The translations under genes and the position numbers were made by a program. 64,000 nt of DNA. Source: Candidatus Aminicenantales bacterium. GTDB lineage: Bacteria > Acidobacteriota > Aminicenantia > Aminicenantales > UBA4085. Under the pieces are notes generated by a model. The model saw only the letters and a list, made by a program, of their open reading frames with translations, was not told where the DNA came from and ran no database searches. The stretch is from positions 1 to 64,000 of the forward strand of contig JBEKTZ010000007.1 in NCBI GenBank assembly GCA_049515535.1, given 5' to 3'. Of this stretch, positions 1 through 64,000 are shown in pieces (the first letter of the stretch is position 1; each line of letters begins with the position of its first letter).

Positions 1-1382
1 GCGCGTTTTATCCGTCTCCCTTCGAAGAAGCGGCGATCCTGACCCTCGACGGCGTGGGAGAATGGACGACGGCGGCGATGGGAAAAGCCAAAGGCAACGA
101 TATCGCCCTGACTGATGAGATCCGGTTCCCCCATTCGCTCGGCCTCCTCTATAGCGCCTTCACGGCCTTCCTCGGCTTCCAAGTCAACGAGGGCGAATAC
201 AAGGTCATGGGCATGGCCCCCTACGGAGTGCCCAAATACATGGACAAGATCTATGACCATCTCCTCCGGGTCGCCGACGACGGCTCGTTCGAGATGAACA
301 TGGACCATTTCTCCTATCACTACTCGGATGAGAAGACGTTCAACTCCCGATTCGTCGATCTGTTCGGCCCGCCGCGCGATCCCAAGATGCATTTCTTCAC
401 GTCCCGGACGCGATTCCCCTCCTATTTCGGGGCGAAGCCGGCCGATTTTGGCGAGCAGTGCCGATTGAACGAGCACTACGCGGATATCGCGGCGAGTATC
501 CAGAAGGTCACGGAAGAAATCATTCTGAAGCTGGCCCGGGATTTGCATAAGCGGACCGGCCTGACGAAGCTGTGCATGGCCGGAGGCGTAGCCCTCAATT
601 CCGTGGCCAACGGGCGGATCCTCAACGAAACCCCTTTCGAGGATCTCTTCATCCAGCCGGCGGCCGGCGACAGCGGCGGCGCGTTGGGGGCGGCCCTTCA
701 TGTCCATCACGCGCTCCTCGGCCGGCCGCGGAACTTCCGGCTCGAACACGCCTACTGGGGCAAGGCCTATTCCGGGAGCGAGATCCAGTCGTTCTTGGAC
801 GACCAAAACATCAAATACGAACGGTTTTCGGACGACGACAAGCTCCTGGATCGTCTGACCGACGACCTCGTCGGCGGGAAGGTCGTCGGCTGGTATCAGG
901 GCCGCTTCGAATGGGGGCCGAGGGCCCTCGGCAACCGGAGCATCCTGGCCGACCCGAGAAGTGAAATGATGAAGGACACCGTCAATATCAAGATCAAATT
1001 TCGCGAGCCCTTCCGGCCTTTCGCGCCCGTCATCCTGGAACAGAACACGGACGAATATTTCAAGGGCCGGAACACGGCCCGCCAATATCCCTCCCGCTAT
1101 ATGCTCCTCGTCCTGCCCCTCAAGGAGGAAAGAGCGGACCGGATCGGCGCCGTCAATCATATGGGGACGGGCCGGCTCCAGACGATTCGCGAGGAATGGA
1201 ACCCCCGCTATTACAAAATCGTCGAGAAATTCGGGCAGGCCACGGGCGTCCCCGTCCTTTTGAATACGTCCTTCAACCTGAGAGGGGAACCCATCGTCGC
1301 GACGCCGGCCGACGCCTATTCCACGTTCAGCAAGAGCGGCCTCGACGTGCTTGTCCTTGAAAATTATATGATCCGGAAATGA
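1..1382 (+). CDS. Carbamoyltransferase (NodU/CmcH family), 5'-truncated by the window
   Basis: Frame is open from the window edge (AFYPSPFEEAAILTLDGVGEW). Motifs EYKVMGMAPYG, AGGVALN, PAAGDSGGALG, EWGPRALGNRSILADP, KFREPFRPFAP, NTSFN. Confidence 0.95.
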   Translation, partial: AFYPSPFEEAAILTLDGVGEWTTAAMGKAKGNDIALTDEIRFPHSLGLLYSAFTAFLGFQVNEGEYKVMGMAPYGVPKYMDKIYDHLLRVADDGSFEMNMDHFSYHYSDEKTFNSRFVDLFGPPRDPKMHFFTSRTRFPSYFGAKPADFGEQCRLNEHYADIAASIQKVTEEIILKLARDLHKRTGLTKLCMAGGVALNSVANGRILNETPFEDLFIQPAAGDSGGALGAALHVHHALLGRPRNFRLEHAYWGKAYSGSEIQSFLDDQNIKYERFSDDDKLLDRLTDDLVGGKVVGWYQGRFEWGPRALGNRSILADPRSEMMKDTVNIKIKFREPFRPFAPVILEQNTDEYFKGRNTARQYPSRYMLLVLPLKEERADRIGAVNHMGTGRLQTIREEWNPRYYKIVEKFGQATGVPVLLNTSFNLRGEPIVATPADAYSTFSKSGLDVLVLENYMIRK

Positions 1383-1524
1383 GCGGCCGTTGCCGTCGCT
1401 TTTATAGCCATCAGCCTTCAGGGGTGCAAACGCCGCCGTGGCCAATTTGGCCGGCTTTGAGGACTTCACGCGCTTGAAAAAAAACCGAAGAGAGAGTAGT
1501 TTTTAGACGGGTCCGGAGGAAAAG

Positions 1525-1704
1525 ATGAGCATCGCGAAAAAATTTTCGGCGAGGCTCGACATCTTCCGGGAGCTGCTGTCTTTTTTTTGGAAAAGAAAGC
1601 TCTGGTGGCTGATCCCGATGATCGCGATCCTCCTCCTCTTCGCGCTCATCTTGGTTTTCGCCCAATCCTCGGCCCTTGCCCCGTTCATCTACACGCTCTT
1701 CTGA
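1525..1704 (+). CDS. DUF5989/SxtK-like small membrane protein (59 aa), absent from the ORF track
   Basis: Translates MSIAKKFSARLDIFRELLSFFWKRKLWWLIPMIAILLLFALILVFAQSSALAPFIYTLF. GGAGG RBS upstream. The K.WW..P and APFIYTLF signature is typical of the small partner of carbamoyltransferases. Confidence 0.9.
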   Translation: MSIAKKFSARLDIFRELLSFFWKRKLWWLIPMIAILLLFALILVFAQSSALAPFIYTLF

Positions 1705-1731
1705 GGCCGGGGAAGAGCTCGAGGCTCTTCG

Positions 1732-3654
1732 TCAATTCTCTATGACGATCACCGAAAAGGCGCTCTTCTGTCCGTAGCTGAAGGTCGTTTTGACGGCATA
1801 GGCGTATTTTTGCGTTATCGGATCCGGCGGACTGATGATGTATTGATACGAAAACGTCGTCGTGTCCAAAGTCGCGAGCAGGGCGAACTGGTCGTTGCCG
1901 TCCTCGACCCTCTTTCGGTAGATCTCGTATCCGCTCACGTCGTTATCGACGTTCAAGGGGTTGTTGGTGAAGGTGATGGTATTGACCTTTTCCATCTTCT
2001 CGTAGAAAAGAAGCCGGAACCTGCGGGTGGAGGTCTGGAGCGCCGGATTTTGGGGCGGGAACTCGAACGTCTTGGTGCTGGTCACGTTGCCGCTCGGATC
2101 GCTCTCGTCGGCGTTCTGGGACACGGCCGTCAGCCGGTAGGAATAGTTCTTTTTGACGTCCAGTCCCGTGTCCTCGTACAGAAGCAGGGTCGGTGAAACC
2201 GAGGCGAGAAGCGCGAACGTGGCGTCCTCCGTGCCGGCGAGCTTCCTGTAAATCCTGTAGTTCTGGAGCGGGACGTTGGCGTTCTCGGGGTTCACCAGCC
2301 AGGTGATTTTATTGATCTTCTTGGCGCCCGTGCCGTCAAGCGTCGTCTCGATCGCCGGGCTCAGCGGGGCCTTGGGCTTGGGGATAAACCGCTGCTTGAA
2401 CGAGTACAGGATCTCATAGTTGCCCCCCACATTCTCGACCCAAAACAAGTGGAGATTGCCGTTCGATTCGCACACCAGCCATGGTTCTCCGTCAGCGCTG
2501 GAGGTGTTCGTGAAATTGACCGTATCCCCCCAGTTCAGCGTCGTCCCCGAAGGCGCGGCCGTCTTCAGGTAGATCTCCGTGTTCCCGTTCACATTTTCCA
2601 TCCAGGCGACATAGACTTCCTTGGTGGTGGGATTCACGGCGATCGTCGGACTATCGGAATCGCCGGTTGTCTGCGAAATGTTCACCGTGTCCTGCCACAC
2701 GCCGTTGATCGTCCGGCGGAAAAATATATCCGGGCCATTGCCCTGCATTGCCTGCCAGACGACATAAGCGTCGCCGGCGCCGTCCACGGCGATCCGGGGA
2801 TCGGTGTCGGTCAGGCCCGTGCCGCCCGAAAGATTCACCTCTGTCGTCCAGGATTGGAAATTTTTCGGCGTGGGGTTCTTGGAGTACCAGGCCTGCGTAT
2901 GATTGGTGAATACCAGGTGGGCGGTCCCCGTGGGATCGAAGGCGAAGATCTTGGTCAGGTACAAGTATTTCGAAAACCGGCCAAACGCGACGTTGATATA
3001 ATCGGACCCGACCACCGCTCCGGTGCCGCCGTCCCTGTATTTCATCGCGAAATCGAAGGGCCTGCCGTTATCGACCATGAAGATTCCGAAAATGGTGTTG
3101 TCGAGCGGTGAGACTCCGAGACAAGGGTATTCGCAAGGATTGGTGGGTACCTCCGAGAAGTTCAATGGGCCGGAGTTCCAAGTTCCATTGACACATTCCC
3201 GGAAAAAGACCTGCATGTATCCCACGGAGTAGTCGGCGTCGTGGTAGGCGATGACGACGTTCGACCCCGTGGACGTCACGGCAATGGTCGGGAATCCGGT
3301 ATCGTCGATGGCGTCATAGTACACGGGGTTGAGATTGGTCGCGGCCGGCCATTGGCCGGTCCTGTTGGTGTTGTACATGATGTATCTCGCCCCGCCGGCC
3401 CCGTAACTCCCCGGCCAGCCCACCCATGTCACATAGAGCTTCCCCTGGGCGTCGACGACGGCCACGGGGTTTCGATCCATGTACGTTGTATTGGAAATAT
3501 TGACGGGCACTGTCCAACCCGTGGGGGCATTGATCGTTTGGGAAACTTGGGGAGAGGCGGGCCCGAGCGGGGGTTTCGTTCCGCCGGCTGGCGTCAAGGC
3601 CGCGAGCGACGCGAATATAGCCAACGCGATAATCGCATTTTTCGTCTTTTTCAT
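1732..3654 (-). CDS. Secreted beta-propeller protein with two C-terminal FN3-like domains
   Basis: Signal peptide; about 7 repeats of W..PvNiS....P.iAVd..G..yVvW; two FN3-like modules (W..NP.N...YRIYRK...Y.Y); AAGGAG RBS. Confidence 0.8.
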   Translation of the reverse strand: MKKTKNAIIALAIFASLAALTPAGGTKPPLGPASPQVSQTINAPTGWTVPVNISNTTYMDRNPVAVVDAQGKLYVTWVGWPGSYGAGGARYIMYNTNRTGQWPAATNLNPVYYDAIDDTGFPTIAVTSTGSNVVIAYHDADYSVGYMQVFFRECVNGTWNSGPLNFSEVPTNPCEYPCLGVSPLDNTIFGIFMVDNGRPFDFAMKYRDGGTGAVVGSDYINVAFGRFSKYLYLTKIFAFDPTGTAHLVFTNHTQAWYSKNPTPKNFQSWTTEVNLSGGTGLTDTDPRIAVDGAGDAYVVWQAMQGNGPDIFFRRTINGVWQDTVNISQTTGDSDSPTIAVNPTTKEVYVAWMENVNGNTEIYLKTAAPSGTTLNWGDTVNFTNTSSADGEPWLVCESNGNLHLFWVENVGGNYEILYSFKQRFIPKPKAPLSPAIETTLDGTGAKKINKITWLVNPENANVPLQNYRIYRKLAGTEDATFALLASVSPTLLLYEDTGLDVKKNYSYRLTAVSQNADESDPSGNVTSTKTFEFPPQNPALQTSTRRFRLLFYEKMEKVNTITFTNNPLNVDNDVSGYEIYRKRVEDGNDQFALLATLDTTTFSYQYIISPPDPITQKYAYAVKTTFSYGQKSAFSVIVIEN

Positions 3655-3840
3655 AAAAAACTCCTTTTCATAGAGCCGCTATTTTATCCAATATGTCCTA
3701 TTGGGTCAAGGCCAATCAAAATGGGGTCGCGTCTACACTTTTCACTTTTCGATAAGAGTCGCCTTCGGCCGATTCTCCTACGTCGAGGAAAAGGAAAAAG
3801 GTGAAAAGTGTAGACGCGACCCCAACCATCCGGAAGCCCC

Positions 3841-4944
3841 TCAGCCTCCGAGTTTTTTCAGAAGCGCGTCCCTTTTTTGGGGTTCGACCGCCTTGGAGAA
3901 GACGAAAAAGGATTTTCTGGCCACATGAATCCTGGACATGGCCTCATCGTATTTTCCGTGAAGGGCTTTCTCCACTTCGATTTCCCGGCGCAGACCATGT
4001 CGTTCAAACTGCCCGGCCCACCAGCCGGACGCGGCGCCGATGATGTGTCCGTTCACCGGATATCCATAGGAATCCGTATGGATGAGGGAAAAAAGCCTGT
4101 TCTCCGCTATGTCCCGCTCCCATTCTTCGATATAAACCTCGAAAATCGTCCCGAAAACCTCATCGCGTCCGAAGGCCGGGATGTTGCAGAATAAAAACCC
4201 GCCGTCCTCCAGCAGGCTGTCGAGCTTGGCGATATAAAGCGCGAGCTTGTTGGGGTTCAGATGCTCGAAGATGTCAAGGCCCAGAATGAAATCGAAGCGC
4301 TTGGCGAGATCCAGGTTCAGGATATCGCCGAGATGAATGTTCCCGCGGATTTCGGGGAAGGCCTTGGCTAAAGCCAGACGGCTGATATCGACCCCTTCGC
4401 TCGGGATTCCCATGTCCATGAGGCATTTCATGATCGGCCCGTTGGCGCAGCCGAAGTCCAGGACCGACCGCGGTTCGAAGAGCGAGATGATTTCGGCATG
4501 AAGCCGTTTGTCTTCTGAGATGAGATAGCTCCAAACGCCCGGTTTTTCATAATATCCGTTCTCGACGATCTGTCGCTCCAGCCAGTCGAAATCCTCGCTC
4601 CGCCCGGCCTGGAAAACCCAGACGTCCCGTCCGTGGATGTCCTTGATGAGACGGAAGTGATCCGGCCGTTCTTCTTTCACGGACAGAACGGGTATGTTCT
4701 CGCGGATGACCTTGTTGATGAATTCCTCCGATTGGACGATGCTCAGGACGATCGACATGCGCGGATGGCCTTCTTTCAGATAATTCAGGTAATGATTCTT
4801 TCCCGTTTCATCGACTCCCCGTCCCAAGAGCTGATGATAGACGTCCTCCAGGAACTGGAGATCGGATGACGCCTCCGCATCTGCGGTTTTTTCCCTGGGA
4901 AATGGATCCGCTTTTTTCTTGAAACCGGCTTTAAACATCTCCAC
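3841..4944 (-). CDS. DUF4214-domain class I SAM methyltransferase
   Basis: N-terminal FLEDVYHQLLGRGVDETG...VQSEEF resembles DUF4214; VLDFGCANG and DIFEHL motifs. Start is GTG 4944 or ATG 4938. Confidence 0.8.
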   Translation of the reverse strand: MEMFKAGFKKKADPFPREKTADAEASSDLQFLEDVYHQLLGRGVDETGKNHYLNYLKEGHPRMSIVLSIVQSEEFINKVIRENIPVLSVKEERPDHFRLIKDIHGRDVWVFQAGRSEDFDWLERQIVENGYYEKPGVWSYLISEDKRLHAEIISLFEPRSVLDFGCANGPIMKCLMDMGIPSEGVDISRLALAKAFPEIRGNIHLGDILNLDLAKRFDFILGLDIFEHLNPNKLALYIAKLDSLLEDGGFLFCNIPAFGRDEVFGTIFEVYIEEWERDIAENRLFSLIHTDSYGYPVNGHIIGAASGWWAGQFERHGLRREIEVEKALHGKYDEAMSRIHVARKSFFVFSKAVEPQKRDALLKKLGG

Positions 4945-4958
4945 GCTCCGGATTTTCC

Positions 4959-4987
4959 ATGCTATTTCCTGGAGATTGAAAAGTCAA
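4959..4987 (-). promoter_or_regulatory. Putative sigma70 promoter TTGACT-N17-TAGCAT
   Basis: Consensus-like hexamers with a 17-nt spacer upstream of the 4944 start. Confidence 0.5.
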
Positions 4988-4996
4988 GGAACCGGT

Positions 4997-6391
4997 TCAA
5001 ATCGAGGGAGGGGAAACGCTCTTCTTCGTTCTCATGGCCGCCAAAAATATCCCGACCTTATGAAAAATGGCTTTAGGATTCTTGATCACCTTGAGGATCG
5101 AGCGTGGCTGGAGATATAACGACACCAGGCCTTTTTTGAGTATGGCATCCATGAATTCCGGGGAATATTTTCCCCAGGATTCTGGGAAAAATACGCCTTT
5201 TTCCGCCCGGGGATCAAAGAGATCGGGGTTGCGGGTCTCGGTGTAAGGGACCGTGATGTTGAAAGCCGCGTAAGTGGGATTGATTTTTTTGACGAACCGG
5301 ATGCTCTTCCGCATTTCGTCCGCCGTCTCGTTGGGCAGGCCGAACATCATGAAAACCACGCTCTCGATCCCGAGCTTCCGGACCAGGCGCAAGCCCTCGG
5401 TGATCGTTTTCGGCGGGATATACTTGTTCGTCCGGCGGACGATGGTTTCCTCCCCGGATTCCACTCCGAACTCGATCAGCCGACAGCCGGCTTTTCTCAT
5501 TTTCCTCAGGCTCCCCTCGTCGACAAGATCAAGTCTCGTCTGGCAGGCCCAACGGATTTTATAGCCGCGGTCGATGATGAAATCGCACATGTCGCTGACG
5601 AGTTTCTTGTTCGCAGTGAAAGACAAGTCGGCGAAATAGATATTTTTGACCCCGAATCGTTCGACGGCGAAAGTCAGCTCCTCATTCAGTTTCCGGCTTG
5701 TCTTCGACCTGAACGGGCCGTACATGTCCTTGTAGCAAAACGTGCAGCGGTAGGGACAACCCCTCGAACCCTCGAGGACGGCGAATTTCTTGCCGAGAAA
5801 ATCGAAAAAATATTTATCCATCGGAAGCAATTGAAAAGCCGGCTTAGGCAGGTCGTTGAGGTCCATGAATCTCTTTTTGGGTTTGACGATGACCCTGCCG
5901 TTCTCCCGGTAGGCAACGCCTTCCAGGCTCTCGAGGGTTTTGCCTTCGGCGATTTCCATGACCGTGATCTCCGGCTCCCCGAGGATCACGACATCGGCCT
6001 CCGTTTCATCCAGGATTTTTTCGGGAAGCGTGGTGCCGTGGGGTCCGATCAGAAAAATTGCGCTCTCCCGGCTTTGCCGGCGGACCTCCCGGATGACATC
6101 ATAGACGTTGGAGATCCGGTTGACGGGACACTGCCAACGATCCAACGGGCTGGTCGAAATATAAATATTTTTTGCGCCTCGGACCCGTTCCGCCACCTGG
6201 AGAGGTCCCCACCGTTCCGTATGGGCGTCGATAAGGAGGACCCGTTGCCCCCTTTCTTCCGCGATCGCCGCGCAATAAGCGAGCGATAGAGGGGGCCATT
6301 TTTTCGTATAGAAAACCCCCTTGTCTTTGATGATCGGATAAGCGAAGGCCGGATTGACGAAGGCAGAGTCAATCCGCCCTGGACGATCCAT
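4997..6391 (-). CDS. B12-binding domain radical SAM protein
   Basis: PPLSLAY, GPHGT and GEPE in the B12-binding region; SRGCPYRCTFC (CxxxCxxC); FGVESG. Confidence 0.9.
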   Translation of the reverse strand: MDRPGRIDSAFVNPAFAYPIIKDKGVFYTKKWPPLSLAYCAAIAEERGQRVLLIDAHTERWGPLQVAERVRGAKNIYISTSPLDRWQCPVNRISNVYDVIREVRRQSRESAIFLIGPHGTTLPEKILDETEADVVILGEPEITVMEIAEGKTLESLEGVAYRENGRVIVKPKKRFMDLNDLPKPAFQLLPMDKYFFDFLGKKFAVLEGSRGCPYRCTFCYKDMYGPFRSKTSRKLNEELTFAVERFGVKNIYFADLSFTANKKLVSDMCDFIIDRGYKIRWACQTRLDLVDEGSLRKMRKAGCRLIEFGVESGEETIVRRTNKYIPPKTITEGLRLVRKLGIESVVFMMFGLPNETADEMRKSIRFVKKINPTYAAFNITVPYTETRNPDLFDPRAEKGVFFPESWGKYSPEFMDAILKKGLVSLYLQPRSILKVIKNPKAIFHKVGIFLAAMRTKKSVSPPSI

Positions 6392-6483
6392 CCATCCTCT
6401 TAATCACCCAGCAAATATAACGCCGGCCGCGCGGCGATGTCAAGAAACGCCGGCGGCTTCCCCGCTGCGCCTTTGCGGCGGAC

Positions 6484-7617
6484 TCAGACGGCGTCGTAGT
6501 CGCCGAGCGTGAGATGCCAGGATTTGAGGTCGAAGAAACCGGCGGGAGGCGCGGAGGGCATATTCCACCGGAGCAGGACGGGGAATTCACGCGGCAAAAA
6601 GCTTCGAGGACAGACGAGATAGCCGTTGCGCCGCAGAGCTTTGGCCGGCGGCGCGCGCTTGAGCATGAGGGCCGCGGCCAGGTCGGCGCCTTCCGACCGG
6701 ATGTGCCGATGGAAAGCGGCGACCACGCCTCGGCCCGCGGCGCGCCCTTCGGGCGTTTCGGCGGCCAGCATATCGACGATCATTCCCCAGCGGAGGCCTT
6801 CGATCGTCGTCAGGGTTCCGGCGAGATAAGCGAGCAAATGCCCGCCTTTGCGAGCGGCGAAAATGTCGTAACGGCGCGTCGGCTGGCGGACAAACCGCCA
6901 GTCGAGGAAGGCGCGGTTCCGGATGAGGCAGTTCGGGTAAGCGTTCTTGACGGTTTCCCAGAAGCCGTCGAATTCGGATCCGAATTCCTTGATTTTTTCG
7001 ATGGCGATGTCCTTGTCCGGGCGGGGCCGGAGCACGGACAAACCCAGCCCGAGGAACGGGTTGGCCGCTCCGGCGCCGACGCGCCAGAGCCGTCCCGGCC
7101 GCGATTTCCGCGAGGCAAGGATCCGGCGGAGGTCGAAGGGCAGGATCCAGAGCGGCAATTGGCCGATTTCCTGGAAGTCGAGATGGCGCAAACAGCCCTT
7201 GTGCGAGTTCGAGTTGGCGAACCCGAACATGAAAGGATTGCCGTCTCTCACGCAGAGCTTGAAGATCTCCTCATACAGGAGAATGAAGATCCCTTTCCCT
7301 CTGAACGCGGGATGGGTGATGGCGTTCACGCCCAGGCTGCCCGTCATCTCCTCGGCGCCGATTTTATAGCGCAGGGGAAGGGCGGCCGCATGCCCCGTGA
7401 CCAGACCTCGATCCCGGGTCATGAATTCATAGGCGGGCCCCGCCGGATTCTGGTCGTACAGCCAAGGCAGGTAGCGGGGATCGACGATATCTTCGCCGGG
7501 GAAAATGGTCCGGGCCAGGACCAGCAGGCCTTCCGGATCGGGCCGTCCGGGCAGGATTTCGAGGCGGCTTCGGGCCCGGGCCAGGGCTCTTTCCGAATGG
7601 GCCGGGTTTTTTTTCAT
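6484..7617 (-). CDS. GNAT-family N-acetyltransferase
   Basis: WLYDQNPAG, THPAFRGKGIF acetyl-CoA motif, FGFAN, C-terminal WHLTLGDYD. Start moved to ATG 7617. Confidence 0.8.
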   Translation of the reverse strand: MKKNPAHSERALARARSRLEILPGRPDPEGLLVLARTIFPGEDIVDPRYLPWLYDQNPAGPAYEFMTRDRGLVTGHAAALPLRYKIGAEEMTGSLGVNAITHPAFRGKGIFILLYEEIFKLCVRDGNPFMFGFANSNSHKGCLRHLDFQEIGQLPLWILPFDLRRILASRKSRPGRLWRVGAGAANPFLGLGLSVLRPRPDKDIAIEKIKEFGSEFDGFWETVKNAYPNCLIRNRAFLDWRFVRQPTRRYDIFAARKGGHLLAYLAGTLTTIEGLRWGMIVDMLAAETPEGRAAGRGVVAAFHRHIRSEGADLAAALMLKRAPPAKALRRNGYLVCPRSFLPREFPVLLRWNMPSAPPAGFFDLKSWHLTLGDYDAV

Positions 7618-7651
7618 GTCCGTTCTATTCTGGAAGTTCGGCGATGTCCTG

Positions 7652-8470
7652 TCAAGCCGATTGGCCATGGAAGAAATCGAACAGGCCGACAAATTGGCCG
7701 ATGGACACTTGTTCCGGGCGGATTTTCCGGTCCAAGCCGAGTTCCGCGCAGGCCTTGTCGGCCACGGCCGCAGGCTTCCCGGACGCGATCAAGTTGTTGA
7801 CCAGGGTCTTTCGTCTTTGTTTGAAGCATTCCTGGAGAAACGAGAGGAACTTTTGCTCGTCGGAAACGGGATAGAGCGGAGACGGACTTTTATCGAGCGC
7901 GATCAAGGCGGATTCAACCCGCGGCGGAGGCGAGAAGGACCCGGGATGGACGGTGAAAAGAAGCGACGTCGAGAAATGGATCTGGAGGAGGATCGAAACC
8001 GGCGCGTAACTCTTGGATCCGGGCTGGGCGCAGATCCTTTCGGCCACTTCTTTTTGAACGAGGAAAACGCATTTTTGGAAAAGCTCTCTCTCCTCGATGA
8101 TCTTGTAGAGGAGGGGCGAGGAGATGGAGTAAGGCAGATTGCCGACGAGTTTGACTCTGGCGTAAATGAATCCGCATTCTTCGATGAGTTCCTTGAAATT
8201 CACGTCCAGGACGTCTTTGGCCAAGAGAGTGAGATGCGGCTGTCCTTTTTCCTCGAGTAAAGGGATGTATTTCCGGTCTTTCTCGACGGCCGTGACCTTC
8301 CCCGCTTTCGCGGCCAAAGGAAACGTCAGGGCCCCCAGGCCCGGCCCTATCTCGATGATGAAATCGTCCGGAAGCGGGTCGATCGCGCGGACGATCTTAT
8401 CCAGGACGCCCGCGCTCTTCAGGAAATGCTGGCCCAGGATTCGCCTTTGGGTTCGCCTGAACTTGTTCAT
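7652..8470 (-). CDS. rsmA: 16S rRNA adenine dimethyltransferase
   Basis: LGQHFL, IEIGPGLGALT, VGNLPYSISSP, QKEVAERI, FSPPPRVES, FKQRRKTL. Confidence 0.97.
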   Translation of the reverse strand: MNKFRRTQRRILGQHFLKSAGVLDKIVRAIDPLPDDFIIEIGPGLGALTFPLAAKAGKVTAVEKDRKYIPLLEEKGQPHLTLLAKDVLDVNFKELIEECGFIYARVKLVGNLPYSISSPLLYKIIEERELFQKCVFLVQKEVAERICAQPGSKSYAPVSILLQIHFSTSLLFTVHPGSFSPPPRVESALIALDKSPSPLYPVSDEQKFLSFLQECFKQRRKTLVNNLIASGKPAAVADKACAELGLDRKIRPEQVSIGQFVGLFDFFHGQSA

Positions 8471-8489
8471 TCGGCTCAAATTAGATTAT

Positions 8490-8518
8490 TTGACTTTTCC
8501 GCCATCCGGATTTATATT
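8490..8518 (+). promoter_or_regulatory. Putative sigma70 promoter TTGACT-N17-TATATT
   Basis: Hexamers with a 17-nt spacer upstream of the GT2 operon. Confidence 0.55.
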
Positions 8519-8545
8519 ATACGCTTTCATTCGATAAATCACGAT

Positions 8546-9313
8546 ATGCCAAATAACCTTTTGATCACCCTTCCGGCCAAGGACGAGGAAAAAAAACTCG
8601 GCCCGGTCCTCGACCAGATTCGCCGGTACTTTCCCGGCATCGACATCCTGGTCATCGATGACGGCAGCAAGGACAAAACGGCGGACGTCGCCCTTTCCAA
8701 AGGAGCCTTGCTCGTGAAGCACGACCGGAACTATGGATATGCCCGGGCGCTCCAGTCCGCCCGGGAATACGCCCTGGGACACGGATTCGATTTCCTGGTC
8801 CTCTGCGACGCGGACGGCCAGCACGAGCCGTTGGACATCGGAAGGATCATCGAGGCGCTGGTCGTGAAAGGGAAGGACTGCGTGATCGCCTCGCGCGTGC
8901 TCGGCAGCGCGCCCCACGGAGACCCGTTCATTCAGAAGTACGGACGGCGGCTCTATTCCCTCATCGTCAGCCTGATATTCTTCCCGAAGTTCCGGACGAA
9001 GATCACGGATTCAAGCTCCGGGTTCAAAGGCTGGAGCCGGCGGGCGATGGAAGTCCTGTCGGAGATCTACGCGACGACGAAAAAGCTCCAGGACGGCCGC
9101 ATCAACGACCTGGAGGAGCTCTTCATCATGGCCAAGAAGAAGTTCTCGGTCGTCGAAGTCCCCGGCCGCTTTTATAAACGCGCGGACGATATCTCGCGCA
9201 TCTATGGGAATTACGGCATTTCGGGAAACCGCCTCAGGATGAGGGATCTGATCTATATTCTGTCGTGGCCCGTTCTGTTTTTTCGGACATTGTTCCGGAA
9301 TATTTCGAGCTAA
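8546..9313 (+). CDS. GT2 glycosyltransferase (polyprenol-phosphate/DPM-like)
   Basis: LPAKDEE, IDDGSKD, CDADGQH, IASR, ITDSSSGFK. Start at ATG 8546. Confidence 0.9.
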   Translation: MPNNLLITLPAKDEEKKLGPVLDQIRRYFPGIDILVIDDGSKDKTADVALSKGALLVKHDRNYGYARALQSAREYALGHGFDFLVLCDADGQHEPLDIGRIIEALVVKGKDCVIASRVLGSAPHGDPFIQKYGRRLYSLIVSLIFFPKFRTKITDSSSGFKGWSRRAMEVLSEIYATTKKLQDGRINDLEELFIMAKKKFSVVEVPGRFYKRADDISRIYGNYGISGNRLRMRDLIYILSWPVLFFRTLFRNISS

Positions 9314-9315
9314 GG

Positions 9316-9702
9316 ATGGGGACATTGAAGCTCAATTTTTACAGTTTGGGGTACCTGTTCCTGGCGATCGTCAGCGGCGTCTTTTATGGTTTCGGCGGCG
9401 CCGTTCTCAAAAAGGGCGCCTTGAATTTCAAGGAGTCGACGGGCGTCTTCGACCTCGCCCGGCATTTCATCACCAACAAGTTCATTCTGGTTTCGCTGCT
9501 GTGCAGCGGATTGGGATATATTCTCTGCCTCTATATTCTTCGCAAGACGGACGTCATCACTACGACCCTCGTCATCCAGAGCGTCCTTTTTCTCTCCACC
9601 TCGCTGTTCGCCGCCCTGATGTTCGGAGAGACGTTCGGCCTGACGAAGATCATCGCCGTTCTGCTCATCATGGCCGGGATCGCCGTCTTGCTCGCGGGCT
9701 GA
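9316..9702 (+). CDS. EamA/DMT small membrane protein (possible ArnE/F-like lipid-sugar flippase)
   Basis: 128 aa, four hydrophobic segments, FGE....KIIAVLLIMAGI C-terminus; directly follows a GT2. Confidence 0.7.
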   Translation: MGTLKLNFYSLGYLFLAIVSGVFYGFGGAVLKKGALNFKESTGVFDLARHFITNKFILVSLLCSGLGYILCLYILRKTDVITTTLVIQSVLFLSTSLFAALMFGETFGLTKIIAVLLIMAGIAVLLAG

Positions 9703-9772
9703 CCGGGCGGAGGCCGGGGCGAACGCGGCGATGAACGGAGTCGAACGACCGGCTTGAAGAAAGGACACCAAG

Positions 9773-10741
9773 ATGAAATTCACGATCGGATTCGATTTGG
9801 ACGACCGGAAAAAGGTCCACGCGGCCTGGGACGAAATCTTCGCCACCCAGCAGTGGACGGAGGGACGGTTCACGACGCTCTTCGAGGAGAAATGGTCCTC
9901 CTGGAACCGGCTGCCCTCGCTCGCCTTTTCAGGCTGGTGCGGCGCGGCCCTGGCGGCCTTGGAATTTTTCAAGGTCAAGGGGAAGACCGTGCTCTGCCCC
10001 TCGAACACGTTCATGGCCACTCCCATGAGCATCGTCAAGGCGGGAGCGCGCGTGGAGTTCGTGGACTGCAACAAGGAAGATCTCTGCCTGTCGTTCGAGG
10101 ACCTTAAGCGCAAGGCCGAGCGCCACAGGCCCGCCGCCGTGTTCGTCGTCCATATCGGCGGACATCTTGCCTTCCAGATCGAGGAGATCAGCCGTTTCTG
10201 CAAAGAGCGGGGGATCGTCCTCCTCGAAGACTGCGCCCACGCCCACGGGGCCTCGTGGAGCGGCAAGATGCCCGGGATGTGGGGCGAGGCGGGCATTTAT
10301 TCCTTCTATGCGACCAAAACCGTCACCACGGGCGAGGGCGGGATGCTCGTCTCGGCGGACAAGGGCCTTGTCGAATACGCGAAGAGATACCGGAATTACG
10401 GCAAGCCGGATTACGTGACCGAAGGGCTCAACTACCGGATCAACGAGTTCGCCGCGGCGCTCGGCTGCGCTCAGATCGACCGGATGGCCGACATCGTCGC
10501 CTGGAAAAAGGCCTATGTCGAGAAGCATCTGGATCCGAAATTTCCAAACCGGGTGAAATTCCCGGCGGGCATGGCCTCCGGCTATTATAAATACATCGTC
10601 TTCGACCCGATCGAAAAATCGACGGGGAAGGTCTATGACCAGCCCTGCCATAAGATCATGGGCCGGACGGACGACCTGCCGAACACCGACTGGATCGCCA
10701 AGAACCACTGGTGCGTCCCGCTCTATTACAAAGGGGAATGA
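9773..10741 (+). CDS. DegT/DnrJ/EryC1/StrS sugar aminotransferase
   Basis: TFMAT, EDCAHAHG, SFYATKTVTTGEGG (PLP lysine), GLNYR. Confidence 0.92.
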   Translation: MKFTIGFDLDDRKKVHAAWDEIFATQQWTEGRFTTLFEEKWSSWNRLPSLAFSGWCGAALAALEFFKVKGKTVLCPSNTFMATPMSIVKAGARVEFVDCNKEDLCLSFEDLKRKAERHRPAAVFVVHIGGHLAFQIEEISRFCKERGIVLLEDCAHAHGASWSGKMPGMWGEAGIYSFYATKTVTTGEGGMLVSADKGLVEYAKRYRNYGKPDYVTEGLNYRINEFAAALGCAQIDRMADIVAWKKAYVEKHLDPKFPNRVKFPAGMASGYYKYIVFDPIEKSTGKVYDQPCHKIMGRTDDLPNTDWIAKNHWCVPLYYKGE

Positions 10742-10789
10742 CGTCCCGACAATGAGGAATGGCGAAGATCGACGAAGGAGAACATCGAG

Positions 10790-11836
10790 GTGAACGAAGA
10801 AAAAAAACTCAGGGTCGCGGTCATCGGGTTGGGAAAGCTGGGCATCCTGCACACCGCGGTCGTCAACATGATCCCTAACGCCGAGCTCGCTGCGATCGCG
10901 GACATCAACAATCAATTGTCGAAATATGTCGCGCAGGCCGGCTTGAAAGCGCCGTTCTTTTCCGATACGGACCGGATGTTGGCCGAGATCGAGCCGGACG
11001 CGGTCGTCATCTGCACACCGGCGTTCGCGAACCTGCCGGTCGTCGAGCGATGTCTCGCCCGGGACGTGGACGTTTTCATCGAGAAGCCCCTGGCCCATAC
11101 GTTCGACGCCGCCAAAAAAATGGTCGGTCTCGTCTCCGGTCGCAAGATCATTCATGCGACCGGGTACCTGTTCGCCCATATGGGGCTGTACAAAAGGGCG
11201 AAGCACCTGATCGCCGACGGTGTCCTGGGCCGACTCTATCGCGTCCGATCTTCGGTCTATACGAGCGAGGTCTTCTCCAAGAAAAAAGGATGGTATTACG
11301 ATCCCGCGAAATCGGGCGGAGGGGCGGTGATCAATATCGCCTCCCATCTTCTCTATGTCCTCTATTGGTATTTTGGCCCAGCGAAGAGCGCCTTCGCCCA
11401 GACCCGGTCCATCCACTCGGACGTCGAGGACGCCGCGACTGCCCTTCTGGAGTTCGAGGACGGCCTCCAGGGCACGATGGATGTTTCGTGGAGCGTGCCC
11501 GGTTTCCGTCTCCCGTACACGGAGATTCACGTGGAGGGCGAGAACGGGACCATGGAGTTGACCAACGACGCCATCAAGCTCTACCTCTACAAGGCGCACA
11601 AGGAATATCCCAAGGAATGGACGACGATCCATAAGATCGACATGCCGTCGACCTCGCGGTTCGAAATCGGCGCCGAGGGACTATATGAGGAAGACCAGGA
11701 CTTCGTCGGACGCTGCCTCGACCGGCGGCCCCCCGCCGTCACATGGAACGACGGATTCGAGGTCCAGCGCATGATCGAGGCGATCTACCGTTCGGCCGCG
11801 CGGAAGAAAGTCGTGGCGATAGGAGAAATTCAGTGA
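10790..11836 (+). CDS. Gfo/Idh/MocA oxidoreductase
   Basis: VIGLGKLG, FIEKPLA, WYYDPAKSGGG, VEDAA. Confidence 0.93.
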   Translation: MNEEKKLRVAVIGLGKLGILHTAVVNMIPNAELAAIADINNQLSKYVAQAGLKAPFFSDTDRMLAEIEPDAVVICTPAFANLPVVERCLARDVDVFIEKPLAHTFDAAKKMVGLVSGRKIIHATGYLFAHMGLYKRAKHLIADGVLGRLYRVRSSVYTSEVFSKKKGWYYDPAKSGGGAVINIASHLLYVLYWYFGPAKSAFAQTRSIHSDVEDAATALLEFEDGLQGTMDVSWSVPGFRLPYTEIHVEGENGTMELTNDAIKLYLYKAHKEYPKEWTTIHKIDMPSTSRFEIGAEGLYEEDQDFVGRCLDRRPPAVTWNDGFEVQRMIEAIYRSAARKKVVAIGEIQ

Positions 11837-12708
11837 CCGTGAAGCTCGATCCGTTGATTCTCGGCGCGAACCCCTTCGAAGGCGTGAGCTATATCGGACG
11901 TTCGCAGTCCCTCCACTATCTGGAATATTTCGCCAAGGAAGACAACGTCGCGGCTGTGCTCGACGCGGCATACAGCGCCGGCGTCCGGGCGCTCACCTGC
12001 TCGAACACGGCCAACGTCATCGGGGCCCTCCAGAAGTTCCCCAAGTCGCAAGACCTTTCCGTCTATCCCGTCATCCCCAATGCCTACGAGTACGCCATGG
12101 AGGCCTCGGAGAAGGGCGTCCTGGGCGCGATCATGTCCAAAGCCAAGGGCTTCAGCATGTATCAGAAAGTGAAGCTCGGGCTGAGGGCCCTGACCAAGAT
12201 CAAGAGCGTCCTGACCAAGGACGTCATGGACATGCTGCTCGAGCTTCTCAATTTTGAAATGATCAGTTTTGAAAAGATGAAGCTCGGCGGCGTCATCCTT
12301 CACGGACAGATCACCGACCTCGCCCTGTCCTCCCGCAATCCCGATATCCTCTCCTTCTTCCAGGACGTGATCCGGGAGAACTATGGCGTTGAGCCCATTC
12401 TGGCGACGCACAATTTCGGCGTGCTCCTCCCCCAGCTCATCGAGTGGAAGATCAAGATTCCCATCATGGCTCCGCTGAATTCCAAGGGATTCATGATGAA
12501 GCCGTCGAAGGAGGAGTGCGAAGCGCTCGTCCGCGATTCCGGCTACCAGATCATCGCCAAGAAAGTGTTGGCCGGCGGGCGTCTCTCTCCCGAGGAGGCG
12601 TTTCCTTATCTCCTCGATAAAAAGATCGAGTCCGTCGTCGTCGGCATCGGATCGGTCCCGGAAGCCTACCACACGTTCACGGTGGCGAAAAATATTTTGA
12701 AGATCTGA
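11833..12708 (+). CDS. Hypothetical protein, aldo/keto-reductase-like TIM barrel
   Basis: GTG start overlaps the upstream TGA. LILGANPF, ATHN, MAPLN and KKVLAGGRLSPEEA resemble divergent AKR-like proteins. Confidence 0.55.
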   Translation: MTVKLDPLILGANPFEGVSYIGRSQSLHYLEYFAKEDNVAAVLDAAYSAGVRALTCSNTANVIGALQKFPKSQDLSVYPVIPNAYEYAMEASEKGVLGAIMSKAKGFSMYQKVKLGLRALTKIKSVLTKDVMDMLLELLNFEMISFEKMKLGGVILHGQITDLALSSRNPDILSFFQDVIRENYGVEPILATHNFGVLLPQLIEWKIKIPIMAPLNSKGFMMKPSKEECEALVRDSGYQIIAKKVLAGGRLSPEEAFPYLLDKKIESVVVGIGSVPEAYHTFTVAKNILKI

Positions 12709-12732
12709 TCCGAGGCCGTGCGGGGAATGTCC

Positions 12733-14868
12733 CTATTTCCCAGGGACGTCTTCCGATAATTCGAACTCGACTTTGTCGAAATAAAGGACGCCCTTTCCGG
12801 AGGCTTTGATGTCGAGGATATAGCGGCCTTCGCTCGGGAACAAGCCCTCGAACGGAAGAACCCGATATTCGTCTCCCGGCCCGTCCGGCGGAATGATCAT
12901 CTTCTTTTGGAACTGGATGATGCCTTTCTTCATGATCCGGATGAGCAGGACGGGATTTGGACCGCCCCGGCCCTCGGCCTTGATGACCAGGCGACCGTGA
13001 AACTTCGCGTGACCGGGGAGGACGATCGACCGGTATCCTATGACGCTCGGCTTGCCCAACTCCACGCGGACCGAGAACTGACAGCTGGCCCGCGGGTCGA
13101 ACAAGGGAATGCCGGTCTCCCGTTCCAGGGTTTCCGCTTCATAGGAGAAGGGCTTGGACGCCGGGCCCGTTCCGTCGCCAAGATCATAGAGGAAAAACCA
13201 GCTCCGCCACAGGCGATAGCGGACAAGCGGGCGGGCCCGCTCCATTTCCTCCGGAAAGACCTTCTCATATTTTTCCTGTTCGGCGTTGAATTCTCCGACA
13301 AAGAGGTGCGTCACGCCCTCGCGCTTCAAAAATTCGGGATCGTCATTGGCGTAATCCGGATAGAAGGTATGCGCCTTGTTCCGGTTCTCGAGGGAGAGGC
13401 TGGGGATGAGCAGCCCCGAAAATACCCCTTGCGGAAAGGCTTTTCCCAGGTCGCGGCCTATCGTCTTCAGGTTGTATGTGGGCGCGCTCACCCAACGAGC
13501 ATAAGCGCCGATATTTTGCCCGGCGTAAACCATCACGAATACGGCCGCGGCGAACCCCGCCACTTTTTTCGGAATGACAAAGCCCCCGGAAGGGAGTCGT
13601 TTGGTCCATAAAAGATAGAGAAAGGCGGCGGCGGCGAGGGCCAGCGGCCAGCTCAGGTAAAAAACCTTGTCGGTGTGAAGGGCCATGTCTTCGTGGGTGA
13701 AGAGGTATCGGGCGAACGAAGTCAGGCCGATCCAGATCAACGCCCAGAAGGCGGCGAAAAACAAGCCGCGCTTTTTCAGGGCGAAGTCGAGGCGCGATCC
13801 GGCCGCGAGCCGGACGAGAAAAAGGCTGACGAGGATGATCATCGGGATGGTGTATTCGATGTAATGACGGATGGGACGGTATCCGATGAAGGAATTGATC
13901 CCGAGCCCGACGAGAAGCCAGAGTGCGCAGAGGATCTCGAGGGGGGCGAATCTTGCTTTTCTTTTTTTGTCGAAGAGGGCGATGAGGAGAGCCAGCAGAA
14001 CGAAAAAGAGGGCGAAGGTCAGAAGCCGGTTGGTCGGATAAAAGGAGAACGGCGTTTTTCTCAGCCAGTTGCTGACGGCCTGGCCGATGTTCCCCGGCAG
14101 CGCGACTTCCGAGTTGAGCGTTACGATCGCATGGAAGGGGGCCGGGTAGCGCGAGAAGATGAAGATATACCACGGGAGGGCGACGAGGAACACTCCGGCC
14201 AGGGCATAGCCGATCCGGACGAGGAGCAGCCGGATGTTGCGTAGCTCGCCTCTCTGGACGGCGACGAGGAGGAAGGCGAGGGGAATGACGCCCGCGTGAA
14301 AATAGATCATCTTGGGTTTCGACAGGAACGAAAGGCCCAGAAAAATCGAGGTCAGGAAAAAATAGGAAGGCCGGTCCCAGGCCTTCAGGAAGAAATAGAT
14401 CGCCGGAATGACGAAGAAAACCATGGGCATGATCTGATCGTTGATCCGGCTGAAGATCATGAGGGGATAGTTCAAAGTCAGCAGAAGAAAAAAGAGCAGG
14501 CGGGCCTCCGGGAAGAATTTCGAGGCGAGGACATAAAGGGCGATGAGCAGCAGGGCGGAGAAAAAAAGCGGCACGAGATTCATCTGCCAGATCCCCGTCC
14601 CAAAAGTCCTGAAGGAAAGGTAGGTCACGATATGGGGAATCGGCGAAAACGCCGCGGCTCCCAGCTCTTCGATTCTCCACTCGCCGGTGACGACCTTGTT
14701 CCGGGCGTTGAAGGCGTAATTGCCGGGATCGCCGTATTCGCTGCAGCTGTCGGGGCTGATGGTGTCCGGCGGGTCGGCCGAGAGATGGACGAACCGCAGC
14801 GAAAGGAACAGGCCGATTAAGATCCATACCGGGAGGCTCTTTCGTAAAAGGGCTCGGGCGTCGGGAAT
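12733..14868 (-). CDS. GT-C (ArnT/GT39-like) membrane glycosyltransferase with C-terminal soluble domain; probable ATT start
   Basis: Frame stays open above the GTG at 14628 up to a stop at 14881-14883. The extension encodes TM1 and the loop SADPP...GDPGNYAFNARN. Many TM segments; LSKPK motif. Confidence 0.8.
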   Translation of the reverse strand: MPDARALLRKSLPVWILIGLFLSLRFVHLSADPPDTISPDSCSEYGDPGNYAFNARNKVVTGEWRIEELGAAAFSPIPHIVTYLSFRTFGTGIWQMNLVPLFFSALLLIALYVLASKFFPEARLLFFLLLTLNYPLMIFSRINDQIMPMVFFVIPAIYFFLKAWDRPSYFFLTSIFLGLSFLSKPKMIYFHAGVIPLAFLLVAVQRGELRNIRLLLVRIGYALAGVFLVALPWYIFIFSRYPAPFHAIVTLNSEVALPGNIGQAVSNWLRKTPFSFYPTNRLLTFALFFVLLALLIALFDKKRKARFAPLEILCALWLLVGLGINSFIGYRPIRHYIEYTIPMIILVSLFLVRLAAGSRLDFALKKRGLFFAAFWALIWIGLTSFARYLFTHEDMALHTDKVFYLSWPLALAAAAFLYLLWTKRLPSGGFVIPKKVAGFAAAVFVMVYAGQNIGAYARWVSAPTYNLKTIGRDLGKAFPQGVFSGLLIPSLSLENRNKAHTFYPDYANDDPEFLKREGVTHLFVGEFNAEQEKYEKVFPEEMERARPLVRYRLWRSWFFLYDLGDGTGPASKPFSYEAETLERETGIPLFDPRASCQFSVRVELGKPSVIGYRSIVLPGHAKFHGRLVIKAEGRGGPNPVLLIRIMKKGIIQFQKKMIIPPDGPGDEYRVLPFEGLFPSEGRYILDIKASGKGVLYFDKVEFELSEDVPGK

Positions 14869-14912
14869 GGCTGTCCTCGCTTACCGGTCGATGGCCTGCG
14901 TTCTCGAATGAA

Positions 14913-14942
14913 ATCTTATGATGAATGCCCGAAGGGAGTCAA
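14913..14942 (-). promoter_or_regulatory. Putative sigma70 promoter TTGACT-N18-TAAGAT
   Basis: Lies about 45 nt upstream of the proposed ATT start. Confidence 0.45.
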
Positions 14943-14968
14943 TAACGCGAACTCGTCCAGACCCTGCC

Positions 14969-16003
14969 TCATTTATCGAACAACAGCGGAACGATGAAGC
15001 CGGAAAGCTCATGGGCGACGGTGGCATTGCCTTTTTCGGTCAGATGAAGTCCGTCGATGAAAAGGTCCTTGTCGAACCCGGAATTCAGAACGCTATAGAG
15101 ATCAAGCTCCGGCACCCGGCTGATCTCGAGCTGGCGACGGATCCTTTGTGTCAGAGAGGCATAGAGATATGGCTCGCCGTGGTTTTGGAAGGGAAAGATG
15201 GCGACGGCAACGGGAATCTTTCTTTGCTTCAACAGCTCTATCGTCTTGGCCAGGTACCGGAACGAACTCTCCTGGCCGAGGAGATACATGTCGCGCGGAC
15301 GATAACCCGGATCGCGTTTTACCGCGAACTTGTAGAGCGCGAGGTTTAAGATGTTAAAAAGGCGCGAATGCTGCATCAGGCTTTCGCTGAATTTCGTTTT
15401 GGGAAGGACATAGGGGATATAATAATCATGGTAAGGAATCAGAACGAACTTCCCCGTGGTTGCCACGGTTTTGATCCCGACGGTCCGTTCGAAATCATTG
15501 GGGCCGATCTGGAGTAGGACAAGGTCGGGATTGAGCTGGAGAACCTTATCCCGGACGAGATGGTACATTTGAACGGCGTTGTAGCCGACGACGCCCATCC
15601 CCAGGACCTCGACATCGCGGTTTTCCGCATTCAAAAGGCGTTCGAGCTGCTTGTGATAGGTGTCCTTCAACGGGACGAGCCACCCGTACGTCAGAGAATC
15701 GCCGACGCAGATCACCCGCTGGCCGTGGGATTTGGTCAAGTGGTACGGCTTGTCCCGGAAACCGTAGGAATTGATCCCGTAATCAATCCCGTCTACGAAG
15801 ACATCCGAATTGGGCCGCTGCTCATAGACCAAGTCCTTGTTGGCCGACAGGCGATACGTTTTTGAACCGAAGAGCGGAGCATCCTGGTCCGGCCGGAACC
15901 GCAGGGGAACGGTGATTCGCAAAACCAGCTCGAGGATGAGAAGCGTCGCCACCACGGACGCGGGGATGAGAGCGATCTTCAGCCAGGTTTTTTTTGTGGA
16001 CAC
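14969..16003 (-). CDS. Membrane-anchored SGNH/GDSL hydrolase-family protein
   Basis: N-terminal TM (LLILELVLR), INSYGFRD, VGDSLTYG, GVVGY, GPND, DGLHLTEKGN. Confidence 0.9.
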   Translation of the reverse strand: MSTKKTWLKIALIPASVVATLLILELVLRITVPLRFRPDQDAPLFGSKTYRLSANKDLVYEQRPNSDVFVDGIDYGINSYGFRDKPYHLTKSHGQRVICVGDSLTYGWLVPLKDTYHKQLERLLNAENRDVEVLGMGVVGYNAVQMYHLVRDKVLQLNPDLVLLQIGPNDFERTVGIKTVATTGKFVLIPYHDYYIPYVLPKTKFSESLMQHSRLFNILNLALYKFAVKRDPGYRPRDMYLLGQESSFRYLAKTIELLKQRKIPVAVAIFPFQNHGEPYLYASLTQRIRRQLEISRVPELDLYSVLNSGFDKDLFIDGLHLTEKGNATVAHELSGFIVPLLFDK

Positions 16004-16013
16004 GCGCGCTGGG

Positions 16014-17067
16014 AACGGTCAGAAGAAGAGCACGCCTTTTTTGAAGAGATCGAAGGCGAAGCTCAAGCCCACCCCGTATTCGTTTCCGCCCAGGCCGATG
16101 TCGAATCCGTTGGCCGAGGCCGTCGCCTTGGTGAACTTGTAGTAGAGCTTGATCCGGAGCTGATCGAGCCAGGGGAAGACGATATAAGCGCCTGCTTGAA
16201 AATGATATCCGGAGGTCGAGCCCGTCGTGCTGTGGAGATCGCTCTTTTCATCGAAGCTGTACCAATCCGTGCCGAAGCCGATGAACGGGATGACGTATTC
16301 CGTCTGGTACAGCAGCCGGCCGGACAGCGAGATCGGCGTCATCGAAAAATCCGTCTTGATGTCCGTTTTCGCGCCGTCGAGCAGCGCAAAGCCGGACTTC
16401 GAATATTTCCGGGCTTCGAGGGAAACATCCAGTTGCAGGCCGTTGTAATAGACGAGCGTCCGGGTCAGGTTCAGCCCGAACTGCATGTCCGTGGTTTGGC
16501 CGTAGATGGCCCTGAAATCCTGGGACGGGCTCTGGTAGGTGCCGAGCATGATCCCGATGGATGTGTTATAGAAGCCCGGATATTCCTTCGCTTCGTTTTC
16601 GATCACTTCCGTCTTGGCTTCTTCCTTGGCCTCTTTCACGACCGGAACGGGCCTGGTTACGACCGGAGGCGCGACGGGCTTTCCCTCCTTCTTCTCTTCC
16701 AGGCTGAACTTGACGGTGAAGCCGGTCTCGGTCTTTTGGATCTCATAGGCCGGAATCGGGCCGGAAAAATCGAAGATCACCCGCGCGATCGAGGGCATAA
16801 ACTGGCCCGTGCGGATGCTCGTCAGGCCGGAAACGTTAACCTCGTAGAATGGCTGGGCCTCTATCTTCTGGGCGGGGGCGATATCGACGACCAGGCGATT
16901 CGGGCCGCTCAGGACCATGGCCTGGCTCACGAATTCGCCGTCGACCCGGACGGTGACGTTCAGGCCTTTATCGACCTTCAGATAACCGATGCTCTTGACG
17001 GTTGTCGGACTCTGGCCGGGCTTCCCTTCGGCTCCCCAAGAGCTTATCGCGAAAGCGGCGAGAACCA
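16014..17067 (-). repeat. About 1.05-kb inverted repeat, copy 1 (partner 27869..28910)
   Basis: Near-identical by direct comparison, with scattered substitutions and one 12-nt indel (KEGK). Confidence 0.95.
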
Positions 17068-17104
17068 AAAAAGCCGCGCCGATGGATACGGTGTTTTTTC
17101 TCAT
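16019..17104 (-). CDS. AMIN-domain + outer-membrane beta-barrel protein (copy 1)
   Basis: Signal peptide; AMIN motifs LSGPNRLVVDI and IRTGQF...ARVIFDF; Pro/Lys/Glu linker; amphipathic beta-strands with an aromatic C-terminus. GGAG RBS before ATG 17104. Confidence 0.8.
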   Translation of the reverse strand: MRKNTVSIGAAFLVLAAFAISSWGAEGKPGQSPTTVKSIGYLKVDKGLNVTVRVDGEFVSQAMVLSGPNRLVVDIAPAQKIEAQPFYEVNVSGLTSIRTGQFMPSIARVIFDFSGPIPAYEIQKTETGFTVKFSLEEKKEGKPVAPPVVTRPVPVVKEAKEEAKTEVIENEAKEYPGFYNTSIGIMLGTYQSPSQDFRAIYGQTTDMQFGLNLTRTLVYYNGLQLDVSLEARKYSKSGFALLDGAKTDIKTDFSMTPISLSGRLLYQTEYVIPFIGFGTDWYSFDEKSDLHSTTGSTSGYHFQAGAYIVFPWLDQLRIKLYYKFTKATASANGFDIGLGGNEYGVGLSFAFDLFKKGVLFF

Positions 17105-17117
17105 TCGTGAACTCTCC

Positions 17118-19169
17118 TTAAAATATCTCCCACGCCGTTCCACAAACAGGGCCTTCGACGCCGTCCTTGCGAATCGTGGAGAGGATATAAGCATATCTCT
17201 TTGAAGGCGAGATGTTAGCATCAAAATATTTATTGGTCAAGGGAATTTCCAGAAACGGGGATTCCGCCACGAGTTGGAAAGAGGCATCGCCCGCATCCCG
17301 CTCTTTGCGGTAGATCCTGAAGGCGATGATCTGGTCGGCCGCGTTTTTCGGGTTGTTTCGCCAACGGATCAGAACGCCCGGCCGGCTGTAGAAAAGGATT
17401 CTCTGACTGGAGCGCGACAATTGAACGTCCACGGGCGGAAAAGGCAATATTTGAATGCCGCCGAACCAGGTTTCGGCCATGAACTGGAATCCCTTTGGGT
17501 TCGGATGGACGCCGTCGGACAGCAAAAGGGATGTCCATCCCCCATCGATCGCGGGATAGTTTATAAAAGCTTCGTATTGATCGACCATGGGAATTTTCAG
17601 CGTTCCCGCGAACTGGCGGATCTTGCCGTTGAGATCGACGATCCGGCTTTGGTAGGGCGCGACGGACCAGCGCCAATCGTCGCGGGGGATGATCGTCGCG
17701 ATCAGGGGCAACAGCCCGGCCCTTAGACATTTTTTAGCCATTTCCTGGAGGTCGAAGGACGCCGTATCCATCGAGATATCGAGGAAAATGACGTCGTTGG
17801 TCCCTTCCATGAGCAGAAGGTAGCGGGACTGATGGGCTGCGATAGCCGCATCGATCCGGACGAGGCCGTCGAGCGTCGTTTCTCCGCCTTCCCCCTCATT
17901 CCAGATCTTTCCGGCGCCGTATTTCTGGATCAGCATAGGCTCGAGCCTCGGGAGATAGCCCTGGTTCTCGGCATAGGTGATGCTGTCGCCGAATCCCGTG
18001 TATTGGTTCTCGTCCAGTGAAGGATTGATGAGCGGAGGGGAATCCTGCGGCCGGGTGGGCGAAGGGAGAGTGCGGCCGAGTGCGGAAAAGGAGCCGAGTG
18101 CGGAAAAGGACAGGACCAGCGACCCGATTTGTCCGCCCGATTCCCAGGCCAACCCGATCCTATCGCCCTCGGCGGCTATTCTGGGTGTCCGGATCGGCTC
18201 CGCCTGGTCGGAGATGACGGCGATTTCGGGGCTCCAGACGGGTCCTTGTTTATATGATGCGCAGAGCCTGCTCGTCCGGCCCGAGGTCCGGCTCCAGATT
18301 ACCAAGGGAACCGTTTCTGAGACAAAGGCGATAGCTGGAGATGTGTTGGACGCCTCGTTATCCGTGATTTTTTCCTCGGCCGTCCAGCCTTCGCCGTTCC
18401 AGTTCGAGACGCAGATATTGTAGCTCCGGCCGTCGTAGGCGGACCAGGCGACCCAGGGATTTTGGTTTCCGTCAAGGCCGGCCGCCGGGCTCGTATGCGG
18501 ATACCTGTCGTCTTTGTTCAGCCGGAAGGGGCTTTCCCATGCGGATCCTCTGAAGACCGAGCCGAAGATCTCGTCGCGCCCGCGATCTCTTCCCGTCCAG
18601 AAGACCCAGGTCCCGCGGCTTCCGCCCGCCAGGACCTTGGGCGTCAGAGCGGAGGCGCAGAACGGCTCGTTGACGGTCCAGGTTTTGGCTCGGCCGAGGC
18701 TCGCGACCCGGACGCAATATTTCGGGCCGGCGCATTCGACCCAGGTGATCCAAGGATTGGATTCCTGATCGAAATCGAGATCGGGAGAAATGAGCGGCGA
18801 TTCCGAGCGGGCTATGGGACGAGCCGACCGTATACGGCCGTCTTGGAAGAAGCCGAAATAGATTTCGTTTTTCCCCGGGCTTGCCTGAACCCAGACGATT
18901 CCGATCTCGCCGGCTTTGTTCTTCCTGACGGCCGGCTCGAAAGCTCCGGAGGCCGGCTCGATTTCCTCGATGCTATTTTTCCCCCCGGGCGTCGCGAGGC
19001 TGAGGCCGTTCGCGGAATTCTGATAGACCAAAACAAAATTTCCCGCGCGATCAAAGAGGGGGTGAGGAGAGCGGCCGTCCGGATAAGGCCGAACATCCTG
19101 GGCCGCCAAGGAGCCGAGCGCCAGTCCCAGCCCCAGGAGAGCTCCGATCGCCGCGCGTTTCGTGATCAT
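17118..19169 (-). CDS. Secreted beta-propeller + SGNH hydrolase + C-terminal FN3-like domain protein
   Basis: Signal peptide; propeller repeats; GFGDSITY, MEGTND and DGVHPN; terminal W.NNP.N...FRIYRK domain. Confidence 0.85.
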   Translation of the reverse strand: MITKRAAIGALLGLGLALGSLAAQDVRPYPDGRSPHPLFDRAGNFVLVYQNSANGLSLATPGGKNSIEEIEPASGAFEPAVRKNKAGEIGIVWVQASPGKNEIYFGFFQDGRIRSARPIARSESPLISPDLDFDQESNPWITWVECAGPKYCVRVASLGRAKTWTVNEPFCASALTPKVLAGGSRGTWVFWTGRDRGRDEIFGSVFRGSAWESPFRLNKDDRYPHTSPAAGLDGNQNPWVAWSAYDGRSYNICVSNWNGEGWTAEEKITDNEASNTSPAIAFVSETVPLVIWSRTSGRTSRLCASYKQGPVWSPEIAVISDQAEPIRTPRIAAEGDRIGLAWESGGQIGSLVLSFSALGSFSALGRTLPSPTRPQDSPPLINPSLDENQYTGFGDSITYAENQGYLPRLEPMLIQKYGAGKIWNEGEGGETTLDGLVRIDAAIAAHQSRYLLLMEGTNDVIFLDISMDTASFDLQEMAKKCLRAGLLPLIATIIPRDDWRWSVAPYQSRIVDLNGKIRQFAGTLKIPMVDQYEAFINYPAIDGGWTSLLLSDGVHPNPKGFQFMAETWFGGIQILPFPPVDVQLSRSSQRILFYSRPGVLIRWRNNPKNAADQIIAFRIYRKERDAGDASFQLVAESPFLEIPLTNKYFDANISPSKRYAYILSTIRKDGVEGPVCGTAWEIF

Positions 19170-19225
19170 GGGTCAATCGATATTATACACCATTAATAAG
19201 GGGACGGCGGGCGGTCGTTTTCGAG

Positions 19226-19337
19226 CCCGGCCCGCGGCGGCCGGGGCCCCGGGTTTTGCCCGGGGGTCCATTTCCGCCGTACTCGCCCGTCGATATAAGC
19301 CACGGGCGAGTGACGAGCCGAAGGCTCGTCCTTTGAC
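19226..19337. repeat. Array of four GC-rich hairpins, with a shorter copy at 40734..40797
   Basis: Stems CCCGGCC/GGCCGGG, CCCCGGG/CCCGGGG, ACTCGCCCGT/ACGGGCGAGT, GACGAGCC/GGCTCGTC. Confidence 0.75.
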
Positions 19338-19673
19338 TTTTCGGATATTTTTTAATAATCGTCGGGTCCTGTCAAGCCCATGGGGAGAAGACCGGCTTGG
19401 ACAAGATCTTGAAGCTCTTGTCCGAAAAGATTCATGTTGCCCGGAAGAGAAAATATTCATGTTGCCTTGACAACGCGATTCGGTCCCTTGACATGAGCAC
19501 TTGAGGGCGATATATATTTAATTTTAAAACAAAATAGCGAGCATCAAGAGAGAGAATATTCTGAGAAAACAAAGAGGAAATTCTTATCCATCCATTCGCC
19601 TGAGGACCGCCTATCCGGCAGACGGACAGGGGTCATCCCCGACGAAAAATCGCCCATCGTTGCGAAATCGGTC

Positions 19674-21065
19674 ATGAACGGACAAATTGTCATCGTCGGT
19701 GCCGGCATAGCCGGGATGACACTCGCGGACCGGCTCTCCGAAGCGGGGGTCCGGACGGTGCTTGTCGAGTGCGAAGATCGCGTCGGCGGCTTGGCGCGCA
19801 GCTTTCGGTATCCGAATAACGCGATTTTCGACATCGGCCCTCACCGCTTTCACACGGATGACCCGGCGGTGCAGCGATACATCGAATCCACGTTGGGCGA
19901 CAACGTCATCACGATCGACCGCAACAGCCAGCTTTACTTGTTCCACAAATACTTGCCCTGGCCGATCACGCTGAAGAACGTCTTGGCCCTGCCGCCGCTC
20001 ATGCTCATCAGGGCGGGTTTTGACCTTCTTGTCCCTCGGAAAGCCCGCACGGAGTCGTTCGAAGATTACATCATCGAGAAGTACGGCCGGACGCTTTACC
20101 GCGCCTTCTTCAAGCCGTACACGGAAAAGTTCCTGGATTATACCTGCTCCAACCTGCACCGCGACTGGGCCGAAGCCGGCATCAACCGGGCCACAATCGA
20201 TAAGCAGGTCAAGACCAACTCGCTCGGGGCGCTCATCAGATCGGTGCTGTTCGCCAAGAATCCCAAAACGAAATTCCTTTACCCGAAGACCGGAGGCATC
20301 GGGACGTTCTGCGAGGTCCTGGCCGACAAGGTCAAGGCGGCCGGAGGCCGGATTCTGGTGTCCACCCAGGTTCAAGAATTCGTCTCTGAAAACGACGGCC
20401 GGATCCGCAGCCTCATCACCACGTCCGGCGAGGAGATTCCGACTGATTATGTCTTCTGGTCCGGCGCGCTCGACGCCCTGCGCGCTCTCGGCCGGGCGCC
20501 GGAGAATATCCCGCGCCTGCATTACGTGTCGACCGTGCTCTTCAACTATTTGGTGTCCGGCCGGATCTCCCAAAAATTCCAGTGGTGCTATTTCGGTGAT
20601 GCCGATATGGAGGTGGACCGTATCTCGGTCCCCCGCAATTTCAATCCCGAAATCGTCCCGCCCGGCAAGGAGGGACTCTGCATTGAAGTCACATGCACAG
20701 AGGATTCCAAGACCTGGAACGACCCGCACCGCTTTGACTGCGTGATCGAGTCATTCCTGCTCCATGCCGGCCTTATGAAATCCCTGGATCAGGTGGATGA
20801 TGTCTATGTCGAACACATCCGCCGCACCTATCCTCTCTACGCCCTCAACTACCCCCGCAAGCTCGGGGCGATGTTCAAGTGGGTGAACGAATCCTGGCCC
20901 AACCTCGCTCTGATCGGCCGGACGGGCCGCTTCTGGTACAACAACATGGACCACTCCATCGCCGCCTCGCTTCAAGTGGCCGACCGTTTTCTGGCCGACT
21001 ATCGGCACGGACGCCTGGCCCGAGGTCCTGTCTACGCGGTCGAAGACCGCCGGCTCGGAGGCTAG
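19674..21065 (+). CDS. FAD-dependent oxidoreductase (HemY/UDP-galactopyranose-mutase-like family)
   Basis: IVGAGIAG, VGGLARS, FDIGPHRF, YPKTGG, IGRTGRFWYNNMDHS. Confidence 0.85.
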   Translation: MNGQIVIVGAGIAGMTLADRLSEAGVRTVLVECEDRVGGLARSFRYPNNAIFDIGPHRFHTDDPAVQRYIESTLGDNVITIDRNSQLYLFHKYLPWPITLKNVLALPPLMLIRAGFDLLVPRKARTESFEDYIIEKYGRTLYRAFFKPYTEKFLDYTCSNLHRDWAEAGINRATIDKQVKTNSLGALIRSVLFAKNPKTKFLYPKTGGIGTFCEVLADKVKAAGGRILVSTQVQEFVSENDGRIRSLITTSGEEIPTDYVFWSGALDALRALGRAPENIPRLHYVSTVLFNYLVSGRISQKFQWCYFGDADMEVDRISVPRNFNPEIVPPGKEGLCIEVTCTEDSKTWNDPHRFDCVIESFLLHAGLMKSLDQVDDVYVEHIRRTYPLYALNYPRKLGAMFKWVNESWPNLALIGRTGRFWYNNMDHSIAASLQVADRFLADYRHGRLARGPVYAVEDRRLGG

Positions 21066-21069
21066 GCGC

Positions 21070-21828
21070 TTGGGCAGCAATCTCCACTACGAACAGGTCG
21101 TCCAAAAGCGCGGCCGCACCCGGTTTGCGAGCTGCGGCTACCAGGACCGTTTTGACCCGTTCCTTCTCAACAAGAATCCCCGCCTCCATCGTTTTTACCG
21201 CGGGCTTTTCGAGAGCGTTCTGGCCGGCCTCCCTTCCGGACGATTGTTGGATGTGGGCGCGGGGACGGGGATTTATTTCGACGCGCTGGCACCCTTTGCC
21301 CGGGAGATCGAAGCCCTCGACAATTCGGAGGATATGGTCCGCGTCGCCGACCGGTACTGCCGGGCGAACGGCCTGACCCATATCCACCCGAGCCTCGGCT
21401 CGGCCGATCACTTGCCGTTCGGAAACGGCGAGTTCGACGTCGTCATCTGCCTCGACACCCTGCATCACGTTTCGGATCTCGGCCAAGCGCTGTCGGAAGT
21501 GGACAGGGTGCTTAAGGAGGGAGGCCATTTCTTCGTTTTCGAGCCAAACATCAATAACCCCCTGACCTTCCTGGCCCACGCTATCCCCCGCGAAGAGCGA
21601 AGCGCGCTCGGCCGCAACCGGCCGGCCGTGCTCCGGCGGAATCTGGAAACCCGTTTCGACACGGTCTTCTGGAGAGGGGTATCGGCCATGGTGACGCAGT
21701 GCCGCGGCATCAAGGGTTTCGCCTTTGACGCCTACCTCAAAGCCTGGGAGCTCACCCGGCTGGAGAAGCTCTACACTCGCCAGGCCTGGCTCGGCCGCAA
21801 ACGAATCGAGCGATGCACATCACGCTGA
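21070..21828 (+). CDS. Class I SAM methyltransferase
   Basis: LLDVGAGTG, LPF...FDVV, LHHV, RVLKEGG; TTG start after GGAGG. Confidence 0.88.
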   Translation: MGSNLHYEQVVQKRGRTRFASCGYQDRFDPFLLNKNPRLHRFYRGLFESVLAGLPSGRLLDVGAGTGIYFDALAPFAREIEALDNSEDMVRVADRYCRANGLTHIHPSLGSADHLPFGNGEFDVVICLDTLHHVSDLGQALSEVDRVLKEGGHFFVFEPNINNPLTFLAHAIPREERSALGRNRPAVLRRNLETRFDTVFWRGVSAMVTQCRGIKGFAFDAYLKAWELTRLEKLYTRQAWLGRKRIERCTSR

Positions 21829-23318
21829 TCAATCCGAACATCGTCTCTCAGAAAGACGATTTCTCGGGGAGCGGCATCCCGTATCTTCCGATCGGGCTGG
21901 CCGCCCTCGCTGCATACCTCCGCGAACAGGGGCACGTCGTTCATGTGATAGACGCTTTCGGGCTCGCCCCGGACCGGATCCGCAGCACGCGGACTCATGT
22001 CATCCAAGGGATCGCGGCGGACGAGGCCGTCGCCCGAATCCCGGCCGAAACCGAGGTCATCGGCTTTTTCGCCCATCTCACGGTCACTCACCGCGCCCTG
22101 CTCGACATCATCCGGTCCGCCAAAGCGCGTTTTCCGGCCCTGCCGCTCGTCGTCCTCGAGAACGTCAACATCGTCAATTCCTATTCGCTCCGGCAAGTCC
22201 ATCCGGACTTCTTCGCCTTGGGCGTTGACCATGTCGTCCTCGGCTATCTCGAGCGACGGACCGGGCGGCTTCTCGACGCCATCCGGGCGGGTAACGCCGC
22301 GCCCGAACTCGACGGCGTCATTTCCCGGGCGCGAGGCGATCAGTTCAGCCCGCCGGATGATGCCGGTCAAAATGCCGACCTCGACAGCCTCCCTTTCCCG
22401 GCCTGGGATCTGTTCCCGCTCGAGAACTACTGGGCGCTCGGCTACGCCCACGCGCCCCTCACCACACGCCGCTACGTCGCGCTCCTGACTTCGCGCGGCT
22501 GTCCATTTAATTGCGGCTTCTGCATCGCGCCGGAGGTCAGCGGCCGGCGCTGGCACGCCCGGTCCGCGGAAAATGTCGCCGACGAAATCCAGGCCATGAT
22601 GCACCGTTTCGGGGTCAAGGAATTCCATATCGAGGACGTGAATCCGACTTTGGACCGCGGGCGAATGTTCCGCCTGAGCAAAATCCTGATGGAGCGCAAA
22701 CTCGACGTCATCTGGAAGCTCGCCCAGGGCACCAAGCTCGAATCGCTCGACGAAGAGACCATCGCCGCGATGGCGAATGCCGGGTGCCGTTATGTCTCGT
22801 TTTCCCCGGAATCCGGCTCGCCGCGCGTCCTTGGCCTGATGGGCAAGCCCGTGGACTTGACTCACGCCCTCCAGGTGGCCCGCTGGCTGAAACGGCAGGC
22901 GATGTACTCGCAGACGTGCTTCGTCGTCGGTTACCCCGGCGAGACGGCGGCTGACCGAAAGCTGACCGCGCGGCTCGTCAGGCGGCTGGCGCGAATCGGC
23001 GTGGACGAGGTGGCCTTATTCATCATCACCCCGATGCCCGGCTCGCGCATCTTCCGTCCCATGGGAGGCGCGGAACGGTCCTTCGAGGATCTGACATTCA
23101 CTCCCAAATGGCGCCGGGACTACCGGCGTCTGGCGGCTTATCGCAAAGCGGTTTATCTCGAATATTTCCTGCTGAAGCTCCTTTTCCATCCCTGGCGGAC
23201 GCTGGGCTATGCCTGGGCCTTGGTGACCGGACGCTTCGAAACAAAGGTCGAAATGACTATATATCGGAAGCTGAAGGTTCTGGGGCTGATCGGAAGAGGA
23301 AGACGGAACCCGGCCTGA
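21813..23318 (+). CDS. B12-binding domain radical SAM protein
   Basis: LPIGLAALAAYL, LDSLPFPAWDL, TSRGCPFNCGFC, SPESGS. Confidence 0.9.
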   Translation: MHITLINPNIVSQKDDFSGSGIPYLPIGLAALAAYLREQGHVVHVIDAFGLAPDRIRSTRTHVIQGIAADEAVARIPAETEVIGFFAHLTVTHRALLDIIRSAKARFPALPLVVLENVNIVNSYSLRQVHPDFFALGVDHVVLGYLERRTGRLLDAIRAGNAAPELDGVISRARGDQFSPPDDAGQNADLDSLPFPAWDLFPLENYWALGYAHAPLTTRRYVALLTSRGCPFNCGFCIAPEVSGRRWHARSAENVADEIQAMMHRFGVKEFHIEDVNPTLDRGRMFRLSKILMERKLDVIWKLAQGTKLESLDEETIAAMANAGCRYVSFSPESGSPRVLGLMGKPVDLTHALQVARWLKRQAMYSQTCFVVGYPGETAADRKLTARLVRRLARIGVDEVALFIITPMPGSRIFRPMGGAERSFEDLTFTPKWRRDYRRLAAYRKAVYLEYFLLKLLFHPWRTLGYAWALVTGRFETKVEMTIYRKLKVLGLIGRGRRNPA

Positions 23319-23377
23319 CCCGCCGGCGGCGGCGAATCGTCTGCTTCTGATGCCTGTGCGGGGGACCTGGATTCGTT

Positions 23378-24961
23378 TCAGGAAAGGCGCTTTTTTTTGA
23401 GGCCAAGCCGTCGGTAAATCTGAATCTCGGGATTGACGGCGTCCATGTTTGTCCCAATGTTGGAGTACTTGATCACAAGCCAGGGCAGCTCGGTTTTATA
23501 CCGGATCACCAATTCATATTTTTCGCCGGCCGTGGAAAATCTAGAAAAAAACAGATTCTCCGGGGAGTTTTTCGCAAAGGACTGGCCATAGGCCGTGGGG
23601 AAAATCACGAAATCGGGCCTCTGAGCTTTTTGAAAAGCTTCCAGCGAAAGCGGAAGATACGACCGAGGGAAATCATTCAGGCGGGGGTTATATTCGACCG
23701 GGCCCGCGATTCCAATCGCGGCTTCCGGGGAAATGTTCTTATTCATCCAGCGTTCGATGGAATATCGTGAATCCGCGATCATGAGGATATCCACGGATAA
23801 TGAATAAAAAAAGCTATAACAGAAAATGATCGTTACGATAGCGCATGTGGCTTTGAAGAACTTTGGGCCGGGCTTTAATCGGCTGGAGATCATCTGCCCG
23901 CCAAAGAAAGACAAAACGATGCAGATCGGCATATTGTAACGGTCGCAATTAAAAAGAATCATCCCGATGTAAAACGCATAATAGGACACGGCAAAGAGGG
24001 GAAGAGTCAGGAGGAGAGCGTTCTTTTTTTTCTGAAACAGCGAGAGAACCAGTCCCGCCCCGCAGACGAGAAAGAGCGGCCAGCCCAGCGATCCCTGGAT
24101 TTGGCGGATGGTCAGTCCGAGCAGCTGGATCTCGCCCGAGAACGTGCGGGGAAAGATCCTGAAACTCTCGCTCGCGCTCCCCGTGATTAGGGCTAAATGG
24201 CGAAGGAAGCCCTGAAGATTGAACGCCAAGTTATGGACGATCGCGAAGAGACCCGTCGCCGCGAGCAGAAAATAGAGATATTTTTTATCGAAGAGGGAAC
24301 GGATCAGCGATAAGTCCGGGTTCGACTGCTTCTCATGTTTCCAATGAAAGAGGATCAAAGGGATCGGGGTCAGGACATAAAGCCCGAAGGCCTGGTCCTT
24401 TGTGCAGACGGCGATGACGGCCGTCGCGGCGAAGAGCAGATAATATTTCAAGCGCTGGGTTTTCAAGATCCGGATAAAAAAATAGATCGACCAGACAAAC
24501 CAGAAAATATAAGGAACATCCAGATTGACCATTTTGGAATAATATTCGAACGGAACGATCAGCGCGGTGATCAAGGCCGCGCAAACGGAAGCGCGCCGAT
24601 CGAAAATCTCAAGCCCGCATTTGTAAACCAGATAGACGACGGCCGTTCCCATGACGACGCTGAGGAATCGCCCGAGATAGAAGAGGATCATGTAAGAAGA
24701 CAGCTGGCGAAGATCGAGAATATGGAGCTTATGGAGGAGCAAAAAGGGGGCATAGACCAAGCTTAGCAAATAGAAATGGAACGGCGGGTATCGTTCATGC
24801 CAGCCGTTCGAAAAGAATTGGCGCAACCCGTCCACGACGCGCGCCGGAACGATTTCGTCAGGAGCCCAGCCTCGGTAATCCGGAAGCCCCCACCAGATGC
24901 CGACGGCGAAAAGGACGAAGCTCAACGCCAGAAGGAGATGAAGCGCGGATATCTTTTTCAC
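23378..24961 (-). CDS. GT-C (ArnT/GT39-like) membrane glycosyltransferase
   Basis: WGLP...WAPDE, YPP, GRFLSVVMG, NLDVP, CTKDQ; many TM segments; GTG start. Confidence 0.85.
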   Translation of the reverse strand: MKKISALHLLLALSFVLFAVGIWWGLPDYRGWAPDEIVPARVVDGLRQFFSNGWHERYPPFHFYLLSLVYAPFLLLHKLHILDLRQLSSYMILFYLGRFLSVVMGTAVVYLVYKCGLEIFDRRASVCAALITALIVPFEYYSKMVNLDVPYIFWFVWSIYFFIRILKTQRLKYYLLFAATAVIAVCTKDQAFGLYVLTPIPLILFHWKHEKQSNPDLSLIRSLFDKKYLYFLLAATGLFAIVHNLAFNLQGFLRHLALITGSASESFRIFPRTFSGEIQLLGLTIRQIQGSLGWPLFLVCGAGLVLSLFQKKKNALLLTLPLFAVSYYAFYIGMILFNCDRYNMPICIVLSFFGGQMISSRLKPGPKFFKATCAIVTIIFCYSFFYSLSVDILMIADSRYSIERWMNKNISPEAAIGIAGPVEYNPRLNDFPRSYLPLSLEAFQKAQRPDFVIFPTAYGQSFAKNSPENLFFSRFSTAGEKYELVIRYKTELPWLVIKYSNIGTNMDAVNPEIQIYRRLGLKKKRLS

Positions 24962-25019
24962 TTTTCGGATATTTTTTTATAATCGTCGGGTTCAGTCATG
25001 TTCTCGCTGAGTCGGTCGC

Positions 25020-25517
25020 TTATTTATTATCGATGATGAGGACTTCCGCCTTGGACAGGCGCCGGGTGCGTCGCTGTTGGCCGATTAAATTCAGCAGTTC
25101 GTTCAAGATGGCTATTTCGTGCTTATCTTTCTGCAACTCCGGATTATTGCATAGATCACGCAAGGCGACTTCCAACGCTTCAATCGGCGTGCCGGAGGGA
25201 ATCGTCAACAAATAACGGGCCCGTGTGATTTCGATCATTCTCAGCCAGGGTATTCGTTTTAAGGCTTTGCTTGGGCCGACGACAATCAGGCACTTACCGG
25301 GAGCCATTTCGACAAGTTCCACCGGCTTGAATCGTCCCTTGCCGGTCCCCATGACAGCCTCCGTGACCTTGACCACGGCACAAGCCCGATCCGGATCAAT
25401 TTCGACAAGCTGATCCAGGATGCGCTCCGGCAAGGTCATGGTCACCGGATGACGGGGCTCACGAAACTTCGGCGGCCGCCCCCCGCAGTTCACTTTTGCT
25501 CTTGATGACATGCTCAT
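25020..25517 (-). CDS. Hypothetical protein with a possible N-terminal ribbon-helix-helix DNA-binding segment
   Basis: GRPPKF followed by PVTMTLPERILDQL (strand-helix pattern); divergent from an AT-rich promoter region. Confidence 0.55.
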   Translation of the reverse strand: MSMSSRAKVNCGGRPPKFREPRHPVTMTLPERILDQLVEIDPDRACAVVKVTEAVMGTGKGRFKPVELVEMAPGKCLIVVGPSKALKRIPWLRMIEITRARYLLTIPSGTPIEALEVALRDLCNNPELQKDKHEIAILNELLNLIGQQRRTRRLSKAEVLIIDNK

Positions 25518-25591
25518 ATGATATAAAAAAAAATGATTAATTTCAACATTAAAAATAAAGCGTCACTGATAAAAAAACTTAGAAATTCTTC

Positions 25592-25672
25592 TTGCAATTA
25601 AGAATTATTATGTTATAACATATTTTAATAATAGGTTTCTATGTTAATACTAGGCGAATCATTTAAGCCTCG
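25592..25672 (+). promoter_or_regulatory. Promoter TTGCAA-N16-TATAAC (extended -10) overlapped by palindrome TATGTTATAACATA; homologous copy at 28910..28990
   Basis: The two copies align ungapped over 81 nt with the -35, -10 and palindrome core conserved. Confidence 0.7.
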
Positions 25673-27755
25673 AAGGAGGACGGCCGGCACGATAGTCACA
25701 AGCCTCGCTATCGTTATCGCTCTTGGCCTCGTCTTCTTCGGCTATACCAGCCTGCGCGCCTGGCGCGTCGCTTTGACGATCGACGAAGCCCATACCTATT
25801 ACGACTACATTCAGAAAGGGATTTTCAACGTCTTCAACATCGATGCGGCCAACAACCACATCCTCAACTCCCTTTTCACTTGGTGCGTCACCCGGATCGC
25901 CGGAACGAGCGAATTCGCGCTCCGTCTCCCCAATCTCTTCGGCCACATCCTTTTTCTCATCTTCTCCTTCCGGCTTCTCAAGCGCTACGTGCCCGATATC
26001 GTCGCGGTGAGCGGATTCGTCATCCTCAATGCGAATCCCTATATCCTCGAATTTTTTTCGCTGTGCCGGGGCTATGGACTCTCGCTCGGACTCCTCATGC
26101 TGGCCCTCTATTATTTTCTTCGCTTCATGGATGAGACGCGCGGGGGTTCTCTCCGCGCCGGCCGTTCCTTATCCGCCGCGCTGCTGTTCGCCGGCGCCGC
26201 GGTCCTGGCCAACCTGACGCTGTTGATCGTCTTTCTCGGAATCGTGTTTCTCGCATTCCTGACCTTCGCCCTGAACAACGCCCGAACGCCCCGCGGGGAC
26301 AGCGACTGGAAAGGCGCGGCGCGCCGGGACCGTCTGAATCCCGCCGTCGCCATCGGGCTGAGCGCGCTCATCCTCTTGATCAACGGCCGCAACCTTTTAA
26401 GATACACTTATTCCTCCGAACGTCTGTTCGCGGATGTCGCCGTCGCGATCCCGGACTTGACCGACCAGGACCGCGAATCCGTCCTCGTCATCCGGGAAGG
26501 ACTCGACGGGCAGGCTCTCGGGATCCCTCTTGCCGGAGCGGAATGGCGCTTCGATCGGCCCCTCTACTTCACCGGACTCCGAATCAAAATTCCGGCGGCG
26601 GCCTGGACGAAGACCACCGCGCTGAGTATTCGAATCGGTCCGCAAACGTTCGTTTTCAACGGATCGGCGCTCAAAGCGCTGGCATCCGGCCCGGCTCAAG
26701 ATCCGGTCACGCTTCCTATTCCGGAAAACATTTCTCTTCCGCGTTCACGATTTTCGGTCTTGCGGAACGTCATCAACTGGAACGGAGACAAATCGTTCTT
26801 CTTTCAGCTCGGAGTTGAAACCTTGGTCGTCGGCGGATTATGGGCGCTCCTTTGGATAGGTCTCTGGGGAATCGGCCGTTTCGGGTTTCGCTTTCATTTT
26901 GTCACGCCGCGGCAATACCGGCCGCTCGCCGTCGCCGTCTGGATCTTGGCCGCTCTCGTCGCCCTGCCGATATACCTCCTGGAAAGAAGCGGTGAGCTCT
27001 ATTGGGGTGGGAAGGCCGGCTTCCTCCGCGATACTTGGCTCGGACTGGTTAAAGCCTATTTTCACGGAAAAACCTACTTGTCAGGTGAAAAAATGATCGT
27101 TTTCTGGGCCGCCGCCGGCCTGAGCGTCCTTTTTCTCGTCTTGACCCTGACCCGCCGCCGCGAACGATGGTCCGCCTCGGCCTCGCCGGCGCTTGCTCTC
27201 CTCGCCCTGATCCTGTTCTCGACGGGCTTCTGCCTGGAGGAACACGCCGTTCTGGGATTGCCCTATCTCTTGGGAAGAACGGCCATTTTCTTTGCGCCCC
27301 TTGCGGGCTTATTCTTAATTCTCGCCCTGGCCTCCGTCCGAACGACCCCCCGCCTTCGGATCCTCGCGACCATGGCCCTCATGGCCGTCGCCCTGGGCGC
27401 GGCGGCCCATTTTTCTCTCGCCGCAAACACGTCATTCGTCTGGGAATGGAAGTCGGATGCCGACAATAAAACGCTGGTGGAGGATTTGCGATCGCTCCAG
27501 GATAAAATTCCGGGTTCCGGAGCGAGTGTCGGTCTGGGAATCCGATGGGAATCTTATCCCGGCCTTCGCTATTATGTCGAACGGAATAGCCTCCGTTGGC
27601 TGACTCTGCGCGTCGGGCCGCCTGCCGAAGGATGCGATCTTTATTACATCAGCGATATGTTCGACGAAAACCGGATGGTTCTTTGGAAACGATATCCGCT
27701 CTCGGCCCATATCCTTGTCACTCCAAAAAATAGTCCCGGAAGCGGAGATTTTTAG
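25641..27755 (+). CDS. GT-C-like membrane glycosyltransferase with inserted soluble domain (paralog of 31114..33195)
   Basis: IDEAHTY, ANNHILNS, LRLPNL, NPYILEFFSLCRGYGLSLG. Confidence 0.75.
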   Translation: MLILGESFKPRRRTAGTIVTSLAIVIALGLVFFGYTSLRAWRVALTIDEAHTYYDYIQKGIFNVFNIDAANNHILNSLFTWCVTRIAGTSEFALRLPNLFGHILFLIFSFRLLKRYVPDIVAVSGFVILNANPYILEFFSLCRGYGLSLGLLMLALYYFLRFMDETRGGSLRAGRSLSAALLFAGAAVLANLTLLIVFLGIVFLAFLTFALNNARTPRGDSDWKGAARRDRLNPAVAIGLSALILLINGRNLLRYTYSSERLFADVAVAIPDLTDQDRESVLVIREGLDGQALGIPLAGAEWRFDRPLYFTGLRIKIPAAAWTKTTALSIRIGPQTFVFNGSALKALASGPAQDPVTLPIPENISLPRSRFSVLRNVINWNGDKSFFFQLGVETLVVGGLWALLWIGLWGIGRFGFRFHFVTPRQYRPLAVAVWILAALVALPIYLLERSGELYWGGKAGFLRDTWLGLVKAYFHGKTYLSGEKMIVFWAAAGLSVLFLVLTLTRRRERWSASASPALALLALILFSTGFCLEEHAVLGLPYLLGRTAIFFAPLAGLFLILALASVRTTPRLRILATMALMAVALGAAAHFSLAANTSFVWEWKSDADNKTLVEDLRSLQDKIPGSGASVGLGIRWESYPGLRYYVERNSLRWLTLRVGPPAEGCDLYYISDMFDENRMVLWKRYPLSAHILVTPKNSPGSGDF

Positions 27756-27767
27756 TCCGCGGATCGT

Positions 27768-27796
27768 TTGACAGGGCGAAAAATCCGCAATAATAT
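27768..27796 (+). promoter_or_regulatory. Sigma70 promoter TTGACA-N17-TAATAT
   Basis: Perfect -35 and 17-nt spacer, followed by AAAGGAG RBS. Confidence 0.7.
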
Positions 27797-27828
27797 TAAG
27801 ATTTTTCGATAGAGAAAGGAGTCATATT

Positions 27829-28905
27829 ATGCTGAAAAGAACGATCGTATCGATGGGCGTAGTTATTCTGGTTCTCGCCGCTTTCGCGATAAGCTCTTGG
27901 GGAGCCGAAGGGAAGCCTGGCCAGAGTCCGACAACCGTCAAGAGCATCGGTTATCTGAAGGTCGATAAAGGCCTGAACGTCACCGTCCGGGTCGACGGCG
28001 AATTCGTGAGCCAGGCCATGGTTTTGAGCGGCCCGAATCGCCTGGTCATCGATATCGCCCCCGCCCAGAAGATCGAGGCCCAGCCGTACTACGAGGTCAA
28101 CGTTTCCGGCCTGGCGAGCATCCGCACGGGCCAGTTCCAGCCCTCGATTGCGCGCGTGATCTTCGATTTTTCCGGCCCGATTCCGGCCTATGAGATCCAA
28201 AAGACCGAGACCGGCTTCACCGTCAAGTTCAGCCTAGAGGAAAAGCCCGTCGCGCCTCCGGTCGTAACCAGGCTCGTTCCGGTCGTGAAAGAGGCCAAGG
28301 AAGAAGCCAAGACGGAAGTGATCGAAAACGAAGCGAAGGAATATCCGGGCTTCTATAACACATCCATCGGGATCATGCTCGGCACCTACCAGAGCCCGTC
28401 CCAGGATTTCAGGGCCATCTACGGCCAAACCACGGACATGCAGTTCGGGCTGAACCTGACCCGGACGCTCGTCTATTACAACGGCCTGCAACTGGATGTT
28501 TCCCTCGAAGCCCGGAAATATTCGAAGTCCGGCTTTGCCCTGCTCGACGGCGCGAAAACGGACATCAAGACGGATTTTTCGATGACGCCGATCTCGCTGT
28601 CCGGCCGGCTGCTGTACCAGACGGAATACGTCATCCCGTTCATCGGCTTCGGGACGGATTGGTACAGCTTCGATGAAAAGAGCGACCTCCACAGCACGAC
28701 GGGCTCGACCTCCGGATATCATTTTCAAGCGGGCGCTTATATCGTCTTCCCCTGGCTCGATCAGCTCCGGATCAAGCTCTACTACAAGTTCACCAAGGCG
28801 ACGGCCTCGGCCAACGGATTCGACATCGGCCTGGGCGGAAACGAATACGGGGTGGGCTTGAGCTTCGCCTTCGATCTCTTCAAAAAAGGCGTGCTCTTCT
28901 TCTGA
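27829..28905 (+). CDS. AMIN-domain + outer-membrane beta-barrel protein (copy 2)
   Basis: Mature sequence differs from copy 1 by 5 substitutions and a 4-aa deletion; barrel identical; signal-peptide N-region differs. Confidence 0.8.
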   Translation: MLKRTIVSMGVVILVLAAFAISSWGAEGKPGQSPTTVKSIGYLKVDKGLNVTVRVDGEFVSQAMVLSGPNRLVIDIAPAQKIEAQPYYEVNVSGLASIRTGQFQPSIARVIFDFSGPIPAYEIQKTETGFTVKFSLEEKPVAPPVVTRLVPVVKEAKEEAKTEVIENEAKEYPGFYNTSIGIMLGTYQSPSQDFRAIYGQTTDMQFGLNLTRTLVYYNGLQLDVSLEARKYSKSGFALLDGAKTDIKTDFSMTPISLSGRLLYQTEYVIPFIGFGTDWYSFDEKSDLHSTTGSTSGYHFQAGAYIVFPWLDQLRIKLYYKFTKATASANGFDIGLGGNEYGVGLSFAFDLFKKGVLFF

Positions 28906-28910
28906 CCGTT
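27869..28910 (+). repeat. About 1.04-kb inverted repeat, copy 2
   Basis: Reverse complement of 16014..17067. Confidence 0.95.
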
Positions 28911-28990
28911 TGCATTTAGTTATTAATGTGTTATAACATATTACTTTTATATGTTTCTATGTTAAAACTCAATGGACCATTCGAGCCTCG
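28910..28990 (+). promoter_or_regulatory. Second copy of the promoter/palindrome element (TTGCAT-N16-TATAAC; TGTTATAACA)
   Basis: Aligns ungapped with 25592..25672. Confidence 0.7.
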
Positions 28991-29054
28991 CATAAAAATC
29001 TGTCATGGGATTGACATGTGATGATAGAGATAGGATAGAGAAAGGAGTCATGTC

Positions 29055-30974
29055 ATGAAAAAAAGGGCGATCGTAATATTCTTGGCGGTATCGGTGGCTT
29101 TTCTCGTCTTAGCCGGGGCCACGATGGCCTTGGGACCGCAGGCTAAGAAATCATTGGCGCAAACCACCGTCATCCTCCACCCACCTGACGGCTGGACGAC
29201 GCCCGTCAACGTCTCCCATTTGGCGGGCGAAAGCGACATGCCGATGCTCGCTGTCGATGACAACGGAAAGGCCTATGTCTGCTGGCAAGAATGGTACGGC
29301 AACCTCGGAGATCCCCGATCGAATGCATTCAACACCAATGTTACGGGCCAATGGGGGACCACCATTGAAAATTTCCTCGATTATGTCGCGATTGATGATG
29401 TCGGCTTCCCAGTTGTCACCTGCGACCCGTCGAACGGGACCGGCTACATGGCCTACCATGACGGCGACTTGGTCAATCAAGACATGGAAGTCAAGTGCGT
29501 GGAATTCACACAGGGGGTCCAGACGTCGAAAAAATGGATTTCCTTAACACCCAACGCCTCAGACTACGCGACGCTGGCCGTCAATCCCGTGGACAAAACC
29601 GTCTATTGCATGTGGTTTGACGACCTCACCGATACTGTCTTATATCAGCTCGTCTATCGCTGGCGGGATCCAGCGACAAAACAATGGAGCAGCACCTTGG
29701 CCCAGGTTCCCGTGTTCCCTGGCCGTTCGAAATACTGGCGGGACATGGTGATCGACAATACCGGGACGGCCCATCTCGTGTTCATTGTCCGGTCTCCGGC
29801 GGAGCTTTTTTATACGAAGAACCCCACGCCCCAGAATCAAAACACGTGGACGACGCCCATTTCCCTATCGGGGGATACGGGCCGCGATTGGATGATGCCG
29901 CGGATTGCGGCCGACAAGGACGGGGACGTCTACATCGTCTGGTACGCCAACACCGGGGGGTATGAGACCCAGACCGAGGAGGTTTGGTTCAATAAGACCG
30001 TGAACGGCGTCTGGCAGACCAAGGAGAATCTCTCGAATTCGCCGGGAAGGTCGGAGGGGTGTTGCGTCGCCGTCGACCCCGTGAACAAGGATGTCTATGT
30101 CGCCTATCACGAACTCCTGGGCACGACGAACTGGGAGGTCTATCTGAGAATCTATGCATCCCAGACAACGGGAGCAGCGAAATCCTGGTCGGATATCTAC
30201 AATATGACGAATGATTCCACCCACTCGGCCGAGCCGATCATCAGGATCGACGCCAAGCGGGGGCTTCACCTCGTTTATCACGATTACGTCGGCGAAAACC
30301 GCGAGGTCATGTACATGTATAAGCAAGGCGTCCCGGAGATCATGGCCCAGCCGCCGCTGAGTCCGGCCGTCGTCTCCGCCCTGAACGCCGCCGAAGCCGT
30401 CAGGACCAATACGCTCTCGTGGGCGGCGAATCCGGCCAACGCCGGCGTCACGATCGCGAACTACAAAATCTACCGGAAAATCGCCTCCGCCGCGGACAGC
30501 ACGTTCGCCTCGATCGGTCAGGCCGGCGCGTCCGCGTTGCAATACGTGGATACCGGGCTCGCGAGCTCGACGCGATACGCCTACCGCCTGACGACGGTTT
30601 TGAGCTCGGGGGAGGAGAGTGTCCCGTCCGACTCCGTCACCGATGGGACCCTCGTCTTCGCGCCGGTCAACGTCGCGATCACGACGGCCGTCACCCGGAT
30701 CGTGTTCTACCAAACGAAGGACAACACGATCACGTGGTCGACCAGCCCGAACAACGCGAGCAGCGACGTCGCCGGCTATGATATCTACCGCAAGAACGCG
30801 GGCGAGGACGATACAGCGTTCACGAAACTCAATACGAGCAGTCTGTCCGCCTCGACGTTCAGCTACACAGAGGCGAAACTCGTGGGTTCCCAGAAATACA
30901 CTTACGCGCTGAAAACGAAATTCAAAGACGGCCGCGAAAGTACGTATTCCGCCGCCGTCTCGCAACAAAAGTGA
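29055..30974 (+). CDS. Secreted 7-blade beta-propeller protein with two FN3-like domains
   Basis: Signal peptide and seven countable repeats. Closest to 1732..3654 (shared Y.AIDD.GFP and KNPTP.N..WT). Confidence 0.8.
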   Translation: MKKRAIVIFLAVSVAFLVLAGATMALGPQAKKSLAQTTVILHPPDGWTTPVNVSHLAGESDMPMLAVDDNGKAYVCWQEWYGNLGDPRSNAFNTNVTGQWGTTIENFLDYVAIDDVGFPVVTCDPSNGTGYMAYHDGDLVNQDMEVKCVEFTQGVQTSKKWISLTPNASDYATLAVNPVDKTVYCMWFDDLTDTVLYQLVYRWRDPATKQWSSTLAQVPVFPGRSKYWRDMVIDNTGTAHLVFIVRSPAELFYTKNPTPQNQNTWTTPISLSGDTGRDWMMPRIAADKDGDVYIVWYANTGGYETQTEEVWFNKTVNGVWQTKENLSNSPGRSEGCCVAVDPVNKDVYVAYHELLGTTNWEVYLRIYASQTTGAAKSWSDIYNMTNDSTHSAEPIIRIDAKRGLHLVYHDYVGENREVMYMYKQGVPEIMAQPPLSPAVVSALNAAEAVRTNTLSWAANPANAGVTIANYKIYRKIASAADSTFASIGQAGASALQYVDTGLASSTRYAYRLTTVLSSGEESVPSDSVTDGTLVFAPVNVAITTAVTRIVFYQTKDNTITWSTSPNNASSDVAGYDIYRKNAGEDDTAFTKLNTSSLSASTFSYTEAKLVGSQKYTYALKTKFKDGRESTYSAAVSQQK

Positions 30975-31113
30975 AACACCCGGGACAGGTCGATTCCCGT
31001 TTTCGCGATTCGCGCCTGAGGCCCGCGAGCGACGCAAATCGGGACGATTTTGCCGGTCGCCTAGGCTCTATGGTCCGGAAGTCCGTCTTCCTCGGCCAAG
31101 CGCTTCGCATTCA

Positions 31114-33195
31114 TCAGCGGACGTTCTCTTTGAGTCGGACCAGGATGCTTCCGGAGACGGGGTAATCCTTGACCAGGATCATCCGGGCAGGGTCGAAAGT
31201 CCCATTCAGATAATAAAAATCATTCACGGGGCGGTCTTCAATATTATGAAAATCAAGCCAGAGAAGATCTTTCTGCCGCTTGTAATATGTGAGAGACGGT
31301 AAAAAAATCCAATCGACCCCCAATCGGAGGGCCGGTAGCTGGGGCCGGCCCTCGATCTCCAGGTGATGCAGGTCCGAGATCATCTGTTTTGTATCAGCGT
31401 CGAATCTCCACTCCACGGCCATGATGGTATTCGCCGTATGGGAAAAATGAAAGCCCGATAAAAGGGTCACGGCCGCGAGGAACGATATGAAGAGCCATTT
31501 TGCCGCGCGGACTCCCTCTCGGAGATAATGGATCGAAAAGACGAGAGAAAGAGCCGTCAGAGGGACGAGAAAAAGAGCCGTTCTTCCAAGCAGGTAAGGA
31601 TTACCGAAAAGGACCTTTTCAAGGACGGTCCACAGGCACACCATGAAAAGGACGGCCGGGAACGCCGCGCCGGGAATCATTTTGGACACGGATTTTTTTC
31701 TGATATGGATGACGATCGCCGCCGCTAAAGCGAGCAAGGCGGAAAGAAGGATGAGCCCGATGACGAGATTTTGCCGGGGAGAATAGAGCCGGCCGTAAAA
31801 GGAATTATTGATCAGGGAGGTCCATGTGTCTTGCCACAGGCTGTTCTCACCGCCCCAATATAATTCATGGTTTCTTTCCAGAATGAAGAGCGGATAGGCG
31901 ACGAAGCCTCCAAGCGCCAGGGCCGGCACGGCGAGAGCCCGGAATTGTTCGAGACGCAGGATGTTCCAGCGGGCGGCGACCCGGCCGGCCAAGATGACGA
32001 GAACGATCGTCAAGACCGCAATCGCGGCGAAGAGGATGAGGCGGAGGGCCATGTGGAAGAGAAAATTGAGATCGCCCTTCCAGTTGATCGCGGGTTTGAG
32101 GTAGGCGAGGGCGGACCTTTTCAGGGAAATGGGGGGAGGCGTGCGGAAAACGAGATCCTTCCCTGAATCCGCTATGAGTCTCAATTCCTCGGCTCCATAG
32201 CGGAACGTCTCCCGGCCGATGCTAATTTCGATATCCTTAACGCCGGGCGTGACGGCCGCCGGAATCTTGAAACGGAGGCCTTGTAGAAAAAAAAGGGTTT
32301 CGGTCGTCCACGCGCCATTCTCGCTCGAGAACGGGATCCACCTGTTTTCCAAGTCCACGCCCCAGACGGCCGCGCTTTTGGCGCCGCCCGGGTCGATGCC
32401 GTCGATCCGGACCGTGACCGGCTCGTACAGTTTTTCGGTCAAGCCGGTGTCCCGGGACATGACGAGGATGTTGAAAACGGCGACGAGAATGATCAGGGAG
32501 AGGGCGGTTATTTTATTGAGAAAAGAACCCGAGCGCGATCGGCCGTCCCGAGGACGCTCTTTCGTCCGGCGATTGGAGATGATGAACGCCGGGATGGCCA
32601 GAACCGTGAGGGCGAAATAGATATCCAATAGGGCAAAGTTGCATAGAACGGAGCCGGCGGCCGCGCATAATGAGAAGATCAGGTCCCTTTCGGCGTCTTT
32701 TTTTTGAGTCGTGATTCCGGAGAGAAACGAGGCGAAGAAATAGAAGGACGCCATCAAGAACCCCAGGGACAATCCATATCCCCGGCAAAGCGAGAAAAAA
32801 TCGAGGACGTAAGGATTCAGGTTGAGAAGAAGAAAACCGAAGACGGCCGTCGTCCGGGAGACGAATTTGTTCAGGAGAAGGAAGGCGAAGACGAGGTAGA
32901 GCGCGTATCCGAGGAGGTTGGGCATCCTGAGCATGAACTCCTGGTTTCCTCCGATCATGGAAAAGATTTTGGCGAGGAGCGTGTTCAGGAAATGATTGTT
33001 CGCAACGTTGAAACTGAAGATCGAAAGCACGTCGGAGGAGAGATATCGGATATACGTCTGGGCTTCGTCGATCGAAAAAGAGACGCGAAGCGCCCGGAGA
33101 ACTTCATAGGCGAAAAATGCCAGGGAGGAAGCCGCGATGAGGCCGAAATACGTCACGTCCGAAATTTTTTTGGAAAAGGGCTTGATCGTTCCCAT
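31114..33195 (-). CDS. GT-C-like membrane glycosyltransferase with inserted soluble domain
   Basis: IDEAQTY, ANNHFLNT, LRMPNL, NPYVLDFFSLCRGYGLSLG. Start placed at ATG 33195. Confidence 0.75.
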   Translation of the reverse strand: MGTIKPFSKKISDVTYFGLIAASSLAFFAYEVLRALRVSFSIDEAQTYIRYLSSDVLSIFSFNVANNHFLNTLLAKIFSMIGGNQEFMLRMPNLLGYALYLVFAFLLLNKFVSRTTAVFGFLLLNLNPYVLDFFSLCRGYGLSLGFLMASFYFFASFLSGITTQKKDAERDLIFSLCAAAGSVLCNFALLDIYFALTVLAIPAFIISNRRTKERPRDGRSRSGSFLNKITALSLIILVAVFNILVMSRDTGLTEKLYEPVTVRIDGIDPGGAKSAAVWGVDLENRWIPFSSENGAWTTETLFFLQGLRFKIPAAVTPGVKDIEISIGRETFRYGAEELRLIADSGKDLVFRTPPPISLKRSALAYLKPAINWKGDLNFLFHMALRLILFAAIAVLTIVLVILAGRVAARWNILRLEQFRALAVPALALGGFVAYPLFILERNHELYWGGENSLWQDTWTSLINNSFYGRLYSPRQNLVIGLILLSALLALAAAIVIHIRKKSVSKMIPGAAFPAVLFMVCLWTVLEKVLFGNPYLLGRTALFLVPLTALSLVFSIHYLREGVRAAKWLFISFLAAVTLLSGFHFSHTANTIMAVEWRFDADTKQMISDLHHLEIEGRPQLPALRLGVDWIFLPSLTYYKRQKDLLWLDFHNIEDRPVNDFYYLNGTFDPARMILVKDYPVSGSILVRLKENVR

Positions 33196-33285
33196 CTCTT
33201 TGTTCTCGTGGGTAACTATAAGAAAAGAAAACCATGACGTCAAGACGACCCTAGCTGACTGTCCTGCGGTCAGGACAATTGGCGA

Positions 33286-33314
33286 TTGACAATTTCGCCG
33301 CCTCCCCTGATAAT
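33286..33314 (+). promoter_or_regulatory. Putative promoter TTGACA-N17-GATAAT
   Basis: Hexamers upstream of ATG 33339; small hairpin TGTCCTG/CAGGACA just upstream. Confidence 0.55.
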
Positions 33315-33338
33315 GAGAAAGAGAAACAAGAACCGCAG

Positions 33339-35177
33339 ATGAAAAGAACGACGCTGGGCGGGGTCCTTCTCCTCGTTTCGATCTCGCTTCTTTCCGTGTT
33401 CGCCTTCGTGAAGCCGGAGGCCGGCCGGCGGGAGCGGGCCGCGCCGTCCCTGAGTTGGACGGCCCCCGTCAATATATCCAATTCCTCGTCCGACTCCGAT
33501 TTCCCGTTGGTGGGTGTGAATAGCAGCGGATCGGCTTACGCCGTCTGGATCGAGCACCAGAGCAGGAGAAATTTTAATTTTTCGACGAACAAAAGCGGAT
33601 CCTGGCCGAGCCCTCAATACGCCGGGCAAATCTTTTCCGACGCGGAGGTGACGGGCTATCCGGCCTTCGCCGTCTCGCCGGCCGGGACCTGTCATCTGAC
33701 GTTTCAGGACGTCCGGGTCGCTTCCTATGACGTTTTTCATCTCTTTTACGACAATTCCTGGGGCCCGGCCACCAACCTGTCGGATAACTCCGGGGGGTCC
33801 GGCTATTCCTCCTGCGCCGTCAATTCCGTCGATAATTATCTTTATGTGGTCTGGACGGACGGCACCGTCAGCGAGTGGGAGATTTATCTGCGATTCCGGA
33901 GCGCCGCGGGGATCTGGAGCGACACGCAGACCCTTCAGGTCGGTCCGGGATATATGCCGAGCATCGCCTTGGACGCGAGCGGCCGGGCCTGTCTCGCCTG
34001 GACCATCCGGGGCGGAGGGACCTCGGCGGTGTGGTTTTCCAGGAACGATACTCCCCAGAACCCCGGAACATGGTCTTCGCCGGTTTTGATCAAGGGCGAT
34101 ACGGGCGAGAATTTTTGCAATCCGAGAATCGACTGCGACAACGCGGGGAACGCGTACATCATTTGGCTGGATAATACCAGGGGAAACGATGAAATTTTCC
34201 TGAGGAAGGTCGACCGCGGCGGCGCTCTGGGAGATGAAGTCAACGTCTCCCAGACTTCCGGATCGTCTCAGGAAGGCGCGCTGGCCGTCAACCGCCAGAA
34301 CGGCCATATCTACGTCTCCTGGGCGGAAAGCGGGGACATCTATCTCAACACGTTCGGGGACAGTTGGAGCGGAGGCGTGAATCTGACGAACGATGCCGCG
34401 GCCTCCGGAATGCCAAGCTTGGCCGTGGATTCGTCCGGCAACATCCACGTCGTTTACGCCGAAGAAATGGCGGGCGGGAATCGGGATATTTTCTATTTGA
34501 CGGCTCAGGTATTGACGACCACCTCGACCATTACGACCACGTCCATTCCTGCGCGCCTCTCGTCCCCGCTGGACTTGGCCTTGGAGACGCGGTCGAGCGA
34601 CGACCAGACCGCCAAGATCGACGTTCTCACCTGGCATCGAAACCCCGAGAATCGTAGTTTCGTTTTGAGAGAGTATCGGATATTCCGGAAAAGAGCCGGT
34701 TATCCTGACGGCGATTTCACTTTCCTCGGAGCGGTTTCACCCGACACGTATCGCTACGAGGACGCCGGGCTTCCCCTGACCCAAAGATTCACATACCGGA
34801 TGACGACGGCGGCCCAGAATGGAGACGAGAGCGATCCCTCAGCGTCAGCGGATGAAGACGGCGTTTTCCCTCCCCTGAACGTGACCTGCCGGACGATGAC
34901 GAACAGCTCGCTGTTCCGGCACGAAAAGATTAATATCCTTGACTGGCAAAGGAACATCCTGAACGAGGACGTGCCCGTCGTTCAATATAATGTTTACCGC
35001 AAACGGTCCGACCAGGAAGATACCCAATATGATCTGATCGGCTCCGTCGCCGGCGGCCTATTCGAATATCAGGACCGGAAAGTGCCGCTCGGAGGGAAAT
35101 ATTATTACGTGATTACGGCCATCGTCGCGGCCGGAGACGAAAGCCGGAGATCCAACACGGCCAGGGAAGGCTCCTGA
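33339..35177 (+). CDS. Secreted beta-propeller protein with Thr-rich linker and two FN3-like domains
   Basis: Signal peptide MKRTTL...SVFA; propeller repeats; TTTSTITTTSIP linker. Confidence 0.8.
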   Translation: MKRTTLGGVLLLVSISLLSVFAFVKPEAGRRERAAPSLSWTAPVNISNSSSDSDFPLVGVNSSGSAYAVWIEHQSRRNFNFSTNKSGSWPSPQYAGQIFSDAEVTGYPAFAVSPAGTCHLTFQDVRVASYDVFHLFYDNSWGPATNLSDNSGGSGYSSCAVNSVDNYLYVVWTDGTVSEWEIYLRFRSAAGIWSDTQTLQVGPGYMPSIALDASGRACLAWTIRGGGTSAVWFSRNDTPQNPGTWSSPVLIKGDTGENFCNPRIDCDNAGNAYIIWLDNTRGNDEIFLRKVDRGGALGDEVNVSQTSGSSQEGALAVNRQNGHIYVSWAESGDIYLNTFGDSWSGGVNLTNDAAASGMPSLAVDSSGNIHVVYAEEMAGGNRDIFYLTAQVLTTTSTITTTSIPARLSSPLDLALETRSSDDQTAKIDVLTWHRNPENRSFVLREYRIFRKRAGYPDGDFTFLGAVSPDTYRYEDAGLPLTQRFTYRMTTAAQNGDESDPSASADEDGVFPPLNVTCRTMTNSSLFRHEKINILDWQRNILNEDVPVVQYNVYRKRSDQEDTQYDLIGSVAGGLFEYQDRKVPLGGKYYYVITAIVAAGDESRRSNTAREGS

Positions 35178-35213
35178 CCCCCGGCCATGAAAGCGAGAAT
35201 GAGAAAACGCCCG

Positions 35214-37109
35214 ATGAGACGAACAACGATCTCCTTGGCCATGCTTGTCGGCGCCGTGCTGCTCATTTCGGTTTTCGCCCTGGTGAACCCCAGGACGGGC
35301 AAGCCGGGACAGGAGATCCCGCTTTTGTCCCCCTCCACTCCCATTAATATTTCTCATTCCGGCGCCAATTGCGATTATCCGCTTGTCGGGGTCGACGCCA
35401 ACGGGGCCGCCTATGTCATCTGGATTGAATCCTTCAGCCAAATCAAGTTCACCACGAACAAGACCGGCAGCTGGTCCACTCCCCAAACGATCGCGGTTAT
35501 CAGGTATTTCGGGGTTGATCCGGAGGGGCACAAGGATTTCTCGGTGGGCGCCTCCGGCGTCTGTCATATGGTGATCCGGGACCCCGATCCCGGCTTTACG
35601 CATTTCACGATTTATCATTCCATCTACGAAAACAACACCTGGTCGACTCCCGTGAACATAACGGATCAACCGGGAACGGCGACCTATATCGCCGGCGCTC
35701 TCAACCCGGCCGATTATTACTACTATGCTCTTTGGCAGGACGATTCAGTCCATATGTGGGATTTCTGGATGCGTTACCGGACGGCGGGCGGCAGTTGGGG
35801 ACAGATCGGACAGGTGCTCAGCAATACGGGCTATCACCCCAACCTCGTCATCGGCGGCAACGGCAGAGCCCATCTTGTCTGGTCAAGGAATCCATCGGGA
35901 TCGGCGAAGTATTCGAGAAACGACGACCCCCGCAACCCCAGCGGATGGACATCGCCGATCACGATCGTCGATAATTCGGGCATCGAGTGGAACAATGCCC
36001 GGCTCGATTGCGACAATGCCGGCAACGCCTATATCATCTGGAATGGAAATCTTTCGGGAAACGGCGAGATCTATTTCCGGAAAGTCGCGAGCAACGGAAC
36101 GCTGGGCAGCGTGGTGAATGTTTCCCAGACCCCGGGAAATTTTCAGGAAACTGAAGTGGCCGATATCGCCGTCGACCGCCGGAACGGCGATATCTTCATC
36201 GCCTGGACGGAAAACGGGGATGTCTATTGGAATACCTGCCAGCAAGGAAACTGGGCCGGATCGCAGAAAATACCGAGCACCGGCGCGGCCTCGGGTCCGC
36301 CGGGGACAGCGGTGGATTCCGGCGGGAACGTCCATCTCACTTATGCGGCGGTCTCCGGCGGAGTCCGGCAGATCTTCTACACGACGACGTCCCAGGGACC
36401 GAACACCTCGACCACGACGAGCACCGGCTCCTCGAGCACAACATCCACGACGACGTCCACGACGACGTCCATCCCGGTCAAGCCCTATCCTCCGTTGAAT
36501 CCCGCGCTGAGCACCCAGCTCGACGCGTCTCAAACCCAAAAGGTCAATACGCTGACCTGGCAGAGCAATCCCGCCAACGCCAACCTCGCCCTGAAGGAAT
36601 ATTGGATCTACCGCAAAAGGGCCAACATGTCGGACAGCGATTTCAGCCGTATCGCCTTAGTTCCGACGGGAACCTTTCAATACGTGGATCCGGGATTGCC
36701 GCTCACCCAGAGGTACACCTACGGCCTGACGACGCTTCCCACGGATCCCTACGGACTGGAGAGCAACGGCTCGGATTTCGTGACCGAGCTTGGCGCCTTT
36801 CAGCCCCTGGGCGTCGCCTGCAAGACTGTCGTCAACAATTCCCTGTTCCGGAGCGAGAAGATCAACGTGATCTCTTGGATAAGGAATCCGCTCAACGACG
36901 CGGTCACCATCGCCCAGTATAATATTTTTCGGAAAAAAACGAGTGAAGCTGACTCCGCGTATAAACTGATCAAATCCTCCGGGGCCGGCATCTTTGAATA
37001 TCAGGACCGGAAACTGTCGTTCAGCGATCAATATCAATACGTCGTCACGGCCGTGGAAACAGGGGGATTCGAGAGCGCGAGATCTACTCCGGCCAGAGAA
37101 GGGACCTGA
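35214..37109 (+). CDS. Secreted beta-propeller protein with long Ser/Thr linker and two FN3-like domains (tandem paralog)
   Basis: MRRTTI start chosen by alignment with the upstream paralog; shared R.DCDNAGNAYIIW and NSSLFR/NNSLFR.EKIN. Confidence 0.8.
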   Translation: MRRTTISLAMLVGAVLLISVFALVNPRTGKPGQEIPLLSPSTPINISHSGANCDYPLVGVDANGAAYVIWIESFSQIKFTTNKTGSWSTPQTIAVIRYFGVDPEGHKDFSVGASGVCHMVIRDPDPGFTHFTIYHSIYENNTWSTPVNITDQPGTATYIAGALNPADYYYYALWQDDSVHMWDFWMRYRTAGGSWGQIGQVLSNTGYHPNLVIGGNGRAHLVWSRNPSGSAKYSRNDDPRNPSGWTSPITIVDNSGIEWNNARLDCDNAGNAYIIWNGNLSGNGEIYFRKVASNGTLGSVVNVSQTPGNFQETEVADIAVDRRNGDIFIAWTENGDVYWNTCQQGNWAGSQKIPSTGAASGPPGTAVDSGGNVHLTYAAVSGGVRQIFYTTTSQGPNTSTTTSTGSSSTTSTTTSTTTSIPVKPYPPLNPALSTQLDASQTQKVNTLTWQSNPANANLALKEYWIYRKRANMSDSDFSRIALVPTGTFQYVDPGLPLTQRYTYGLTTLPTDPYGLESNGSDFVTELGAFQPLGVACKTVVNNSLFRSEKINVISWIRNPLNDAVTIAQYNIFRKKTSEADSAYKLIKSSGAGIFEYQDRKLSFSDQYQYVVTAVETGGFESARSTPAREGT

Positions 37110-37267
37110 CGGGCACTCTTGGAGGAAAACCCTTTTTGGGGTTTCCCTCCAACGGGAGCTTCGCTCCCTGCCACCCTTCCTTGGAGCATCGCGTGAACGC
37201 ATTTTTACGGATAGGCCCTATTTATTAAATGGGGCGCCCCGGTCGGCGTCACCCGTTCTCCCCTCGC
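37104..37267 (+). repeat. About 160-bp structured dispersed repeat, copy 1 (copy 2 at 59804..59966)
   Basis: High identity between copies; hairpins TTGGAGG...CCTCCAA and GGGAGC-TTC-GCTCCC. Confidence 0.9.
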
Positions 37268-37385
37268 CCTATGATCCATAATGAAACATCGTCCTCGAAA
37301 CTGGACTACGGTCGGGTACATCGCCGTTTGCCTTTATCCCCGATTTATGGCATAAATAGGGCCTATTTTTGCGCGCGAGCCGCCT

Positions 37386-38480
37386 ATGATCCGCAATGAT
37401 TGCGTCCATTTCAAAGGGGAAACGCCGTGCGTTTACGTTCGCTTATGCGAGGGATGCCCGAATTTCGAGCCTTTCGGGACGAAAATCCTCCTGATCAAGC
37501 GGGCGGCCATGGGCGACGTCCTCCGGACGACTTCCCTTCTTCCCGGCCTGCTGAGAAAATATCCCGGCGGCTCGATTTTCTGGGCCGTCGATGAAGAGAG
37601 CGTTGTCCTTCTGAAGCAAAATCCCCTTATCCGCCGCGTGGTTCCGTTCACGCCGGAACACTGGCTTCCCCTGTCCGCCATGACATTCGACGCTCTGATC
37701 TGCCTGGACAAGGACCCGGCCGCCACGGCCCTGGCGGCCAGCATCGAATGCCCCGCGAAATTCGGCTTCGGCCTGAACGAACATGGAAACCTTTCGATTT
37801 TCAACGCCCCTTCGGATTACGCGTATCGGCTGGGCGTCGACAACGATTTGAAGTTTTTCAAAAACCGGAAGTCCTATCAGGAAATCATCTATGAGATGGC
37901 CGAGGTCGAATATCGGGATGATCCGTACGTTTTCGTGCTGACCGACGAAGATCGAGCCAAAGCGCGGGGATATTTCAAGCGCCGCCGGATCCGGAAAAAG
38001 CGTCCGGCCGTCGGCCTCAACACCGGCGCGGGGACGAAATTCACGACGAAACAGTGGCCGTCAGGGCACTATCGCCGGCTCATCCGGCTTCTGACGGGCA
38101 AGATCAAAGCCGACGTTTTTCTGCTCGGCGGAGAGCGGGAGCGGCTTTTGAACCGGTCCCTCGAACGGGAGGCGGAGAAAAACGTCTACAATACGGGGAA
38201 CGACCATTCCCTCCGCGAATTTTCGGGTTTCATCGAAGCCATGGACGTCGTCGTCAGCTCGGATTCGCTGGGGATGCACCTGGCTATCGCCCTCGGGAAA
38301 AGCGTCGTCGCCCTGTTCGGCCCGACATGCCCCCAGGAAATTTCGCTGTACGGCCGGGGAACGAAGCTCTTCGCCGGAGCGGATTGCTCTCCCTGCTATA
38401 AATCCGAGTGCCCGGATATGCGTTGCATGAAGGCGATATCTCCGGAGCAGGTCTTCGCCGAGATCGAGAGCATTCTCTGA
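37386..38480 (+). CDS. GT9 heptosyltransferase-family protein
   Basis: AAMGDVLRT, TKQWP, SDSLGMHLAIALG, LFGPT, CSPCY...C...CM. Confidence 0.9.
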   Translation: MIRNDCVHFKGETPCVYVRLCEGCPNFEPFGTKILLIKRAAMGDVLRTTSLLPGLLRKYPGGSIFWAVDEESVVLLKQNPLIRRVVPFTPEHWLPLSAMTFDALICLDKDPAATALAASIECPAKFGFGLNEHGNLSIFNAPSDYAYRLGVDNDLKFFKNRKSYQEIIYEMAEVEYRDDPYVFVLTDEDRAKARGYFKRRRIRKKRPAVGLNTGAGTKFTTKQWPSGHYRRLIRLLTGKIKADVFLLGGERERLLNRSLEREAEKNVYNTGNDHSLREFSGFIEAMDVVVSSDSLGMHLAIALGKSVVALFGPTCPQEISLYGRGTKLFAGADCSPCYKSECPDMRCMKAISPEQVFAEIESIL

Positions 38481-38488
38481 GCTTTGCC

Positions 38489-39232
38489 GTGGCTGAGGTA
38501 CCGAAGAAAACCGTCGTCATGATCCCGACGTACAACGAAGCGGGGAATATCCCGGCCCTCGTCCGCGAGATCCTGGCCCTCCCGATCGCGGGCGAACTTC
38601 AAGTCCTCGTGGTGGACGACGATTCGCCGGACGGGACGGGCCGTCTCATGGAAGAAATAGCCGGCCGCGAGCCGCGCGCGCACGTTCTTATCCGCAAGAC
38701 GCGGCGGGGGCGCGGGGCGGCCGGGATCGACGGCTTCAGAGCCGCGCTCGAGATGGGAGCGGACCGCGTCGTCGAAATGGACGGCGATTTCTCCCACCAG
38801 CCGCGCTTCATCCCCGCGCTGCTCGCGGAAGCGGATCGGTGCGACGTTGCGATCGGTTCCCGGTTCGTCCGGGGCGGGGCGGGCTCCGACCGGAGCGTCG
38901 CGCGGAGGACGATCACCTGGTTCGTCCGGCGTTTCATCCGCCGGCGGTTCCGGACGGCGATCCGCGACGTGTCCTCCGGTTTCCGCTGTTTCAAGAGGGA
39001 GGCCCTGGAGCGGGTGGCCCTCGACGACCTCGTTTCCATGGGCCCCTCGGTCGTCCTCGAAATCCTTTACAAGCTGATCCTCATGGACGCGACGATCCGC
39101 GAAGTGCCCATCGTCTTCATCGACCGCGAGCGCGGACGGACGAAGCTCAATGCCTTGATCCTGCTCGAAACGCTCCTCATGGCCTTGAAATTCCCCAAAT
39201 TGTACGGCCGCCCGCGAAAGGACAAGGGGTGA
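38489..39232 (+). CDS. Polyprenol monophosphomannose synthase-like GT2
   Basis: IPTYNEAGNI, VDDDSPDGTG, MDGDFSHQP, IGSRFV, DVSSGFRC, EVPIVFIDR..G.TK. Confidence 0.9.
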   Translation: MAEVPKKTVVMIPTYNEAGNIPALVREILALPIAGELQVLVVDDDSPDGTGRLMEEIAGREPRAHVLIRKTRRGRGAAGIDGFRAALEMGADRVVEMDGDFSHQPRFIPALLAEADRCDVAIGSRFVRGGAGSDRSVARRTITWFVRRFIRRRFRTAIRDVSSGFRCFKREALERVALDDLVSMGPSVVLEILYKLILMDATIREVPIVFIDRERGRTKLNALILLETLLMALKFPKLYGRPRKDKG

Positions 39233-40704
39233 AGAGAGTCCTCCTCGTCTATCCGGGATACATCGTTCGCGAGCAGCCGCTCAACGTTCTTTATGTCGCG
39301 GCCGCGGTTCGAGCCGCGGGCCACGCGGTCGCGTTCTTCGATGTCACGCCTTTCCGCAAGCGTCCCCTGCGGGGAGATCCGTTTCGTCCGATGAAAGAAG
39401 CGTTCGAAGGGACGATCGACGCGTTCAGGCCCGACGTCGTCGGGTTCTCGGTCATGTCCGTCAATTACCTGATCGCGTCGACCCTGGCCGGCGCGGCCAA
39501 GGCCAAACGGCCGGAAGTCCTGACGATCTTCGGCGGAATTCATCCCACCATCGCCCCCGAAGAGACGATTCAGGATCCGGTCGTGGACGTCATCTGCCGA
39601 GGCGAGGGCGAGGGCTCGATGACCGATCTTCTGGCCGCCCTCGACGCCGGCGCCGATCACGCGGCTATCGCCGGTCTGTGGGTGAAAAAAGACGGTCAAA
39701 TCACCCGGAATCCAGTCCGCCCGCTGGAGCAAGGCCTGGACGGCCTCCCTTTTCCCGCCCGCGACCTGCTCGACCGGCGGCGCCTTCGAGCCGAGCTCTA
39801 CGGGATCAATATGCTGTCCTCGCGGGGCTGCCCGTTTCCCTGCGCTTATTGCCAGAACGAATATTTGATGGATCTCTATCGGGGACGGGGACGATTCGTC
39901 CGTTACCGCTCGCTCGACAACGTGTTCGCCGAGATCGACGAGGTCATCGGGACGTATCATCCTTCCCGTCTTTCGTTCTCGGATGAATCGTTCACGCTGC
40001 ATAAGGCGCGCCTCGCGGAATTCTGCGAGCGCTATGCGAAACGGTATTCGATTCCCTTCCTCTGCCAGACTCGGCCCGACCTCGTCGACGAGGAGGTCGT
40101 CCGGACGCTTCGGGCCGGCGGCTGCGATTTCATCAACATGGCCATCGAATCCGGGAACCCGGAAATCCGGAACGGGGTTCTGGGGCGCGACATCCCGACC
40201 GGGAAGATCGTCGAGGCCTTCTCCCTCGCCCGCCGCTACGGCATCCGGACCGGAAGCTTCAACATGATCGGCCTGCCTAAAGAAGATATGCCCGCGGTTT
40301 GGGACACGATTCGCCTCAACAAACGGCTCCAGCCCGACCGGATCATGTGCACGGTCTATATGCCGTTCCTCGGGACCAAGCTCGGCGAGGACTGCATCCG
40401 GGACGGCTGGCTCGAGCATCCGATCGACGACGCCGAAGTCTATTACACGAACATCGCCATCAACCACCCCGGGCTGTCCGCGAAAACGCTTTTCGGATAT
40501 CAGGGGTTTTTCGACTACTATGTCCGCCTTCCGAAGGCGCTTTATCCTGCGGTCCATGCCCTTCGCCGGATCTACCAGCTCCTGCCGCGGACGAACTACC
40601 GGCTTTCCCCATTGATTCGCGCCGCCAGGGAAGGTATCATTAATTTGGTCTATGATATGAAAAGAATCCTGCCCAGCCGGGGCTTTTTTATGAAAACGCG
40701 CTGA
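39229..40704 (+). CDS. B12-binding domain radical SAM protein
   Basis: GTG overlaps the upstream TGA; GGIHPT, GEGE, SRGCPFPCAYC, IESG. Confidence 0.9.
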   Translation: MKRVLLVYPGYIVREQPLNVLYVAAAVRAAGHAVAFFDVTPFRKRPLRGDPFRPMKEAFEGTIDAFRPDVVGFSVMSVNYLIASTLAGAAKAKRPEVLTIFGGIHPTIAPEETIQDPVVDVICRGEGEGSMTDLLAALDAGADHAAIAGLWVKKDGQITRNPVRPLEQGLDGLPFPARDLLDRRRLRAELYGINMLSSRGCPFPCAYCQNEYLMDLYRGRGRFVRYRSLDNVFAEIDEVIGTYHPSRLSFSDESFTLHKARLAEFCERYAKRYSIPFLCQTRPDLVDEEVVRTLRAGGCDFINMAIESGNPEIRNGVLGRDIPTGKIVEAFSLARRYGIRTGSFNMIGLPKEDMPAVWDTIRLNKRLQPDRIMCTVYMPFLGTKLGEDCIRDGWLEHPIDDAEVYYTNIAINHPGLSAKTLFGYQGFFDYYVRLPKALYPAVHALRRIYQLLPRTNYRLSPLIRAAREGIINLVYDMKRILPSRGFFMKTR

Positions 40705-40818
40705 CGAAGAACGGCTCTTGGGGCGGAGCGCGACAGCGGACGGAGCCCCGGGCTTTGCCCGGGGGTCCACTTCCGCGGCGAAGGCTCGTCCCTTGACACG
40801 AACGAAGGAGGTTCGGCC

Positions 40819-41739
40819 ATGAAGATCTGTGTCACCGGCGGATCCGGCTTTATCGGAAGCCATCTCGTCCAGAAGCTGTTGGCCAAAGGCTATGACGTTT
40901 CCGTCCTGGACCTGCGCAAACCCGTTCAGGACGTCGAGTGGATCAGGAAAGATATCCGGGAAGACCTCGGCAATCTCTTTTCGAACTACAGCTTCGTGTT
41001 CCATCTGGCGGCTTTGGCCAACGCCCGGAAATCCTCGGAGGACCCGAAGCTCTGTCACGACATGAACATCAAGGGGACGCTGAACGTCCTGAACGCCGCC
41101 CTGAACGGCAACGTCGAACGCGTGCTGCTGGCCTCGAGCTCCTGGGTCTGCGGGGCGCAGGAGGGCGACATGGTCAACGAACGGAGCCCGTTCCAGCTGG
41201 ACAACATCAACACCATCTACGGGGCCAGCAAGATCGGCCAGGAGCTCCTCTGCTTTTCGTTCTTCAGCGAATACAAGGGCCCGAAATACACGGTTTTTCG
41301 CTACGGTATTCCCTACGGCGAACGCATGTGGCGGGGCCTCGTCGTCCGGGCGTTCATGGAAATGGCCGAGCGGATTGGCGAACTGAGCATCATGGGCGAC
41401 GGCAAGCAGTTCCGGGAATTCATGTATGTCGGGGACCTCGTCGACGCGCATCTCCATGCCTTGAAGCCGGTGGCCGAAAACAAGATCTACAACCTGACCG
41501 GGGGCCATCCGATCACGATCGAAGAGATCGCCAAAGAGGTCGTCAAACATTTCCCGGCCAAGATCGATTACATTCCCCAGGCGCGGGTCGAGCCGAAGAT
41601 CAAACGCGTCCACAACTGGCTGGCCGAGAACGAGCTGGGCTGGGTGCCCAAGACGAAGCTGGAGGACGGCATCCGCATCTGCGCCGAGTGGTGGAAGACG
41701 CTGACGAACGAGCAGAAGCAGGAAGAGTACTGGTGCTGA
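40819..41739 (+). CDS. NAD-dependent epimerase/dehydratase
   Basis: TGGSGFIG, YGASK, GDGKQFREF; AAGGAGG RBS. Confidence 0.93.
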   Translation: MKICVTGGSGFIGSHLVQKLLAKGYDVSVLDLRKPVQDVEWIRKDIREDLGNLFSNYSFVFHLAALANARKSSEDPKLCHDMNIKGTLNVLNAALNGNVERVLLASSSWVCGAQEGDMVNERSPFQLDNINTIYGASKIGQELLCFSFFSEYKGPKYTVFRYGIPYGERMWRGLVVRAFMEMAERIGELSIMGDGKQFREFMYVGDLVDAHLHALKPVAENKIYNLTGGHPITIEEIAKEVVKHFPAKIDYIPQARVEPKIKRVHNWLAENELGWVPKTKLEDGIRICAEWWKTLTNEQKQEEYWC

Positions 41740-42471
41740 GTGATCCATTTCGTTATCCCGTTTTACAATAACGAGATCAGCCTGGCGGAAAACGTCGGAG
41801 CTATCCGGTCCTTCCTGGCGAAAGAGCTCCCGGGCGAATTCGAGATCGTCCTCTGCGACGACGGCAGCACGGACGGCGCGCTCGCGGCGGCTCGAAATAT
41901 CCAGCGCTCAGCTCCGGATGTCCGGGTCATCGGCTATGCCGCCAACCGGGGACGGGGGCACGCGGTCCGCTTCGCGGCGTTATCCTGTTCCGGCGGGCAG
42001 TTGATTTTTTCCGATCTCGACTTATCCCGGACCACGGACCTCCGACACATCCTGGATATGAAAGACCGGCTGAAGGACGTTCCCGTCGTCGTCGGCTCCC
42101 GGTTTCTCCGCGCATCGACCACGCGGCGCATCTGGCGGCGGGCCGTGATCGGCCGGGCGCACCGGTTCTTCGTCCGCTTTTTTTTCCCGGATTTGAAGAT
42201 CAAGGATCCGGATGCCGGGTTCAAAGGGTTCGATCTGGGCCGGCTGCAAAAGATGAGCCGGGTCAGTCTCATGGACCGCTGGTCCTGGGACCTGGAGGTT
42301 CTCGTTATCGCCAGGGCCAACGGCCTGCCGATCGCCGAGATCCCCATCGATTGGAACGAAAGGCATTCCGCTTACGCATCCTCGGTCAAGATCATCCGGG
42401 ATGGTTGGGAGGAATTCAGGGGGATGTTCCGAATCCGGGGAAACCTCAAGAAGGGCCGGTACAGGATCTAA
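41740..42471 (+). CDS. GT2 (dolichyl-phosphate glucosyltransferase-like)
   Basis: IPFYN, DDGSTD, NRGRG, FSDLD, GSRF, D..AGFK, WDLEVL. Confidence 0.88.
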   Translation: MIHFVIPFYNNEISLAENVGAIRSFLAKELPGEFEIVLCDDGSTDGALAAARNIQRSAPDVRVIGYAANRGRGHAVRFAALSCSGGQLIFSDLDLSRTTDLRHILDMKDRLKDVPVVVGSRFLRASTTRRIWRRAVIGRAHRFFVRFFFPDLKIKDPDAGFKGFDLGRLQKMSRVSLMDRWSWDLEVLVIARANGLPIAEIPIDWNERHSAYASSVKIIRDGWEEFRGMFRIRGNLKKGRYRI

Positions 42472-44846
42472 TCGACCTTCAGATTCTCCAGATACGCCGC
42501 GGTCCTCCAGTGATCACTTTTATCGGAGATGACCATGGCGTATTTGAATTTGAGAGTGATAATACAAGGGCTGCCGTCGGAGGGAAAGAAGCGGCCGTCG
42601 ATTTCCAGCGTATTGTGGCCGTCGGGGAGCGTTTTGCGGCCCGCGAACCGATCATTCACGAAGATGTCGACGACCTGGGGAAAGTCCCCGCTCCAGTAAA
42701 TGATGTCGGCAAAATTGAAGGGCGAATAGAGCTTCAGGGATATTTTCGACGATTCTCCGAGCGGCCGGTTGATCCGGAAACGGGCGTCTTTATCAAGAGC
42801 CTGCCAATTCCTGCCCGTCGCGCTTTCATGGGGGCCGAAGCCCGAAAGGAATTCCACGTCGTTTTTTTTCAACGCTCCGGGCGGCGCGGGAAGATCGAGG
42901 TCTTTTTCCCGGAGCGTCGAATCCAGATAGAGGCCCTGGGCGTCGAGAAAATATTTGAGGCGCACCCGCCGCTCCGGGGGATAGGGAACGTGGACCGAAA
43001 ATTTTTCGCCCGGCCCGATGGGTGTGAAAGCGGCGCAGGACCCCGGGATCTCGACGTTGATCCGAAAGCCGCCCCCCAGGAGCGGGGGGCTGGCCGTGAA
43101 GCGGATTTCGAGATTGGCGGCCGTCGCTTCAATGCCGGCGAGCGTCACGTTGGGGACGTCGTCGGGCGGGTAGAACATATTTTTCCGATAGATGTATCCG
43201 TTGATGCCGGAGAACAGGAGGAATTGCCGGATCGTCTTTTTTTCGTATGTCTTATGCAGCCGGCCGAGGAGGGTTTCCAGCGCCTGCGCGTTTTTGTTTT
43301 CATCCGGTTCCCTGAGGAAAAAAATCCGGTTCGTGCGGACGCCCTCGCTGTCGCGGATCAGCCGGTAGTAGGGATATCTCTCGACCGTGGTTGAAGCGAC
43401 GATAAGCCGCTCCCTGGAAACGGCATTGATGAGATAAGAGACCCAGTAATCGCCGTCCCAATACTTTTCCCCCGTGGCGGTCATGGCCGCCATGACATCC
43501 CTCAAATCCGCGTGCAGGTCCTTGATTTCTCCGAAATGGGCGAGGCTGGCTTTCGCCCCGCCCCCGAGAAAGACGAGAACGAAGAGCAGGCCCGTAAGAG
43601 CATAACGCGGGGCCTTTGGCTTGATCCACAGGAAGGCGGCCGCGAACAGCACGGGGAGAGCGAGATAAAGAACGTACAAATAGCGGATCGTCTCGTCGGA
43701 GCTCGACGCGGACAGAAGATAAACGGCTGTAAAAACCAGGGAATAGACGGCGAACAGGCTCGAAGACCTCAGCCTTTTCGTCTTTAGGGATGGGATGACG
43801 ATTACGGCGAGGCCGAGGAGGAGGAGAGCGAGAGAGATGACGCTGATGAAGCCGGAGCCGGACGACAGCAATCCCAAGGTGAGGCGCCCGAGTCGGACGA
43901 CTTTGTTCCCCTTCAGGAGTCCGGCCGTCTCTCCCCCGAACAGCATGCGCATCAGCGGGAAATGCCAATAGATCTCGCCGATGAAGAGGGGCAGCAGGCC
44001 GAGGGCGAAAGACCAGGCCAGAGTCCAATACCTTTTCATCCGGAATTTATAGCGCAGGGCGAGAAAGATCGCCGAGGTCAGGATGAAGACAATCGCGATC
44101 TGGTGCGTCCAAAACGCCAGCCCCATGACGAAACCCAAGGTTCCGAGGAGCCGATCCATACCCTGATCGTAGATCTTGCGGGTCAGAATGAAGATCAGGC
44201 TTCCGAAAAGGAAAACCACGGGAAAGCCCGATCCGATGTCGAAACTCGATAAGATGAGATGCTTGAACGGCAGGCAATAGAACAAACAAACCGAGGTCGC
44301 GAACCCGCTCGAAAAGAGGTTTTTGAGAAGAAAGAATTGGGCGAGGAGAAACGCCGTGAACGCCAAATAGGCCGCCAGCTTGACCAAAAGGATCGAATAG
44401 CCGAAGAGCCTGAAAAGCAGGGCGTAGTAGTGCTGGGGAAGGCTCCCTTGGAACCGGGCGCTGTAATAGTAGAGCGTCGGCATTTTGCCTTCGGCGATAT
44501 GTTTTCCCTGGAGGGCGGGGATGGCCTCATCGCTGTCCATGAGGCCGTTATGATGGACGAGATAGGGAACGTGGACGGCCGTCGAGAGAACGAGAATGAG
44601 GGCCAGAGCGATTCCGTCTTTTGGAGATGGGAATCGGAGTTTGGGCGGCGCCGACTTGAATTTGGCGAAGGCGCGGATCGCGGTGATGAGGATCAGCGGG
44701 ACCAGAGGAATGGCCGAAGAAATATGGATCTTCTTGAACAGGAGGAAGTTGTCCTTGAACCAGAGAAAGACGAACGCCGCGTAAAAAAAGATCTGCAGAA
44801 GTTTGAGGATATTCGCGGTCCGGCGGCTTAGAAGATTGATGGACAT
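42468..44846 (-). CDS. GT-C-like membrane glycosyltransferase with large C-terminal soluble region
   Basis: DSDEA...HIAEG loop, GLAFWT, RY; many TM segments. Confidence 0.75.
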   Translation of the reverse strand: MSINLLSRRTANILKLLQIFFYAAFVFLWFKDNFLLFKKIHISSAIPLVPLILITAIRAFAKFKSAPPKLRFPSPKDGIALALILVLSTAVHVPYLVHHNGLMDSDEAIPALQGKHIAEGKMPTLYYYSARFQGSLPQHYYALLFRLFGYSILLVKLAAYLAFTAFLLAQFFLLKNLFSSGFATSVCLFYCLPFKHLILSSFDIGSGFPVVFLFGSLIFILTRKIYDQGMDRLLGTLGFVMGLAFWTHQIAIVFILTSAIFLALRYKFRMKRYWTLAWSFALGLLPLFIGEIYWHFPLMRMLFGGETAGLLKGNKVVRLGRLTLGLLSSGSGFISVISLALLLLGLAVIVIPSLKTKRLRSSSLFAVYSLVFTAVYLLSASSSDETIRYLYVLYLALPVLFAAAFLWIKPKAPRYALTGLLFVLVFLGGGAKASLAHFGEIKDLHADLRDVMAAMTATGEKYWDGDYWVSYLINAVSRERLIVASTTVERYPYYRLIRDSEGVRTNRIFFLREPDENKNAQALETLLGRLHKTYEKKTIRQFLLFSGINGYIYRKNMFYPPDDVPNVTLAGIEATAANLEIRFTASPPLLGGGFRINVEIPGSCAAFTPIGPGEKFSVHVPYPPERRVRLKYFLDAQGLYLDSTLREKDLDLPAPPGALKKNDVEFLSGFGPHESATGRNWQALDKDARFRINRPLGESSKISLKLYSPFNFADIIYWSGDFPQVVDIFVNDRFAGRKTLPDGHNTLEIDGRFFPSDGSPCIITLKFKYAMVISDKSDHWRTAAYLENLKVD

Positions 44847-44990
44847 GAGTTGTTCGACGACCCGACGCCCGAGATCATAACCTAAAAAAAACGGCGATTC
44901 AAGGCGCGAAAAGCGAAAACAGCAGCCGTGATCCAGTCCTGGCGCGATGGACAGCGGCCGCGTTTCCGACTAAAATAACGGGGCCCAACC

Positions 44991-45968
44991 ATGTCGAACA
45001 CAATGCGCTATTACCGCCGGCTGGCCTCCGTTTTCCGGAGCTACAAGAAAAAACGGACGCGGCTTCCCTACCTTCCCTTGCGTCTCTGGATCGAGCCGAC
45101 GAGCGTCTGTAACCTTCGCTGCGTCATGTGCCCCAACAAAGACCTCGAGAAGGCCCAAAAGGGAGATATGGACTTCGCCCTCTTCAAGAAGATCATCGAC
45201 GAGGTCTCGCGGTTCGCCTTCGACGTCAATCTCCACCACCGCGGCGAGTCCCTCCTCCACCCGGATTTTTTCCGGATGATCGCCTACGCTCACGGCGCCG
45301 GCCTCGTCACCCGCCTCCATACGAACGGGACGATGCTCGACGAGGATAAATCCCGCCGCCTGATCGAAGCCGGACTCGATCAAGTCGCTTTTTCCTTCGA
45401 CGGCTACGACGCGGAGACGTATGAGCGCATCCGGGTCAACGCCGATTTCGAAGAGACCGTCGGCCGCATCATCCGTTTTCTGGAGATCAAGAAAGAGCTT
45501 GGAGCCCGGAAGCCCGTGACGCTCATCGAGCTGATCGACCAGCCCGGCCTGCGCGAGAGCGTGGAGAAATCGCGGACGGCCTTCATGGCCAGGTTCAAAG
45601 GGCTGCCGCTCGACAAGGTCTTCGTCAAGGAGCCGCACAACTGGGCCGGCGAGACGGGAGAGGTCCGCGAGAAGACAACCTACTCGCCTTGCACGTTTTT
45701 GTGGCAGGCCTTGGTCATCTTCTGGGACGGCGAGGTCCTGCCCTGCGCCCAGGACTTCTTCGGCTATTACAAGCTCGGGAATGTCGGCGATTCTTCGATC
45801 GCGGAAATCTGGAACAACGACAGAATGATCGCGCTGCGTGAGAAGATCGTCCGCGGCGATATTGACGGCCTCAAAACCTGCGGCCGGTGCGACCGTCTCT
45901 GGCGGCGGCAGATCTTCGGGATTCCCAGGGAATACCTGGGCCGCTTCCTGCTCAAAAAAATGGAATGA
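44991..45968 (+). CDS. Radical SAM/SPASM(twitch) domain protein
   Basis: IEPTSVCNLRCVMC, GESLLHP, TNG, SFDG; C-terminal C...WDG.V.PC..D...LGN...C..C. Confidence 0.92.
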   Translation: MSNTMRYYRRLASVFRSYKKKRTRLPYLPLRLWIEPTSVCNLRCVMCPNKDLEKAQKGDMDFALFKKIIDEVSRFAFDVNLHHRGESLLHPDFFRMIAYAHGAGLVTRLHTNGTMLDEDKSRRLIEAGLDQVAFSFDGYDAETYERIRVNADFEETVGRIIRFLEIKKELGARKPVTLIELIDQPGLRESVEKSRTAFMARFKGLPLDKVFVKEPHNWAGETGEVREKTTYSPCTFLWQALVIFWDGEVLPCAQDFFGYYKLGNVGDSSIAEIWNNDRMIALREKIVRGDIDGLKTCGRCDRLWRRQIFGIPREYLGRFLLKKME

Positions 45969-45988
45969 GGCGAGGAACGACCGCCCCG

Positions 45989-46012
45989 CGCGCCGCGCTT
46001 TTTCGCGGCGCG
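45989..46012. terminator. GC hairpin between convergent genes
   Basis: 9-bp stem CGCGCCGCG/CGCGGCGCG; no clear U-tract. Confidence 0.45.
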
Positions 46013-46025
46013 GCGAACCCGTCCG

Positions 46026-46856
46026 CTAGACGGCCGGGGTTTTCAGAGACTTGACGAATTCTCCGTAGGGAATGATCCGGAATCCCTTGTTCACGATCGC
46101 GTCGAGCCTGTTGAACACGCACTTCCGGTTGTAATACATCAAAAAATTGTAGAACCGGCTGTCGTCAATGTCCGGATTCATGAAGCGTTCCTGCTCCATA
46201 TCGATGTCATAAGGGTGGCAGTAGCCGAGGAGCGGCCTCCCCGAGCCGAGATATTTTTTGGCCGTCCGGGAAACGAACAATCGGGGCAGGACGCGAAAAT
46301 AAACGCCTCCGGCCGGAGGGATGACGAGGGGACCGAACCGGGCGACGGTCATCGGCAATTCCCATAGGCCCTCCACCTTCTTCGGCTGAGGGCCGAATTC
46401 GGGCCAACCGTAAAACGGGTTCCTGGCGGGAAGGACCGAACTCGAATAGGCGAATCCAAGGTCCCTGAGAATAGGATAAGCCCAGGCCGTCGCCGCGGTC
46501 AAAGAAAAGATGGGCGCCCGGAAGCCTCGGACGTTTTTGACGCCCGCCTTCAGCAGGGATTCAATGTTCCGCTTGAGGTCGCTCTTGAATTCGTCCGGCG
46601 TTTGGCGGTCGAGCGGAATATGGCGAGACGTGTGGCAGCCGATTTCGTGGCCCGCCGCGACGATCTCCTTGATGAGGGCGGGATAAGCCTCCGCCACGTC
46701 GCCGACCGCGAAAAACGTGCATCGGCAATCATGTTTCTTGAGCCATTCCAAATAGCGCCGCGTATTCTCCGGGACCCGCTCCCGATATCGCCGGCCGTCC
46801 TTGACCTGGAAACGCACGTCCTCCAAATCGACGCTGAAAAGATAAATATTATCCAT
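46026..46856 (-). CDS. Polysaccharide deacetylase (DUF3473-containing type)
   Basis: SVDLED, TFF, GHEIGCH..H, GFRAPIFS, YSSS, GGVYFR, HPYD. Confidence 0.9.
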   Translation of the reverse strand: MDNIYLFSVDLEDVRFQVKDGRRYRERVPENTRRYLEWLKKHDCRCTFFAVGDVAEAYPALIKEIVAAGHEIGCHTSRHIPLDRQTPDEFKSDLKRNIESLLKAGVKNVRGFRAPIFSLTAATAWAYPILRDLGFAYSSSVLPARNPFYGWPEFGPQPKKVEGLWELPMTVARFGPLVIPPAGGVYFRVLPRLFVSRTAKKYLGSGRPLLGYCHPYDIDMEQERFMNPDIDDSRFYNFLMYYNRKCVFNRLDAIVNKGFRIIPYGEFVKSLKTPAV

Positions 46857-46867
46857 GGGCGGTTCCT

Positions 46868-47422
46868 TTAATGCCAGTCCGGGAAGAGGATTCTTTCGAA
46901 TCCGGAAAAGAGGGGAATCACCCGTCGGGATTCCACTTTCACGAGAAAAAGCGACCAACGGCCTTGATTGGGGAAATGCTGGAGGCTCGAGCAGAAGGCG
47001 ATATATTTGCCGTCGGGCGACCAGGCCGGTTCAGTCGCGTCGGACGGCGAATCGACGATGGCCTTGATGCCCGAACCGTCTTCGTTCATGACGAAGATGC
47101 CAAAGCGGCCCCCGGGATTGGCGCTGAAGGCGATCCGCGTTCCGTCGGGTGACCAGCGCGGATACTGGTCGCTCCAGGAATTGGCGGTGAGCTTCCGGAT
47201 CCCGCCGGAGGTCATCCGGTAAATGTCGTCGTCGCCGTCCGCGTCGGATTGAAAGATGATCTTTCCGCGGAACGGGAAATCGGGCTTCAGGGCGATTTGG
47301 GCGGCAGGGGACGGCGGGATCTTTTCCGGATCTTCGGATTTTGGCGCGCAGGCCGCGGACCCGAGCCCCAACAAAAGGAGCGAGACGGCCAGCCCCGGAA
47401 TCCTGTTCATCGGCTTTTTCAT
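46868..47422 (-). CDS. Short TolB-like/PD40-repeat lipoprotein
   Basis: Lipobox-like GSAAC; PRWSPDG and PAWSPDG repeats; ends FPDWH. Confidence 0.7.
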   Translation of the reverse strand: MKKPMNRIPGLAVSLLLLGLGSAACAPKSEDPEKIPPSPAAQIALKPDFPFRGKIIFQSDADGDDDIYRMTSGGIRKLTANSWSDQYPRWSPDGTRIAFSANPGGRFGIFVMNEDGSGIKAIVDSPSDATEPAWSPDGKYIAFCSSLQHFPNQGRWSLFLVKVESRRVIPLFSGFERILFPDWH

Positions 47423-47481
47423 TTTAATGGAATGATCCGAAAAAGAAAATGACAAAGAGCGCCGAATAGGGCCCGACAAAT

Positions 47482-48249
47482 TCAGGGTTTTTCGGTCTCG
47501 GCCAATTCCCGCCGGTCGGAGATCCTCAGGGCACGGCTCCCGAGGGCGTAGGAAAAATCCGGGAGAGACGCAGCCACCACGGCGCCCGCGCCGACGACGC
47601 TTCCCCGCCCGATGGATACGCCGTCGAGAACGATGACTCCCGCCCCGAGCCAAACGTCCTCGCCGATGGCGATCCCGCCCTTGTCGAGCGACGGCTGGAA
47701 CATGATCGGCGCGGTCGTGTCGGTGATCCTGTGATTGCCGCCGGCCACAAGATAACACTCGCCGGCGAGGAAGGAGTATCGGCCCAGCCGGATCTCGGTC
47801 TCGCTGAGCAGGCTGCAATTGGCTGAAATGTTGACGTAGTCGTCGAGGACAATCGAGCCTTCCTTGCAGCTCAGGGCCGTGTTCCGGCCGATGTAGACGT
47901 TGGCTCCGACGCGGATGCCCTCGTTCGCCTCGCCCTTGGCGTCGAGGACGGCGTTATCGTCGATGAAGGAGTTGTCGCCGATCACGATCTTGTGCGGATG
48001 ACGGAGAGTGATGTTGCGTCCGAAAACGACGCCTTTCCCCACCCTCTTCATGAGGCGGGGATAGAAGATCTTCCGGAGCCAGAGGCCGATCGCGCCGGGC
48101 GCGGCGCAGACGAACATGGTGACGAATTCGTATTTCAGAATCGCCCACAATCCCTTTCGGCCGATGAACAGGCTCCTGTATTTGGCGGAGAGGCGCCTGC
48201 TCCGGTCGATGAGCTCTTTCTGGGTGCTGGCGGGATACTCTTGAGGCAT
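47482..48249 (-). CDS. Hexapeptide-repeat (LbH) acyltransferase
   Basis: IGDNSFI, IGEDVWLGAG, IGRGSVVGAGAVV. Confidence 0.9.
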   Translation of the reverse strand: MPQEYPASTQKELIDRSRRLSAKYRSLFIGRKGLWAILKYEFVTMFVCAAPGAIGLWLRKIFYPRLMKRVGKGVVFGRNITLRHPHKIVIGDNSFIDDNAVLDAKGEANEGIRVGANVYIGRNTALSCKEGSIVLDDYVNISANCSLLSETEIRLGRYSFLAGECYLVAGGNHRITDTTAPIMFQPSLDKGGIAIGEDVWLGAGVIVLDGVSIGRGSVVGAGAVVAASLPDFSYALGSRALRISDRRELAETEKP

Positions 48250-48281
48250 TTGATTTTAATCTAGCACAACCCTCTTTTTTT

Positions 48282-49250
48282 TTAAAGCCGGCCGTCGGCC
48301 CTGTACCAGACGATCGTCGCGGCCATGCCTTTTTCGAACGTCCAGGCCGGCGCGTAGCCGAGCTCCGCAGCCGCTTTCCGGATGCTCAACGGCTTGGGAT
48401 GGATGAAGAAAGCCAGCCGCGAGGGGTTGAGCGGAGCTTCTTTCCCAATCATCGAGAAGACCTTGCCCATGGCCCATGCCGCGGCCTTTGCGGGGGCGAG
48501 CGGGAGCGAGATACGGGGGGGCTTCGTCCCGGCCGCCGCGGCGATGGTCTCGATCATCCGCTTCACGGTGAGGACTTCATTTCCGGCGAGGTTATAGATT
48601 TCGCCCGGCCTGCCCTTGTCCAGGCAAAGCAGGGCGCCGTCGATGAGATCATCGATGAAGACGGGCGATTGAAGCGTTTTTCCCTTGGCCACAAGGATCA
48701 GTCTTCGGCGGGCGGCGGCGCGGATGAGCTTGAACGTCCTCCGGTCGCCCGGCCCATAAACCCATCCGGGACGGACGATGACGATATTCAGGCCGTCCTT
48801 CGCGGCCTCCCGGGCGATCATCTCGCCTTCGAGCTTGGACTTGTCGTAAACGTCCCGGGGGTCGAGCGGATGGTTTTCGTCGGCGGCGAGGTTGTTTTCG
48901 ACATGGCCGAGGACTCCGGCGGAGCTGAAATGAACGATCCTCCGGACGCCCCCGGCCCGGGCCGCCCGAAGGACGGTCCGCGTGCCCTCCGCGTTGATCG
49001 CGAAAAATTCCTTCCGGTCGATTTGCGAAGCGCCCAGGGCCGAGGCCAGATGGAAAAGAACGTCCGCTCCCCGAAGCGCGCCCTTGAGGAGATCGAAATC
49101 CCGGATATCGCCCGGGACGACTTCGATGTGTCCAGGGAGTGAAATGTCTTTCCGGTGGACGAGCGCCCGCACCGACCATCCGTCCCGGACGAAGCGGCGG
49201 GCCAGATGCCCGCCGATGAATCCTGAGGCTCCCGTGATGAAAACGCGCAT
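48282..49250 (-). CDS. NAD-dependent epimerase/dehydratase
   Basis: TGASGFIG, YDKSK, RPGWVYGPGD. Confidence 0.92.
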   Translation of the reverse strand: MRVFITGASGFIGGHLARRFVRDGWSVRALVHRKDISLPGHIEVVPGDIRDFDLLKGALRGADVLFHLASALGASQIDRKEFFAINAEGTRTVLRAARAGGVRRIVHFSSAGVLGHVENNLAADENHPLDPRDVYDKSKLEGEMIAREAAKDGLNIVIVRPGWVYGPGDRRTFKLIRAAARRRLILVAKGKTLQSPVFIDDLIDGALLCLDKGRPGEIYNLAGNEVLTVKRMIETIAAAAGTKPPRISLPLAPAKAAAWAMGKVFSMIGKEAPLNPSRLAFFIHPKPLSIRKAAAELGYAPAWTFEKGMAATIVWYRADGRL

Positions 49251-49274
49251 CGCTCCGTATCCCGCCTCCGGGCT

Positions 49275-50438
49275 TCAGCCGGCGGCCCTGTCCAATGTTT
49301 CGGCGATCTTTTCCACGTATTTCGGATAAGTGTATTCCCGATCGGTCAAGCGCCGCGCTTCCCGCGCCCGGAGCTGCGCTTCTTCGGATTCGAGGGCGAA
49401 CGAGAGGCCGTCGGCGAAAGCCTGCGGCTCCGGCGCCGCGAGGACCGCGATCCGCTCGTCCAGGACCTGGGTGTGGGTCCACAGATCCGTGGCGACGAGC
49501 GGTTTTCCGGATTTGAGAAAAGAATAGATCTTCAACGGCGTGTTCGTTCCGGATACGCGCGGCGAGACCAAAACGTCGCAGAGGGAAATATAAGCCGGCA
49601 CCTGCCGGGGCGGGACTTTTTCGATAAAGACGATCCGGGCTTCGATCCCCAGTTCCCCGGCCTTTTTTTTCATGAGGTCGTGCTCGGGCTTCGACCCGCC
49701 GACGATCAGCAGGATCGCGGGGGAAGCGACCCGGGCGAAGGCCTCGACGAGGAGCGGGATGCCCTGGTAGGGTTCGAAATTCCCCGCGTAAAGGACGATT
49801 TTTTCGCCGCGCGGCGCGATCTCCCTCTTTCTCCGGGAGACCTCCCCGGCGGGCAGCGGCCGTTCTTCTAAGTCGTTGAAATCGATGAAATTCTCGAGCA
49901 AGACGGCCTTTTCGCCGAAGCCTTTTTTCCGGACATAATCGAGCAGGTCGCGGCAGATCACGATGACCGCCCCCGAATTTTTCAGGACGAATCGCTCCAG
50001 CCCGAGGAAAATCCCCTTCAGCGTCCGGGACTTCGAGAAATTGAAGTTCTCGAGCTGCTGGGGGAGGCTCGAGTGCATGTCGTAGATGTGCGGGGTGCGG
50101 AAGATTTTTCCGAGGCATGCGCCGAACCAGCCCGCCTCCTCGTGGGAGAAGATGACGTCGTGGCGACTTTTCAGGAGCTCCCAAAAAGCCCGGACGAAGA
50201 GAAACGCGTCGAGCGGGAGCTTGACGAGCGAGGGCCCGATCTTGATGGCCCGGACGCGGAGCGCGCGGGCGACGCGCCGGATCGTGGCGTTCTTGAAGGC
50301 GACGTCGTCTCCGAGAGGGTAGGTGATGAGGCTGACCCTGTGGCCCAGGTCGGACAGCGCCTTGATCCTGAAATAAATGCTGATCGGCGTCCCCCGCGGC
50401 TGGAAGAATGGCTCGGGGGCGAGCATGAGGATTTTCAT
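49275..50438 (-). CDS. GT4 glycosyltransferase
   Basis: MKILMLAPEPFFQPRGTP, YAGNFEPYQG, PLKIYSFLKSGKPLVAT. Confidence 0.9.
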   Translation of the reverse strand: MKILMLAPEPFFQPRGTPISIYFRIKALSDLGHRVSLITYPLGDDVAFKNATIRRVARALRVRAIKIGPSLVKLPLDAFLFVRAFWELLKSRHDVIFSHEEAGWFGACLGKIFRTPHIYDMHSSLPQQLENFNFSKSRTLKGIFLGLERFVLKNSGAVIVICRDLLDYVRKKGFGEKAVLLENFIDFNDLEERPLPAGEVSRRKREIAPRGEKIVLYAGNFEPYQGIPLLVEAFARVASPAILLIVGGSKPEHDLMKKKAGELGIEARIVFIEKVPPRQVPAYISLCDVLVSPRVSGTNTPLKIYSFLKSGKPLVATDLWTHTQVLDERIAVLAAPEPQAFADGLSFALESEEAQLRAREARRLTDREYTYPKYVEKIAETLDRAAG

Positions 50439-50449
50439 GGGAGGCGCGT

Positions 50450-51424
50450 TCAGCTCTTTTCTTCCGAATCCGATCCGATCACTTCGCGGACGGCATAGAT
50501 ATGCTTTTCCACGGCTTCGTGATAGGCCCGGACCATGATCTCGCCCAGCAGGCCCATGGTGATGAATTGGATGCCGATGACGATCAGGAGAACGGCCAGA
50601 AGCAGGAGCGGGCGGTTGGCGATGCTTTGCTTGGAGATGATGCGCTCGTAGGACAGAACGCCGCCCAGCACGACTCCGGCGAGGCCGGCAATGAGGCCGA
50701 AAAGGCCGAAGATCTGGAGTGGCCGCGTCGAATAGCTCAGGAGAAACTTGACCGTCAGCAGGTCGAGGAAAACCCGGATCGATTTGGTGATATTGTATTT
50801 CGATTGGCCGTGGATCCGCGGGCGGTGGTTCACGGGCACTTCGGCGATGGCCACGCCCATGGTGCTGGCGATGGCGGGAATGAAACGGTGCATTTCGCCG
50901 TAGAGCTTGATATGTTTGACGACCTCCAGGCGGAACGCTTTGAGCGTGCAGCCGTAGTCGTGAAGCTTGACTTTCGTGATCTTGGAGATGAACCAATTGG
51001 CGGCCTTCGAAGGCAGCCGTCGCGAGACGAATTTGTCCTTACGCTTGATCCGCCAGCCGCTGACGATATCGTATCCCTCGCGGATCTTGGCGATGAGGAG
51101 CGGCGCGTCGGCCGGATCGTTCTGCAGGTCGGCGTCGAGAGTGATGACGATCCCGCCCCGGGCGAGATCGAACCCCGCCGAAAGGGCGGCCGTCTGCCCG
51201 AAATTCTTGCGGAGGCGGATAACCTTGACCCGGCGATCGCCGGCCTGGATTTTCGCGAGCGCGGCGAAGGACCCGTCCTCGCTTCCGTCCTCGATGAAGA
51301 TGATTTCAATGGCGCCGGAGATCTTCTCGCAGGCCGCGGACAGCTCGCGGTAGAGGTCCGGGAGGTTCTCTTCTTCGTTGAAAACGGGGATGACGAAGGA
51401 GACGTCGATCTTTGAGGCGGTCAT
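50450..51424 (-). CDS. GT2 undecaprenyl-phosphate glycosyltransferase (ArnC-like, two C-terminal TMs)
   Basis: IPVFNEE, NFGQTAAL, DADLQND, HDYGCTLKA, YGEMHRFIP. Confidence 0.92.
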   Translation of the reverse strand: MTASKIDVSFVIPVFNEEENLPDLYRELSAACEKISGAIEIIFIEDGSEDGSFAALAKIQAGDRRVKVIRLRKNFGQTAALSAGFDLARGGIVITLDADLQNDPADAPLLIAKIREGYDIVSGWRIKRKDKFVSRRLPSKAANWFISKITKVKLHDYGCTLKAFRLEVVKHIKLYGEMHRFIPAIASTMGVAIAEVPVNHRPRIHGQSKYNITKSIRVFLDLLTVKFLLSYSTRPLQIFGLFGLIAGLAGVVLGGVLSYERIISKQSIANRPLLLLAVLLIVIGIQFITMGLLGEIMVRAYHEAVEKHIYAVREVIGSDSEEKS

Positions 51425-51507
51425 TTTCCCAGCCAATATATCACAAAGAAAATGGGGGTTCAACAGGGCGGGCCCGTCCGCCGATCAGCCCGGCAGCCCT
51501 CGCGGCC

Positions 51508-53106
51508 TTATTTGATATACCCCAGGGAGCGGAGCATATCCTCGTCTTTTTTGTCCACGCGGACCGCTTCCTTGGTCTTGACGACCTCCCGCGCCCGGGC
51601 TTCGAGTTTCCGCCGGAGGGAGATGACGGCGTCCGGCAGGTTCCCTTTGACGAACAAATCGTCATGCTCATCCGGGCCTTTCGTCAGGTCATAGACTTCG
51701 ATCTGCTGTTTTTCCGGGGTGAAGATGAGATGCCAGGGGAAGGCCAAGAGCCCGAATTTGTCCCGCCAGGCCTCGGGCTTATACGTTTCCTCGAACACTT
51801 CCATGAGCGCCCCGTTTTCGAGCTTGAGAAGATCTCTTCCGAGGAACCGGGACGGGCTTTTCAAGCCCATGATGTCCATGACCGAGGGCGCGATGTCGAG
51901 CAAGGTGACGAATTCCTCGCGGACGGCGGGGCGGTTCGGCGCGGCGGGATCGTAAATGATCAGGGGGACTTTCAGGAACGCGTCCTGGAGAAAATGGATG
52001 TGTCCATAATATCGGATGCCGTCCTCGGTGAGGTATTCGCCCAGTCCCTCGCCGTGGTCGCCGACCGCGACGATCGCGGTGTTCTCGTCGAGGCCGAGGT
52101 CCTTGAGCTTGGCCCAAAAGCGGCCGATTTCCGCGTCCATGTATTCGACTTCCCGGCGATAGTTCTCCCGCATGGTCTTCATCGGCAGGATGAGCTTGCC
52201 CCTGAACGTCATCGTCACGGAGCGCGGTTTTCCGGCGTTGGAGACGAGGATGGCCGCGGTCCTTTTGAAAAAATAGGTCTGGTCTTCCTTCCAGAAGAAG
52301 AAGTCCCGGTAGCGATCGATCTTCAAGCCCGACTCGTCGGGGCTTTCGAGCTTGTACAAATCGAAGCGGGCGTGATAAGGAAATTCGTCGGAATCGTTCT
52401 TGACTTCGAGGCGGATCTCGTTGTCTCCCGTTTTCAAGGGCAATTCGGCCGTGTTGATCGTATAGTTGCTCAGGCAATAGGACCCGATGCGCCGGCCGTT
52501 GACAAAAATGTCCAGGTCGGCGGGCGCGCCGGGCGGCGTGTAAGGCTCGTGGGGGTCGGAATAATGGACCCAGAGGAAGAACGGCTTGTCTTTGTGGGAC
52601 TCGAGCCAGGGAAAGACCCTGCCGTTGACTTCCCCGGCGCGGAGATACCAGCGGTCCGCCGGGAAGTCGTCGACATAGCTCATGAAGCCTTTGTTCAGGC
52701 CGAACGAAGCGCGGACGACGCCGAGAGAAACGAAGGCGGCGGTGGCGAAACCGCGCTCCTCGAACAAAGGAGCGAGCGAAGGCAGGTCTTTTTTGAGATC
52801 GAGGCTCTGGGCGTTATTGTAGTTTTTGAGGAGATGGGGAGGCTGGGAATAGAAGATGGAGGCGTGGGATGGCAGGGTGATGGGAATGAGGCTGTAACAA
52901 TTCTTGAAGAGGATGCCCCGGCCGGCCAGGGCGTCGAGGTTCGGCGTGGCCGCGCCGCCCGGCGTTATGACGCCGACATGATCCGCCCGCAACGTGTCCA
53001 GGGTCATGAGAATGAAATTGCGGGGCGCGGTTCTCGCGCGGCAGGCCGAGAAAATCCCGGCCGCCAGAAGAAAGCCCAGCGCCAGCGCGAAATATTTGTT
53101 TTTCAT
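51508..53106 (-). CDS. Sulfatase-like (alkaline-phosphatase superfamily) lipoprotein
   Basis: Lipobox-like FSAC; DTLRADH, TPNLD, TLPSHAS, DPHEPY, GDHGE, LRSLGY. Confidence 0.88.
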   Translation of the reverse strand: MKNKYFALALGFLLAAGIFSACRARTAPRNFILMTLDTLRADHVGVITPGGAATPNLDALAGRGILFKNCYSLIPITLPSHASIFYSQPPHLLKNYNNAQSLDLKKDLPSLAPLFEERGFATAAFVSLGVVRASFGLNKGFMSYVDDFPADRWYLRAGEVNGRVFPWLESHKDKPFFLWVHYSDPHEPYTPPGAPADLDIFVNGRRIGSYCLSNYTINTAELPLKTGDNEIRLEVKNDSDEFPYHARFDLYKLESPDESGLKIDRYRDFFFWKEDQTYFFKRTAAILVSNAGKPRSVTMTFRGKLILPMKTMRENYRREVEYMDAEIGRFWAKLKDLGLDENTAIVAVGDHGEGLGEYLTEDGIRYYGHIHFLQDAFLKVPLIIYDPAAPNRPAVREEFVTLLDIAPSVMDIMGLKSPSRFLGRDLLKLENGALMEVFEETYKPEAWRDKFGLLAFPWHLIFTPEKQQIEVYDLTKGPDEHDDLFVKGNLPDAVISLRRKLEARAREVVKTKEAVRVDKKDEDMLRSLGYIK

Positions 53107-53306
53107 CCGGCAAATCATTATTGATGATTCTTTGGGAATTGTCAAAACGCGCCCTGAACGCGTCATGAATCCCCGGCTTGCGGCCTGAGGGAGACGAACC
53201 CGGAGCTTTACTTGGAATTGAGGGATTGAGTTGACTGTCACCGAAATTAGGGCGGAGGCCGGTTGTTTCTCCCGCCGAATTCATGTATGATTTTTGAAGC
53301 CGCGGT

Positions 53307-54008
53307 ATGGACAAAATCATCATCATTCCCGCCTATAACGAAGAGCGAAATCTCGAGGGCGTATTGCGGTCCGTCAAGCACGACGCGCCGGATTTCGACG
53401 TCGTGGTCATCAACGACGGCTCCACCGACCGGACTTCGGAAGTGGCCCGGAAATTCGATTTCGTCAAGGTCATTGATCTCGCGGAAAACATCGGGATCGG
53501 CGGAGCCGTCCAGACCGGATTCATCTATGCGCGGGAAGGCCCATACCGGCTCGCGGTCCAGGTCGACGGCGACGGCCAGCACAAACCGTCCGAGATCCCG
53601 AAGATCGCCGGGCCCGTGCTGCGCGGAGAGGCCGACGTGGTGATCGGATCGCGGTTCGTCGAAAAAGCGAAATTCCGCGGAACCTTCTTCCGGCGCGTCG
53701 GGATCAGGATCTTCCAGGTGATCAATTCCGTCCTTCTGGGAAAGCGGATCGCGGACAGCACGTCGGGCTTCCGGGCCTATAACCGGGCGGCGATCGAGAT
53801 CCTGAGCCGGACTTACCCCGACGATTATCCCGAACCTGAAGCCATCTATATCTTGCGGAAGCATGGCCTGCGGATCGAGGAGGCGGCCGTCGAAATGGAA
53901 GGCCGAGCCGCCGGCAAATCCTCGATCACGTTCTGGCATTCCCTTTATTACATGATCAAGGTCTGTCTGGCTATTATCATCCTTATGGTGAGAAAGAAAG
54001 AAGACTGA
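53307..54008 (+). CDS. GT2 glycosyltransferase (polyprenol-phosphate type)
   Basis: IPAYNEE, NDGSTD, GIGGAVQTG, DGDGQH, DSTSGFRA, DYPEPE. Confidence 0.92.
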   Translation: MDKIIIIPAYNEERNLEGVLRSVKHDAPDFDVVVINDGSTDRTSEVARKFDFVKVIDLAENIGIGGAVQTGFIYAREGPYRLAVQVDGDGQHKPSEIPKIAGPVLRGEADVVIGSRFVEKAKFRGTFFRRVGIRIFQVINSVLLGKRIADSTSGFRAYNRAAIEILSRTYPDDYPEPEAIYILRKHGLRIEEAAVEMEGRAAGKSSITFWHSLYYMIKVCLAIIILMVRKKED

Positions 54009-54020
54009 CGGAGAAAGCCC

Positions 54021-54386
54021 ATGGACAACGTGCAAACCACCCGGATTCAAATCCTGGCCATCGCCGGAAGCGTGATTCTCATTTTCTTCATTCTGGAGCT
54101 TATCCGGCGGAAGCGGCTGAGAGAGGAGTTTTCCATCCTTTGGCTGGCGATGGGCGTCATTTTCCTCGTCCTGTCTATTTTTCGTGGCCTCCTCGACAAG
54201 TTCTCCTATATGATCGGTATCGGATATCCGCCGGCAGCGCTGTTCTTGATCTTGATCATGGGTCTTTTGTTCATCCTCGTCCATTTTTCGGTGGCCATCT
54301 CGGAGCTCAAGGAAACCCAGAAGAAGCTCGTCCAGGAGATCGGGCTTTTGAAAGCGGCCCTCGAGGACCGATCGAAGGGTTCGTGA
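54021..54386 (+). CDS. DUF2304 membrane protein
   Basis: IRRKRLREEFSILW, GIGYPP, C-terminal KLVQEIGL; typical GT2 partner. Confidence 0.85.
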   Translation: MDNVQTTRIQILAIAGSVILIFFILELIRRKRLREEFSILWLAMGVIFLVLSIFRGLLDKFSYMIGIGYPPAALFLILIMGLLFILVHFSVAISELKETQKKLVQEIGLLKAALEDRSKGS

Positions 54387-54411
54387 GAACCTTGGAGCCC
54401 GCGCCCGTCCG

Positions 54412-55482
54412 ATGAGTTGGCGACGCTTTGACGGATCCCTCGAACGACGCTGGGACGAGTTCGCGGCCGCGCATCCGGCCGGGCGAATGGTCCATCTGTC
54501 GGGCTTTAAAAAAGCCGTCGAGGATACCTATCATTTCGAGCCTTTTTACCGGGCGTACGTGGGAGACGGCGTTCTCAAGGCGGTTTTTCCCGGTTTTTTC
54601 CACAAGAGCCGGATCTATGGACGCAAGGTCGTCTCCCAGCCGTTCTCGGAGTACGGGGGAATCCTGATCTCCGCCGATATCAAGGCGGAGGAGAAAGAAG
54701 AAATCGTGGACGAATTTTGCCGGATGGCGGAGACGGCCCTTCGGACCAAGAAATTCGATCATCTCGAGATGCGCAACCCGACGGGACTGTCCGGCACGGT
54801 CTCGCCCCGTCTCCAGACGCGCAGGCTGTTCAAATACGCGGTGCGCCGCCTCGAAGATCCGGAGACCATGTGGAAAGCTCTGGACGCCAAAGACCGGAAC
54901 ATCATCCAGAAAGCCCGGAGCTACGGGCTGACCATCACCGAGGAACGCGGCGAAGAATCTCTTCGCCGACGATTCTATCCGCTGTATCTCAAGACCATGA
55001 AAAGGCTCGGGACGCCGCCCCATCCTTTGAGCTATTTTCTCCGCCTGGCCCGCTATCTCCGGGACGAGATGAAAGTCTTCCTGGTCTATTATCGCCGGCT
55101 CCCGGTCGCGGCGCTCATCGGCTGGGCCGTGGGCAAGACCGTGCACATCACGGACATGTGCTCGGACGCCGCGGCGTTTTTCCTGAAGCCGAACGATTTC
55201 GCCGTATGGGAGTTCCTTTGCTGGGCCACCGAGCGCGGGTATCGGATCTTCGATTTCGGCCCAGTCCGCTATCGCGGGCAGGAAATTTTCAAGAAAAAGT
55301 GGAGGATGGAGTTTTTGGATTATTCTTATGCCTATCTGTCCTTGAATCCGGGCCGGATCAGGAATCCGGTCTCGGACTCGGGCGGGATCATGGCCGCCGC
55401 GCCGGAGATCTGGAAGGCGGCGATGCCCGTGGGCCTCGGCCGGCTCATCGGACGATGCGCCCGGAAGGAGATCGGGCTCTAA
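54412..55482 (+). CDS. FemAB-like GNAT protein
   Basis: WDEF, SQPFSEYGG, RNIIQKA, MKRLGTP, FDFG, FKKKW. Confidence 0.85.
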   Translation: MSWRRFDGSLERRWDEFAAAHPAGRMVHLSGFKKAVEDTYHFEPFYRAYVGDGVLKAVFPGFFHKSRIYGRKVVSQPFSEYGGILISADIKAEEKEEIVDEFCRMAETALRTKKFDHLEMRNPTGLSGTVSPRLQTRRLFKYAVRRLEDPETMWKALDAKDRNIIQKARSYGLTITEERGEESLRRRFYPLYLKTMKRLGTPPHPLSYFLRLARYLRDEMKVFLVYYRRLPVAALIGWAVGKTVHITDMCSDAAAFFLKPNDFAVWEFLCWATERGYRIFDFGPVRYRGQEIFKKKWRMEFLDYSYAYLSLNPGRIRNPVSDSGGIMAAAPEIWKAAMPVGLGRLIGRCARKEIGL

Positions 55483-55483
55483 C

Positions 55484-56167
55484 ATGACCGGAAACCGGCG
55501 TTCGGTCTGGGGCCGTTATTTCGACGACGTCTCCAGGAAGAAAGGAGACACGGAAGCGGCCAACAGGTATTTTTCGGTGAAAAATTTCCGCTTTCTCCGC
55601 GACGGCGTGTTGTCTTTGCTCGGCGGAGCGAGAAGCCTGAGGATCCTGGATGTCGGCTGCGGGACGGGCCATCTTTCCCTGCCGCTGGCCGGGGAGAATC
55701 GGATCGTCGGGGTCGATATCTCCCTGGAAATGCTCGCCTTCGCCCGCTCCAAGGGGCTGGCGGCCGTCCTGGCCGCCGCCGAAGACCTGCCGTTCCGGAC
55801 CGGGAGCTTCGATGTCGTCCTGGCCAACAGCGTCATCCAGCTCATTCCGGACGGGGACCGCTTCGTCCGCGAGCTGATGCGGGCCGTCCGGCCCGGAGGC
55901 CGGGTCATCATCAGCACGATCAACGCGGAAAACGCGACGATGGGTCTTCTCCGCCGCCTGGAAAGAAAAAAATACGAGCACTTCCGCCTCTATCCGTTCG
56001 GCGAATTGAAGGCCTTGGTCGCGGCGGCGGGGGGCGTCGTGCAAGGCGCGCTCTTCCTTTATTACCCCTTTGGAGCCATGAAGACACTCCGCGGAAGCGA
56101 GGAGCCGGGGCTCATTCCCCGCCGGTTGGCCACCTCGGTCGTTGTCGACGCGGTCCGGCCGGAATGA
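55484..56167 (+). CDS. Class I SAM methyltransferase
   Basis: ILDVGCGTG, GVDIS..ML, LPF...SFDVV, RPGG. Confidence 0.9.
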   Translation: MTGNRRSVWGRYFDDVSRKKGDTEAANRYFSVKNFRFLRDGVLSLLGGARSLRILDVGCGTGHLSLPLAGENRIVGVDISLEMLAFARSKGLAAVLAAAEDLPFRTGSFDVVLANSVIQLIPDGDRFVRELMRAVRPGGRVIISTINAENATMGLLRRLERKKYEHFRLYPFGELKALVAAAGGVVQGALFLYYPFGAMKTLRGSEEPGLIPRRLATSVVVDAVRPE

Positions 56168-56196
56168 TTGAAATGAGGGCCGGCCTCGCCTATAAT
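56168..56196 (+). promoter_or_regulatory. Sigma70 promoter TTGAAA-N17-TATAAT
   Basis: Near-consensus hexamers ending 11 nt before ATG 56208. Confidence 0.65.
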
Positions 56197-56207
56197 TTGG
56201 GAGTTTC

Positions 56208-58922
56208 ATGAAAAGCACCGTCCGTTGGATCCGCGCGCATAAAATCGGATTCGTTTTGGCTTGCGTTTTCGCGGCCGGTCTTTTTCTCCGGATCTGGGGC
56301 ATCGCCTCGGTTTACCAGAGGATCGACGACATCCCCATGGCCAAGCAGATCTATCACGCTTACCTTGGGGATTGGAAGCCGGACCCGATCTTTTTTTACC
56401 CCGTATTTTTCGCCTACATCGTCGGCGCCGTGATGAGGGTCATTTCTGGATTTCTGGCTTTCCTCGGCGTCCATCAGACTTCCGGGCCGTTCGAATTTAC
56501 GCTCGACCAGGTCCTCCTCATAGCCCGCCTCGTTTCCGCGGCGATGGGAGCTCTGACGATCCTCATCGTGTTCAAGATCGGAAAAAAATTGTTCTCCGAG
56601 ACGGTCGGCCTGGCCGCGGCCGTTTTCTTCGGTCTTTCGTTCGTCCATATTCTTCACAGCCATCAAATCGTCCTCGACGTCCCGATGACGTTTTTCTACG
56701 CGCTGACGTTTTACTTCTGCGTCCTGATCTTCCAAGAGGGCCGCTGGCCGCATTACCTGGCGGCGGCGTTCTTCGCCGGCCTGACGACGGCGACCAAATA
56801 TAACGGCTTCTTCATCGTCTTCTCCATCCTCGCCGCCCATGTCTGGAAAACGCGCGAGACGCAGAAGAACCTCCTGAAAATCCTTTTCCATAAAAAAATC
56901 TGGGCCGCCGGGTTCGTCACGATTCTGAGTTTTTTCGCCGGGCACCCGTACGCCTTCCTGTGGTTTCAGACGTTCCTCCGTTCCACGAAGGAACTGGCGA
57001 TGTGGGTCCATGCTCCGGAATGGTACACGGTCCTCGTCAAGCCGCAGACCCTTTGGGAAAAAATCATCGAAAATAAATATATCAAAGGGCTCGGAAACCT
57101 TTTTTCCGCCGAAGGCCTCGTCTTTTTTCTCCTGATCGCCCTGGGGGTCGTCTGGATCCTTCTGCGGAGGAAGAAAGAAACGATCTTCCTGTCCGTATCG
57201 GGGCTGATCTACTTTCTCGGGGCCTTGGGGTATGTCGGTTTTTCCAGGTATCGCGACCTCTCCGCCCTGGCTCTCTTCTATTCTTTTTTCGCCGCTTTCG
57301 GCTTGATGTTGATCCGCGATCTGCTGAGACCGTTGAAAGCCAAACGGGCCGCGTTCGCGGCCCTGGCCGGACTGGCCGTCGCCGTCATCGGCGTGCGGAC
57401 GTTCGTCTATGGCTATTATCTCCACGAGGACGATACGACGCAGGTCGCAGAGCGGTGGGTCAGGAGAAACATCCCGGCCGGCAGCACGATCGGCCGGGAA
57501 TGGTTCACTCCGGATTTCCCCGATCCCGGCGCCCGGTACAGAATCCGCACCCAGACGTATTTGTTCCAGGATTTTCCTCCCTTCGACAAGATCGATGTCG
57601 TCGAGTCCTCGAGCGCGAGCAACGGATTCTTCATGAAATACCGGAAATACTATCCCGACCAAGTCGCCGTCTATGACGATTTGGAGCGAAACCACGAACT
57701 CCTCAAAGACTTTTATTTCAAGGACTTCGAATATAAAAATCCCGAGGTCAAGATCTATAGCGGCAAGGTCGCCCGCCGAGCGAAACAGCGCCTGGACCTG
57801 CCTTTCCTGCCGGCCGATCCGAAGCCTCTCCGCGAATTCGATTTCGTCGACGGCTCCCCTTACGGAAAAGACGTCAATGCCTTTTATCTCGCGGCGGGCG
57901 AGCGCGTGGAGCGGATCTTGGTCAGCCGGACGAAGATCCGCCGGCTGGCGATCTTTGTCGGAGGTCCGGAGAGCGACGGCGAAATCACGGTCCGAAACGG
58001 CCGGCAGAAGAAAACCGTCGAAATCCGGAAAGGGCGTGACGCTTTCATCCCGCTCGAACCGACACGCGAATTCCCGTTCTTTGACTATATGTACAAGGTC
58101 GACGTCCGGGCGTCCGATCAAATGGCCGGCGCCTTCGTCAAGGTCCTCCGCGACGATTTCGATATCGCTCTGGAATACTTTCACGCCCGGGATTATTCCC
58201 GCGCCCGGGAATCCTTCCTCCGGGCCTTGGATGCCCCTCCGCCGGGAACCGCGGACGCGGAGATTTATCTGTATCTCGCTCACTGCGCGAAGATGACGGG
58301 AAAGCCCGACGAGGAACGCCGCTTCGCGGAAAAATTCTCGGCCGATAAGCTCGCCTCGCGCATGACATCCGTTTATCGTTCTCCGGTCGGGGGAGACGAG
58401 TGGGACAAGGATTTCTGGTCTCTTTCGGGAGTCAACGTGCCGCTGTTCCTGTCCACGCAGACGATCCTGATCGACGACGACCAGTTCACGTTCGAGAACG
58501 GATCGGCTTTGGAGTCGGACGCATTCTCGAACCGCAAAGCTTGGAGGGCATCTCCGGGGGCGGGCGGAGCCTTGACCGCGACCTCCGTGGAGAAGAGGCT
58601 TCCGCCTTCGGCTTACAGGGCGGAGTTCTGTTTTTTCAACCCTTCCGCTCTCAAGGGCGAGATCGGGCAGGCGGACATCCTTTTCGGGAAGGACGGCTCC
58701 GAGGAGCGAAGGACGTTTCCCCTCCGGTTGGAAACACCTAGAGACGATCGTGTTTCCCGCGCCGTCGTGAATTTTAAAAAGGACGGGTACGCAGGCGCGG
58801 TCAGATTCCGGCTGCGGCTTTCCGGTTCCGCCGACGTCGCTTTCGATCGTCTCGAACTGTCGCCGGATCTGCGGGCCATGAGCGCGGACAAAGGCGCGCT
58901 GTTTCAAGATTATCTCAAGTAA
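56208..58922 (+). CDS. GT-C (ArnT/GT39-like) glycosyltransferase with large periplasmic C-terminus including a TPR-like segment
   Basis: LRIWGI, FFYP, ARLVSAAMG, HSH...DVP, ATKYN; helical ALEYF..RDY..A...F..AL segment. Confidence 0.85.
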   Translation: MKSTVRWIRAHKIGFVLACVFAAGLFLRIWGIASVYQRIDDIPMAKQIYHAYLGDWKPDPIFFYPVFFAYIVGAVMRVISGFLAFLGVHQTSGPFEFTLDQVLLIARLVSAAMGALTILIVFKIGKKLFSETVGLAAAVFFGLSFVHILHSHQIVLDVPMTFFYALTFYFCVLIFQEGRWPHYLAAAFFAGLTTATKYNGFFIVFSILAAHVWKTRETQKNLLKILFHKKIWAAGFVTILSFFAGHPYAFLWFQTFLRSTKELAMWVHAPEWYTVLVKPQTLWEKIIENKYIKGLGNLFSAEGLVFFLLIALGVVWILLRRKKETIFLSVSGLIYFLGALGYVGFSRYRDLSALALFYSFFAAFGLMLIRDLLRPLKAKRAAFAALAGLAVAVIGVRTFVYGYYLHEDDTTQVAERWVRRNIPAGSTIGREWFTPDFPDPGARYRIRTQTYLFQDFPPFDKIDVVESSSASNGFFMKYRKYYPDQVAVYDDLERNHELLKDFYFKDFEYKNPEVKIYSGKVARRAKQRLDLPFLPADPKPLREFDFVDGSPYGKDVNAFYLAAGERVERILVSRTKIRRLAIFVGGPESDGEITVRNGRQKKTVEIRKGRDAFIPLEPTREFPFFDYMYKVDVRASDQMAGAFVKVLRDDFDIALEYFHARDYSRARESFLRALDAPPPGTADAEIYLYLAHCAKMTGKPDEERRFAEKFSADKLASRMTSVYRSPVGGDEWDKDFWSLSGVNVPLFLSTQTILIDDDQFTFENGSALESDAFSNRKAWRASPGAGGALTATSVEKRLPPSAYRAEFCFFNPSALKGEIGQADILFGKDGSEERRTFPLRLETPRDDRVSRAVVNFKKDGYAGAVRFRLRLSGSADVAFDRLELSPDLRAMSADKGALFQDYLK

Positions 58923-58927
58923 AGCCC

Positions 58928-59809
58928 ATGCCTCCAGAGTTCTCCTGCACACTATGCGGCGGCCGGTTCCGGCGGGCACTATTTTCAGTTAGAGGGTTTA
59001 GTTTTCTACGGTGTCGGGATTGCGGCTTGATCCAGATGGATCCTTTCCCCGAAGATCGGGAGGCCGGCGAAGATTACGCCGGCTTCGACTTGAATACCTA
59101 TCGAAAGTTCATGGTCGCTTTCCGCATACCGCAGTATGAACGCGACATCTCTTTCCTCCGGGAATACGCACCCGGAGGCCGTCTTCTCGACGTCGGCTGC
59201 GGGACGGGCGAATTTTTGGATGTCGCCGGGCGAAACGGGTTTCAACCCTACGGCCTCGAGCCTTCGCGGAAAGCCTATGACATCGCCCGAAAGGGCCGCA
59301 AGGTCGTCCGGGGAGAATTGCGGAACGTGGAATTCAAGGAGGAATTCTTCGACGCGGTCACCCTCTGGTCGGTATTGGAACACATCCCGGCGCCGTCGCC
59401 TTTTCTCGGGCGGATCCGCACGATCCTGAAAAGGGGGGGGATCCTAGCCCTCCGGCTTCCGGACGCGAAGGGGCTTCTTACCTCGCTCGCGTTGTGCCTT
59501 TATAAGATTTCCCTGGGGCGCATCGCTTCGCCGCTGAGCGTCCTTTATCAGCTCGATTGGCACTACAAACACTTTTACGGATATGACCGGCGGACGGCGG
59601 GCCGCTTGCTGGACGCGAACGGCTTCGAGGTCATCGGCCTCCGTTCGGAGATCGGTTTCGATTATCGCAGCCTCGACCTCAGGCTGGATTACATCTCCGG
59701 CAACCGCTTCGCCCGGAAGGCCGTCCGGGGCGCGCTGGGGGCGGTCTCGATCCTGGCCAAGCTCCTGAGGAAAGAGGACGAGTTGGTCCTGATCGCCCGG
59801 AAAACCTGA
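58928..59809 (+). CDS. Class I SAM methyltransferase with N-terminal Cys4 motif
   Basis: CTLC...CRDC, LLDVGCGTG, VLEH. Confidence 0.9.
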   Translation: MPPEFSCTLCGGRFRRALFSVRGFSFLRCRDCGLIQMDPFPEDREAGEDYAGFDLNTYRKFMVAFRIPQYERDISFLREYAPGGRLLDVGCGTGEFLDVAGRNGFQPYGLEPSRKAYDIARKGRKVVRGELRNVEFKEEFFDAVTLWSVLEHIPAPSPFLGRIRTILKRGGILALRLPDAKGLLTSLALCLYKISLGRIASPLSVLYQLDWHYKHFYGYDRRTAGRLLDANGFEVIGLRSEIGFDYRSLDLRLDYISGNRFARKAVRGALGAVSILAKLLRKEDELVLIARKT

Positions 59810-59966
59810 CCGGACATTCTTGGAGGAAAACCCTTTTCGGGGTTTCCCTCCAACGGGAGCTTCGCTCCCTGCCACCCTTCCTTGGAGCATCTCGTGAACG
59901 CATTTTTGTGGTCAGGCCCTGTTTATAATATGGGGCGCCCCGGTCGGCGTCACCCGTTCTCCTCGC
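59804..59966 (+). repeat. About 160-bp structured dispersed repeat, copy 2
   Basis: Direct repeat of 37104..37267. Confidence 0.9.
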
Positions 59967-59988
59967 TTTATTTTTTTATTTCACAGAA

Positions 59989-60136
59989 GCACAGGATATG
60001 CTGCTCGGAACCCGTCCGAGCGCGAGAGCGGGCATGGTTCGGAAAAACGCAGTTTTTCCGAGAGCTCGAGAGCGAGGCCGAGCGGATTTTCCGCGCTGGG
60101 GAAAATCCGCGTGGTGACGAGCAGCGTATCCTGTGC
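59989..60136. other. 148-bp element with 19-bp terminal inverted repeats and internal hairpins (MITE-like or structured RNA)
   Basis: GCACAGGATATGCTGCTCG pairs with CGAGCAGCGTATCCTGTGC; internal 10-bp and 11-bp perfect stems. Confidence 0.7.
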
Positions 60137-60264
60137 GCTCCCCGACTGGTATATTAAAAATGTTCGACGGTCAATTCTGCCCTCTATCCCGCGCACATAT
60201 CCTAATCTCGGCCGATCTCGCCTTGACAGGCTTGATTTTAAATGGTAAAAAGGGTCAACTGCGG

Positions 60265-62598
60265 ATGAGATTGAAGAGAAGGGATTTTATCCGGATCGGC
60301 GGTGCCGGTCTGTTTCTCGCGGGCCTGGACCCGCTCAATATTCTCGCGGCCTCCCCGCCGCCGTTGAACCCGGCCTCCCCTTTTTACGAGCAGCTGGCCA
60401 GCGAAGAATTTCCCTTCCCCTACGACGATGCGGTTTTCGACGCCGCCGAGCGGATAGCGAATGTCCGGAGAAACCCGAGCGATACCAAAACCTGGCTGAC
60501 GGATCTGAACTTGCTCGTGAAAAGCGGGAAGCGGCTGGATATCAAGGTTTATGTCGCAGACCGTCGCGAAAACCTGGCTAATCCCATGGATCTTCAATCA
60601 TTTACCGGCGTCCAGGGCTCTTTGGACACGCAGCTCCGCGGGTACGACAGCGCCCGGCTGTATTATCAGGTCCAGTATCGGGAAGGACAAGGGGCCTGGA
60701 AGTCCCTTTCCCCCCGGAGTTTCAAGCTTCCCAACACCAGTTTGCAGGACGGGGGACAGTTCCAGGCCATTTTTTTGGGAGATGATCATAGTTTCGACGA
60801 TGCCGATTTTGTCGTCTCCCCCGCAGACATACAGTCCAAGATCACGGGCGATTTTTTTTATCAATTTCATCAGGAATTGAAGGCCAATCCCTCCTGGGAA
60901 CCGTCTGACCCCTGGAATCAATTCGTGTTCTCTTTCGCGTTGGCCAAGGCTCAACGCCACATCCTCTCTTCGGAAGACCCGGACTTTTTCGTCAACCTGG
61001 GTGATTCGAACGGCATTGGCGCCGGCTACAAATGGGAAAGCTGGGGCCTCCCTTACAAAAATCTCAGCGATCAAGATTACGAATATATCGCGAAAACCCT
61101 CTGGTACAGGTCGAGGAAGATATTTTCCGCCATCACGCCGAACATCCCGGTCTATTGGGCCCTCGGCAACCATGACGGCGACGAGAACTGGAATGCGGCC
61201 CGGTTTCGGTCGAAATACTGGCGGCAGAAAGTTTTTGCGCTGCCGGGCCAGACGACGTATTCCGAGGGCGGCCATCCCGACGGCAATTATTATGCGTTCT
61301 CCTGGGGCGCGGATAAAGACAATCGCGGCGGCGCCCAGTTCATCATCCTCGACGTCACGGGGTTTACGGGAAACGAACCGGTCAAAGCGCAGGATTGGAC
61401 GCTGGGCGCCGAACAACGCCAGTGGTTCGAGAACGTCCTGAGCAAAAACGATCATGATTGGAGCTTCGCCTGCTTTCACCACGCGCTCGGCGGCTGGCCC
61501 AAGGGTTCGAACGAGAACGATTCCAGCATTGCCTACGGACGGGGGCCTCTTTTCACCGAGCAGGATTATTCCAATATCGCCGATCCGGCTTTGGTCGAGC
61601 AGGTCGCCCTGACGAATCTCGGGAAACAATACGGCCTGCGCGGTTTTATTTACGGGCACGACCATATTTTCAAAGTCATGAGGATCGGCGAGAGCTCCAA
61701 CAAAAAAGACCTCCTCGGCGTCTGTGTCGGCTCGACCAAATCTATCGGAGAAGAGGAATGGTGGAAGGGAACTTACTGGAAGAGATTCTACGGGGACGGG
61801 TTTAAATCCAACCCCGATTTCTTCGGCCCTTCCGGTATTACTCGGATGACCATCAATAGCGACAAAGTGAAGATCGATTACATCTGCACCAGGCGCACGT
61901 CTCCCGCTTCCACTAATCTCCCCGGCGGAGGCAGCGAAAACACCATCTATGCCAGCGCCGTCACGGTCAATCCGCAGCCGTCCATCGATGTGGACAAAAC
62001 GTCTATCACTTTTGAAACGACGGAGAGGAGTTCGCTTCCTCCGCCCAATCAGATCCTCAAGGTCCGCAACGGCGGGGGACAGGTCCTGAGATATTCGGTC
62101 AACGCCTCTCAGGATTGGATCGCGGTCAACCCTAACGCCGGAAACTCGTGGGCTTCCTGGACGGACGTGACCGTCTCCATTACTGCCGGAAACTCGATTG
62201 CCGGGACCTATAATGGGACGATCAAAGTCGAATCCTCGACGGCTTCCAACGGTTCGATCCAGATTCCCGTCCAGTATCTGGTCAAAGAAGCCCCTCTCTA
62301 CATGCCTCTGAATTTCGCGGGGACGAGGATGGGGGGGGCCTACTCCACCTCGAGACAGGACGCCATCATCCTGACCTGGCAGGCCAATGGGCTCAACGCG
62401 AACGTGACGAAATACCGCCTTTATGTTTATAACAATCTCGGGGCCCGGACCAAGATCGGCGAGACGGCTCCTTCAACGCTCAGGTTCGAGTTCTACCCGG
62501 CCGACAAAAACAAGAGCTATAAGTTCGACGTCGCTGCCGTCAACGACCATGGCCGGGAGGGAGAATCGGCGGCGACGACCGTGGCCAAGAACTTCTAG
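60265..62598 (+). CDS. Tat-exported metallophosphoesterase with BACON/Ig-like and C-terminal FN3-like domains
   Basis: KRRDFI Tat motif; GDDH, LGD, GNHD, FHH, GHDH; W+.V.P..G BACON-like segment. TTGACA-N17-TAAAAA at 60223-60251. Confidence 0.85.
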   Translation: MRLKRRDFIRIGGAGLFLAGLDPLNILAASPPPLNPASPFYEQLASEEFPFPYDDAVFDAAERIANVRRNPSDTKTWLTDLNLLVKSGKRLDIKVYVADRRENLANPMDLQSFTGVQGSLDTQLRGYDSARLYYQVQYREGQGAWKSLSPRSFKLPNTSLQDGGQFQAIFLGDDHSFDDADFVVSPADIQSKITGDFFYQFHQELKANPSWEPSDPWNQFVFSFALAKAQRHILSSEDPDFFVNLGDSNGIGAGYKWESWGLPYKNLSDQDYEYIAKTLWYRSRKIFSAITPNIPVYWALGNHDGDENWNAARFRSKYWRQKVFALPGQTTYSEGGHPDGNYYAFSWGADKDNRGGAQFIILDVTGFTGNEPVKAQDWTLGAEQRQWFENVLSKNDHDWSFACFHHALGGWPKGSNENDSSIAYGRGPLFTEQDYSNIADPALVEQVALTNLGKQYGLRGFIYGHDHIFKVMRIGESSNKKDLLGVCVGSTKSIGEEEWWKGTYWKRFYGDGFKSNPDFFGPSGITRMTINSDKVKIDYICTRRTSPASTNLPGGGSENTIYASAVTVNPQPSIDVDKTSITFETTERSSLPPPNQILKVRNGGGQVLRYSVNASQDWIAVNPNAGNSWASWTDVTVSITAGNSIAGTYNGTIKVESSTASNGSIQIPVQYLVKEAPLYMPLNFAGTRMGGAYSTSRQDAIILTWQANGLNANVTKYRLYVYNNLGARTKIGETAPSTLRFEFYPADKNKSYKFDVAAVNDHGREGESAATTVAKNF

Positions 62599-62651
62599 CC
62601 GCAGCTGAACCAGAATCATGGCCGTGATGTTCCGGTCGGCGGGGATCTGAA

Positions 62652-62681
62652 TTGACATTTCCGCCGGAAAACTGATAGACT
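62652..62681 (+). promoter_or_regulatory. Promoter TTGACA-N18-TAGACT (extended -10)
   Basis: Directly upstream of accD. Confidence 0.6.
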
Positions 62682-62693
62682 TTTTGAACGCTC

Positions 62694-63488
62694 ATGAACG
62701 AAAATCTTTGGACGCGCTGCAACAACTGCCAGAAGATCCTTTATAAAGAGGACATCCTCGAGAACTTTTCCGTCTGCCCGGCCTGCGGTTTTCATTTCCG
62801 TCTGTCCGCCTCCGAGCGTCTGGCGATGCTCTTCGACGAAGGCCGTTTCGAGATCGTGGACCACGGCATTTTCCCGCTCGATCCGCTCAAATTCGTCGAC
62901 AGCCAGAGCTACGCCAAGCGACTCCTGGATAACCAGAAAAAAACGTTCCTTCCTGAAGCCGTCGTCAACGCCGTGGGGACCATGGGAGGCATCAAAGTCG
63001 TCATGGCCGCCCTGGATTTCGCTTTCATGGGTGGAAGCATGGGCTCGGTCGTCGGCGAAAAAATTACCCGGGCCGCCGAACGGGCGCTCAAGGAAAAAAT
63101 GCCGCTCATCATCGTCTCGGTCTCCGGAGGCGCCCGCATGCAAGAAGGGGCGCTGTCGCTGATGCAGATGGCGAAATCGAGCGCGGCCCTCGCCCGCCTG
63201 GAGGGGGCCGGCCTGCCGTTCATCTCGGTTCTCGCCGATCCGACGACCGGAGGAGTGACCGCGAGTTTCTCCATGTTGGGGGATATCAACATCGCCGAGC
63301 CGAACGCCCTGATCGGCTTCGCCGGCCCCCGCGTGATCGAACAGACGATCAAGGAAAAATTGCCGAAAGGATTTCAGCGGTCGGAATTCCTGCTCAAACA
63401 CGGTATGCTCGACGACGTCGTGCCGAGAAAAAACCTCAAAACGTATATCGTCCGGGCGATCCGGCTGTTCCTCAACCGGGAGCAATGA
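62694..63488 (+). CDS. accD: Acetyl-CoA carboxylase carboxyltransferase beta subunit
   Basis: LWTRC..C zinc finger, FMGGSMGSVVGEK, SGGARMQEG, PTTGGVTAS, GFAGPRVIEQT. Confidence 0.98.
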   Translation: MNENLWTRCNNCQKILYKEDILENFSVCPACGFHFRLSASERLAMLFDEGRFEIVDHGIFPLDPLKFVDSQSYAKRLLDNQKKTFLPEAVVNAVGTMGGIKVVMAALDFAFMGGSMGSVVGEKITRAAERALKEKMPLIIVSVSGGARMQEGALSLMQMAKSSAALARLEGAGLPFISVLADPTTGGVTASFSMLGDINIAEPNALIGFAGPRVIEQTIKEKLPKGFQRSEFLLKHGMLDDVVPRKNLKTYIVRAIRLFLNREQ

Positions 63489-64000
63489 ACTCTTCGCGGT
63501 GCCGATCCTATCTTCAGGATCTCCAGCGTTTCGGCATCAAGCTCGGCCTCGAAAACATCTCCGCCGTCTTGTCTTCCTTTCATCATCCGCAGCGCTCTTT
63601 CCCTTCCGTTCACGTGGCGGGAACGAACGGCAAAGGGTCCGTCTGCGCGATGCTGGCGGAAATCCTGTCCCGTCACGGCCTGAAGGTCGGCCTATACACG
63701 TCACCCCACCTCGTCAGGGTCGAAGAGCGCATCCGGGTCGGGGGCCGGTTGATCCCTCAAAAAGATTTTTGCCGGCTGACCGGCGTCGTCAAAAGGAGGA
63801 TCGAACGCCTCTTGGCCCAAGGGAAGCTGGGCGCGCCCCCCACGTTTTTCGAGGTGCTGACCGTCATCGCTTTTCTCCATTTCCGGGAGAGGGAAGTCGA
63901 TATCGTCGTGCTCGAAACCGGGATAGGCGGGCGATTTGACGCGACGAACGTCGTGACGCCGCTTGTGTCCGTCATCACCAACATCTCCAGCGACCACCGG
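63485..64000 (+). CDS. folC: Folylpolyglutamate/dihydrofolate synthase, 3'-truncated; absent from the ORF track
   Basis: ATGA overlap with accD; GIKLGLENI, HVAGTNGKGS, YTSPHL, PTFFE, LETGIGGRFDATNV. Confidence 0.97.
   Translation, partial: MNSSRCRSYLQDLQRFGIKLGLENISAVLSSFHHPQRSFPSVHVAGTNGKGSVCAMLAEILSRHGLKVGLYTSPHLVRVEERIRVGGRLIPQKDFCRLTGVVKRRIERLLAQGKLGAPPTFFEVLTVIAFLHFREREVDIVVLETGIGGRFDATNVVTPLVSVITNISSDHR

Follow-up and report, generated by a model that had tools for sequence, protein, structure and literature searches.

Six exported proteins that end in a common module point to a two-part system of surface display in the Aminicenantia, in which cargo would cross the outer membrane and dock non-covalently on the outer loops of a partner beta-barrel. 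We infer the binding, the location, and the export route, and place the probability of this reading at roughly 0.6. The module is an FN3 domain whose A–B hairpin is lengthened by eight residues and bears a hydrophobic tip motif (NRSLxQxEY, RILFY, or SSLFR). The partner is a family of 8-stranded outer-membrane barrels of the OmpA/OmpW fold that includes the AMIN fusion.

The first-pass annotation of the window, the 64,000-nucleotide stretch of DNA analysed here, had described six exported proteins sharing the module, and all six open reading frames were recovered at their coordinates with signal-like N-termini and the module at the end (table 1). The hydrophobic tips quoted for them are present in five, P0006 having a long hairpin without such a tip. 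The diversity claimed for the cargo is modest within the window, where four of the six are related propellers with a weak match to NF053835 below that model's cut-off, and holds across the genome and the class, where the module ends proteases, glycosidase, esterase, nuclease, and propeller proteins (classes C1, C10, S8, M12, and M28 peptidases, GH99, GDSL, nuclease, NHL, and others). Only P0002 and P0003 have a neighbouring barrel; the other four proteins are orphans. The P0166 gene lies 149 bp upstream of P0003, and the ATG of P0165 follows the P0002 stop by 14 nt with an AGGAG site before it; P0002 and P0165 are therefore probably co-transcribed. An alternative ATG for P0005 is present at 35187. 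The window is a glycosylation island, within which Rfam gave no match.

Table 1. Module-bearing proteins and outer-membrane barrels encoded in the window
Protein	Length (aa)	Position	Strand	Architecture	Module position	Tip
P0001	640	1732..3654	-	Signal peptide, propeller-like cargo, polar-hairpin FN3, terminal hairpin-FN3	about 1735-2070	RLLFY
P0165		16019..17101	-	AMIN + 8-stranded outer-membrane barrel		
P0002	683	17118..19169	-	Signal peptide, propeller-like region, GDSL/SGNH hydrolase, terminal hairpin-FN3	17121-17447	RILFY
P0166		27829..28905	+	Second AMIN + barrel, inverted copy of P0165 (DNA identity 96%)		
P0003	639	29055..30974	+	Signal peptide, propeller-like cargo, polar-hairpin FN3 (about 30348-30650), terminal hairpin-FN3	30651-30971	RIVFY
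P0004	612	33339..35177	+	Signal peptide, propeller-like cargo, Thr/Ser linker, polar FN3, terminal hairpin-FN3	34860-35174	NSSLFR
P0005		35214..37109	+	P0004 paralog, long Thr/Ser linker, terminal hairpin-FN3	36792-37106	NNSLFR
P0006		60265..62598	+	Divergent member: Tat-like signal (RRxF), metallophosphoesterase, BACON-like domain, terminal long-hairpin FN3	62293-62595	no hydrophobic tip

A profile built from the six terminal modules and iterated over the 15,638 six-frame open reading frames of the source genome converged on 20 domains in 14 proteins. In thirteen of these, all signal-peptide proteins, the module lies 0–4 aa from the end of the chain. The remaining protein, a lipoprotein, has FN3 repeats of the ordinary kind that lack the hairpin extension. 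The prediction of many matches, nearly always C-terminal and on signal-peptide proteins of diverse cargo from a single lineage, was borne out by wider scans. The module occurs throughout the class Aminicenantia and is almost confined to it, being C-terminal in 29 of 30 loci (at most 11 aa from the stop) and in 67 of 70 distinct metagenome modules. Signal-like N-termini were found on 61 of 67 module proteins, compared with 458 of 833 long open reading frames under the same lax rule. Four tip-bearing modules are followed by 37–94 residues. None of 67 module regions contains a C-terminal membrane helix, the maximum 19-residue hydropathy being 1.47. The broad module alignment gave no usable pattern for scanning genome collections, and the collection scans see the NRSL subtype only, because a narrower alignment of that subtype was substituted. 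Full-length matches outside the class, in genomes G316 and G356, proved to be FN3 domains of the ordinary kind with neither tip nor barrel and were discarded.

The body of the domain is an ordinary FN3. The AF2 model and Foldseek show a seven-stranded sandwich with the strand-B Trp and strand-C/F Tyr, Foldseek's top matches are FN3 tandems, Pfam fn3 matches 13 of 43 modules weakly, and PDB matches span only profile positions ~20–100. Strands A and B occupy residues 107–118 and 121–131 of the AF2 model, with FY at the turn, and the FN3 tandem of P0003 was modelled with a pLDDT of 91.6. In standard FN3 topology the A–B hairpin is directed towards the C-terminal pole and faces away from the cargo. 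Spacing from Pro to Trp is 24 in 89 of 99 terminal modules and 22 for 11 of the 13 internal ones; P0014, whose FN3 is of the ordinary kind, has a spacing of 16. The first-pass annotation had assigned the insertion to the terminal FN3 alone; this stands for the hydrophobic tip and the last two hairpin residues but not for the insertion as a whole, since penultimate modules have a long polar hairpin. The tip is present in 99 of 102 terminal modules, missing from P0006 and two others, versus 7 of 15 non-terminal ones.

An ordinary FN3 spacer expanded in one lineage, its linkage to barrels reflecting hitch-hiking, would share this normal body and these FN3-tandem matches, and the module profile indeed matched 53,533 representative proteins, mostly over positions ~20–100. 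We regard this explanation as highly improbable given the C-terminal position, the fixed hairpin length, the terminal-only tip, and the enrichment of adjacent barrels reported below. Just 3 among the 150 representative proteins listed had a full-length C-terminal match, and multi-FN3 repeat proteins dominate, so that this search is no guide to the module's spread in other phyla. The evidence favours the earlier proposal of a lineage-specific tag, analogous to the T9SS CTD, over a generic spacer.

Of 151 class genomes, 149 have a match to the barrel profile. The barrel model is 8-stranded and superimposes on NspA (Z 19.5, rmsd 2.1 A, 146 aligned); a conserved F..IYG helix sits in its loop 1, and family-specific motifs are located in four long loops. 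Co-occurrence had been expected with an AMIN-barrel, and the link to a barrel was upheld with AMIN as an optional part: among the six barrels of the source genome, two carry AMIN, one has an SH3-like repeat read from the sequence, and three have nothing. AMIN was accordingly rejected as the defining feature of the partner. Five of these six barrels, including the two in the window, adjoin a module gene. Of the 48 barrels in ten other genomes, 15 have a module no more than 1 kb away where 0.22 would be expected, an enrichment of roughly 70-fold; 31 of these barrels, and likewise 28 of 49 module matches, have no partner within 2.5 kb. A barrel is adjacent for 37 of 66 metagenome modules.

The hydrophobic hairpin might instead serve as its own anchor, in the outer leaflet or in a layer of surface glycan, with the barrels as independent surface proteins of the same envelope islands. 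The glycosylation island in the window would suit this idea, as would the more than half of module genes that lack an adjacent barrel. It is nevertheless improbable, because the barrel gene lies directly downstream on the same strand in 94 of 101 pairs despite swapped cargo, and because tag and barrel subtypes are concordant.

This concordance appears in trees of 43 module–barrel pairs, which share a 24-row clade (support 99/96 and 99/99) and a 5-row clade, and in which paralogs within one genome split concordantly on both sides; such congruence could also result if tag and barrel were inherited together as a linked cassette. Orphan tags map to barrels of their own genome, the orphan barrel included. 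The subtype of P0004 agrees with that orphan barrel (C16:63664-64254 of the source genome), and for P0001, which has no barrel alongside, the nearest foreign pair suggests the AMIN-barrel subtype; the assignment of P0003 is ambiguous. Covariation between hairpin and outer loops, computed with a 10-class residue alphabet at an effective n of 82 and with noisy intra-protein pairs, is weak and underpowered. Its mean score was higher than in every clade-restricted shuffle (71 of 71 and 60 of 60), which was not so for the covariation between hairpin and periplasmic turns. By top-50 count, the observed value was reached in 3 of 60 tighter shuffles, a procedure that also breaks kinship.

The placement of this signal in the loops bears on whether the tag might bind the barrel from the periplasmic side, keeping the enzymes periplasmic and close to the cell wall. 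Sec-type signals by themselves lead only to the periplasm, some barrels have periplasmic AMIN or SH3 domains, and the cargo's route across the outer membrane is one that we infer. We think periplasmic retention improbable all the same, since the family-specific motifs lie in the four long loops, covariation was found with loops rather than periplasmic turns, and the cargo types would be typical of extracellular polymer breakdown.

In the display system that we propose, folded cargo exported by Sec or Tat would cross the outer membrane, most likely via the secretin of a type II-like system, and its A–B hairpin would plug into the extracellular loops of the barrel, retaining it non-covalently at the cell surface. 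Barrels bearing N-terminal AMIN or SH3 domains would additionally be tied to the cell wall. Tag subtypes would pair with barrel subtypes, and orphan cargo would use a barrel encoded elsewhere. A display or docking tag fits better than an export signal handled by a translocating barrel, because an 8-stranded barrel cannot translocate folded proteins. The source genome encodes three secretins and a T2SS-like gene cluster; secretins were matched in 61 of 61 class genomes, with near-full-length GspD in the source genome and the secretin part only in the other 60. Besides this restriction of GspD, the display reading has against it the many barrels and modules that lack a neighbouring partner, the lack of tag–barrel fusions (see below), the terminal modules without a tip, the tip-bearing modules with residues beyond them, the ambiguous subtype of P0003, and the weakness of the covariation.

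The same machinery raises the possibility that the hairpin is itself an export signal for the type II machine, the barrel being a chaperone-like or co-regulated neighbour. An Fn3 loop is described as the T2SS secretion determinant of the pectate lyases PelI and Pel3 in PMC7949064, and the NCBIfam PelI model weakly matched 5 of 43 modules. Both cases involve diderms with T2SS and an FN3 loop as trafficking signal, the latter only proposed for Aminicenantia. This alternative is unlikely, however, as a single machine needs no multiple tag subtypes tracking barrel subtypes, and the Pel3 signal is loop 3, a flexible C–C′ loop, in contrast to the fixed-length A–B hairpin here; that account covers one enzyme family and mentions no partner barrel.

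If the display reading is correct, this plug-and-socket fixing of enzymes to the cell surface is previously undescribed, and the 8-stranded barrel fold would gain a new role in protein docking. The odds lean slightly towards a modular, non-covalent system unrelated to T9SS, with an OmpA-fold barrel as socket and an FN3 hairpin as plug, in several orthogonal subtypes per cell, class-wide, and perhaps extending to other phyla (a second lineage of Acidobacteriota and, distantly, Myxococcus). Retention of hydrolases at the surface is little understood in diderms beyond Bacteroidota and Proteobacteria. The module offers a scannable marker for likely surface enzymes of Aminicenantia, the two-protein mechanism proposed is concrete enough to be tested with two small recombinant proteins, and orthogonal tag–barrel pairs, of about 100 and 160 residues, could serve as display tools. 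A literature search of mostly open-access papers, without bioRxiv supplements, found no description of an FN3-hairpin/barrel pair.

Tag and barrel both have known folds, and their arrangement recalls, by analogy, the CTD–shuttle pairs of T9SS type B; what is new is a non-homologous system. According to PMC12618676, type B CTDs of Flavobacterium johnsoniae have cognate PorP/SprF-like shuttle barrels, and share with our proteins a signal peptide and terminal domain, diverse cargo, linked cognate barrels, and orphan cargo using a barrel encoded elsewhere; in contrast, the Aminicenantia tag is an FN3 with a long A–B hairpin and its barrel has the 8-stranded OmpA/OmpW fold. The type A CTD of RgpB (PMC4804311) is likewise a seven-stranded beta-sandwich at the end of the protein, and such CTDs frequently follow another Ig-like domain; its signal lies within the last 22 residues and it is cleaved by PorU, whereas the distinctive part of our module is at the domain's N-terminal end. 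Although the general layout of signal peptide, diverse cargo, and terminal beta-sandwich is T9SS-like, Pfam and NCBIfam T9SS CTD profiles matched none of 43 modules at E<=0.05 and none of the six window proteins. PorV (PF19572) was matched in a Bacteroides control and in 0 of 61 class genomes, each at least 90% complete and not closed; SprA/Sov translocon and type A CTD profiles had no match in the source genome, with controls equally silent. We conclude that the module is not a T9SS CTD and that the link to T9SS is one of analogy.

Type V secretion employs a passenger fused to its own barrel, or a 16-stranded POTRA barrel as partner, and was excluded by the 8-stranded barrel and by the lack of any module–barrel fusion in 40 loci picked mostly for long barrel open reading frames. 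The tripartite sorting tags (PEP-CTERM, MYXO-CTERM, and GlyGly-CTERM), built of a signature motif, a transmembrane helix, and a basic tail, do not describe the module either, given its low hydropathy and the absence of any CTERM-domain model among its NCBIfam matches. Closer in gene arrangement is SgmI (MXAN_2561) of Myxococcus xanthus, an FN3-containing surface protein co-transcribed with the downstream MXAN_2562 barrel, according to a passage of bioRxiv 10.64898/2026.08.28.747804 that mentions no binding of SgmI to this barrel. The FN3 domains of SgmI are central and a sorting tag of its own forms the C-terminus, whereas Aminicenantia cargo ends in FN3 without a membrane helix. Ten of 20 barrels match the NF040596 model (MXAN_2562_fam) weakly, the best at E 4e-7 and far under the curated cut-off of 100 bits, which would place them outside that family. 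The barrels resemble OmpA, OmpW, and NspA (PF13505) in fold and, by analogy with OmpA, in having periplasmic cell-wall-binding partner domains; they differ in their mostly weak Pfam matches, lineage-specific loop motifs, N-terminal position of the wall-binding domains, and gene pairing with tagged cargo. ESM Atlas returned generic FN3 and OMP clusters; in its structural comparison, rows 1 and 9 were clusters from Aminicenantota.

Reading of the window ORFs confirmed six, at the coordinates given, that end in a common module of ~100 aa, as the first-pass annotation had described. Fn3 matches in Pfam were confined to two of these proteins and were weak, and neither Pfam nor NCBIfam matched a T9SS CTD in the six. 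A profile of the module, iterated to convergence across the 15,638 ORFs of the source genome, gathered 20 domains in 14 proteins, 13 of which have the module as their C-terminal end; the fourteenth, a lipoprotein with ordinary FN3 repeats, served as an internal control. Proteins resembling this lipoprotein in size and tail were found repeatedly across the phylum and are the source of many weak profile matches. The expectation of a nearly always C-terminal module on diverse cargo was borne out more widely: 29 of 30 loci have their best match ending ≤11 aa before the stop, and of 70 distinct metagenome modules 67 end ≤10 aa before it. Cargo of the seven tagged proteins outside the window, five of which share a tighter motif (NRSLxQxEY), includes GH99, papain-like, nuclease, NHL, and GDSL types, while 37 relatives scanned out of 50 full-length ones carry C1, C10, S8, M12, and M28 peptidases, GDSL, lactamase folds, transglutaminase-like domains, and propellers. 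N-termini were signal-like in 61 of 67 tagged proteins under a permissive criterion, which 458 of 833 long ORFs also satisfy; those failing it are mostly short fragments.

The AlphaFold model of the tandem in P0003, a window module protein, comprises two FN3 domains (pLDDT 91.6), the terminal one with a strand A of 12 residues, a strand B of 11, and FY at the turn. Of 99 terminal modules, 89 have a Pro-to-Trp spacing of 24; this spacing is 22 in 11 of 13 internal modules and 16 in the control lipoprotein. Generic FN3 proteins and solved structures mostly match from about profile position 20 onward, so the first 20 residues are the distinctive part. In standard FN3 topology the A–B turn lies at the C-terminal pole, and the tip would therefore be exposed on the last domain only. 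A hydrophobic tip residue, claimed earlier for terminal modules alone, is present in 99/102 terminal and 7/15 non-terminal modules (related proteins not being independent); four of the latter seven are tip-type modules followed by 37–94 more residues. P0006, also in the window, lacks the tip. Loci L165 and L173 of one genome are exceptions to the terminal rule, their tip-bearing module being followed by one more plain FN3.

The association of the tag with an outer-membrane barrel is solid. Both AMIN-barrel genes of the window adjoin a module gene, as do five of the six barrels of this family in the genome. AMIN, called by Pfam, is one of several N-terminal domains in the family, the others (SH3-like, PKD-like, adaptor-like, or none) being mostly read from sequence, and the proposed co-occurrence therefore extends beyond AMIN-barrels. 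In ten well-assembled genomes (two frameshift pieces merged), one of which also supplied a row of the barrel profile, 15 of the 48 barrels lie ≤1 kb from a full-length module match, where 0.22 would be expected; conversely, 21 of the 49 module matches have a barrel within 2.5 kb. In metagenomes, a barrel follows 37 of the 66 modules with enough flank. No tag–barrel fusion was seen in the barrel loci inspected. The barrel model has eight strands and a conserved helix in loop 1 (pLDDT 95.7), with NspA, OmpW, and OmpA the closest structures. Its profile matches 149/151 class genomes and, weakly, 37/272 outside the class (best 2.6e-16).

In one sampled family, the barrel forms the C-terminal end of proteins of 690–1,030 aa (L227–L232 and L234) with an N-terminal part resembling one or two repeats of efflux periplasmic adaptors; three such proteins stand among tagged cargo genes. 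Many barrels of the same family (most of L092–L106) are preceded in the same polypeptide by an SH3-like domain and two or three PKD-like repeats; the flanking DNA retrieved for these loci contains no tagged gene. Loci L236, L237, and L238 from other Acidobacteriota classes contain a distant barrel whose loop-1 motif is similar, and no module gene within ~4 kb.

The same 24-row and 5-row clades appear in the module tree and the barrel tree of 43 pairs, and five pairs of one genome are split among clades identically in both. Module and barrel distances correlate at 0.61; the highest value among 5,000 permutations was 0.32. Such congruence can arise from linkage alone, but cargo is swapped while the module stays with its barrel. 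Hairpin and outer loops covaried with a mean score of 0.153 across 101 pairs (effective n 82), a value reached in 0/71 and 0/60 clade-restricted shuffles, and the corresponding top-50 count in 0/71 and 3/60; the periplasmic turns gave no signal. This covariation lends weak support to specific pairing. Assigning orphan modules to barrels of their own genome via the nearest foreign pair placed P0001 (window) and P0007 (elsewhere) with the AMIN barrels, and P0004 and P0005 (window) and P0008 (elsewhere) with a barrel on contig C16 that adjoins no module gene; the assignment of P0003 was ambiguous.

The module profile matches all 151 class genomes searched (E≤0.001, generic FN3 included). In a phylum sample, 29/29 class genomes match (best E≤4.4e-14). 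So do 42/272 others at a cut-off of E≤1e-8 (best 1.7e-14), most of these matches covering just the FN3 body. Restriction to one lineage holds to that extent, but tipped modules occur in two genomes of one outside family: L224, an M28-like peptidase with a barrel gene directly after, and L225. A species-collection scan with the NRSL-subtype alignment returned 23 loci, titled as Aminicenantes or relatives (11), Acidobacteriota (1), Eubacteriales/Clostridia MAGs (10), and unnamed (1). These titles, together with Atlas taxa, are the basis for calling the class Aminicenantia. The Eubacteriales/Clostridia titles are probably wrong, because the module and barrel trees alike group L053, titled Eubacteriales, with a class member (100/99). 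Four of these ten records have the outer-membrane barrel gene directly downstream of the module, unexpected for such labels.

An eight-stranded barrel is too narrow for passage of folded domains, and we therefore infer that in the simplest model the cargo crosses the outer membrane through a secretin and then docks on the barrel. We regard surface docking as the most likely mechanism (probability about 0.6). The source genome encodes three secretins; the C23 cluster resembles a T2SS in its gene order and pilin-like N-termini, and its secretin, at 349 bits, falls just short of the GspD cut-off of 351. Secretins match in 61/61 class genomes, over that cut-off in 0/61. In its presumed mode of action the pair resembles T9SS type B CTDs and their cognate PorP/SprF shuttles (PMC12618676); the present system differs from T9SS in the missing CTD profile match and in PorV, not found in 61 class genomes by a search whose control worked. 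SprA and type A CTD searches of the source genome gave no match, with controls silent too. SgmI and MXAN_2562 of Myxococcus (bioRxiv 10.64898/2026.08.28.747804) are the nearest genetic parallel in print, an Fn3 loop of Pel3 is described as a T2SS signal (PMC7949064), and the main text of a paper on C-terminal sorting signals (10.1101/2023.06.07.544157) names neither Aminicenantes nor fibronectin. No description of this tag–barrel pair was found in the literature searched.

Coordinates of features in the window, the source genome (contigs C1, C14, C23), and other loci
Feature	Location	Coordinates
T2SS-like cluster, complete (secretin locus)	C23	3237-13585
Second T2SS-like cluster (secretin locus)	C14	87281-94908
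Type IV pilus cluster (secretin locus)	C1	379878-384934
Control lipoprotein	L008 (C1)	6487-7632 (418483-419631)
Surface-glycosylation island	window	3841-59809
GT-C/PMT_2-like membrane proteins, four	window	23378, 25641, 31114, 56208
AMIN-barrel genes	window	16014-17099, 27836-28910 (duplicated stretches)
Intergenic repeat	window	37104-37261, 59804-59962
Adaptor-like barrel protein	L227	5778-8804
Adaptor-like barrel protein	L228	5102-8188
Peptidase with tipped module, outside class	L224	3894-6174
Module-bearing MAG records titled Eubacteriales/Clostridia	L040, L045, L048, L051-L056, L061

Much of the window is a surface-glycosylation island, which also holds GT1/2/9 transferases, B12 radical-SAM enzymes, epimerases, and a sulfatase. 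Thr/Ser-rich linkers directly before the FN3 tandem of P0004, P0005, and P0008 are possible O-glycosylation sites. The two AMIN-barrel genes form an inverted duplication, 96% identical and confined to the barrel gene. An intergenic repeat of 159 bp, its two copies 92% identical, directly follows P0005 and recurs upstream of P0006.
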